Shown: piece after piece, positions 1 through 32,984 of the stretch
How the letters are laid out: the number at the start of each line of letters is the position of its first letter
How positions within the stretch are numbered: position 1 is the first letter of the stretch
Assembly: GCA_002269645.1 (NCBI GenBank)
Contig: NIVC01004862.1
Location: 1 to 32,984, forward strand
Source: Macrostomum lignano
Taxonomy: Eukaryota
DNA length: 32,984 nucleotides
Reading direction: 5' to 3'
The notes under the pieces: model-generated
Databases searched by the model: none
The model's input: the letters and a program-made list of their open reading frames with translations, nothing else
What the model was told of the DNA's origin: nothing
Made by a program: the position numbers and the translations under genes

Positions 1-2271
1 GGGGTCGCGATAGTCATACGAGTCGATCCTCCTAGAGTGCACGAGAGCTCTCCGCGCATACGGATATCATAGACCGGACTCACAGAGACTTGGCCTAAAA
101 CTCAACGTCAGTACAGTAGAGTGTAAGTGGATTTGTGTTGAGTACTATCCTGAATCGCATCTGTCGTATCTAAGTCGATTTAAGCTGTACGCTCGTATAA
201 ATCAGTGTGAATTTATGATATTGACAATGATTTCGGTTATCACTAAACACGCATGTTATCAATGACGCGCTGAAAACACACACACAGGACCACAAAGCAG
301 TAAATAAGGGAACTTGGCCAAATGGACCAAATGATCTAGCAAGGGTCGATCAGATTACTCGTAGATCTTAAGCCAAAACATTGACAAATACAATTTAATG
401 ATGCAGAGCATTGATAAAAAGTAGTCTAATGCCTAGTAATGAATAAAGCACCCGGCGCTATTACAAACCTTAAATGGGGAATTAAAAGAAGTAAAGTGCA
501 CCTGAAAAAAAGTAGATATGCATAATAATAACGTAGCAGCGTGCCAAACAGTACCTGAGTTGCTTACGTACAGCTGGATCTACAGACGACTTGCTTTCGA
601 TTTGAAAGTCGACCCTCCTGGGTAAGGTCGGCTGCTCCAAAATCCTTAAACTGCTTTTGTACAGCAGCTGCATTGTCGCTGCATCTTCTGCCGTGTCCTC
701 TCGTCCTCTGCCGTCATCAGAGTCGTCCGGATTTCGGATGTTTGCTTCCCAAAATTGATAAGCCATCGCTATCAAATCACACAACTCTGATGTAATAAAG
801 CTAGCTCGATGGCGGTAGGAACGAACACTTTAAGGCTGATTAGCATTACCGCTGAAAGCTCCGCAGGTCCAGGATTGCTCAAATCAATGTACAGTTGTTT
901 ACAAAAGTTTAAATGTCTTTTTTCCAATGCGCCGTCCATGCCCGATCCCAACCAGCGATACCCGATACTCAGGTCCCCCCCGATGACTCATTCCCTACCC
1001 ACCCAACCTCCGCGCTATTGTCCAAATTCACCCAAGCGAAATGCACCTAGTGACCTCCCATCCCTGCCTACAGCCCATAGTTTAAGGAAATGCATGGATT
1101 GTTCATCTGCAAATTGTCTGTGGCCCCAACATAAGCTAAAACCAATAACTTTGAAACGAGGAAAGTATTTATAGACTCACTCAGCCAATGCAATTGAAGC
1201 GGGGGACTACCCAAGATGGGGGGGAGACATTTCCCAGATGAGCAAATCCATGATATTACTTCATCCATGTTCCAGTGCGTGATTACCATCGTTGATGACC
1301 GCGGCATTTAATTTGGTCCAACAACAATTTGGTCCAAACGTCCGTGAGCCATTTGGCGAACTCTTGCCTTCTCGCAACCGTCAGTAGGTTGTCGCGTAAC
1401 GCTGGAATTTCAGCGTCTCTAACAACAATTATCAGTCACTTTTCCAGAGCTCTGCTGATAGTCGAAATCTGATAACCAACTGGAGCTGTTCCTAATTAAC
1501 TTCTACTGTATTTTCTACAGCGTCAACAAAGGGTTTCTCAATTCCATTGAGTATTGGACCTGAGGCTCCAGCAACTTGCCTTGGCGATTGCTACCCTTTC
1601 GCAGGCGACTTATGCTGGCAGTAGTTTAAGCGCGCTGATGGATGCTGTAAACCTATCTTTTCTTTTACATTCAACAACCTTGCAATGTCCTTTGGGTGTT
1701 CATCTCCGTCAAGCGCGCCGATTATGGCATTCGCTCGAGTTCGACAGCCTAGCATGTGGTCCACAATTCTGGGGCTGATCTTGCTCCTCCGCAGCAGTTG
1801 CAAATGAAGCTACGGACTAAATTGATGCTCGTTGGACCGAATTAATATCCGCTGTGCTACGACCTACGAGCTACCATGGACAAAACTCCATAGGCACTAA
1901 AAAACGTATCTTGGATTAAATTCAATGGGCGTAAGCCCTAAATGGGCTGCAAAAAGCTATATTGTAATCACGATATTTGTAGCTAAATTTCTAGTGCACA
2001 ACATTACACTAGCCAATACGTGATCACAAGCCTTTTAAGCACGCTTTCACAATAGCGCTTATTGCGCGTCCTGGTACAATGCCATGCAGCAATACCATCA
2101 ATGCATGGGTGCGCGAACCATAAAAAACAATGCTTTAAATGTAAGATTTAACTGTATTTGTCGGTTGCTTAGAAGAAAGGACAGTAAATTTAAGGCAAAC
2201 AGTATAGTAAAAATACCAATGCGATTTTTATAGATTGATACATAAATTAGCTACAAGATCAAGAACCCTAA

Positions 2272-2387
2272 GGGCTCGTTCTATAAAGCCATCGTAAGAT
2301 AAGATCGTTCTTAGGTCCGATCTCCGCAGTGTAAAAGTTCTGACGTGCGATCGAACTTACGCTACGACAGCTTTATAGTACTACCCC
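2272..2387. mobile_element. PIF/Harbinger-type (Tourist-like) MITE, 116 bp
   Basis: Imperfect terminal inverted repeats: GGGCTCGTTCTATAAAGC versus the reverse complement of the right end, GGGGTAGTACTATAAAGC (15/18). Flanked by TAA at 2269-2271 and 2388-2390, the typical Harbinger target duplication. Confidence 0.65.
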
Positions 2388-3232
2388 TAAATCTACAATA
2401 CCAGCGTACTAACCTGTCTGTCTAAGAATATCTGAAATTAGCAGGCGAATTAAGAGACAGACATTGATTAGTGGCTTCTAAAAGCTTTCGACGAAGAAAC
2501 TTCACACTGTCTCTATTAGAGTGATGAGATTCACCCTGATAGTCCGATGGAAGCAGAGCCGATTTAAGTGCTGCCGGATCTAAAACTGTCAACTCCACTT
2601 CTAGTAACCAGCATGTTGTTCAAAACGCTACTCTTATAGCATGAAAATGAAGTACATTATGAGCCAAAAGTAAAAAATTGAGTCTTTCTTTAAAGGTTTG
2701 CCTCTTCCCCCAGTTTCTACTTATTATTACCAAAAACTCTTCTATTCCAGCAAAAGCTATCATCAGGTTTTATAACAGGTTTTATTTTTCTGTTATCTTA
2801 TATGCATACAAGACAGAAAGACTTTCAGACGCACTGGCCTCCAAAGGTGAGGTGAGGTGAGGCTCACATCTCAAAATTCGCAGAACTGAGTATCTATTTA
2901 AGGCAGTGTATTTTATGGTCAAAAATAACGCAGGCACCATATAAAAAAAATTGAATTGTTTTAGCGGGGTAAGGCTTTAGCGCTAGGCAACCATCAATTT
3001 CCCCAAGCATTTGCTGCCAGTTTTCTTTGTCACGCATATGCAGGCTGCTGGATTGGCCCTCAAACCTCTACTGCTTCGTTATTGGGCATTGAGATCGGCT
3101 AGCCTGGAGCTGGTCTGCTTGGATAGCTCTGTTCGAGACGAGAAGAGGTCGTTGTTTTTTTCACTCCGATGTAAGCGCTTTTCCAGTGCTTATACACTCG
3201 TGCATATCTACATCACTAATACGCTTGAGCGG

Positions 3233-3385
3233 TGATGTAGCTTGAGCAGACGCTTATTATATTTTGAGCCCTGCGGCTCTGCTCACACATTATTAACCAT
3301 AGATTAACTAGGCCGTTGGAATAACTTAAATGGATAACTTAGCATATGAGCTCTTTATTCTTACAAGGCGTCAAACACTCCTCCC
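3233..3385 (-). mobile_element. Candidate polypurine tract plus short 3' LTR of the gag-bearing element
   Basis: On the minus strand GGGAGGAG (3385-3378) is followed directly by TGT. An AATAAA follows, and the segment ends in ...CTACATCA at 3233. A matching 5' LTR was not clearly found. Confidence 0.35.
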
Positions 3386-3599
3386 AAATAGACCTTGGTA
3401 CCGTCCAAGAGTTCGCAATAGTTCGTGTGTCACCTAGTCTTCCTAGGGGTAGAATAGCGCAGTCAGTCAGTTGCATTTCATGTGCGCTGACTGCGATCAT
3501 CTCTCTGATGACTCTGATCTCAGTCAGTTCTGTCTATTCAGTTCTGCCAGATACTTCAGTTACGTTTCTCTCTTTTTAGTATCAATAGTGTCTTTCCGT

Positions 3600-4190
3600 G
3601 CCTTCCTCAAAGTGTCTCAACTCCACTCCACTTCAACTGTTCTGGAGATACTTGATCTGCACGCAGCTTTGAAATGACCTGTCTTTCCAAAGGTCAAGCA
3701 CATTTTCGAACGATGTCGGCACACGTCCTTGTGGTGTCTGTTCCTGTCACAGCAGAAGCAGTTTACTTGGTCTCCTTGATTCCGTTGGTTATACTTCCGA
3801 CGAGACTAAAGTGGATGTTTTGTGATCTTTCTGTCTTGTATCCAGCTTGTGTTGTGGAGCCGTTTTATTGATCAGAAAAGCGTCACTTCTTTCATTTTTT
3901 CTTTCACATTGGCGTCGCGGCTTCACATGCACTGGCCACGGACGTCACCTTCTCCCGAGTGAGGTCCTTCCTTTTTTCGGTCAGAAGCTTTCTGACAGTC
4001 TCCATGTTGGCAAAGCTAAATACAAACTTGCTTTTGCTTCTTGCTTCTTGCTTCAGATGGTGGAAAGCGTACCGATAGGCCAAGTCTTGACTATGCGATT
4101 GTATTTGTTTCCTTCATTAGAAATTCCTTCAGCTTGTCCGTATCTTGTGGCTTTTGAGGGAAAAATCATCGGCCAGCCAGTTAAAGGCTT
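3600..4190 (-). mobile_element. Degenerate Ty3/Gypsy-like gag relic
   Basis: Manual minus-strand translation gives LAYRYAFHHLKQEA, ETVRKLLTEKRKDLTREKVTSVASACEA and tandem zinc knuckles CFCCDRNRHHKDVC / CLTFGKTGHFKAAC (~3657-3760). Interrupted by stops and frameshifts. Confidence 0.75.
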
Positions 4191-4951
4191 TTAAAGGATC
4201 GTTGAAGCCATTGGCTCACTTCAGCCACGACAACTGCATCTAAGCAGTGCTAGTTTTGTGATCAATACAGGAGAAGAACCACAAATTGGCGATGTAGCAA
4301 CGATTAAAGGGCTACTGATGAGCAGATAATCACTAATTATACTTTGAACCATGCGGCTCTGCCCAGACAACCATTGTTGACCATAGCATAACTAGGTTGT
4401 GGTAATAACTCAAAACAGAGGTTTCCTATATGTATGAGCGGTATTTTCTTATGAAGCGTCAAACAATTTTCCGACTTAAGGAATTTTTCAGCATTTTCAT
4501 AAAAACTGGGGGCAAAATGCAATGCAGACAAAATCCGCGTGAAGCTAACTGCACTGCAGTAAAAATTAAAGTATTGCGGGAAACTCTCGGGGGGGGGGGC
4601 AACTTCAGTGCTCCTCCTTCCTAGAGCGAGTCGCTCAGTGCACTCTTACGTCTTCAGGACTGCTCAATGTAATTTCAACTAGTCCAAGGCTTACTTGGAT
4701 GCGATAAATGTTGTGAGAATATAAAGCATACATTCGTCAGCGTTACAACTAATATGTTACAAACCGAAAACATTGATTTCTTGAATCTTGGCAATGGGCT
4801 TACATGTAATCTCGATTGCTTGCAAATTGTTGTAGGAATTCTGTTTGAAACTTTCGTAGGAGCCAGGCCTGCGAGAAATACCTTTCTGTCTTGGAAGGAG
4901 AAAGAATAGTCATCTATAGTTTAAGTGTAATGCCTAATCATAAAACTAATA

Positions 4952-4957
4952 TTTATT
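4952..4957 (-). promoter_or_regulatory. Putative polyadenylation signal of gene 1
   Basis: AATAAA on the minus strand ~195 nt past the stop. It lies in a block (CATAAAACTAATATTTATTGAAACATT) that is identical downstream of gene 2. Confidence 0.5.
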
Positions 4958-5152
4958 GAAACATTCAATTAAATTTCAGACAAAAAACAAGCAAACGTTA
5001 TTTGAAAAGTTAAATACTCCACCAGTTAAGCGTAAACCAGTCAAATGTTTTATAAACCGCAACCAAAAAGTAACACTTGGTTCGACTGCACGGACCAACG
5101 ACCAGTTGTTCAACTTGAATGTCACAACTATTCGCATGATGGTGTTCAGAGG

Positions 5153-6838
5153 TTAGGCGATGGTATTTGTCTGAGCTGGAGCAGCCTGTCGGTTCATCTC
5201 TGCCAGCATTTTGATCTCCTGCTCGCAAAATCTCTGACCGAACAGAGTAGCCGAGATGGTACGGGTCACAGCCGCATTGAGCTGAAAGACACCCAGAGCC
5301 AACACTTCGGCCATTTGACGCGAGCGCTTCGGGTCGTAGCAGGCATTGTTGGGCCAGAGAGTGTTCTCCAGGTAGTTGCGGCACAGCGGGTCGCAGCCGG
5401 TCCGAGAGAAGCACTTGTTGGCGGCCATTTCAGAATAAACTCGTTTCGGCATGTCACCGTTTCGCATCGCGGTGATGTTGCAACCCCTCTCGATCTGAGG
5501 AGTGATGCCGCTCTCCACCCAGCACCGGTTGATTCCAGATACAGCGACACAGTGTCCGAGCTTGTCATGGTTAGTTTGGGCTACATTGTTCGGATAGTAG
5601 TATATCAAAGCGAAACACATTTCATCTCTGGCGCCTTCTCCAAGGAAGATGGTAACGTTGCTTTTTAGTGTGCTGTAGTAGCATTCGGTCTTTACTTCGT
5701 CACCTTTCCGGTATTCGATCGGTGGGTCGAAAGTGTGCACCTTCGGGGATTTGAAATCGTACACTTGAAGAGGAGACAGGTCTTTAATCATAGTTCCGTT
5801 TCTCCACAGCGAGATGCGTCCTTTAATGCCATAAGCGTGCATGTGAATGAGTACGGCGGTGATGTAGCGAGTCTCAGTGTGGTACCGGTTCGTGCACACC
5901 GAAGGGCACGTGTGGTTCACGCTGATCAACGGCTGTCGCGGTGGAAGAACAAGATTTATCTCGCCATACATAAGAGTTCCCAAGTCGTATGGTCGAAGGT
6001 TTTGTGTAAAGTAAAGAGCGAAGCCAGAAGCATCTGTGTAGTTAGAAATCCTCATCGGGTTGTTCCAGTGAAGCTGCAAAACTCCATACCGAATACCCTC
6101 ACCGCCAAATCGGAATCCCGCGTTGCTGTTGATGCACTCACCTTCGAGTCCATAGGCCCAGAGGTTCAGCAACTCGGTGCAGTTTCCAATGGGCATGAAA
6201 CACGGTTGTGAATTATTGAAAAGCGTCTCTGCGGGCTTGACATTGCAGACATACATAATCATGTGGTGCATGACGTTCTTGTTGTCAATGATCGGCCTCG
6301 ATCCGATCAGGTGAACCGGAGAGGCAGTGTTGTTCAGCTCGAACGCCTGACAGATGTAGGTTGTCTCTGTGGCGGGCACGGGAGTCGGTTTGAGGGTGAA
6401 GTTTCTCACGAAAACACCGGGCTCTTCGAATGCTGGACAGCTGAAGGCCTTCGGACACACGGTCCACGAGTTCTTGCACGTCGCGGAGTCGAGCGGGCAG
6501 ATGCCAGGGTGGGACAGTCCAGTCGTTCTCGACGGAGCCGCACCGACCTTCCACACGCAGTCGGGGTCTCCGAGCTCTTGGCCGTTCGTGAGTCCGTCGC
6601 CGTCTGAGTCCTTGCGGCACAGGTCGACCGTCCACTGGAGCCCGGCCGCCTTGAAGTCCAAGCCGAAGGGGTTTCTCGCGTTAGCGCCGGCGGGACTCTG
6701 GTGTCCGACTCCGGCCCAGATGGCGCCTGGCTGGCACGGGTTCGGGACGCGATCGCCGTTCGGGATTCGGGACTGGAAAATTTTGTGTGCGTGAGAGCAG
6801 CTGAGCAGTGCGGCCAGAGCCACAGAAAGCAGCAGCAT
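5153..6838 (-). CDS. Gene 1: secreted temptin-domain copper type II ascorbate-dependent monooxygenase (DBH/TBH/MOXD1-like), 561 aa
   Basis: Uninterrupted ORF. Signal peptide MLLLSVALAALLSCSHA; temptin-like IPNGDRVPNPC...GVGH...NPFGLDFKAAGLQWT.DLC.KDSDGDGLTNGQELGDPDCVW...LSHPG; ETTYIC; CuH ligands MHHM and LQLHWNNP; CuM ligands IHMH and DEMC; many N-glycosylation sequons; no C-terminal TM. Confidence 0.95.
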   Translation of the reverse strand: MLLLSVALAALLSCSHAHKIFQSRIPNGDRVPNPCQPGAIWAGVGHQSPAGANARNPFGLDFKAAGLQWTVDLCRKDSDGDGLTNGQELGDPDCVWKVGAAPSRTTGLSHPGICPLDSATCKNSWTVCPKAFSCPAFEEPGVFVRNFTLKPTPVPATETTYICQAFELNNTASPVHLIGSRPIIDNKNVMHHMIMYVCNVKPAETLFNNSQPCFMPIGNCTELLNLWAYGLEGECINSNAGFRFGGEGIRYGVLQLHWNNPMRISNYTDASGFALYFTQNLRPYDLGTLMYGEINLVLPPRQPLISVNHTCPSVCTNRYHTETRYITAVLIHMHAYGIKGRISLWRNGTMIKDLSPLQVYDFKSPKVHTFDPPIEYRKGDEVKTECYYSTLKSNVTIFLGEGARDEMCFALIYYYPNNVAQTNHDKLGHCVAVSGINRCWVESGITPQIERGCNITAMRNGDMPKRVYSEMAANKCFSRTGCDPLCRNYLENTLWPNNACYDPKRSRQMAEVLALGVFQLNAAVTRTISATLFGQRFCEQEIKMLAEMNRQAAPAQTNTIA

Positions 6839-7569
6839 TATGGTATACTAATTCGCTCGTATATATCTGGATATTTTAAAAATGCGTAATGCGTAACTTA
6901 ATAGTATTTAGATGGAGGTCAATGATCTCTAATCTCTCTAAGACAGAAACCAAAAGAAGAATTTCTGTGCGGAAAGAGGGAGGTAGACAGAAACAGCTGT
7001 TTTAATATGGATAATAAGAGGTGGGTAGTCAGCAGTAGTTTGGGCAGTCAGCAAGCATGTTTCAAGTTTGTCCTTCAACCCATTGCCCAGTGTATTGGGT
7101 TTGTATGGGGGTGGAACTGCACCAGGAAGAGCAGTGGTGTAAGAAGAAAGAGATTCACAATTTACTGGCCTCCTAGTAGTCTAACTTAGAGTAATGGCAT
7201 TGCAACGCCTGCGTGAGCCCAGAGCTGCTTTTCTAGCATGCGTTGGGGGGCTGCGGAAGAGTAGGAAACCATTCGGCAGCCGGATAAGCATCGATTTTTT
7301 CTAGTAGACTGGCATAATGCGTGTGACAGATAAACTCATTCAAGTTGGGGAATATGCTTGTGCGCATGCGTGGAACGTGCGTTATGAATTTCGGGCCAAG
7401 AAATTATTTTACCTATTCATTCGGTCCTGCGCCTCTGGATGAATAACTTCAATTAATCTATATTAAAAAAAGAGTTCAGCAAATTTTTGTTGCTCACGTT
7501 GCTCATTCGCGTGTCACATCTTCTTCGTTAGGACCTGCCCGTAGGACCTGGAGCTGACCCTCGACTACG

Positions 7570-7957
7570 ATGTGACCCGGCGACATATCAAAGCTTCGCA
7601 GACTTGGGGTCCTAATGATGACAGGCTCAAGAAGATCTACCAAAAGGAAAAATCGCCAGAATTACCACCAACCATAAAGTTTCGACTCTCGCAGTTACGC
7701 ACGGGACACTGTCGCCTCACTAACTACTGGAGTCAGATAGTGGGGCTGGCACCCCGAGCCTTTCCCCGAATGCGGGAGTACTGAAGACAAAGATCACTGG
7801 TTCCTGTGCCCTAAGTGAGACTGGCTTCGGTGAGCTCTCGATGCGCACTTGCTTGAGGACTTAAGTAATGAGGACTTGGTGTTAAGATTCCTTCGGTCAG
7901 CCAAACCCGGAGTGGCTCTGGTCGGTTACTCGTTCCGACGACACACACACACACACA
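7570..7957 (+). mobile_element. 3' end of a non-LTR retrotransposon (I/Ingi/R1-like ORF2 C-terminus) with (AC)n tail
   Basis: LSQLRTGHCRLTNYW, then in a shifted frame PECGSTEDKDHWFLCP (CCHC knuckle remnant), then LVLRFLRS, ending in an (AC)n run at ~7941-7957. Confidence 0.7.
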
Positions 7958-9120
7958 GTAGCGGCAGCGCCTGTGAAAACAGCAGTGCCAACATCAGCAC
8001 CTACGGCGGCAACAGCAGCAGCGCCAAAAGCGCTACCAGCGACCGGGACCTACACCTGCGAGGTGCGAACCAATGTCGCGCCCTTTAGACGGCGACCGAA
8101 ATTCGCGCCGGCCGCAGACTCATGGATGTCACAATTCTTTGCATCCCAATCGATCTTACCCTCCTGCAAGCTTCACCAAGAGCATCTGTGAAGTGGCGGC
8201 TTCTTAACGTGGCTCGTCTACGAAAACAAACTGCCAGCGGACTGCGCCGCGACGAGCACCCGAATGATGGTGGAATGCCAGCATCACGGCTACCGGACAT
8301 TTGCCCTCCGGCATTTGCCCTCCGGACATTTGCCCTCCGGCATTTCCCCTCCGGACATTTGCCCTCGAGGACATTTGCCCTCGGGGACATTTGCCCTCCG
8401 GACATTTGCCCTCCGGACATTTGCCCTCGGGGACATTTGCCCTCGGGGACATTTCCCCTCCGGACATTTGCCCTCCGGACATTTCCCCTCTGGAAAAGTA
8501 CAGGTAAGGCTGGGGATAGGGTAGGGCGCGGGTATATATTGCTTACTAGAAAAGGATGAGTTGTTGGCTGGAGAAGAACCTGATGGATGCAAGAGGCGGG
8601 AGGATGAGGTTGGTGCTGGAGGAACGACGGGTGGGTACAGGAGGAGGTGAGGTGAGTAATGTGCGAGGGGGTAAATTTGCAGAGGGCAAATGTGCGGAGG
8701 GGAAATGTCCGGAGGGCAAATGTCCGGAGGGCAAATGTCCGGAGGGCAAATGTCCCCGAGGGCAAATGTCCCCGAGGGGAAATGTCCGGAGGGCAAATGT
8801 CCGGAGGGGAAATGTCCCGGAGGGCAAATGTCCGGAGGGCAAACGCCGCCGAGGGGAAGTGCCGGAGGGCAAGTGCCGGAGGGGAAGTGCCGGAGGGCAA
8901 ATGTCCGGAAGCGCAGCATCACACGTGCTGCGGCCTGTCGACACGCTTCAACAAGCTGCTGGCCGTCGTCAACCTCACCTCGCTCAGCCACATCGGCGCT
9001 GAGAGGGCTTGCAACCTTAATTGGCGAGAGGATGGGCCGCTTGACTGCCACCTGGACTGCCTCCGAGGGCTGGCGCACATTTCGTCCCCAGCTGTGGCTC
9101 AGCAGCAACCTGATCTTTGA
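7958..9120 (+). pseudogene. Possible decayed coding sequence disrupted by the foldback insertion; product unknown
   Basis: One frame runs from the P/T/A-rich ORF at 7973 through a single TGA (8189-8191) to the target site. After removing 8288-8922 (insert plus one TSD copy) it continues in frame to TGA at 9118-9120. No family recognised. Confidence 0.3.
8288..8913. mobile_element. Foldback/Mutator-like non-autonomous element whose inverted arms are 15-bp tandem arrays
   Basis: Left arm (CGGACATTTGCCCTC)n at ~8293-8490, right arm the reverse complement at ~8683-8908, with a ~190-bp unique spacer. Perfect 9-bp target duplication CAGCATCAC at 8279-8287 and 8914-8922. Confidence 0.85.
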
Positions 9121-9750
9121 CACCTCACTCCAGAATAACTTTCACTCTATAACTATTCATTCGGCCTAAAATGTCCTGCCCTTTGCAACGTTTTCTATCC
9201 TCTTTTTTTACACTTTAATATTGCCACACTTATTAACACTTACATGTTTGGTTTATTTAGCATTCACTATTCGATCTATAACTCTCCAATGGAACCGGTA
9301 ATTTTACTTTCTAATATTTGAGTACAACTTTGCAATTACGCTCGTACACACGAGCCTTGTCATCCTCTTACATTATGCACACATTAAGCATTATAGTTGT
9401 CAAACGCGGTACACAAATATTTGCTACACTTTTCGATCGCCATAGCTACTCAATCCAATAAATGTTTTTGCACTACTTAAAATTGCAATGTGCAATATTT
9501 TTTAAACTCTTTTATATCCACTCCTTGTAGAAGTTATCGTAATATTATTATACGAATGACAAAATTAAAAAATGAATTTTGATGTGCTCCATCGCCAACT
9601 GTATTTTTTCGTCTTCGTGTATCTGCTTACATTGAGCGAACCCACCCAACCTCCAACCCACCAGCCAACCAACCCACCCCCTTCCAAACTGTGCTATTTT
9701 AGAAACTACTTAAAGGCTGGCCCTGCCTTCTGGTGCCTCTGCGCTTTAAG

Positions 9751-9960
9751 TTAGTTCCATAGACAGCATGCCTTGGGCGTTCTAGCACGAGCGCTAGCCT
9801 GTCTTTGCTGTATTGCATACTCTATGGCCCAAGCTGGTGCTGCTGAAGCAAGGTTTGGCTTCAAAAGTGCTAATACCGAAGGCATATCTGCTAGAGTTTG
9901 AATACGCAGCTTTTTGTGATACTGTTTTTGCATGACTGCGTCTGCTTCGAGGCTTCAGTG
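9751..9960 (-). mobile_element. Degenerate LINE ORF2 fragment (post-RT region)
   Basis: LALLKPNLASAAPAW resembles the L.RP.LEYA...W motif downstream of LINE reverse transcriptase. Short and decayed. Confidence 0.35.
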
Positions 9961-11147
9961 CGCTGCATACGGATGCCTCAACTACGCCGGCAAGTGTCCG
10001 CCGGGCACTAGATTTCACCGGTTTCCAGCAGCCAGAGAGCGGTGAGTGGCAGCTCGATAATTCTTAAAAATTATAATAGCGTTTTTACGTTACCACACCC
10101 CTTTTCGTTTTAGATGAAAAGATTGGGCTAAGCGCATCTCCGGAGCTGACCTGCTGGGCAGGAAGAACGAGGCAAAGTAGAAGAATGCGTGCGTCTGCAG
10201 CCAGCACTTCGCTGATGACTGCTCATGACTTTGCGCACGCACCGTTATGAACAAATTAATTACAAGGTTAGCGCAGCAAAGGCTTTCAAAGGCTGTCTTG
10301 AGCTAGACTTTTAAATTCAACTTTGCGTCAAAAAAATGCAGCTACTTATCAGCTTCACAACGTTAGTAGTGCAAGTGCATTTATTTTCGCTTTCATAGAG
10401 AACTGCCGATTCGCCATTCTGTGTCTATTCTGTGGCTTATGGTTCCTCTCAAAAATAGCATACAACACGACTCGCGGTTTAACTGATTGGAGAGCGGGCT
10501 ACTTAATGCTTTGAATACAGCAGTTGCATTACTGGTCAGGGGATTATGCAAACGTTTTAGTGTACGAGTTGTATTGAAAATAGTCCAACAGTAAAATTAA
10601 AAAGTCTGAACTTTTGAGTAGGGATTCTCAGTATGTCTCAAAGTTAATTCACAAAGAGTAATGTTAAAGTTAAATGTAAGTTAACATTAGGTGGCAGAAA
10701 GAAGAAACGGTTTTCTTAAATATAAAAAAGCAAAAGAATGAGAGCTGAAACTAATACAGTGTCGAACTTTTGCTTTTTTGACAAGATCCGAATTTTAATT
10801 TGCGAACCATAATCGTGATTTTTTTAATTTACCTATCATATTTACATGTACAAAAAGTTAGTGGAAAACAGTTTTAAAGAGACTGTTAATGCTTATTAGT
10901 AATTAGGCCAAACTAGCTAGTTCGTAAATAACTTCACATGAGTCGCGGAAGTTTTATGAAAAAAATAAACTTGAAGTTTACGTTTACGTTTTTAGGTTCA
11001 ACAAGTCTGCCCTACCGTAGCTGCCATATAAGTTCATCTATGACTATAGTCATAATAATTGTCATAATAGTTTATTTTTCATGCGTAAAGTGCAGTTCTT
11101 CTCTTACAGGTGGCTTTAATTCTTAATTAGGCTAATGCTTTTTACTC

Positions 11148-11400
11148 GTAGCCTAGATGGGGGATTGAAGCCGGGTGCTTAGAGCGTCGGACTCACGACT
11201 TGAAGGTCGACTTGGAATAATTAGTGTCCTTGAGCAAGACACTTGACTCTGCATTGCCTCAGTTCACTCAGCTGTAAAATGAGTGCCAGAATTAGCTGGG
11301 GTAATTGAGGCTGTGTGTGGTGACTCCCCAGACCTTGGACTGAACAGCCGTACGCAGCCTACAGATAGCTGCAGTAGCTGCGGCTGAGCTGTCGGTGTTA
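11148..11400 (+). mobile_element. CORE-type tRNA-derived SINE, degenerate copy lacking the B box
   Basis: MIR-like CORE GTGTCCTTGAGCAAGACACT...TGCCTCAGTTCACTCAGCTGTAAAATGAG. Colinear with the copy at 14821-15149 but the GGTTCGATTCC segment is deleted. Confidence 0.8.
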
Positions 11401-12252
11401 AATATTGAACTTTGCCGTAGTCTTCTAGGACTCTCACTGTGGCTCTATCTATAACTAACTTTTATTTCCAGTATTAGAGCCATATAGCGGAGGCAACGGA
11501 TTCAACGGAGGTAACTCATTGTTGTTTACCATCGTAATTGTGCTAATCGTTTATTTTTTTATGATGCATATCGGTGAGCTATACTTTCCATTTTTCCATG
11601 CCGGCCAAAAGCATGTTTGGTATTTTTTTACTTTTGCAGAACTCGGGATCCAGGGTTGAAATCAGTAAAATCTTGTGATAGGATAAAGCTCCTAAATCTA
11701 CCTACCAGGCTAACAGGCTATTTGCAGAAAAGGATCCCAGGGAGTCACGTGGGTCAAATGACTCACGAGATAAAGATTAAGGTCAAGATGACTACATGTA
11801 CCCCGAAAAAAAATCTTGACCGCGGCGCTAAAAACGCATCAAGCATAGAGGACATGGCGATGGCAAATAAATGTGCAGTTCACCGATGTCCCCCATAAGT
11901 AACTGTCGTGCTCCGGCCTCCTTCCTAGAGGGAGTCAGTCGCTCAGTGTTTTCAAGTGTCTTCAGGATTGCACAATGAAACTTCAACAAGTCAAAGCTTA
12001 ATTTACTGCGAGTAGTGTTGCAAAAGTCTATAAAAATATTTGTCTCTTTCATCACTAGTATGTTCCACATACTGAAAACATTGATTTCTAGTGTCTTGTA
12101 AGGGACTACTTTTAATTTTGACTGCTTGCAAATTATCATAGAAAATCTGTTAGTAATTTTCGTAGACCAGGCTGAAATACATTTGTCTTGATAAAAGAAC
12201 AAATACTCTAAACTACGTAGTTAAAATGTAATGCTCAATCATAAAACTAATA

Positions 12253-12258
12253 TTTATT
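12253..12258 (-). promoter_or_regulatory. Putative polyadenylation signal of gene 2
   Basis: AATAAA on the minus strand ~190 nt past the stop, in the block shared with gene 1. Confidence 0.5.
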
Positions 12259-12444
12259 GAAACATTAATTATTTCCAAACAAATCCACACAGTCTAGCAA
12301 TTTAAAAATTAAAGCCAGTCAAAAAATTTGTGAACCGAAACCAAAAAAGTAACTCCTGGTTTAACTGCACGGCCTAATGACTTGATATAAGTTTTGAAAT
12401 TACTGTCAAAACTAGCTCGTATTCGCATGGCAGGTGTCCAGAGG

Positions 12445-14121
12445 TTAGGCGATGGTATTTGTCTGAGCTGGAGCAGCCTGTCGGTCCATCTCTGCCACCT
12501 CCTGCTCGCAAAATCTCTGACCGAACAGAGTAGCCGAGATGGCCTGAGTCACTGCCGCATTGAGCTGAAAGACACCCAGAGCCAACACTTCGGCCATTTG
12601 ACGCGAACGCTTCGGGTCGTAGCAGGCATTGTTGGGCCAGAGAGTGTTCTCCAGGTAGTTGCGGCACAGCGGGTCGCAGCCGGTCCGAGAGAAGCACTTG
12701 TTGGCGGCCATTTCAGAATAAACTCGTTTCGGCATGTCACCGTTTCGCATCGCGGTGATGTTGCAACCGCTCTCAACTTGGGGAGTGATGCCGCTCTCCA
12801 CCCAGCACTGGTTGATTCCAGATACTACGACACAGTGTCCGAGCTTGTCATGGTTACTTTGGGCTACATTGTTCGGATAGTAGTATACAAATGCGAAGCA
12901 CATTTCATCTCTGGTGCCTTCGCCATAGAAGATTGAAACGTTGGTTTTTAGTGTGCTGTAATAGCATTCGGTCTTTACTTCGTCACCTTTCCGGTATTCG
13001 ATCGGTGGGTCGAAAGCATGAATCTCCGGTGAGTTGTAATCGTACACTTGAAGAGGAGACAGGTCTTTAATCATAGTTCCGTTTCTCCACAACGAGATGC
13101 GTCCTTTAATGCCATAAGCGTGCATGTGGATGAATGCTGCGGTGATGTAGCGAGTCTCAGTGTGGTACCGGTTCGTGCACACCGAAGGGCACGTGTGGTT
13201 TACGCTGATTAACGGCTGTCGCGGTGGAAGAACGAGATTTATCTCGCCATACATAAGAGTTCCCATGTCGTATGGTCGAAGGTTTTGTGCAAAGTAAAGA
13301 GCAAAGCCAGATGCATCGGTGTAGCCTGAATGTTTCATCGGGTTGTTCCAGTGAAGCTGCAAAACTCCGTACCGAAGGCCATCACCGCCGATTCGGAACC
13401 CCGCGTTGCTGTTGATGCACTCACCTTCAAGTCCGTAGGCCCAGACGTTCATCAACTCGGTGCAGTTTTCAATGAGCATTAAACACGGTTGTGGACTGTT
13501 GAAAAGTGTCTCTGCGGGTTTTGCAGTGCAGGCATACATAATCATGTGGTGCATGACGTTCTTGTTGTCGATGATCGGCCTCGATCCGATCAGGTGAACC
13601 GGAGAGGCAGTGTTGTTCAACTCGAACGCCTGACAGATGTAGGTGGTCTCAGTGGCGGGCACGGCAGTCGGTTTAAGGGTGAAGTTCCTGACGGTCACGT
13701 TGACACTGTCAAGTGCTGGACAGCTGAAGGCCTTCGGACACACGGTCCACGAGTTCTTGCACGTCGCGGAGTCGAGCGGGCAGATGCCAGGGTGGGACAG
13801 TCCAGTCGTTCGCGCTGGAGCCGCACCGACCTTCCACACGCAGTCGGGGTCTCCGAGCTCTTGGCCGTTTTTGAGTCCGTCGCCGTCCGAGTCCTTGCGG
13901 CACAGGTCGATCGTCCACTGGAGCCCGGCCGCCTTGAAGTCCAAGCCGAAGGGGTTTCTCGCATTGGCGCCGGCGGGGCTTTCGTGTCCGACTCCGGCCC
14001 AGATGGCGCCTGGCTGGCACGGGTTCGGGACGCGGTCGCCGTTCGGGATTCGGGACTGGAAAATTTTGTGCGCGTGAGAGCAGCTGAGCAGTGCAGCCAG
14101 GGCCACAGGAAGCAGCAGCAT
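12445..14121 (-). CDS. Gene 2: secreted temptin-domain copper type II monooxygenase, 558 aa, tandem paralog of gene 1
   Basis: Uninterrupted ORF with the same architecture and all Cu ligands (MHHM, LQLHWNNP, IHMH, DEMC). Ends QTNTIA* like gene 1; no TM. Confidence 0.95.
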   Translation of the reverse strand: MLLLPVALAALLSCSHAHKIFQSRIPNGDRVPNPCQPGAIWAGVGHESPAGANARNPFGLDFKAAGLQWTIDLCRKDSDGDGLKNGQELGDPDCVWKVGAAPARTTGLSHPGICPLDSATCKNSWTVCPKAFSCPALDSVNVTVRNFTLKPTAVPATETTYICQAFELNNTASPVHLIGSRPIIDNKNVMHHMIMYACTAKPAETLFNSPQPCLMLIENCTELMNVWAYGLEGECINSNAGFRIGGDGLRYGVLQLHWNNPMKHSGYTDASGFALYFAQNLRPYDMGTLMYGEINLVLPPRQPLISVNHTCPSVCTNRYHTETRYITAAFIHMHAYGIKGRISLWRNGTMIKDLSPLQVYDYNSPEIHAFDPPIEYRKGDEVKTECYYSTLKTNVSIFYGEGTRDEMCFAFVYYYPNNVAQSNHDKLGHCVVVSGINQCWVESGITPQVESGCNITAMRNGDMPKRVYSEMAANKCFSRTGCDPLCRNYLENTLWPNNACYDPKRSRQMAEVLALGVFQLNAAVTQAISATLFGQRFCEQEVAEMDRQAAPAQTNTIA

Positions 14122-14769
14122 TATAATACACTAATTATATTGGTGGTCCTTTTAAGTCTAATAATTCGTAAGGCGTAAGTGTCTTTAAATGGAGGCGATC
14201 GCTTGAGTCTAACTGCTTTCGCTTGAGAAGAAATTAGGGCGCAATGACGAGCAAGCCACGTGGAGACCATAGTTGATTTAAAGGATGCCTACTTTACTCT
14301 AGGCTTGCTGCGTGGGCCTCAGTGTCAAGTGTGTTAACCCCACCCCACTTGCGCCGTCTTCTCCCTCACGCCCTCCCCCGCCGCACGACGGGGGCTTTCA
14401 AGTTGACTTCCCCTTCTCATTGCTGCTTCGTGCTCGCTGCCAGCCGCCGCTTTTTCTTTCTGTCTCTGCTGGTGGGGTTGCGGGTTAATATACAATTAAA
14501 AATTAAGTAGCAACGTGCATTATACATGTAGGTGTCGATCGTCGGTAAGAAGTCGATTATTGGTTCTCCTTATTGCATTTTCTATGTCAATTTCATAAGC
14601 GTTACTAGATTCCACTAATTTGTTTTCTTCTTAATTTAAAACTTTTCCTTACTGTGGATGGAGTGTGCCTTTGTAAATATAATATTTGAATATTACACAA
14701 AGCCGCCTTGCGTTTTCTTCAATTCAAACCATGCTAAATTCAATGAAATGAAAGAACGATCAAATAAGG

Positions 14770-14796
14770 CTAACCCTAACCCTAATAACCCTAACC
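14770..14796. repeat. Short interstitial (TTAGGG)n-type repeat
   Basis: CTAACCCTAACCCTAATAACCCTAACC. Confidence 0.6.
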
Positions 14797-14820
14797 ACTG
14801 ACGCCTCTACCTTGAATTTT

Positions 14821-15149
14821 TAATACTAATAATGATAATAATAATAATAATAATTGATTACGCCTGTTCCCAATTGGGCCAGATGTGCAACCGACAGCTC
14901 AGTCGCAGCTATTGCACAGCACATCTGAAAGCTGCGGCTGAGCTGTTCAGTCCAAGGACTGGGGGATCGCCACACACACCCTCAATCATCCCAACTAATG
15001 CTGGCACCCATTTTACAGCTGGGTGAACTGAAGCAATGCAGAGTTTAGTGTCTTGCTCAAGGACACAAATTGTTCCAGTGGGATCGGGAATCGAACCGCC
15101 GACCTTCAAATCGTGAGTCTGACGCTCTAGCCAGTAGGCTACACTCCCT
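14821..15149 (-). mobile_element. Full-length CORE-type tRNA-derived SINE
   Basis: Pol III A box TAGCCTACTGG (15141-15131), B box GGTTCGATTCC (15097-15087), CORE segment GTGTCCTTGAGCAAGACACT...CAGTTCACCCAGCTGTAAAATGGG, and an (ATT)n 3' tail at 14821-14854. Confidence 0.88.
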
Positions 15150-15239
15150 ATTATATACTAGACAAGTAGAAAGCATATCTTTATAGATCTCAATTTTACA
15201 GAGAGAGTCTTGATTGACTTGAATTTGATGGAGATAATA

Positions 15240-15570
15240 TTGATTGGCAGCATCTATTGAGTCCGTGATTACTTTGAAGTCCGGGCCACAAAAGAAGTCC
15301 ACAGGTGGTTGTCTACTGCTGGTACAGGCCATACATTGTAGTCCTGCAGCGATGGAGACAATCGATCCCGCCGGATAGCGTTCTCCATTTTGTTTGCGAA
15401 CTTCGTAGAAGAATCGCGGCAACAGGTCCCGTAGCTGTTCATGATTCAATTCACTCACCTTATTTGGAAGGTGGGGGAATCTAGCGGTGATCTACAGTAT
15501 GTAGTGAAAACATTACTAGCCAACTTTTCACTCTCTGAAGTACCTTCGACGAATTTCTACATGTGTTGAG
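15240..15570 (-). mobile_element. Crypton-type (DUF3504 / ZMYM-KCTD1-like) tyrosine recombinase fragment
   Basis: LNHEQLRDLLPRFFYEVRKQNGERYPAGSIVSIAAGLQ...DFFCGPDFKVITDSIDA matches the L..F..EVRK.NG..Y...S...I..GLQR...F...LDA pattern. Upstream ASNVFTTYC lies in a shifted frame. Confidence 0.72.
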
Positions 15571-15699
15571 TGCCACGGCATCACTTAACGTCAGTGGCAA
15601 GCCAAAGCGGCTGGAATGAGACACCCCAGATACATCTGAGGTAGCAGTTTCAGATGCGGTAGTCCCTGACGCCTTTTACAAGATCGAAGAAAAACCATG

Positions 15700-17290
15700 A
15701 TGATTACGAAGGTCTCCTGCAGCCAACACGACGTCGATGTCCGTTTGATGCAGCTGATTAAAATTTTCGGGTTTGCACGCTTCAGTAATTGATGTGTGTG
15801 GCCCGAGGTAAGTGAGTCTGGCTCACGTAAAGGCGGAACATATGCTGACAAAATGCTCAGCAGTTTCATCACTTGAGTTGCAGAAACTACAGTTGCACTC
15901 AGGGACTACTCAAACACCGGGACGGGAAACTAGGATTTTTTTACGAGGCTGGTCTATCATCAGCAGTAGAAAATAACCATAGACAACAAAGTAACACAGC
16001 ATCTCTCTAATGAAAATAATTGCCTGCCAGCCTCGTAAAAAAATTTTTGTTTCCCGTCCCGGTGTTTGAGTAGTCCCTGGTTGCACTACAGTGGCGTTGC
16101 CCTGTAAGTACTGGTGCCTGGAGAAGCAGCCGTGACCCAAGAAGGTCATGGTGGCAGCCCGAATGTCTCCTCGCGAGAGGCGCAAGAGGAGCATTCGGAG
16201 CTGGTGAGAGGGCTGGGTGAGCGGTACTGGGTTCTGATCCACGCTTTGATGCGCGAATCAATGACACAGACGGGAATCAGGACAAGGGGTTCGGGCCCGA
16301 GAGAGGAGCCGGAGACGCCAACTTTTGCCAGCTCATTCCCTCGGATCTTCACGTGCCCCAGAACCCACTTAAGGGTAATTTTGTTGGTTAAACCCAACAT
16401 GTTAAGGAGTTTGATACGCCGAGGACTGTAGCAGAATTGACGCTACAGCCACTGATGGCGAGAACTACACTTTGGAAGACACTGGAGTTGACCCCATTAT
16501 ACCGAGGGTGGGTTGCGATGACCCTCCCATTCAGGAAGATTCCAACACTAAAGCTGGTGTTGACTGACTGCTTAGAACCGTCGGTGTAGCAGGTTCTAGT
16601 GATAATTGGTGGTATCGTGTGGGTCGATACCTACGGAGTAGCGTTGTCTCAGATAGAGCGTTGAGTCAATGCCTCGGTGAAGACGCGATAGGCCTGACAC
16701 TCGTTAAGAATATTGAGGCACAGGTCACTACGTTGAACGAGGTTCCGCTTAGCAGGTGCTCTCATGTAGAGGAATTTGACGACGGCATCTAGTAGACGCC
16801 GCGTCGTTCTAGCCGCCTCACCCCTGACGAAGAGGTCGAGAGGCGGTAAATCAAGGAAGGCCCCCATGCTTGCAAAAGGCGTGGACCTAGTGGCGTTGCA
16901 GATAAGCCTACACACTCTACCCTGGATCGTGTTGAGCAACTCTGCATGGGTTTTGACCTGGGTGGCGCTAACACAGGCAACAGAAGCGTACGCAATGGCA
17001 GGTATAACCACAAAAATATAGATCCACCAAAGACGCTTTGGTGATAAACCCCAGGAAGTGCCAAGTGCTCGCCGGAGCTGGGCTAGGATGGCCCGCTTGG
17101 CTTTTGCTTTTACGTGGAAGGACCAGTTTAACCAGATGTTCTAGAATGACCCCGAGGCATCTGGTCTGTTGCATGAAGGCGCTGTCTCTGCCGTATAGCT
17201 GCAGAGGCCCTATGTTTCAGCGTTTTCGACTAGTGAACAATAGTCGAACACAGAACGGAATCCCGATATCAGGAGCCGAGCCGAACCCGC
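15700..17290 (-). mobile_element. 5'-truncated R1/LOA-type LINE with RNase H and CCHC knuckle, copy 1 (decayed)
   Basis: RCLGVILE; GTSWGLSPKRLWWIY; LDLPPLDLFV; CYTDGS; LKWVLGHVKIRGNELA; LSRGDIRAATMTFLGHG. Homologous to 28404-29468. The 3' boundary is approximate. Confidence 0.85.
15900..16079. mobile_element. hAT-family MITE (180 bp) nested in the LINE
   Basis: ~50-bp terminal inverted repeats beginning CAGGGACTACTCAAACACCGGGACGGGAAAC. Perfect 8-bp target duplication GTTGCACT at 15892-15899 and 16080-16087. Confidence 0.92.
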
Positions 17291-18169
17291 AAATATTTCA
17301 TCACATAGGAGGTTAAAACGGAAATTGACTGCAAACAACAAAAATATCACACTGTTCAAGGAAAACTGCTATCCAACACCTTCCTTGCCGACTCAGGAGA
17401 TCTAGCTCTTACATTTCCTAAGCAACCGAGTTACACACACTTAAAATGCAAAAAGAACTAATCCTATCCGACCAAGGGATACCAATAGTGCTTAAGCCTA
17501 TGGATAAAGGTATGTTCTTGAAAGTGGTAAATGGAACCTATCCTTGAGAAGAAGCCATGGAACGGCAAAAGCGAGACATACCGAAGACTTCTAGTGTATC
17601 AGCTCGACTTCTAGCAGCAAAACCAGCATGCCAATACGCGATTTCGGCGAAGAACAATACACCCGAAGAAATCTACTTGGACTTCCTAGACGCAACTGAA
17701 TCAGCAGAATACGAGCCCATCTAACATTTGCCATGGCCTACCGCGAGATTAACTGCCGAAATAAAAAAGAATCATAACTGAATGACCCTCCGTGATAACT
17801 AAAGTCTGATTATTGGGATTATACATTGCATGCGTATATCAACTTAGTCTTAATTAACTTTTATAACCTACGCTCGTAACTACCCATAACTAAATACCCA
17901 CAAGACTTGTTAAAAATAGTTTTTATAAACACATGCTCAAGTTCTTATACCTTTCAACCTTCCATTTTAAATTCGGGACGAATTTTTCGTAAAAAGGAGA
18001 TATTTTAGAGGGTAATTTATTCATAAAATGCTACTGTAAGTAGAGCAACGCAAACACGCGCAGCAAAAATTAAAGTATGAGTCATGACTCATGTTACTAT
18101 TTATAAAGAAGAAATGACTCATGATACTATTTATAACGAAGGGGTGAATCATTATTACCATTTATAGTG

Positions 18170-18600
18170 TAACCAATGAATCAACAACGGGAGGGTTGTA
18201 AGTGTGAATGACTTTCAATGTACTCGTACGGTATAACCAATCAAAATGGAGGGAGTGAGAAAAGGTGGTGTGAGGCGCGGAGGGGGGCAGTTGCGATTGG
18301 CGAAGCATGGGTAATAGTACAGGCGTACAATGAAATAAACAAGCCTTTACTCTTCAAACCACAACTGTCAAAGGGTCAAACTCCTAAAATCTGACCGTTT
18401 CACCTCATCAATTAAACCGGGAAAACCGGTTTACATGAATTTGTGCATAAATACAAGCGTTCTGCGAGACTGGAAAACCGCAGACTCTGAGCAGTCCCAA
18501 AGAAATTGGAACCGTTTGGACACCTCGGGACTACATCTCTAAGAGGAAATATGTTGCCGTTTGGTAAGCCTTCTAAGACGTCTTTGTTATTTCATATTGA
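18170..18600 (+). promoter_or_regulatory. LTR-like promoter module (CCAAT boxes, TATA-like ATAAATACAAG, downstream GGTAAG)
   Basis: CCAAT near 18173 and 18237, ATAAATACAAG at 18447-18457, GGTAAGCCTTC at 18563-18573. Related to the module at 22205-22917. Confidence 0.35.
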
Positions 18601-19473
18601 GAGCTGAGTTATTATCGGCGGTTGTTTAACGATTAATCTTGTCGAATTACGAGTTTAAAGGTGTCCCTATTCCTAAGGGATTGGATAGGATCCACTTAAC
18701 CGATTCCGATACTCTTAGACGTTCGTTGACTTTTGATACCCAGGGGCACACGACTCTGATTCCGTTATTTCTAGAAGAAGACGCCCTTCCTTGGAAGACC
18801 TTATAGTTATTGAGTTGATTAGATATTGTGAGGGCGCATTTCTGATATTGAGTTCCGAGCTCGAGGAATCCTTTAACGCCGATGATTCGAATTGATACGT
18901 TTATTAAAATTGCTCTCACATACAGCCGACTTCAGACTTGACGAAATCCACTCCTGAGGAAAATAAGAAGCCCATGACAGGAACAGCGCGCTACAGGAAT
19001 ACAAGAAGAGGAGCCCGCAAGCCGCAACCGTAAGTGATCACTAAATTCTGTTCCCAGACTTGCGGTCTTGGAAGTGGGAGTTTTCGAGTGACTGATCACC
19101 ACTCCTGAACTCTTCACGATCTCCCGCACGGATATCAAAAACCATGACATAAGATAAGGTTAGAGATCGCCGCCATGCTAGACTCTGCGGAGTATTATCT
19201 TAGAAAATAAGAGCTATACTCAGCACGTGAGTAGTCTAGCTTGCAAAACTTTTTTTTCGATAAGTTCATCTATCTAGAACATTTGTTCATTCACATGCCC
19301 CCAGAGGGCTAACTTTAGGGTTTGGTCAGACTTGTGCATCATTCTTCGTCTCTGTGCATATTTCGAATGTTTTGATTGTGTCATATAAGTAGTGAAAAAC
19401 ATATGATGAGCAATTGTCAGTTTGCGATTTTCTTACTTTCTACTGGTCAAATGGCTGCTTTGAATCAAATATT

Positions 19474-21683
19474 TGATGTAACCGCCCTTGTCGCCTGTCC
19501 GCTCCTATTGAGAGACGAACGCTTGGCTAGAGGGGGCAATGACCGTAGGCTGCCTATGACCGGGCAATGACCTGACGGACCTCCAGCACCAGACTGTCCC
19601 GCCCACATGATTAGTAGCTTTGGTAGCGCTTCGTGACCAGAGGGCCAAGGACCCACATGGACCCCACCTGTAGCCAAGGTGCAATAGTTGGTCACTCGGT
19701 CATGGTATGACCGAGTGGCTGCAACCACTCTATGTGACCTGGCGCACCTGGATCTTTCTACCAGACCTCTCGAGGCTAGAGCCCCGTCTGGAATGGTTAC
19801 CAGGGGATTTAGGCTAACAGGGGAGACGCATGCAGCCGAGTACAGGGACTCTGCTTGGGGCATGATCGGGAACTCTGGGCTCAATCCTGGAGGATTTCTC
19901 AGCAGGGGATCCTTTGTGGCTGTGAGCGAGGCTGACTTGCGACTTTGATTACTAAGAGTAGTATGAGGCGAACATGTACTGTCTCTAGTTTAGATTGCTC
20001 AGGGCGAAGGGACGCGTCAGCATGGGGTTGCAACCTTCCTACTGTCATTCTGTGCCAAGACTCGCTAATCCCTCTACTGCACGCACACGCGGCCCCGCAG
20101 CACGCACTCACAGGCGGGCTTTGCACGGGGAGAGGCCATTAGCTTACCCAAACTTCCTTATGCTTTGCCACCCCGGGAGAAAGGCTTAGCAAGCCATGAG
20201 TTAAATGATGGTGAAAGATCGAATAATGATGAAGTTAGTTAGTAGTTAGTAATTAGGCCTTTAGGCGAATAATTAGGCAATTAGGCGGCTTCACTATTGA
20301 GTAAAATACAGCAAAAGATACGGTATCACAATTGGCTCAGCTCTCTAATCAGACAATGGGAAATAGGCAAACCCCGGATAAGCAAAGACAATTAGAGCAC
20401 AAATTAGTAACAGGAACTTACCGGCAGCTGCACAGAGAGAGAGAGAGAGGCGGAGTGACCGGTGGCGGCTGTAGGCTGCAGTCAGGCAGACAGTGAAGCG
20501 GCGATGCGCTGGAGCGACGAGGCGCTGATGTAGATCAGGCGATGCTGATGATGCTGGGCGGTATCAGACCGCTGGCCGATAGGCGAGCTCACTTGGGGAG
20601 CTAAGGATAACTTGGCGGTAACAGACCGCGGACCGGCAGGGATTCGTCTTAGAGACGAATGGGTCAGAACTCAATCTGACAGCAAGTCCAAAGAAGGACG
20701 AGGAGAGGAAGAGTCTGAGGATTCTCATGCCGAAATCGCTTCCTTTTATACACCTCACAGCCGCCTCCTCAAGGTCGTTACCATGGCTCCCTCTCTCTGA
20801 TTGGCTGCCGGCAGAATGACGTCAGAATGAGTCATGATGAGAAGCATGAGACCGGCATAGCAACATGAGAAATCGGGAAATTGCGCAATCCGGAGGTGGG
20901 GTGGGGGGATAATTGGCGCAGCGGGTGGTCGCGAAAGTATTGCGCAAGCAACCATTGAGAACAATAGGGCTGGGGTCGAGAACAAAGGAATTGGAAAACG
21001 GGGATAATTGGGGAGAACTGAGAACAATGGAAAAGTAAACATTGGAGAAAAGGTGATAATTAGGTGCGAAAACGAGAACAAAAGAAAGAGAAAATCGGAG
21101 AAAATGTGATAATTGGTGGGGGTCGAGAGAACAAAAGAATCAAAAACGAGAACAATAGAAGCGGAGGTGGGGTGGGTGTCGCATGAGAAATTTGGGGAGG
21201 AGAACAATGGCATGAGAAAAGGTTGCGCAAGAGAGGGGGATGAGTCATCGATGAGTCACCGAGGGGGAGAGGGGGTCACACGACTTGCGTCACCGTTTGG
21301 GAGTTTGAGAGGGGATGGGGAGACGGTGAGCACACAAAATACTGTAAGTAGACACAGAGAAAGAGGGGGCAGCGCAGGAAAAGAGTGCAGAGGGAGACAA
21401 AAAGAGGGGGGATAGGGAAAGTACAGGAAGAATAGGGCGGAAAACAGAAGAGATAGGGTAGAGGGGGAGGTACAGAAAGGGGTAGGGGGCTCCGGAAAGG
21501 CAGGTGTGGCGGCAGGGGAGACGGGACCAAGGCAGCAGGAGGGGTGCAGCAGAGCGGGAGTCTCCAGGCCCGGTCGGAGACCTGGCCGAGTCTCGACAGC
21601 TCTGTGCAGAGGGTGCACGGGATAGGAGGCACTTTCGAAAAAGTTCCCATGCCCTATCCCGCGACCAGAGCGTGGTTACATCA
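19474..21683. mobile_element. Candidate solo LTR or non-coding LTR-derived element with purine-rich degenerate repeats
   Basis: Perfect 10-bp inverted termini TGATGTAACC / GGTTACATCA, flanked by TATT and CATT (imperfect 4-bp duplication). Internal (GA)n and a GAGAACAA-rich purine tract at ~20780-21500. No credible ORF. Confidence 0.4.
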
Positions 21684-22189
21684 CATTCTTCTATACAGTG
21701 ACTGCGCACAAATCCCTGTCGACTTAAACGCCAGAGAGAAAAAATCAATTTGAAAAGTCATATCAGGGAAAGAGCAGAAATTTTAGCATCCACAATGGGG
21801 AATTGTATTACATGGTGAGAAATAACGATGGCAGTAAGCGCATGCAGCCCGAAGACAAGCGCAAGGTGCTGTTTACTGAGCAGGAAGTGCAAGAAATGAT
21901 GTGTTCCTTATTACCAGTCCTCAACTGTAATCAAGGAACAATCACTTCTAGCTCTGTAGCTAGGCAACCCAGTAATCAAATGAAGGTATTCAATTACCTT
22001 TAATCCGGATTCTTAGATTTCGTTCTTGAGTCGTTCTCAACTGTAGATTTCTCAGTAGATCTCGTAGACTTCTAGACGTCTTCAGGTGTCGATCGGGTCC
22101 GAGTTTCCTTCTTCTCTCTTTTAGAAGTATTTCCGGCCGGAATCTGTCGTTCGGACCAATAGGAAGCTTCCAAATTAACAATGGGTACC

Positions 22190-22917
22190 CTGCGCCAAAC
22201 TGCGGTCTTAATTAAGCCTCCTTCTTCTAGCAGTGCCTCTATGCACTCTAGGAATAGCTCCGGAAACCACTGATAGTCTTCTAAGATCTATCAGGGGCAG
22301 TCCTTCTGGAGACTGCAACCAGTGGAGTCTAAACAGACTCAAGAGTCTCAACAGACTCAAACTAAACTCAAGTCACACTGGACTTGAGCGAGACGTCTCT
22401 AACAACAACAGGCGCAAATAAGGAAGGCTTACCGCAACAACCGACCGAGTATTGGTCCAGGAAGTCCGACTGTGGCTTCCTCTTCGGAGCTCTTCTCCTT
22501 CCGGAGGAATTGTGGCTCCGGGTCCGTTCCGGACCACTTGTATTTATAGGCGTTCAGACCTCTCTCGAGGTCGTACATCACTGTCTTCGCAAATGTCAAA
22601 GGGTCACGATTCGGTGGCTGTCAAGCATGACAGGGTAGAAAGTTGCGCAACTAGTCTACTGTAAAAGCGCATGATTGGTTACCGTAGCTGGTAGACTTTG
22701 ATTGGTTCATCCGGGTGCAACCCGAGTGCAAACCAAATGATGACTTGAAGGTGGGGTTTGAACTGACAGTTGTTGGTCGCACGTGATTGGGTGATTTCTA
22801 AAATTAGCATGCTCGAGATTTCTCTCTTTATATTGGTTAATTCGAATATATGTATGGTTCAGCGCATATCCTTATACATGCTCCTCAAATTACTACTATT
22901 TAAGTAGTACGTTAACA
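22190..22917 (-). mobile_element. Candidate 5' LTR with primer-binding site
   Basis: On the minus strand: several CCAAT boxes, TATAAATACAAG (22548-22537), GGTAAGCCTTC, then ...CCGCA-GTT-TGGCGCAG (~22198-22191), which matches the first 8 nt of a tRNA-Ser-type PBS. Confidence 0.4.
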
Positions 22918-22964
22918 ATTTTAAATAACTTTTCTGGGAGATATAATACTCTACAGAAAATGTC

Positions 22965-23647
22965 TTGAGCTTTCATTCTCAAGGAAGCCATGTTGGCGTG
23001 AAAAGCACCGTAAGTCTTTTCACGGCAAGGTACTATGCCGATATACCTGTAACACCGATTGCCAGAGCAAAACACCGAATCCCATTGAAGTTCCCAGGAA
23101 TGCGAGCGCCTCTTCGGGTTTTTGTGCACGGACTGCATCACAATGCCGACTACCACACCAAACGGTTCCAAGTATACCCTGACTGTATGCTGCAAGTTTA
23201 CAAAGTTTGCCATTTTTCGGGCGTTGCCGAACATCAAAGCGCTGACTATCGCAGCCGAGTTAAAGAGTATTTTTGCGCTTTTCGGCTGACTAATGGTGAT
23301 TCTCAGTGATCAGGGACGCGAGTGTTGCAACTTTGTCTTGGACGCCCTGCTGCAGTCCGGAGAAACACAAAAAGAGTGACCAGCGCTTACCAACCACAGG
23401 TAACCTTAGCAGTAATCTTTTATGCTTCTAATATTCTGTAGAGCATCATGTCGTTAAGTACGAGCAGATCACTAACTTTCCCCAGACAAACGGTGAAACT
23501 CAGTGCCTCAACCAAACGTGCATTAATCTACTGAGACAGCGGTGTGATTCTGAGGAACCAACTAACTCGGATTCCGTGCTGAATGATTTTCAACTCGCCT
23601 ACAACAGCCGCCGACATTCGGTGACGGGCTTCTCGCTGGGCAGGTAA
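22965..23647 (+). mobile_element. Degenerate Gypsy-type integrase
   Basis: HSQGSHVGVKSTVSLFTARYY (HHCC remnant); GSKYTLTVCCKFTKF; TIAAELKSIFALFG*LMVILSDQGRE; FPQTNGETQCLNQTCINLLR; LAYNSRRHSVTGFS. Contains stops and frameshifts. Confidence 0.85.
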
Positions 23648-23901
23648 ATAATACGAAAGTAATTATACAGAGAATCATGTATATTTTATAGTGCATACTT
23701 CTATACTGTAGCAGACACTGTTAGATCATATGCCTTCATTTCGGCGACCCGAAACTGACAGGAGCCCCGGAGATTTTAAACGGTAACACCGGTACGAAAG
23801 GCGTGCTGGGAATCGCTGTCAACTCGCATGAAATCAGATACCATCGGGTCCAGGAGATTTGAAAGGCTTGAAGGTTCTGAACGCACTGGCGATTAAATCT
23901 T

Positions 23902-23963
23902 CAGTGACAATGTACGTGACAATCAGTGACAATCAGTGTCATCAGTGACAATGACAATGTACG
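23902..23963. repeat. Short degenerate tandem repeat (CAGTGACAAT-like unit)
   Basis: cagtgacaatgtacgtgacaatcagtgacaatcagtgtcatcagtgacaatgacaatgtacg. Confidence 0.55.
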
Positions 23964-24372
23964 CTGCTAGGGTGGCTCCATCCATCGAATGGCATCAACA
24001 GATTCAGCATCAACAGTGACAAGCTTTTTTGATCAAGTAGTTATTCGATGCTAGTAGTACTCGTATCTTTTCATTTTCAATGTTTTTGCGGTATATTTAA
24101 TCAGTAAGACAAAAACTATTTTGCAAATTAAAATTAAAAATATACGAAAAATTATAATGTTCCAGATTAATTTTCATTCAATAAAAACCGTTTACACATA
24201 TACGCTTGTAAAAATTGTGTTGTGAAAAATCGATAGTTTTTAAACAGCTCATTTAAAAAAAGATTTTCGAGACCTAAATTTCTTAAAAATAAGCAAACTC
24301 TGATCAATCGTCCACCGTGTCACAGCTGGTCTTTTTGATTAAAGTTAGCTGAATCCAACCAGCGATTCTTCA

Positions 24373-26297
24373 TCAGCCACTCGCTTCATTGTCGTACACT
24401 TTATAGACGCTCGACTTGTCCGGAGCGCCCTGCTGTCCGCTGCTGAGCCCGGCAGCCGAGCTCGCACCCTTCAACTTGATTGACAGAAAGATTAGCAGAG
24501 CCAGAATCAGAATGAACCCCAGGCAGCTGCACACAACGATGATGATCAGCAGGTGCTCCGAGCTCAGGCCGCCCTTCTGCGACGTTGGAGTAGCGGGGGC
24601 CTAGCGGTGGTTGTTGTACGATCTGGAGCAGCCGGTCGGTCCATCTCTGCCAGCATTTTGATCTCCTGCTCGCAAAATCGCTGACCGAACAGAGTAGACG
24701 ATATGGCCAGAGTAACAGCTGAATTGAGCTGAAATAAACCCAGAGCCAACACTTCGGCCATTTGACGCGAACGCTTCGGGTCGTAGCAGGCATTGTTGGG
24801 CCAGAGAGTGTTCTCCAGGTAGTTGCGGCACAGCGGGTCGCAGCCCGTTCGAGAGAAGCACTTGTTGGCGGCCATTTCAGAATAAACTCGGTTTGGGATT
24901 TCACCGTTTCGCATCGCGGTGATGTTGCAACCCCTCTCGATTTGAGGAGTGATGCGGCTCCGCAACCAACACGAATTGATGCCCGACACACCGATGCAGC
25001 GTCCGAGCTTATCGTCGGTGCTCACGGAGACATCGTTAGGATAATAATATAGAAATGAAAGGCACATCTCGTCGCTAGTACCTTCGCCAAAGAAGATAGT
25101 AACGTTGGTTTTTTGTGTGTTAAAATAACATTCGGTCTTTACTTCGTCACCTTTCCGGTATTCGATCGGTGGGTCGAAAGCATGAATCTCCGGTGAGTTG
25201 TAATCGTACACTTGAAGAGGAGACAGGTCTTTAATCATAGTTCCGTTTCTCCACAACGAGATGCGTCCTTTAATGCCATAGGTGTGCATGTGGATAGTTG
25301 CCCCGGTGATGTAGCGAGTCTCATTGTGGTACCGGTTCGTGCACACCGAAGGGCAGGTGTGGTTCACGCTGATCAACGGCTGTCGCGGTGGGAGAACGAG
25401 ATTTCCCTCGCCATACATCACAGTTCCCAAGTCGTATGGTCGCAGGTTTTGTGTAAAGTAAAGAGCAAAGCCAGAAGCGTCGGTGTAGCCTGAATGCCTC
25501 GCCGGGTTGTTCCAGTGAAGCTGCAAAACTCCGTACCGAAAGCCATCACCGCCGATTCGGAACCCCGCGTTGCTGTTGAAGCACTCACCTTTGACTCCGT
25601 AACCCCAGAGGTTCAACATCTCGGTGCAGTTTCCAAGAGCCATGAAACACTGTTTTGGATTATCGAACAGCGTCTGTTCTGGCTTGACACTGCAGGCGTA
25701 CATAATCATGTGGTGCATGACGTTCTTGTTGTCGATGATCGGCCTCGATCCGATCAGGTGAACCGGAGAGGCTGTGTTGTTCAGCTCGAACGCCTGACAG
25801 ATGTAGGTGGTCTCATTGGCGGGCACGGGAGTCGGTTTGAGGGTGAGGTTTCTCATGGTCACGTTGGCACCGTCCAGTGCTGGACAGCTGAAGGCCTTCG
25901 GACACACGGTCCACGAGTTCTTGCACGTCGCGGAGTCGAGCGGGCAGATGCCAGGGTGGGACAGTCCAGTCGTTCGCGCTGGAGCCGCACCGACCTTCCA
26001 CACGCAGTCGGGGTCTCCGAGCTCTTGGCCGTTCGTGAGTCCGTCGCCGTCCGAGTCCTTGCGGCACAGGTCGACCGTCCACTGGAGCCCGGCCGCCTTG
26101 AAGTCCATGCCGAATGGGTTTCTGGCGTTAGCGCCGGCGGGACTCTGGTGTCCGACTCCGGCCCAGATGGCGCCTGGCTGGCACGGGTTCGGGACGCGGT
26201 CGCCGTTCGGGATTCGGGACTGGAACGACTTGTGCGCGTGAGAGCAGCTGAGCAGTGCAGCCAGAGCCACAGAAAGCAGCAGCATAGTCGTTTTCAT
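24373..26297 (-). CDS. Gene 3: temptin-domain copper type II monooxygenase, probably type I membrane-anchored (~641 aa if one base is restored; 577 aa as written)
   Basis: Same architecture and Cu ligands as genes 1 and 2. Adding one C to the C5 run at 24595-24599 extends the frame through PATPTSQKGGLSSEHLLIIIVVCSCLGFILILALLIFLSIKLKG...VYKVYDNEASG to tandem TGA TGA (24375-24370). Confidence 0.88.
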
Positions 26298-26362
26298 TGT
26301 TATTTTTCAGCAGCTTGAGGTTATTGCAGTTGAAAACTTGCATCGGCTGTCTGCTCTGAGAG

Positions 26363-26370
26363 TTTTTATA
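26363..26370 (-). promoter_or_regulatory. Putative TATA box of gene 3
   Basis: TATAAAAA on the minus strand ~65 nt upstream of the ATG, similar to the spacing in gene 4. CCAAT and TGACGC motifs lie just upstream. Confidence 0.5.
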
Positions 26371-28033
26371 CTTTTATTGAGAGTTCATCGAATGCTAAAA
26401 ATAAATAGATGACGCGCTGGACCAATGAAAACGCCCAGAAAGTTTATGCTGTCACTTAGAGTATGGTTTTTTCTAGAATTCATCATCTACGAGTAATTGG
26501 TGTGTCTCGTATTCTCAGACCTCGTTCTTTCCAGAAGTGTTTTTTATGCCGTTGTTATTGAGGCGTCACAAAGAGTACACTCTAAATAGACACTCGAAAT
26601 CGTGAGAAAGTTTTTGCAAGAATATTAACGAGAATAGTATAGACTGTCATAATTTTAAACCTTGTTGTTGGCATACCAGACAGTTCCAGTGATTATATAC
26701 TTATTTAGCGTTTGGTAGAGAGCATCGTTGGTAGAAAAGTTCAGGTGTATTATATAAATTAATCATAGTAAAGCGTGTGGTAATCTTAATAACCTACACG
26801 TCTCACCGAATTCGTGTAGGCTAATAATTTGTGAATCATTTGATGCAGGTTGTAGGGGTCGAAAAAATCGCCATTGAATAGACTTGCTTACACTGATCTA
26901 TGTAAATCTTGCAGCGCTGAGCTGCATTGTGCATGAAATTTCATTTTAACCGAAAGCTAGGAAATTTAATCGCACGGCTTTCATTGTCTATTCTGTTTGC
27001 ATCAAATGGAGCACGGCTTATAATTAAACTGATGGGCAAGAAAATGGAAAAGAGAAAAGAAAATAACCAAATTTTCGACGGGCAAAGATAACAAGAGCAG
27101 GGCGTTACGCTTGAATAAGTACTTGGGGCTGCGCTGGAGTAGCCAGTGCTTGTGAAGTGGACAAAGTTTCAAATGACGGTTATTGTTTTTTGAGCCTAAG
27201 CTAGGAAACGTAGAGCCTACGTAGCTGGACAACAATATGCAACTGACAGTTTTCTATCGTCCACTCCGCATTTTATGAGCTTGCTAGCTAAACTTAGAAT
27301 CGGAAAAATTAGTGCAGAAAGTACTAGTACTAGTGTGATAAATAATAATATAGACGATTTTTTAAAAAAATGGTCAACTTTTAATCAGCTGAGTTATAGG
27401 ATGCCACGGCTTAAGGAGTTGCTGGAATGAAAAGGATCAAGGGGAGTTGCGATTGCTAGCTCGTAGAAGGGGTCTTTAACAAGAAAGCTTGATACGATAT
27501 ATCAAGGTTAATAAACTCCTGCTTTACACCTCCCCGATGAGGGACCAATCTGCTAGTTTCCTATAAAACCACAAGCAGTACTATGAGGAAAATCGTAATT
27601 GATAGAGTTTAGTAATTTGCTTTTAAATTTCTATCATTTTTTCTTGCAGAAACTTTCCTTCGAAGTGACAACATTTTGGATAATGGAATATTAAGTATGG
27701 ATACTATTAAACTGGCTTGAACATCAGAACTTTTTAAATAACAATGCAAATTGTAGCAACAAATCGCAACTGTCGCACAGTTAAATCATTAAACGCGTAT
27801 CGCCATCGATCTCTAATGGTGCTTTTGATGCCTTTGCGTAAGTGTAATCAGCAGAAGATTCCTATTTTCTAAACTGTCCACAAAGCAAAGTTGACGCAAG
27901 CGCCAAGAGCAGACAAGAACAGACAAAGCTATAGTCACTTTTTGGACTCATTATACGAGCGTATGCATAGTCAGAAAAAACTTCACTTTAGCGTCTTCTT
28001 AGAAAACAACTTGTTTACTTTATTTAGTGTCCA

Positions 28034-29700
28034 TTATATAAAAAATAGCCAATATTGCTGGGTACTCTTGAAGTGAAGCGAAAGTTCCGTTAGCAAGAGG
28101 TTGGGAGAAATCAGCCGACACGCGCGTGATGCGTGAACAAGCATATAGCCTTGGCAGCAACTCCCCCAGATGAAAAAGACCTGCAAGCCTAAAAATAGCC
28201 CAGATGATCGACGAGCGAGAAGCCCAGCCATGCGACCCTCGCATGATGCATGAACCACCTCTGGCCGACACTGCCTATTAAGCCTCCAAGTCATTGTCTT
28301 TCTCGTCTTCGCAGGAATGCTGTCACTCAAATGACTCGGAAAGCCGGGAAAAATGGAGGGCACTGCTTCTGGATAGAGTCGCTTCCGTTCCAATGGCCGA
28401 AATACGACTTACTTTGACTTAGCTGCAGGGCTGTCCCGGAGGGGACACTTGACACAGCGGGAAGGCGCGGGCGCCCATTCCTCTAATCCCTGAACGGCCG
28501 ACGCGTCGCTATTGACGGAGGGTTGGCGCCGCCCAGGGAATCCCCCAGTGTCGCCAGCAGCTATAGTGCTCTCTGGAAAGGAGAGTTCAGCCCTGCGGGT
28601 GGCCCGAAGGTAGCGCATGAGCTGGTTAAAGTTTTCGGGTTTGCACGCTTCAGTAATAGATGTGTGTGGCCCGAGGTAAGTGAGTCTGGCCCACGTAAAG
28701 GCGGGACAGATGCTGACGAAATGCTCAGCGGTTTCGTCACCTGAGTTGCAGAAACTGCAGATGGCGTTGGTGGCGTTGCCCTGCAAGTACTGGTGCCTAG
28801 AGAAGCAGCCGTGACCTGAGAGGGTCATGGTGGCAGCCCGGATGTCTCTACGCGAGAGGCGCAAGAGGAGCTTCCGGAGCTGGTGAGAGGGCTGAGGGAC
28901 AGCGCCTCTGGATTCCCTGCAGGTGGTGCAGTTCGCCCAAGTCGAGCGGTGCTGAGTCCTGATCCACGCTTTGATGCGCGAGTCGATGACACAGCCGGGA
29001 ATCGGGACAAGAGGTTCGGGACCGAGAGAGGAGCCGGAGGCACCAACTTTTGCAAGGGTGTCGGCCAACTTATTCCCTCGGATCCCCACATGCCCCGGAA
29101 CCCTCATTTTGTTAGTGGGTGATTTTGTAATTTTGTAATTTTGTTAATTTTGTTGGTGGAAGTCAGTAAGAGGGAAATTTTGTTATTTTGGGTAATTTTG
29201 TTGGTGGAACCCAACATGTTGAGGAGTCTGATACAATCGAGGACTGTAGCAGAATTGGTGCAGCAGCCACTGATGGCGTGCAAGGCAGCTTGGCTGTCCG
29301 AATGGAAAATGATGTTCTTACCAGTAACGCCAGTGGCGAGAAGCTCTGCAGTGCAGGAGCTGATGGCCAGAACTTCATTTTGGAAGACACTGGAGTTGAC
29401 CCCAGTGTATTGAGCGTGGGTAGCGATGACCCTCCCGTCCAGAAAGATTCCAACACCAAATCCGGTGTGAAATCCTTCTAGAGATTGCACAAAACACTCT
29501 GGAATAAAGTGCTCAGAGCACACCTTGGAATGCTTTGAAGGTTTGAAATCTTTGCGGCGGCGAGCAGCTATCCATTTTTTCTTAACATCATTGTCCTTCG
29601 GGAAGGAGTGAAATGAGATTGCTGACGAACTTGAGGCCCTGTTGCTACAAACAAATGCTGTGCAGAAGTGACTGTTTCCTGGCTTTTTAGCTTGCTGCAT
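28034..29700 (-). pseudogene. THAP zinc-finger ORF (gene or P/Harbinger-type transposon 5' part) split by a LINE insertion
   Basis: N-part CTAFVCSNR...FHSFP...W...VCSEHF (29700-29469) and C-part RKRLYPEAVPSIFP (28398-28034) rejoin in frame (597 nt, 198 aa) when the insert is removed. Confidence 0.85.
28404..29468 (-). mobile_element. 5'-truncated R1/LOA-type LINE, copy 2 (RNase H C-part, CCHC knuckle, 3' UTR)
   Basis: SVFQNEVLAI, IFHSDSQAAL, VPGHVGIRGNKLADTLAK, LSGHGCFSRH...CSFCNSGDETAEHFVSICP, and an AAGT-like 3' tail. Flanked by GAAAT at 28399-28403 and 29469-29473. Confidence 0.9.
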
Positions 29701-29835
29701 CGTATGCTGATTGAATTATTTTTCGCTACACATTCATCAGTTTTCTTAATTAATCAACCATATATTTTTTTTCATTTTTACTTAGCAGTCAGTACAACCA
29801 TATGTGCGCTTGATGAGATTTTAGACAGATTTTAG

Positions 29836-30133
29836 ACAGTGGGATAGTGGGGTGCCCCGGTCCCCACGCAGTTCACTAAAATGAGTGGCTGCGGCGTTAA
29901 AATGGTGCCTGCAGCGCTAAAATGAGTTTCTGCGGTGCTAAAATGAGTGTCTGCGGTGCTAAAATGAGTGTCTGCGGTGCTAAAATGAGTGTCTGCGGTG
30001 CTAAAATGAGTGTCTGCGGTGCTAAAATGAGTGTCTGCGGTGCTAAAATGAGTGTCTGCGGTGCTAAAATGAGTGCCTGCGGCGCTAAAATGGTAGAAGT
30101 TCGTGGGGACCAGGGCACCGCACTATCTCACTG
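29836..30133. mobile_element. MITE with CAGTG termini (Tc1/mariner-pogo-like) enclosing a 21-bp minisatellite
   Basis: ~32-bp terminal inverted repeats CAGTG(G/A)GATAGTG(G/C)GGTGCCC(C/T)GGTCCCCACG with 3 mismatches. The canonical TA target duplication is not intact. Confidence 0.7.
29875..30093. repeat. 21-bp tandem repeat, about 10-11 units
   Basis: Unit GCTAAAATGAGTGTCTGCGGT. Central units are identical and terminal units are diverged. Confidence 0.95.
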
Positions 30134-31062
30134 TTCCATTATCGATCGGGGGGAGGAAAACTGAGGGTGCCATTTCCTCTATGACAAACAAGACATGCAC
30201 CCCTTAGTGTGGGGAATACCGGCATGCGCAGTCTAGTTATATTACTTGGTCTGTGGTACAGTGTGTTAGCTTATAAAATATACTGATTGCAGAGGAACGA
30301 TCCTCGCCAGAAGTTTGAGAATGTGACTCCAGAGATCACACAGAGAAAGTACCATCGGGTCCATTGTTCGTTGTCTTTCTGAACTGTTGGCAGAAGGAAA
30401 CATTTATGGGGAAAGCCATGATAATAAAACGTTTCACTCAGGAGTTTGGACTTGTGTAACACTAAGCATTAGGACATTTGCGTTGACGGTCGAAATATGT
30501 CTCAATTTTTACTTCTAGCGTTTTGGCTTATAGATACGATCTACCGATTGCCTTCCCGGAATGAAAGAATGCCAGCTAATGCAATAGAAAATGTGAGGAA
30601 TACTCTTATCTGTGGTCGCAGGTATTTAAGCATTTCGGCGCCACTACACGAGTCGAGTTTTACACGATCTGAACTTTATGTTCTGGGCACCTTAGGAGCT
30701 ACGAGTACTTTTACGGGTTAAAGTCTGTATATTTTAGCTCGTAAAAAGAACTCGTCTAAAACTTTATCATCTTAAGTTTGCCTCTGACTTCATTGAAAAC
30801 ACTTTAAATAAACATGTATGTAGATTCTTCGAGGTCTGTCGTGTACTTGGTAACCAAGCAAACAATGAGCAATATTTATCCAAGTCATTTGCTGCCCTTT
30901 TGGAAACCAAGCAGCTCACGACATTGGCAAACAGTGCGGTAGGCAGAACACGGCCAGTCGGGGCATGGATTCAAATGCAAATAAGAATTACTAAGTTAAT
31001 CATTCACCATAAACAAACATAACCTGAGAACCTGAGAACGCAGAAATGACGCACAAGGCGCC

Positions 31063-31070
31063 TATATAAA
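31063..31070 (+). promoter_or_regulatory. Putative TATA box of gene 4
   Basis: TATATAAA ~70 nt upstream of ATG 31139, with TGACGCA just upstream. Confidence 0.55.
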
Positions 31071-31138
31071 ATAAAAGATGCGTGGAAAAGAATGAACGAC
31101 AGAGCCGCAAATCTGCAGCTTTGAACCCGACCCGAATC

Positions 31139-32984
31139 ATGAAACTTGGAATCAGCTTAATAGCGACTGCAGCCGTTGTGCTGCAGACTGTACACGGCTA
31201 CTCAAGTTTCAAGTCGAGGATACCCAACGGAGATCGCGTCCCGAACCCGTGCCAGGTGGGCACCATCTGGGCCGGAGTGGGGCACGAGAGTGCGGTTGGA
31301 GCCGACACTCGCAACAAGTTCGGTTTAGACTTCAAGGCGGCCGGGCTCCAGTGGACGGTCGACCTGTGCCGCAAGGACTCGGACGGCGACGGACTCACGA
31401 ACGGCCAAGAGCTCGGAGACCCCGACTGCGTGTGGAAGGTCGGAGCCACTCCGGCGCGTACGACTGGACTGTCCCACCCTGGAATTTGCGAGTTCGGCTC
31501 CACAAAATGCAGCAACGCGTGGAACGTGTGCCCAAAAGCATTCAGCTGTCCAGCCATGAATGACCCCAGTGTGACCGTGAGAAACTTCACCATCAACAAG
31601 AACACCCCGGTTCCAGCGAAGGAAACCACGTATGTCTGTCAGGCGTTCGAGCTGAACAACACCGCCACGCCTGTTCACCTGATCGGATCAAAGCCAATCA
31701 TTGACAACAAGAACGTCATGCACCACATGATCATGTACGCCTGCTCTTCGAAGCCGAATCAGACGTTTTTCGACGCCCCGCAGGAGTGCTTTATGGCCCG
31801 CTCGGACTGCAATGAGATAGTCAATCTGTGGGCATTCGGGCTCGAGGGCGAGTGCTATAACAACAACACCGGCTATCGCATCGGAGGCGAGGGCTATCGC
31901 TACGCAATGCTGGAGCTCCACTGGAACAATCCGGCTAAGCTCAGTACATATACAGACTCATCTGGCTTGGCGCTCTACTTCACCCCAACCTGAGAAAATA
32001 CGACCAGGGCACTGCAATGTACGGCGAAGGCAATCTCGTGCTTCCGCCGCGTCAGCCAGTGGTTAATTTTAACCACACTTGCCCGTCGGTGTGCACGGAG
32101 AAGTACCACACGGAGACGCGCTACATCACCGGAGCCGGCATCCACATGCACGGCTACGGAGTGCAGGGCCGCATCTCGCTATGGCGAAATGGAACTCTCG
32201 TCAAGGATTTGCATCCGCTGCAGGCCTACGATTACAACTCGCCTAAAATGAACATGTTCGATCCGCCAATCGAATACCGCAGAGGTGACGAAGTTAAAAC
32301 TGAATGCTACTTCAGCACTCTAAAGTCCAATAAAACAATTTACTTCGGCGAAGGAACTAGTGACGAAATGTGCCTGTCGTTTCTGTCCTATTATCCCAAC
32401 AATGTCAGCAAGCCGAATTCTGAAAAGCTGGGCAGCTGCATCGCCGTCTCCGGAATCAACATGTGCTGGGTGCAGAGCGGCATCGAGCCTCACATAGAGC
32501 GGGAATGCAACATCACAGACATGCGAAACGGCAACCTCACTGAACAGGTATCAGCCGAAATGACAGCCAATGGATGCTTCTCCAAGACCGGCTGCAATCC
32601 AAAATGCCGTGACTATCTCAACAACACCCTGTGGCCGTCGAACGCCTGCTACGATCCGAAGCGAGCGCTTCAGATGACCGAGACAATGGCCACGGGATAT
32701 CTGATAAATCAGTCACGCAAGCCGACCTTTATTAAGACACTATACGGTCAGAGCTTCTGCAACAGGAGGTTGCCATGCTGTCGACGCTAGACCAGAAAGC
32801 TGCCACAATTTCGGCGTCTACAACCCGACTACAAACCAGGTGTTGGGTTCGAGTTACACTGGATTGAAGTCCGAGCACCTGCTTATCATTATTATTGTTT
32901 GCAGCTGCCTCGGCTTATCATTCATAATCATAGCTATTCTGGGTGTAGCGCTAGCAAGCTAGGAGGCGACGGCTTCCCGAAGCC
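31139..32984 (+). CDS. Gene 4: divergent temptin-domain copper type II monooxygenase with C-terminal TM. Broken as written by 3-4 single-base deletions (assembly error or pseudogene) and probably runs off the window.
   Basis: Signal peptide MKLGISLIATAAVVLQTVHG; temptin domain; MHHM, LELHWNNP, IHMH, DEMC. One-base shifts at ~31987, ~32762 and ~32825 restore FTPNLRKYDQGTAMYGE, CxQEVAML and TTPTTNQ...KSEHLLIIIIVCSCLGLSFIIIAILGVALA. Confidence 0.85.

Follow-up and report, generated by a model that had tools for sequence, protein, structure and literature searches.

A shared 37-nt frameshifting deletion and the probable loss of a C-terminal membrane anchor in two Temptin_C–copper monooxygenase genes of Macrostomum lignano

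Two tandem genes of the flatworm Macrostomum lignano, gene 1 and gene 2, carry the same 37-nt frameshifting deletion, which quite probably cost them their C-terminal membrane anchor, left the remains of this anchor past the new stop codon and turned the product into a soluble enzyme. Both belong to a cluster of intronless genes encoding a Temptin_C domain and a copper type II monooxygenase. The cluster occupies the window, that is, the whole stretch of 32,984 nt analysed here (contig NIVC01004862.1), which contains the following features (TM, transmembrane):

5153..6838, (-): gene 1, an intronless 561-aa ORF with Temptin_C and Cu2 monooxygenase domains and an N-terminal hydrophobic leader, without a C-terminal TM segment
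5153..5155, (-): stop codon TAA of gene 1, where the anchored paralogs hide a TGA in the +1 frame
5156..5158, (-): junction of the 37-nt deletion, with GCC as the leftover copy of the microhomology
5141..5159, (-): fossil block 1 of gene 1, CGCCTAACCTCTGAACACC, reading RLTSEH in the old frame, to be compared with the juxtamembrane motif GL(S/T)SEH
5109..5136, (-): fossil block 2 of gene 1, TGCGAATAGTTGTGACATTCAAGTTGAA, similar to the last TM codons and the I-K-L-K stop-transfer codons of gene 3
4952..4957, (-): AATAAA of gene 1, a putative poly(A) signal within a 30-nt block
12445..14121, (-): gene 2, a 558-aa paralog with the 37-nt deletion and TAA as in gene 1, plus an in-frame 9-nt deletion
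12430..12451, (-): fossil block 1 of gene 2, CGCCTAACCTCTGGACACCTGC, reading RLTSGHL in the old frame, 16/22 against gene 3
24374..26297, (-): gene 3, the reference among the anchored paralogs, with the TM segment at ~24478-24552
24595..24599, (-): C5 run of gene 3, the cause of its frameshift
31136..32984, (+): gene 4, a P0004-type anchored paralog cut off by the end of the window

Domains of the truncated genes and their anchored relatives

The Pfam domains Temptin_C, Cu2_monooxygen and Cu2_monoox_C were matched in both gene 1 and gene 3. The scores of gene 1 are 131.3 bits for Temptin_C (PF24784, cutoff 27), 81.2 bits for Cu2_monooxygen, the N-terminal catalytic domain (PF01082, gathering cutoff 30; 83.7 bits in gene 3), and 65.1 bits for Cu2_monoox_C, the C-terminal catalytic domain (PF03712, cutoff 23). 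The copper-ligand motifs HH, H, HxH and M are intact in genes 1 and 2, in the segments MHHM, LHWNNP, HMHAYG and DEMC, which start at residues 190, 256, 332 and 405, respectively; from PHM and DBH, we take these motifs to be the CuH (HH...H) and CuM (HxH...M) sites. The N-terminal hydrophobic leader of gene 1, MLLLSVALAALLSCSHA, is the same as that of the anchored gene 3. No segment of genes 1 and 2 has a 19-residue Kyte-Doolittle (KD) mean of at least 1.6; the intact copy of gene 3 (g3B) has a TM segment with a KD value of 3.31 at residues 585–603. Both truncated genes terminate ahead of the GL(S/T)SEH motif, and neither presents this motif in frame and followed by a hydrophobic helix of ~25 residues, as a type I anchored form would.

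The six Macrostomum-type relatives P0001–P0006 (605–650 aa) all possess a C-terminal TM anchor, with the C-terminus reading ..GL(S/T)SEHLLIII(V/I)VCSCLGF.. and then a tail. A more distant relative of 622 aa has a C-terminal TM segment too, and the C-terminus is hydrophobic in most of the mollusc relatives. All the anchored paralogs examined are single exons. P0001, P0123, P0002 and P0004 (BOX15_Mlig027408g1, Mlig017064g4, Mlig007919g2 and Mlig028174g1, respectively) resemble genes 1 and 2 in nucleotide sequence (80–90% identity over the CDS), in belonging to the same cluster, in being intronless and in containing the same domains. They differ in that a stalk of 99–117 nt is in frame, followed by the TM segment and the tail.

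Gene 3 as written has its ORF stop at 24564–24566; reading on to 24374 in the -1 frame gives the TM segment and the cytoplasmic tail. Its near-identical copy on NIVC01000861.1 (99.8%) has C6 instead of C5, and its product P0123 is an intact anchored protein of 641 aa; the 1-nt 'error' of gene 3 is this C6 to C5 run change. A tiny GT..AG intron rescuing the frame was rejected, since the candidate, of 19 nt, would leave the frame wrong. The window copy of gene 4 is disrupted by seven indels, none of which is present in NIVC01000757.1.

The region 4700–7000 is identical in NCBI assembly GCA_002269645.1 except for three UTR differences. The NCBI annotation has a model for gene 1 that covers no more than its first 136 aa, and the full-length ORFs of genes 1 and 2 (561 and 558 aa) correct the public gene models. 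Exact look-up in a collection of 15 billion sequences found neither protein, and a literature search on Macrostomum temptin, or on temptin together with copper type II monooxygenase, returned nothing specific. Searched with its last 162 aa, gene 1 gave no match despite the close paralogs, which we take as a limit of the tool and not as evidence.

The 37-nt deletion and the recruited stop codon

The stalk was measured from the FC(E/Q)QE codons to the S-E-H codons. It is 117 nt long in the deep paralogs g3B, P0001, P0004 and P0003, 114 nt in P0005, 99 nt in P0002 and 116 nt in the window gene 3. In gene 1 and in the second copies of gene 1 and gene 2 (g1B and g2B, ~97% identical, on NIVC01000861.1), the stalk is 80 nt (frame 2), which is 117 minus 37, and in the window gene 2, with its extra in-frame 9-nt deletion, it is 71 nt. 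The initial annotation had put the stalk of gene 1 at 36 nt shorter than that of gene 3, or 37 nt if gene 3 is corrected, and the measured lengths (80 versus 116 or 117 nt) agree with it. The GC microhomology that it described at the junction is also there, as GC in gene 3 and as GCC in P0001, whose junction reads GCC[ACGCC...GGCGGCC]TGAGC with the GCC repeats 37 nt apart. Since the 37-nt deletion is common to gene 1, gene 2 and both second copies, it predates the duplication of gene 1 and gene 2, just as had been proposed. From the sequences compared, the C-terminal anchor is the ancestral state and the predicted soluble form the derived one, because the six Macrostomum-type relatives and the 622-aa relative are anchored and the 117-nt stalk is common to the deep paralogs.

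The recruited stop is an off-frame triplet within the conserved Leu-Ser/Thr codons (CTG AGC / TTG ACC), being TGA in the anchored paralogs and TAA in genes 1 and 2. The end of gene 1, ACC ATC GCC TAA at 5164–5153 (-), had been aligned with gene 3 at this same out-of-frame stop; the alignment holds, with 14 of 18 positions matching without a gap between GCCTAACCTCTGAACACC of gene 1 and GCCTGAGCTCGGAGCACC of gene 3. Positions 5159–5142, when read in the -1 frame, give RLTSEH as previously noted, where the anchored paralogs have GL(S/T)SEH.

We propose that, in the common ancestor of genes 1 and 2, 37 nt of the Ser/Thr/Pro-rich stalk were lost between short GCC repeats, which would have shifted the frame by +1 and led to termination three bases on, at the stop hidden across the Leu-Ser/Thr codons of GL(S/T)SEH. 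All that followed, from the juxtamembrane motif through the TM helix to the cytoplasmic tail, would have become 3′UTR and decayed at an about neutral rate, until two recognisable pieces of the anchor were left and ~49 nt of its core were gone. The truncated gene would then have been tandem-duplicated into gene 1 and gene 2, both of which stayed open. The product is predicted to keep the N-terminal leader, Temptin_C and both copper sites; given the leader and the domains but no anchor, it should be a soluble lumenal or secreted enzyme.

Remnants of the anchor past the stop codon

The 21-mer at the junction, compared with gene 3 at an offset of +37, matches at 15/21 positions for the window gene 1 and at 16–17/21 for g1B and both gene 2 copies. 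For the latter three, no ungapped 21-mer within 100 nt past the junction does better than the one that begins exactly at the junction, and in each of the four copies the score of the junction 21-mer was reached by none of 400 shuffles. Aligned locally with gaps, the gene 1 UTR and the gene 3 anchor score above all of 1000 dinucleotide shuffles, for gene 1 as well as for g1B; for the gene 2 UTR, the gapped score alone is not significant (~100 of 1000 shuffles reach it). Block 2 of gene 1 and its counterpart in gene 3, TGCTAATCTTTCTGTCAATCAAGTTGAA, match without a gap at 22/28 positions, a score attained in 3 of 2000 shuffles, and gene 2 has lost this block to decay. The UTR similarity claimed in the initial annotation is accordingly better than chance. 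Of the two matches that it assigned to the ends of the TM segment, TCAAGTTGAA (5118–5109) stands, as the end of the 22/28 block; GTTGTG as the 5′ end is ambiguous, as it aligns best with CTTTCTG, close to the 3′ boundary of the TM segment. Between blocks 1 and 2, ~49 nt of the hydrophobic TM core are absent. The identity of the fossil is 73–81%, against ~79% calculated from dS = 0.25 (gene 1 versus g3B), which is consistent with a roughly neutral decay. Where the window gene 1 has ATCAT, g1B and gene 2 both read CACCTGCC, so ATCAT is derived.

The significance of the fossil depends on a positional prior, as an anchor profile, run blind over the entire window with nhmmer, picked out genes 3 and 4 alone and missed the UTRs of genes 1 and 2. 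Weak nhmmer matches at 16749–17163 and 20423–20434 were discarded, with no paralog remnant there by tblastn. A MAFFT three-way alignment of the 3′ ends did not recover the alignment of the initial annotation, for which the frame and offset analysis was needed. The missed fossils are the one point in favour of the reverse direction of change, in which the short form would be ancestral, the anchored paralogs would have gained the stalk extension and the TM segment, and the UTR similarity would be due to chance. This is hardly credible, given that no outgroup paralog lacks the anchor, which transcripts from another run and a 38%-identical relative also have, that the 117-nt spacing is conserved, that the old frame still spells RLTSEH, and that shuffles do not reach the positional match.

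Past block 2 no homology is detectable: the UTRs of genes 1 and 2 show nothing significant against the cytoplasmic tail and 3′UTR of gene 3. A match of GTCCGTGCAGTCGAACCAAGTGTTAC to the gene 3 tail, caught by eye, was dropped. Given the ~79% identity expected, this absence favours another order of events, in which the anchor was lost first, by the ~49-nt TM-core deletion or by replacement of the 3′ end at a duplication breakpoint immediately past the TM segment, and the 37-nt loss came later and shortened a protein that was already soluble. The length of the core gap is also frameshifting, and the TM core may have been deleted before the 37 nt of the stalk; as both lesions are found in all four copies, the data cannot order them. 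However, such a course requires two independent truncating events, whereas a single event with neutral decay thereafter is more parsimonious, and in UTRs so rich in indels a loss of 49 nt after release is unremarkable. We consider it unlikely and infer that the 37-nt deletion came first.

The homology of genes 1 and 2 with gene 3 ends at the CDS boundaries on both sides. Retroposition as the origin of this CDS-limited homology was rejected, because the copies lie in tandem and their 3′UTRs lack homology. The idea that the TM-coding DNA is an RNA element with extra synonymous-site conservation was rejected too, as it is not among the top windows. The 30-nt block that contains the AATAAA is identical across gene 1, gene 2 and their second copies; with the AATAAA at 4952–4957, the fossil would sit inside a ~200-nt 3′UTR of gene 1.

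Could the proteins of genes 1 and 2 still be attached to the membrane, by an uncleaved signal-anchor, an unrecognised exon or ribosomal frameshifting? The membrane form of vertebrate DBH derives from an uncleaved signal peptide rather than a C-terminal TM segment, and the public annotation covers just the 5′ part of gene 1, both of which would suit such an attachment. It is nevertheless very unlikely. The TM core is physically absent from the DNA, so ribosomal frameshifting cannot recover the anchor; the surroundings of genes 1 and 2 contain no other TM-like DNA by nhmmer with the anchor profile; the genes of the family have no introns here; and the N-terminal leader is shared with the anchored gene 3.

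Constraint on the truncated genes and comparison with known systems

The ORFs of gene 1 (561 codons) and gene 2 (558 codons) are intact, and that of g1B is also open. The dN/dS ratio (ω) is 0.28 between gene 1 and gene 2 (P = 2e-10) and 0.17 between gene 1 and g1B, the anchored pair g3B–P0001 having 0.34. There is one indel, in frame, per 1674 coding nt versus 11 per 292 UTR nt. Gene 1, g1B and gene 2 display neither the disrupted ORF nor the neutral pattern of substitutions and indels by which a pseudogene is recognised. The retention of the truncated isoform, as envisaged in the initial annotation, is backed by the open ORFs, the copper ligands, the dN/dS of 0.28 and the rarity of coding indels, and these sequence data support the view that genes 1 and 2 are retained under constraint.

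Gene conversion among the paralogs is extensive and gives a mosaic identity, e.g. 1.00 between gene 1 and P0002 where gene 1 and gene 2 have 0.82. Conversion could hold ORFs open and lower dN/dS without selection acting on the truncated genes, so the dN/dS ratios carry less weight. Nor was every truncated copy kept up, as g2B is interrupted by a nonsense codon at residue 161. These conversion tracts and this premature stop, together with the fact that neither gene is annotated at full length or has a database protein, would be expected if the two genes were decaying, non-functional copies that owe their open frames and low dN/dS to recurrent conversion by anchored neighbours. We think this unlikely: ~1.7 kb are open in gene 1, g1B and gene 2 against 4–11 indels per ~300 nt of adjacent UTR, ω within the truncated clade (0.17–0.28) is as low as in the anchored pair, the copper ligands are intact, and conversion has never brought the anchor back.

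PAM has anchored and soluble forms, with a type I topology, a stalk, one TM segment and a cytosolic tail. Its soluble forms are made from one gene, via alternative splicing of the TM exon and endoproteolysis. The M. lignano proteins resemble PAM in belonging to the Cu2_monooxygen and Cu2_monoox_C superfamily and in the coexistence of anchored and soluble forms, which is here predicted from the genes. Different from PAM, the soluble form would here result from a frameshifting deletion in the genome and be fixed in intronless paralogs of its own, and the M. lignano genes lack a PAL domain, their N-terminal domain being Temptin_C. With DBH, MOXD1 and MOXD2 they have in common the copper type II ascorbate-dependent fold and the ligand motifs, and many mollusc relatives bear the database names 'DBH-like' or 'MOXD1 homolog'. 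Vertebrate DBH-like proteins have an N-terminal DOMON domain, whereas the M. lignano proteins match Pfam Temptin_C at this position. MOXD1 has been described as membrane-associated in the ER (PMC8067471).

The present case is clear but ordinary, involving neither a new mechanism nor a new kind of element. It offers a well-resolved natural example of how a small deletion would convert a membrane-tethered enzyme into a soluble one, in which the ancestral state, the exact lesion, the recruited stop and the decaying remains are all still legible. The flatworm Temptin-monooxygenases form a lineage-specific expansion with tethered and, as predicted, free members, and this expansion could bear on secreted or extracellular hydroxylation chemistry.

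According to the 'ambush' idea of hidden stops, off-frame stops make translational slips less costly. Genes 1 and 2, like gene 3 in its C5 version, fit this picture in that they end at an off-frame T(G/A)A, but here a genomic deletion has turned the hidden stop into the permanent terminator. The stop used by the C5 version of gene 3 is the same as in genes 1 and 2, and the C6 to C5 change lies 40 nt upstream of it. Anchor loss might then be recurrent and perhaps still segregating, with the C-run of gene 3 and the off-frame stop working as a toggle between membrane and secreted forms, an idea that we regard as improbable. If true, the C5 version of gene 3 would be a second, independent soluble form (577 aa) beside its 99.8%-identical anchored copy.

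The anchored relatives

Three long minus-strand open reading frames in this eukaryotic DNA correspond to genes 1, 2 and 3 of the initial annotation, paralogs combining Temptin_C and copper type II monooxygenase domains, and a related fourth series lies on the plus strand:

5153-6838, minus, gene 1 ORF
12445-14121, minus, gene 2 ORF
24564-26297, minus, gene 3 ORF
31136 to the window end (32984), plus, gene 4, a related ORF series of the anchored P0004 type

When gene 3, extended by its own out-of-frame tail, was used as a protein query, the matches comprised the Macrostomum lignano proteins P0001, P0002, P0004 and P0006 at 55-94% identity and two transcript-derived relatives (P0003 and P0005); at ~40% identity there were also hundreds of 'DBH-like/MOXD/temptin' proteins from molluscs, brachiopods and bryozoans. 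All six of P0001-P0006 carry a C-terminal ...GL(S/T)SEHLLIII(V/I)VCSCLGF..., after which come basic stop-transfer residues and a cytoplasmic tail. The 38%-identical relative P0009 has a transmembrane (TM) segment and a short basic tail at its C-terminal end, and most mollusc relatives have a short hydrophobic C-terminus, which is absent in a few. The genes of P0001, P0002, P0004 and P0006 are single exons, uninterrupted through the TM segment; that of P0002, another anchored paralog, lies ~1.4 kb past the left window edge, convergent with gene 1. Judged from these sequences, the C-terminal anchor is the ancestral state.

NIVC01003975.1 of the M. lignano assembly GCA_002269645.1 matches window 1-7900 at 99.6% identity, and NIVC01000757.1 matches 21138-32984 at 99.93%. 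Gene 3 in the window retains the TM segment and tail, but in the -1 frame. The single-nucleotide error suspected there is a run of five cytosines (C5) at 24595-24599 (minus), which frameshifts the gene. A copy with 99.8% identity, on NIVC01000861.1 (L008), has C6 and codes for the intact 641-aa anchored protein P0123. C5 recurs in NIVC01000757.1, whose annotation gives this gene 577 aa. The window differs from NIVC01000757.1 by homopolymer-type indels. Seven of them break gene 4, an intact 650-aa gene in that contig, and look like assembly-type error concentrated near the window end; apart from these, a single further indel separates the two sequences over 11.8 kb. Given such indels in the window, C5 may be an error, an allele or a real second anchor loss via the same hidden stop.

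The deletion and the fossil anchor

Stalk length was counted from where the FC(E/Q)QE codons begin up to the S-E-H codons.

Stalk distances in anchored and truncated genes
117 nt: g3B (the intact gene 3 copy), P0001, P0004, P0003
116 nt: window gene 3
114 nt: P0005
99 nt: P0002
80 nt: gene 1, its second copy g1B (locus L009), and g2B, the second copy of gene 2 (locus L008)
71 nt: window gene 2, with an additional in-frame 9-nt deletion

Since 80 equals 117 minus 37, a frame-shifting deletion of 37 nt is common to genes 1 and 2, in agreement with the initial estimate that the stalk is shorter than that of gene 3 by 36 nt as written and 37 nt when corrected. The shifted frame runs immediately into TAA (5153-5155 in gene 1, 12445-12447 in gene 2), at the position where every anchored paralog has an off-frame TGA within its Leu-Ser/Thr codons (CTG-AGC or TTG-ACC), so genes 1 and 3 share the position of the out-of-frame stop, as proposed. 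The GC microhomology noted at the junction (the deletion site) was recovered as GC flanking the deleted stretch in gene 3 and as GCC on either side of it in P0001, GCC[ACGCC...GGCGGCC]TGAGC; repeats this short are weak evidence on the deletion mechanism.

Read in the old frame, the gene 1 fossil gives RLTSEH (5159-5142), as first described, and that of gene 2 gives RLTSGHL. When 21-mers from the first 100 nt past the junction were compared without gaps, the best match in three of the four copies started exactly at the junction and met gene 3 at offset +37 in 16-17 of 21 positions; the junction 21-mer of window gene 1 scores 15/21. With the junction 21-mer, the observed identity was reached by 0/400 shuffles for each of the four copies. 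When the gene 1 UTR was aligned locally to the gene 3 anchor with gaps allowed, this block was joined to a second one, TGCGAATAGTTGTGACATTCAAGTTGAA (5136-5109) against TGCTAATCTTTCTGTCAATCAAGTTGAA, with 22/28 identities spanning the TM end and the I-K-L-K codons, and the combined score of gene 1 or g1B was reached by 0/1000 dinucleotide shuffles. Between the blocks ~49 nt of the hydrophobic core are missing. As for the downstream matches of the initial account, block 2 alone is reached by 3/2000 shuffles, and GTTGTG is ambiguous as an anchor. For the gene 2 UTR, in which the second block has decayed, the gapped score alone was not significant; a profile of the anchor, run blind across the full window with nhmmer, found only genes 3 and 4, and beyond block 2 there is no demonstrable homology to the gene 3 tail or 3' UTR.

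The fossil identity of 73-81% is close to the neutral expectation of ~79% calculated from the dS of gene 1 against intact gene 3 (0.25). The ATCAT of window gene 1 is derived, because g1B and gene 2 both have CACCTGCC. Positions 4700-7000 differ from the NCBI assembly at three sites, all in UTR and none inside 5109-5165; therefore, the sequence is not an artefact of this assembly. Genes 1 and 2 show detectable homology to gene 3 only within the CDS (5157-6838 and 12449-14121, each against 24604-26285); it ends exactly at the junction, with both flanks unmatched despite the dS of ~0.25, reflecting either CDS-limited conversion or replaced flanks.

Probable retention of the truncated genes

Open frames of 558-561 codons are kept in gene 1, gene 2 and g1B. 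The dN/dS is 0.28 for gene 1 versus gene 2 (binomial P = 2e-10) and 0.17 for gene 1 versus g1B, with 0.34 for the anchored pair g3B and P0001. Genes 1 and 2 differ by 11 indel events over 292 aligned nt of 3' UTR versus a single in-frame 9-nt event over 1674 coding nt. The copper-ligand motifs HH, H, HxH and M are intact, and a hydrophobic segment of TM grade is lacking in both proteins but present in intact gene 3 (Kyte-Doolittle 19-residue mean 3.31). An AATAAA ~200 nt past the stop, in a 30-nt block identical across all four copies, is consistent with a short 3' UTR containing the fossil.

Mosaic identities among the paralogs point to sequence exchange by gene conversion, which can mimic purifying selection. 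The mosaic lies in CDS alignment columns 361-450, 541-900 and 1036-1125 (genes 1-3 and P0002): gene 1 has 100% identity to the convergent P0002 next to it where its identity to gene 2 is only 82%, genes 2 and 3 are identical over columns 1036-1125, and over 541-900 gene 3 is nearly identical to P0002. Moreover, g2B (L008 15853-17538, plus; 96% protein identity to gene 2) is interrupted at residue 161 by a nonsense codon (TETT*SCQ), and therefore at least one truncated copy is decaying. Public annotation of gene 1 covers the first 136 aa only, as the Temptin-only fragment P0122 (L002 19600-20032, window ~6410-6842, minus), which ends at the domain boundary ...KAFSCPA and may be a transcript model cut short or else a genuine short isoform; P0124 is a similar 145-aa 'Temptin' entry. 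A search for full-length transcript or protein records of genes 1 and 2 found none.

The initial observation on the gene 1 3' end is thus confirmed, and the shared deletion together with the open frames supports its account that a frameshifting deletion removed the anchor from a gene that was then retained and duplicated in truncated form. The product of genes 1 and 2 is presumably secreted. In concept the case resembles PAM, which exists in membrane and soluble forms, but the change here is a genomic lesion in a paralog rather than splicing. We regard it as a neat, hitherto unannotated instance of an evolutionary route already known, with no new kind of element.

Repeats between the genes

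The interval between genes 1 and 2 contains two arrays built from a 15-bp unit, CCGGACATTTGCCCT, in inverted orientation at 8293-8494 and 8682-8909 (~13 and ~15 copies) in a patch of 59% G+C, and the long ORFs there have no Pfam match. Genes 3 and 4 are separated by a region with a THAP-domain ORF (29104-29700 and 28409-29107, minus); this region is probably a transposon-derived element, because it is partly repeated between genes 2 and 3 (15752-16560 versus 28620-29468). A tandem array of ten 21-bp units (29876-30092) adjoins it. The plus strand of 21001-22000 is strongly purine-rich (GC skew 0.34, AT skew 0.34), and a 53-bp imperfect tandem repeat occupies 20989-21119.

Follow-up and report, generated by a model that had tools for sequence, protein, structure and literature searches.

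We report a cluster of genes in the free-living flatworm Macrostomum lignano whose products are predicted to be two-copper monooxygenases of the DBH/PHM superfamily, lumenal or extracellular, each with a temptin domain in the place of DOMON. As an explanation of the whole, we consider it fairly probable that a DOMON-less, temptin-fused copper monooxygenase gene was retroposed and then duplicated, and that temptin occupies the niche of DOMON. The window analysed is an entire contig of 32,984 nucleotides (NIVC01004862.1, assembly GCA_002269645.1), a small and redundant one that overlaps parts of three other contigs. It holds four paralogous loci, c1 to c4, with transposon-derived sequence between the last two:

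5153..6838, minus strand: c1, an intact intronless ORF of 561 aa with no transmembrane segment
12445..14121, minus strand: c2, an intact intronless ORF of 558 aa, laid out as c1, with no transmembrane segment
24564..26297, minus strand: c3, a 577-aa ORF as assembled, laid out as c1 and c2, and an annotated 577-aa gene in GCA_002269645.1
28037..29715, minus strand: transposon-derived ORFs with a THAP domain (E 4e-13) and a retroelement-like C-terminal region
31139..32984, plus strand: c4 (P0004, BOX15_Mlig028174g1), a type I membrane protein of 650 aa, interrupted and end-truncated in this contig

A fragment related to the THAP/retroelement-like ORFs lies at 15752-16366. The first-pass annotation of this DNA had described three tandem paralogs and one divergent, and this arrangement holds: c1, c2 and c3 lie in tandem on the minus strand and c4 stands head-to-head with c3. 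Its count of four is right for the loci with a full domain set in the window, but the cluster is larger, a fifth paralog (P0002) being seen on an overlapping contig at 1.4-3.2 kb to the left of window position 1. The local expansion that had been proposed thus amounts to at least five temptin-fused, DOMON-less copper monooxygenase paralogs in the order P0002(+), c1(-), c2(-), c3(-), c4(+), of which the window covers most. At least eight copies are present in M. lignano (c1, c2, c3, c4/P0004, P0001, P0002, P0006 and P0009), and no expression records were found in this species for the cluster genes.

Each of the four copies consists of a signal peptide, Temptin_C, a two-copper monooxygenase core and a tail with eight cysteines, as had been claimed. 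Within the c1 ORF the parts are as follows:

~6788-6838, minus strand: signal peptide
6434-6787, minus strand: temptin domain
~5984-6421, minus strand: CuH domain
~5579-5983, minus strand: CuM domain
~5204-5578, minus strand: 8-Cys helical tail

Every copy matched the Pfam families Temptin_C (E 7e-39 to 1e-37), Cu2_monooxygen (E 1e-22 to 8e-28) and Cu2_monoox_C (E 7e-18 to 4e-19), and no match to DOMON (PF03351) was found in any of the four at E <= 0.01. DBH, TBH and MOXD1 carry a DOMON domain N-terminal to the core. The N-termini, as read from the sequence, are hydrophobic with a small-residue cleavage motif (LLSCSHA before the cut and HK after it). All six copper ligands are present in all four copies (HH191/192, H257, H332, H334 and M407 in c1 numbering) and are kept in at least 93% (146-151) of 157 aligned cores, while in the tail Cys 430, 439, 453, 476, 482, 486, 500 and 538 are each at least 90% conserved among 113 homologs. 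The AF2 model of c1 is confident and integrated (pLDDT 92.8, pTM 0.87). The only structural relatives of the core are DBH (E 1.7e-27) or PHM (E 7.5e-17), and in foldseek the human DBH structure 4zel matches the core with an E value of 2e-26.

The earlier proposal of secreted and cell-surface enzymes is supported, in that the locus appears to encode secreted products (c1, c2 and the assembled version of c3) as well as membrane-anchored ones (c4/P0004, and P0002 outside the window). Of the annotated M. lignano paralogs, five were checked for a transmembrane anchor and all have one (P0001, P0002, P0004, P0006 and P0009); none was found in c1 or c2. Three further features concern these ends:

4952..5152, minus strand: 3' flank of c1, a degenerate anchor-coding remnant and then AATAAA at 4952-4957
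4613..6853 (c1) and 11917-14136 (c2), no strand assigned: duplication unit, 86.6% identity, the c1 3' flank being common to c2
24373..24606, minus strand: c3 frameshift site (~24598-24606) and shifted-frame tail (24376-24597) with its stop (24373-24375)

The remnant 'LTSEH' (5142-5156, out of frame) beyond the c1 stop is a degenerate ancestral membrane-anchor coding sequence. The duplication unit consists of the CDS and ~540 bp of 3' flank with only ~15 bp upstream of the ATG, and loss of the anchor in c1 and c2 probably preceded their duplication. The two proteins are 90.7% identical (dN 0.049, dS 0.172, dN/dS 0.28). NIVC01004862.1 carries no annotation for c1, and the only gene called at the c1 site of NIVC01003975.1, a sister contig, is one of 136 aa with Temptin_C. 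Because c1 and c2 are both unannotated, and no gene with an exactly identical product is on record for either, they could be silent.

The c3 ORF stops early, with a 12-residue out-of-frame tail, because one nucleotide has been lost from a run of C at the frameshift site. The shifted frame retains a transmembrane helix (Kyte-Doolittle maximum 3.31) and a Tyr-rich cytoplasmic tail, and this stretch is 97% identical to P0001 residues 567-638. The same frameshift is found in NIVC01000757.1, making two contigs in all, and c3 may have lost its anchor recently by this route. In the window c4 has five indel sites (31982, 32759, 32824, 32917-32921 and 32949), and the contig end removes its last 35 codons (106 nt of CDS). 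Its 650-aa ORF is intact on two sister contigs with no substitutions relative to the window; NIVC01000757.1, where it is intact, has none over 11.8 kb. A GTG start for c4 at 31082 was rejected in favour of the ATG at 31139, P0004 being 100% identical over residues 1-283. The frameshifts in c3 and c4 may be genuine. The absence of coding introns noted earlier holds for c1 and c2 as they stand, but the c3 ORF is cut by its frameshift and c4 is split by indels.

The paralogs have diverged to a dS of 0.17-1.5, and for this reason they are taken to be true paralogs and not collapsed or mis-assembled haplotypes, a possibility that the first-pass annotation had raised. Its description of the family as diversifying runs against the pairwise dN/dS of 0.15-0.41, which shows purifying selection on all domains in all pairs, that of the unannotated c1 and c2 among them. 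The most conserved part of the protein is the temptin domain (dN 0.016-0.13). P0001, P0002, P0004 and P0006 are intronless and P0009 is spliced; a snail homolog spans 19.6 kb, in contrast to the intronless Macrostomum core group, which is monophyletic in 100 of 100 bootstraps. The intron-bearing P0009 would be the more distant gene, and an intronless, probably retroposed copy would then have multiplied by duplication at the DNA level. The ancestor probably encoded a type I membrane protein whose cytoplasmic tail was rich in Tyr.

A 'Temptin/mono-oxygenase hybrid gene' was described by Takahashi et al. in 2009 as a lophotrochozoan synapomorphy, with members in Pomatoceros lamarckii (GQ381308), Aplysia californica (DBH-like AAY42041) and Lottia (PMC2762978). 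On sequence comparison the present cluster is made up of new members of this annelid and mollusc family, and the earlier suspicion that such fusions may already exist in lophotrochozoan databases was correct: among the matches listed, 120 of 120 contain Temptin_C and Cu2_monooxygen, and 119 of 120 Cu2_monoox_C as well. As in the hybrid genes, an N-terminal temptin domain is followed by PF01082 and PF03712 and the eight tail cysteines are conserved; among the matches listed, members from molluscs, brachiopods and annelids are 34-47% identical, and a snail genome also has tandem arrays of the family. The Macrostomum members differ at the C-terminus, where they have a transmembrane helix of strong hydrophobicity and a tail rich in Tyr, whereas most mollusc members stop soon past the eighth Cys, with a hydrophobic end that is weak at most. 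They differ also in that the core group is intronless and that the anchor has been secondarily lost in c1 and c2. Diatom proteins that combine temptin, monooxygenase and b561 now contradict the 2009 statement that only Lophotrochozoa have the fusion. In our tree the diatom cores show no robust grouping with the animal temptin-fused cores, and the diatom fusions may therefore be independent.

The fusion partners of temptin were surveyed in the 150 sequences most similar to the query, a biased sample from which 136 representatives were counted. Among these, 58 were fused to Cu2_monooxygen, nine to cytochrome b561 and one to a ferric reductase, and DOMON was matched in none of the 136. Temptin, monooxygenase and b561 occur in a single chain in five survey proteins, two from named diatoms and one more with an MMETSP marine-protist member. 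H29, H93, the D60-D74 loop and the C57/C77 pair are kept across stand-alone, monooxygenase-fused and b561-fused temptin domains. The fusions to b561, to ferric reductase and, in diatoms, to monooxygenase plus b561 suggest a DOMON-like redox or metal role, which we propose because of this co-occurrence and the two conserved His. An analogue is found in the DOMON-cytochrome b561 proteins (CYBDOM/FRRS1-type), in which a small extracellular domain lies N-terminal to a b561 module or a Cu monooxygenase; temptin domains match both partnerships of DOMON, and the two together. This analogy is drawn from co-occurrence: temptin has no sequence or fold relation to DOMON, its model has no fold match in the PDB, and no gene in the window contains b561. 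Circumstantially, temptin and DBH-like transcripts increase together in mussel larvae under copper (PMC8696127), and bivalve mantle shows differential expression of temptin genes and of genes with Cu2_monooxygen domains (PMC11464482).

It is possible, though we think it doubtful, that temptin is a Ca2+-stabilised structural or docking module only, which holds the enzyme on matrix, on mucus or on a substrate that is itself a protein and takes no part in handling copper or electrons. Aplysia temptin is reportedly a Ca2+-binding, attractin-binding protein and not a redox protein (Cummins et al. 2007). The loop D-S-D-x-D-G...N-G-x-E-L-G-D-P is invariant and resembles TSP type-3 Ca2+ sites (weak TSP3_bac matches), and in the literature DSDXD is treated as a Ca2+ site and the temptin motif is cited as Ca2+-binding EGF-like (PMC10075465). 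Temptin is also paired with lectin, Ig, dermatopontin and PAE domains, so that with the monooxygenases set aside there are five redox partners and four non-redox ones. A histidine brace is unlikely, since no conserved His stands at the first mature position. However, a docking module alone would leave unexplained the two invariant His in every class, the recurrent joining of temptin to membrane modules of the cytochrome b561 or ferric reductase kind, and its standing exactly where DOMON would be in a layout that is otherwise like that of DBH.

We regard it as unlikely that these genes are ordinary tyramine or dopamine beta-hydroxylases that have been duplicated and make neuronal octopamine or noradrenaline. 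Many family members are named TBH-like or DBH-like in public annotations, human DBH (PDB 4ZEL) is the best solved relative and the best sequence and fold match of the core, and a lumenal membrane-tethered enzyme fits a secretory vesicle. Two beta-sandwich domains and the CuH (HH..H) and CuM (HxH..M) ligands are shared with DBH, TBH and MOXD1, and DBH is likewise lumenal or extracellular, N-glycosylated and disulfide-rich, its core preceded by an additional domain that bears an acidic metal-binding site and followed by a helical C-terminal extension (PMC4846438). In the cluster, however, that N-terminal domain is temptin and not DOMON, and the foldseek alignment to human DBH covers ~300 columns of the 561-residue model, approximately the size of the catalytic core. 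Between the family-specific 8-Cys tail and the dimerisation domain of DBH no similarity could be detected, the cluster proteins are type I membrane or secreted proteins whereas the DBH type has a type II signal anchor, and the DBH Tyr four residues past the CuM Met is Leu or Phe. As to the orthology with TBH or DBH that the first-pass annotation had considered, in a NJ tree the animal temptin-fused cores cluster apart from human DBH, which was the sole DOMON-type sequence in it, and c1 shares 30% identity with DBH and 44% with a family member from Haliotis. The Macrostomum genes are multi-copy, 12-13 temptin-like genes are present in Biomphalaria and the snail arrays are tandem as well; in the family, expression is tied to mantle, infection or copper responses and not to neurons.

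The PHM domain of PAM (PDB 1PHM, 1OPM) shares the core fold and copper ligands, but the cluster proteins have no PAL domain and their sequence similarity to PHM is weaker than that to DBH. PAM, too, is of the type I membrane class, has a sorting tail in the cytosol and also occurs in soluble isoforms. The residues of PHM that hold the peptidyl-glycine carboxylate, which we take to be numbered R240, N316 and Y318, have become L/F/T/G, F/L and L/F in c1-c4, and because of this replacement by hydrophobic residues the substrate is probably not a glycine-extended peptide.

Pheromone or adhesion precursors, in which the temptin module, set free or displayed, binds partner proteins and the monooxygenase is a catalytically irrelevant scaffold, seem to us distinctly improbable. 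The temptin domain is the most conserved region and aligns residue-for-residue with mature Aplysia temptin, and in Aplysia and Biomphalaria temptins that stand alone serve as secreted attractants. The whole of the mature temptin sequence is homologous to c1 residues 18-120 (Temptin_C E 2e-38), with Cys, Trp and DSDGDG positions in common, presumably Cys18, Cys57, Cys77, Trp52 and Trp79 of Aplysia temptin in the numbering of Cummins et al. 2007. Yet the copper ligands are retained as described above, the dN/dS of CuH and CuM is 0.07-0.42 in all comparisons with appreciable divergence, and the interdomain linker is Cys-rich without a dibasic cleavage site. Unlike free temptin (~100 aa), the domain here lies inside an enzyme of 560-650 aa, the extra Cys 97, 104, 111 and 117 tie it into the linker, and AF2 gives one integrated body. 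It is very improbable that the cluster is an artefact of error-prone long-read assembly, the window being one redundant haplotig of it, or a set of decaying pseudogenes: the window duplicates parts of other contigs and shows indel noise, with c4 broken here and intact elsewhere, c1 intact here and called on NIVC01003975.1 only as the 136-aa fragment, c1 and c2 unannotated and c3 frameshifted in two contigs, but the dS and dN/dS values and the intact 1.7-kb ORFs of c1 and c2 are unlike haplotypes or dead genes, the flanks differ from copy to copy, and independent contigs show identical gene order.

In the preferred reading of a retroposed and duplicated cluster with temptin in the DOMON niche, CuH (H191, H192 and H257) would accept electrons from ascorbate or from a cytochrome-b561-linked supply, and CuM (H332, H334 and M407) would activate O2 and hydroxylate a C-H bond, judging from PHM/DBH chemistry and the ligands. 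Our best guess at the substrate is a hydrophobic or aromatic one, and the parts in pheromone, toxin or mucus chemistry that the first-pass annotation had put forward are guesses too. Temptin would be a Ca2+-loop-stabilised module with two invariant His, and its most likely part in the DOMON niche would be metal handling, electron relay, or docking beside CuH. Through the anchor losses in c1 and c2, and perhaps in c3, the locus would make both anchored and freely secreted enzyme.

The four paralogous loci of the window (c1 to c4) are real genes and the outline description of them in the first-pass annotation is right, while the family was previously on record and several details are corrected here. 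The architecture, copy number and orientation proposed earlier hold at all four loci, as judged by Pfam domains, copper ligands, tail cysteines and N-termini. Temptin_C (PF24784), Cu2_monooxygen and Cu2_monoox_C are matched by all four proteins well above the Pfam cut-offs. Unlike DBH, TBH and MOXD1, no copy has a DOMON domain (PF03351) at E <= 0.01, and Temptin_C takes its place, with its Cys57-Cys77 pair, Trp52 and Trp79, and a DSDGDG loop. The catalytic core has two domains (PF01082 plus PF03712) and a PHM-like double beta-sandwich, according to Pfam, the AF2 model and Foldseek (c1 model against 4zel, E 2e-26; against 1phm, E 6e-20). The copper-ligand pattern HHHHHM, made up of HH and H at CuH and of HxH and M at CuM, is found in c1, c2, c3 and P0004, the annotated protein of c4, on alignment to human DBH and rat PHM. 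Across 113 homologs the conservation of each of the eight tail cysteines is 90% or more. The proteins have hydrophobic N-termini with a cleavage motif of small residues; their predicted location is lumenal or extracellular, in anchored or secreted form. The full-length AF2 model is integrated and confident (pLDDT 92.8, pTM 0.87).

The window sequence is redundant with three further contigs of the same assembly. NIVC01003975.1 overlaps window positions 1-7900 at 99.6% identity, and NIVC01000416.1 overlaps 25734-32984. NIVC01000757.1 (449 kb) overlaps 15065-32984, at 99.8% identity from 17295 on and at ~97% over 15065-17298, a break separating the two parts. Mismatches between the window and its sister contigs are mainly single-base indels. 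The paralog loci and the transposon debris are located as follows.

Paralog loci and transposon debris in the window and on NIVC01003975.1 (limits of temptin-coding parts are approximate)
5153-6838, minus strand: c1, ORF, paralog locus; temptin-coding part 6434-6787
12445-14121, minus strand: c2, ORF, paralog locus; temptin-coding part 13720-14070
24564-26297, minus strand: c3, ORF, paralog locus; 577-aa product annotated on NIVC01004862.1; temptin-coding part 25890-26240
31139 to contig end, plus strand: c4, paralog locus; temptin-coding part 31190-31545
10001-11818 of L008 (a sequence from NIVC01003975.1), 1.4-3.2 kb left of window position 1, plus strand: P0002, fifth paralog, 605 aa, anchored, convergent with c1
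15060-15491: transposon debris
15752-16366: transposon debris
16652-17140: transposon debris
28037-29715: transposon debris in the c3-c4 spacer; a THAP-domain ORF (E 4e-13) with a retroelement-like ORF fused to it or next to it

At the c1 locus on NIVC01003975.1 the gene call is a 136-aa Temptin_C gene only, and a PHO4 phosphate-transporter gene lies beyond P0002 on the same contig. A search of the window for host genes outside the cluster found only transposon fragments (THAP, and a QRICH1/DUF3504-like ORF under the Pfam cut-off) and simple repeats. A transposon fragment between c2 and c3 is 75-92% identical to the element in the c3-c4 spacer. The 15-bp tandem repeat CCGGACATTTGCCCT forms arrays at 8293-8494 (~13 copies) and 8682-8909 (~15 copies) in inverted orientation, which produce long artefactual ORFs in both directions; NIVC01003975.1 stops just short of them, at window position ~7900. 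A 21-bp tandem repeat (29876-30092, 10.4 copies at 93% matches) occupies part of the 4.8-kb spacer that separates the head-to-head genes c3 and c4, and a low-complexity region at ~20000-22000 whose strands are strongly asymmetric (GC skew 0.24, AT skew 0.27) produces long Pro/Ser/Leu-rich pseudo-ORFs on the minus strand.

Pairwise Nei-Gojobori estimates were used to weigh the alternative that the copies are mis-assembled haplotypes. Synonymous divergence is 0.17 between c1 and c2, 0.23-0.27 between either of these and c3, 0.11 between c3 and the gene of the annotated paralog P0001, and 1.3-1.5 between c4 and the other copies; dN/dS is 0.15-0.41 overall and under 0.6 for all four domains. At dS 0.17-1.5 with such ratios, the copies are paralogs under purifying selection, and neither haplotypes nor decaying pseudogenes; by sequence, the core is likewise intact and under constraint. 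The first-pass annotation had called the family diversifying, a description that the dN/dS range does not bear out, and gene-wide positive selection is without support. The synonymous divergence of c4 from c1-c3 is 0.44-0.54 in the temptin region and 1.5-2.7 elsewhere in the gene, which points to possible gene conversion or synonymous-site constraint. The segment 'AFEEPGVFVRNFTLKPTPVPATETTY' is common to c1 and P0002 and absent from c2, suggesting some mosaicism.

The copies differ at their 3' ends. Both c1 and c2 are clean ORFs with a TAA where the other copies run on into a Thr/Pro linker and an anchor, that is, a C-terminal transmembrane helix with a Tyr-rich cytoplasmic tail. Directly after the c1 stop lies an out-of-frame remnant of five residues, 'LTSEH', with AATAAA ~200 nt downstream. 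The two genes have their 3' flank in common (unit 4613-6853 versus 11917-14136, 86.6% identity), which implies that the anchor was lost prior to their duplication. Hidden anchor exons of c1 and c2 were sought by permissive tblastn with three tail queries, which returned only c3, c4 and the five-residue c1 remnant. The third copy stops after 577 codons owing to a C-run one base shorter than that of the P0001 gene; read in the shifted frame, the 222 nt beyond this run still encode a transmembrane helix with its cytoplasmic tail, and these match P0001 at 97% identity. Both the window and NIVC01000757.1 have the frameshift, which may be either genuine or a systematic error. The c4 gene corresponds to P0004 (BOX15_Mlig028174g1, 650 aa), with residues 1-283 100% identical. 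In the window it has 1-nt deletions at 31982, 32759, 32824 and 32949 and three extra bases at 32917-32921, and it loses 106 nt at the contig end. Two sister contigs carry an uninterrupted 1953-nt c4 ORF with no substitutions in the gene. The concentration of these indels within the final 1 kb of the contig is most simply read as consensus error. Short introns as the cause of the c4 split and the early c3 stop were rejected, the differences being 1-nt indels with no GT..AG.

The cluster is an ordinary lineage-specific expansion. In a neighbour-joining (NJ) tree of the catalytic cores, c1-c3 and P0001-P0006 form one clade in 100 of 100 bootstraps. P0001, P0002, P0004 and P0006 are single-exon genes. 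The divergent Macrostomum paralog P0009 has introns, since its 621 aa are spread over 3094 nt that do not translate colinearly; in Bulinus, a homolog extends over 19.6 kb and has a tandem paralog on its upstream side. We infer that the ancestor was probably retroposed and then duplicated at the DNA level, partly in tandem and partly to dispersed sites.

The only solved relatives are human DBH (4ZEL) and rat PHM, with ~300 of the 561 residues of the model aligned, approximately the size of the catalytic core. In contrast to DBH, no C-terminal dimerisation domain of the DBH type was found, the 4zel alignment covering ~300 columns. The tail alone has no sequence relative in the PDB; a DBH-like dimerisation tail was rejected, as the only matches were chance ones to prion (E ~1). 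The c1 protein is closer to a Haliotis family member (44% identity) than to DBH (30%). Animal temptin-fused cores stand apart from human DBH in NJ trees whose only outgroups were rat PHM and human DBH, the one DOMON-type sequence compared. The peptidyl-glycine carboxylate is bound in rat PHM by R240, N316 and Y318. In c1-c4 the equivalents differ, being L/F/T/G, F/F/L/L and L/F/F/F, and this replacement by hydrophobic residues makes glycine-extended peptides unlikely substrates. The R240-equivalent (c1 330, c2 330, c3 334 and the equivalent in P0004) is the codon two residues ahead of the first His of the HxH motif; it is different in all four paralogs and highly variable family-wide (L, W, F, I, T, A), which is only a hint of substrate-pocket divergence.

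The host, M. lignano, is a lophotrochozoan, Platyhelminthes lying within Spiralia/Lophotrochozoa. A 'Temptin/mono-oxygenase hybrid gene' has been described in Pomatoceros, Aplysia and Lottia and termed a lophotrochozoan synapomorphy (Takahashi et al. 2009, PMC2762978), and the window copies agree with that definition, a single chain in which temptin precedes the two monooxygenase domains. Our family search gave 185 matches at E <= 1e-5; all 120 of the relatives listed have the temptin-monooxygenase fusion, and PF03351 is absent among these 120. The earlier surmise that such fusions might already exist in lophotrochozoan databases was therefore correct, given at least 120 fused relatives and the published hybrid (PMC2762978). 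Members appear publicly as TBH-like, DBH-like, MOXD1-like, PAM-like or temptin, with TBH-like, DBH-like and PAM-like among the NCBI pipeline labels, and P0001, P0002, P0004, P0009 and P0051 carry the UniRef name 'DOMON domain-containing protein'. Judging from the window copies, which have no Pfam DOMON and lack the PHM substrate-binding residues, the DOMON, TBH, DBH and PAM names are misleading.

Until now the temptin domain has been known only as a mollusc 'pheromone'. Unlike the free temptin pheromone, it is here a domain of a 558-650-aa protein and not a small free secreted attractant protein. The domain alone gives a confident model (pLDDT 93.3), which had zero Foldseek matches in the PDB at E <= 10, Foldseek being weak on small irregular domains; phmmer found none either. 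In view of this absence, the published EGF-like (fibrillin-EGF) analogy is not supported here, and neither is any other known fold. The predicted mature chain starts in register with that of Aplysia temptin, residue 1 against residue 1; the landmarks of the latter are reported as Cys18, Trp52, Cys57, Cys77 and Trp79 (Cummins et al. 2007). A histidine brace at the mature N-terminus was rejected, residue 1 being His in c1-c3 and Tyr in most relatives.

Exhaustive searching by HMMER, with the 118-aa domain as query, yielded 2712 cluster representatives at E <= 1e-3. In a Pfam scan of 136 of the best of these, a sample biased to relatives of the query, the partner was Cu2_monooxygen in 58, cytochrome b561 in nine, DUF2427 in five and a ferric reductase with NAD-binding domain in one (P0221); lectin, Ig, dermatopontin and PAE occurred once each and DOMON not at all (0/136). 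Temptin, both monooxygenase domains and b561 share one chain in five representatives (P0209, P0212, P0218, P0229, P0237), and temptin occurs with b561 only in four (P0180, P0196, P0205, P0236). Two of the five triple fusions come from named diatoms, Chaetoceros tenuissimus (GFH49968.1) and Entomoneis paludosa, one has an MMETSP marine-protist member, and two are from environmental or sequencing-run assemblies. The diatom triple fusions indicate that the temptin/monooxygenase fusion is not restricted to Lophotrochozoa. Whether the diatom and animal fusions arose once was examined in the core tree, where no more than 24 of 100 bootstraps recovered the split of DBH and PHM from the remaining cores, and diatom cores were not robustly grouped with animal cores. 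The stand-alone, monooxygenase-fused and b561-fused classes have a conserved core in common: IPNG, VGH29, F41, W52, C57, the D60-D74 acidic loop, C77, W79 and H93-P-G.

In secretory vesicles, DBH and PAM receive electrons across the membrane from cytochrome b561, and DOMON is otherwise the domain that partners b561 and DBH-type cores. Judging from these partnerships and the co-occurrence of temptin with b561, temptin probably fills a DOMON-like niche, whether by handling metal, relaying electrons or docking next to CuH. A text search of the literature pairing temptin with b561 gave no genuine match. A wider proposal, which we put forward tentatively and with more doubt than belief, is that the temptin domain is an extracellular metal-handling or electron-relay module that arose separately from DOMON, occupies its niche, and partners two-copper monooxygenases, b561 and ferric reductases across eukaryotes. 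If so, a single diatom protein would hold the whole chain from b561 through temptin to CuH/CuM, free temptins would be redox or metal modules that are released, and not purely signalling ligands, and the Macrostomum cluster would have passed repeatedly from anchored to secreted forms.

By analogy with PHM and DBH chemistry, CuH would be reduced by ascorbate or by a b561-linked route, and CuM would bind O2 and hydroxylate a C-H bond of the substrate. The candidate substrate is probably hydrophobic or aromatic, and not peptidyl-glycine. More speculatively, the temptin domain might aid copper retention or electron entry, or tether enzyme or substrate. The motifs YKVY, YLYNEY and YNAY of the Tyr-rich cytoplasmic tails suggest possible PAM-like trafficking signals.

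Functional literature on family members is circumstantial. In Biomphalaria, transcripts of the temptin-like and DBH-like kinds respond to schistosome infection; in mussel larvae they respond to copper exposure (PMC8696127), and in bivalve mantle they are differentially expressed (PMC11464482). For the M. lignano genes, searches by locus tag and keywords found no expression or functional literature.

Temptin-fused copper monooxygenases are an orphan enzyme family that is numerous in databases, and TBH/DBH pipeline labels are a possible source of error for studies of the octopamine and noradrenaline pathways of molluscs and flatworms. Non-lophotrochozoan fusions would revise the 2009 view of the fusion as a lophotrochozoan invention. 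The co-occurrence of temptin with b561 and ferric reductase provides a concrete biochemical hypothesis for temptin domains. M. lignano is open to RNAi, in situ hybridisation and transgenesis, and in so tractable a host its compact intronless cluster of anchored and secreted forms offers a practical route to the function of the family.

Follow-up and report, generated by a model that had tools for sequence, protein, structure and literature searches.

The window analysed here is the whole of contig NIVC01004862.1, 32,984 bp from the Macrostomum lignano assembly Mlig_3_7 (GCA_002269645.1), and it carries four paralogous genes, three on the minus strand and the fourth on the plus strand. Gene 1 (5153-6838, minus strand, 561 aa) and gene 2 (12445-14121, minus strand, 558 aa) are paralogs without the stalk, transmembrane (TM) helix and tail described below, gene 3 (24564-26297, minus strand, 577 aa as assembled) is cut short by a frameshift, and gene 4 (31139-32984, plus strand), the counterpart of the 650-aa protein P0004, runs off the contig end. 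A Pfam scan found in each of them a Temptin_C domain followed by two copper type II ascorbate-dependent monooxygenase domains, and DOMON in none. Mlig_3_7 was assembled with Canu from PacBio reads and polished with Pilon using Illumina and RNA-seq data, and its duplicated blocks at >=95% identity total 180 Mb (PMC5730564). Full-text literature searches returned no paper naming the gene identifiers.

In the protein encoded by gene 3, Temptin_C occupies residues 20-117 (25947-26240, minus strand; PF24784, E=6.7e-39), where DBH has DOMON. It is followed by the N-terminal catalytic domain Cu2_monooxygen at residues 151-268 (25494-25847, minus strand; PF01082, E=1.6e-23) and by Cu2_monoox_C at residues 298-421 (25035-25406, minus strand; PF03712, E=6.7e-19), both of which exceed the gathering scores. 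The Pfam scan gave no DOMON match, and the UniRef name 'DOMON domain-containing' is not borne out; nor did it detect a peptidyl-hydroxyglycine lyase (PAL) domain after the PHM-type core. Residues 422-565 are Cys-rich and match no Pfam family. In alignment, all six copper ligands of PHM and DBH are present: the CuH ligands H195 and H196 (VMHHMIMY) and H261 (LQLHWNN) align with DBH (4zel) and with PHM H107, H108 and H172, and the CuM ligands H336 and H338 (IHMHTYG) and M411 (SDEMC) align with PHM H242, H244 and M314. Judged by its domains and ligands, gene 3 thus qualifies as a putative member of the copper type II ascorbate-dependent monooxygenase family. Its domain order identifies the family as the known lophotrochozoan Temptin/copper-monooxygenase hybrid, in which a temptin-type domain stands at the N-terminus instead of DOMON. 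M. lignano is itself a lophotrochozoan.

The 577-aa open reading frame (ORF) of gene 3 ends in ...TTTTARPPLLQRRRRAA (also given as ...ARPPLLQRRRRAA) and a stop, and the minus strand reads ...gct agg ccc ccg cta ctc caa cgt cgc aga agg gcg gcc tga, so that the stop lies 11 codons past a C5 homopolymer (24595-24599, minus strand; G5 on the plus strand), the site of a one-base length difference between gene copies. The run is flanked as in CCGCTAGG(C)nGCTACTCC, with GCTACTCC on its 3' side. In the -1 frame, a TAG (24601-24603, minus strand) stands directly upstream of the run, and any switch of frame is therefore confined to the run itself. This TAG is followed in the -1 frame by 75 codons free of stops (24600-24376, minus strand), which encode APATPTSQKGGLSSEHLLIIIVVCSCLGFILILALLIFLSIKLKGASSAAGLSSGQQGAPDKSSVYKVYDNEASG, and the restored ORF would end in tandem stops, TGA TGA (24375-24370, minus strand). 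The initial annotation had proposed a frameshift at this run, with about 74 open codons and a helix of about 22 aa beyond it. The frameshift holds, since adding one C gives a protein identical at 641/641 positions to PAA75815.1, while the open stretch comes to 75 codons and the hydrophobic helix to 25 aa. The Ser/Thr/Pro stalk, the stop-transfer KLK and the two stops that it listed are all present in the -1 frame. Openness of the frame alone was rejected as evidence for the tail: genes 1-3 commonly stay open off frame for 89-152 codons, with about a dozen such stretches, and at least 12 of 100 off-frame segments of these genes are open for at least 89 codons, so that the openness seen here is not above chance.

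The restored protein would begin with a predicted signal peptide, MKTTMLLLSVALAALLSCSHA (26235-26297, minus strand), likely to be cleaved after SHA; the N-terminus reaches a Kyte-Doolittle 19-residue mean (KD19) of 1.66 and has small residues at -3/-1, a prediction made with a hydropathy heuristic and not with a trained predictor. At the other end, the out-of-frame part of the Ser/Thr/Pro stalk, APATPTSQKGGLSSEH (24553-24600, minus strand), belongs to a segment, residues 556-580, in which Ser, Thr and Pro make up 52% of the residues. The TM helix, LLIIIVVCSCLGFILILALLIFLSI (residues 583-607; 24478-24552, minus strand), is assigned from hydropathy and from conservation in the relatives P0001-P0006. 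It is the single strong helix of the 641-aa protein by hydropathy, with a KD19 maximum of 3.31 compared with 1.56 anywhere in the ectodomain. KLK lies on its C-terminal side, and all 10 N-glycosylation sequons and 24 Cys lie N-terminal to it, in the ectodomain. The peptide after the helix, KLKGASSAAGLSSGQQGAPDKSSVYKVYDNEASG, forms a cytoplasmic tail of 34 aa (24376-24477, minus strand) that runs KLKGASS...KSSVYKVYDNEASG and ends VYKVYDNEASG. The tail holds a Y-[DE]-N element that alignment shows to be kept across paralogs, as VYDNEA, AYDNQA, EYENSA and EYENGA. Tyr-based sorting motifs had been suggested here, yet neither tail Tyr fits YxxØ, for which the +3 residue should be L, I, M, V or F (YKVY and YDNE were found); the suggestion is therefore not upheld in its canonical form, and the conserved element is Y-[DE]-N. 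Together, these features support a restored gene 3 product that is a predicted type I membrane protein with a single C-terminal TM helix.

Evidence that the tail is real comes from copies and relatives in which it is in frame. In the same assembly, NIVC01000861.1 carries a copy of gene 3 with C6 and encodes PAA75815.1 (P0123; BOX15_Mlig017064g4), a 641-aa protein identical to the restored protein at 641/641 positions. At the DNA level, the only differences across gene 3 between the C6 contig and the two contigs with C5 are one synonymous SNP (window position 24771) and the C run; the 225-nt out-of-frame tail shows zero substitutions. A search with the restored protein retrieved P0001 (PAA84778.1, M. 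lignano, 640 aa, 94% identical) and four more M. lignano or Macrostomum-like proteins, as well as over 100 proteins from molluscs, brachiopods and bryozoans that share the three Pfam domains. In P0001, whose gene has an interrupted CCGCCC at the site of the run and is in frame, ...DRTTTTATPPATPSSQKGGLSSEHLL... matches ...DRTTTTARPPATPTSQKGGLSSEHLL... of the restored protein. In alignment, (S/T)SEHLLIIIxVCSCLG follows a Ser/Thr/Pro-rich stalk in frame throughout P0001-P0006, and both helix and cytoplasmic tail are in frame in P0123, P0001 and P0003-P0006, whereas the window ORF as assembled lacks them. The Macrostomum tails are 26-40 aa long, with the exception of that of P0002, which has only a few residues. 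The initial annotation had asked whether relatives carry an in-frame helix; they do, and among them P0003 and P0005 are about 2-kb Logan contigs of SRR28338163 with a complete CDS and short flanks, which makes them mRNA-like, their RNA origin being putative. By homology, then, the predicted tail is real: it matches the in-frame tail of P0123/PAA75815.1 at 100% and is conserved in P0001-P0006. The new C-terminus PPLLQRRRRAA, on the other hand, has a counterpart in no aligned relative. The C6 copy and the in-frame anchors of P0001-P0006 also favour the earlier proposal of a type I membrane ecto-monooxygenase, although the anchor is neither hidden nor only ancestral, as had been supposed; the full anchored protein was already deposited in GenBank as PAA75815.1.

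Searches with the C-terminal part of the protein by itself were less informative. A query consisting of the C-terminal 140 aa of the restored protein found nothing below E = 0.001, known relatives notwithstanding. An exhaustive representative search with the 75-aa tail returned two matches, an SRCR-repeat protein with a generic stalk and TM helix and a low-complexity protein, and was set aside as offering no useful homology. When Logan read-set assemblies were queried for exact sequences, none contained the 641-aa or the 577-aa product.

A further copy of the motif, GLKSEHLLIIIIVCSCLG, lies near the end of gene 4 (32861-32956, plus strand) and is out of frame with the upstream ORF, as had been noted for SEHLLIII.VCSCLG. 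Gene 4 is colinear with P0004, and its first frame change falls at 31987, where G4 stands against G5; further frame-changing indels occur at 32761, 32825, 32917-32921 and 32950, all within 225 nt of the contig end. Intact genes for P0004 are present on NIVC01000757.1 and NIVC01000416.1, and in P0126, a model from the older ML2 assembly, the gene 4 counterpart is also in frame. Because the frame breaks consist of a run-length difference and contig-end indels, and because copies are intact elsewhere, the out-of-frame motif of gene 4 is a product of the G4/G5 difference and contig-end noise, not a fossil.

Genes 1 and 2 differ from gene 3 in another manner. Their similarity to gene 3 stops exactly at the start of the stalk, at about 24604, and both end in ...APAQTNTIA followed by TAA, with a distinct AT-rich 3' region containing AATAAA in common; gene 2, for example, has its own TAA and a downstream AATAAA. 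They are natural anchorless paralogs, whose products are presumably secreted. Anchored and anchorless paralogs adjoin in one cluster.

How, then, did gene 3 come to have a tail out of frame? Two readings would leave the assembled sequence correct and bridge the frames during expression. In one, programmed -1 frameshifting by the ribosome or slippage of the polymerase on the C run would yield both a secreted short form and an anchored long form; in its favour, the -1 frame becomes open right at the run, immediately behind the TAG, and -1 is the direction needed. However, G CCC CCG does not match the X XXY YYZ pattern of a slippery heptamer, and the downstream 121 nt show no more structure than shuffles do (z-score +1.04; 174 of 200 shuffles reach at least the same stability). 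The C6 copy encodes the long form directly, and the run of the closest paralog is interrupted (CCGCCC) and in frame. Five C's are also short for polymerase slippage. Without a heptamer and with such a fold, recoding was rejected as very improbable. Still less credible is an intron joining the main ORF to a tail exon. A GT...AG pair (24619...24601) with a pyrimidine-rich acceptor does occur just upstream of the run, but the interval measures only 19 nt, its removal would lead to the +1 frame and not to that of the tail, and the intact copies are uninterrupted single exons, colinear with the window save for one C; splicing was rejected on these grounds. In L001 and L002, the CDS length equals 3 x (aa + 1), which likewise indicates a single exon.

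Two readings remain: an error in the assembly, and a truncating allele that is real and arose very recently in one or two redundant copies of a neopolyploid genome. To judge between them, the lengths of C/G and A/T runs of >=5 were compared between near-identical contigs. Between the window and NIVC01000757.1 (15.4 kb), length differs in 4/16 C/G runs and 0/59 A/T runs; between NIVC01000757.1 and NIVC01000861.1, in 2/5 C/G and 0/44 A/T runs over 9.5 kb and in 1/9 C/G and 0/15 A/T runs over 4.9 kb. Summed, these three comparisons give 7/30 discordant C/G runs against 0/118 A/T runs (Fisher p = 7.6e-6). Over their 7-kb overlap, NIVC01000416.1 and NIVC01000861.1 have only one SNP between them and are therefore one haplotype split by the assembler. 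Even there, 1/4 C/G runs (G6/G5) and 1/27 A/T runs are discordant, and 5-6 indels fall within 300 nt of each contig end, so that all comparisons together come to 8/34 C/G and 1/145 A/T runs. Discordance near 25% per run, concentrated in C/G runs and present even between contigs of a single haplotype, marks a technical cause and not polymorphism. At the two coding sites, 31987 in gene 4 and 24595-24599 in gene 3, it is the shorter run that breaks a conserved frame, which fits consensus errors of the deletion type.

One point in favour of a real allele is that C5 is common to two contigs, NIVC01004862.1 and NIVC01000757.1, on both of which the exact 577-aa protein is annotated. These contigs are distinct copies, with about 97% identity beyond window position ~17300, although they are identical over 21412-31986; their consensus over that interval may come from one read pool, which weakens the objection raised by the shared C5 and does not remove it. 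If errors were independent, at a rate near 0.14 per call, the 9.5-kb block, with its five C/G runs, would contain a double error common to both contigs with a probability of about 0.25, compared with roughly 0.04-0.2 for a real run polymorphism at the observed SNP divergence of 0.08%; under this assumption, a shared error and a real polymorphism are about equally probable. The fourth contig with gene 4, NIVC01000416.1, begins within gene 3 and ends short of the run. Other observations also suit an allele: the C6 haplotype is 8 SNPs apart in 9.8 kb, so that the difference could be allelic; anchorless genes 1 and 2 exist in the cluster with their own stop and AATAAA; the truncated ORF retains all domains and copper ligands; and C5 was left unchanged by polishing with Illumina and RNA-seq data (PMC5730564). 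The product would be a 577-aa secreted form with a signal peptide and the full catalytic core and no anchor, like the products of genes 1 and 2, and exon-junction nonsense-mediated decay would not be expected, as the gene has no intron. Nonetheless, such an allele would have to be extremely recent, since its 225-nt tail matches that of the C6 copy at every base, the C/G-specific discordance even within one haplotype points to technical error, and PPLLQRRRRAA has no parallel in any relative. On balance, given the double-error and polymorphism estimates, we consider the frameshift of gene 3 to be an assembly artefact with a probability of roughly 0.7, whereas a real allele is rather unlikely.

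The most plausible account of the locus is as follows. The 75 out-of-frame codons are the true C-terminus of a single-exon gene for a Temptin/copper type II monooxygenase hybrid, and the reading of the C run as five instead of six bases is the sole reason why this tail is out of frame here. What the tail is, its conservation in frame and the signature of run-length errors are direct results, whereas the topology and the error at C5 in particular are inferred. C5 itself would be a long-read homopolymer consensus error that polishing left unrepaired. In a redundant neopolyploid assembly, C6 short reads would align best to the C6 copy elsewhere, and the C5 contigs would consequently receive no correcting evidence. 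In the protein, the signal peptide would be cleaved, Temptin_C and the two-copper core would lie on the lumenal or exterior side, and the C-terminal helix would serve as the anchor, with a short inner tail carrying Y-[DE]-N. Two-copper hydroxylase activity may be expected from the established mechanism of PHM and DBH.

In practical terms, annotators should probably take the 577-aa models on NIVC01004862.1 and NIVC01000757.1 to stand for the 641-aa anchored protein, which is not new, being already in GenBank from the same assembly. More generally, the lengths of C/G runs of >=5 in Mlig_3_7 should be treated as unreliable, because about a quarter of them disagree between duplicate contigs. Should C5 prove to be a true allele, it would repeat by another route the loss of the anchor seen in genes 1 and 2, and it would show duplicates in a neopolyploid flatworm beginning to diverge into anchored and soluble forms. 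That a one-base homopolymer change has just turned one redundant copy of an anchored ecto-monooxygenase into a secreted protein is, however, a claim that we regard as doubtful.

Within the PHM/DBH superfamily, neither an anchor of this kind nor a cluster of anchored and anchorless paralogs is surprising. The best solved-structure match to the catalytic core is 4zel, of the DBH/MOXD1 group (E = 6.9e-30, residues 156-421), and the catalytic fold and the six copper ligands are shared with PAM/PHM (E about 4e-16). PAM is a type I protein with a lumenal catalytic core, a C-terminal TM helix and a short cytosolic tail, and membrane DBH is anchored by its uncleaved N-terminal signal. The initial annotation had likened the topology of gene 3 to that of PAM and set it apart from that of DBH, which is fair as an analogy. 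Despite this PAM-like topology, the gene 3 protein is not a PAM, because it has no PAL domain; in addition, it carries an N-terminal Temptin_C, and its tail shows no sequence similarity to that of PAM. Likewise, it is not of the DBH/MOXD type, as it has no DOMON domain, and its anchor is C-terminal. It closely resembles the Temptin/mono-oxygenase hybrid described in 2009 as a lophotrochozoan-specific gene, with examples in Aplysia (the DBH-like protein AAY42041), Pomatoceros and Lottia (Takahashi et al. 2009, PMC2762978). The gene 3 protein has the same N-terminal temptin-type domain followed by Cu2_monooxygen and Cu2_monoox_C, and the same lack of DOMON. It is in the C-terminus that the Macrostomum proteins stand apart. 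Among 114 homologs from outside Macrostomum, the hydropathy heuristic places a terminal hydrophobic stretch with <=8 residues after it in 86, and these endings look like GPI signals or tail-less anchors. Only 2 of the 114 have a TM helix and then a tail, compared with a TM helix and a tail of 26-40 aa in Macrostomum. It appears, therefore, that most molluscan relatives have a tail-less hydrophobic ending, whereas the Macrostomum hybrid monooxygenases are probably held in the membrane by a true TM helix with a conserved cytoplasmic Y-[DE]-N tail.

The tandem paralogs g1 (5153-6838, minus strand) and g2 (12445-14121, minus strand) carry no Ser/Thr/Pro stalk, transmembrane helix or cytoplasmic tail, and their likeness to gene 3 breaks off precisely where the stalk begins. 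Both end in a TAA stop of their own, followed by a common 3' region that bears AATAAA and extends to about 4910 in g1 and about 12200 in g2; because of this ending, g1 and g2 look like natural secreted versions of the protein. The only g1-matching record in the protein collection is P0122, an N-terminal product of 136 aa, and the collection holds no record of the exact full-length g1 or g2 protein. A different combination is found in P0006 (M. lignano BOX15_Mlig002911g1), which has IRHMV where HHM is expected, YMQSY where HMH is expected, and a deletion at the third histidine of the CuH copper site. Having lost these copper ligands and kept the transmembrane helix and tail, P0006 is probably a membrane protein devoid of catalytic activity.

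The gene 4 frame is lost at position 31987 through a run-length difference (G4 vs. G5), and four or five further indels lie at 32761-32950, within the final 225 nt of the contig. On two further contigs of the same assembly, NIVC01000757.1 and NIVC01000416.1, gene 4 is unbroken and encodes 650 aa. Indels also cluster in the pair NIVC01000416.1 and NIVC01000861.1, in which each contig end has 5-6 within 300 nt; thus, contig ends in Mlig_3_7 are of poor quality.

The near-identical contigs also differ in larger segments, i.e., those at about 19474-21684 and 21897-22954, which are present in the window and in NIVC01000757.1 and missing from NIVC01000861.1. The latter segment is probably a repeat or mobile element, since it recurs in inverted orientation, with 89% identity, upstream of the gene for P0001 (a Macrostomum relative with the anchor in frame) on NIVC01000362.1. 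Skew is unusually strong at 20-22 kb of the window (GC, 0.24; AT, 0.27). Genes 3 and 4 point away from each other, and the interval between them contains a THAP zinc-finger ORF (29104-29700, minus strand; domain match, E = 4e-13), which may be a transposase-derived gene or remnant. It is followed in a different frame by a second ORF (28409-29107), for which no family match was found. The same intergenic region contains a 21-nt tandem repeat, CTAAAATGAGTGTCTGCGGTG (29876-30092; 10.4 copies, 93% matches). A 15-nt unit, CCGGACATTTGCCCT, is repeated in two arrays of 13-15 copies each, at 8293-8494 and 8682-8909; the arrays are mutually reverse-complementary and spaced by about 190 nt, forming one large inverted repeat built of tandem repeats, and they explain why numerous overlapping ORFs occur on both strands around 8293-8909.

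Among the homologs from outside Macrostomum (P0007-P0120; molluscan, brachiopod, and bryozoan Temptin/monooxygenase proteins), most have small residues followed by a hydrophobic segment that reaches the very C-terminus, an ending that looks like a putative GPI-attachment signal.
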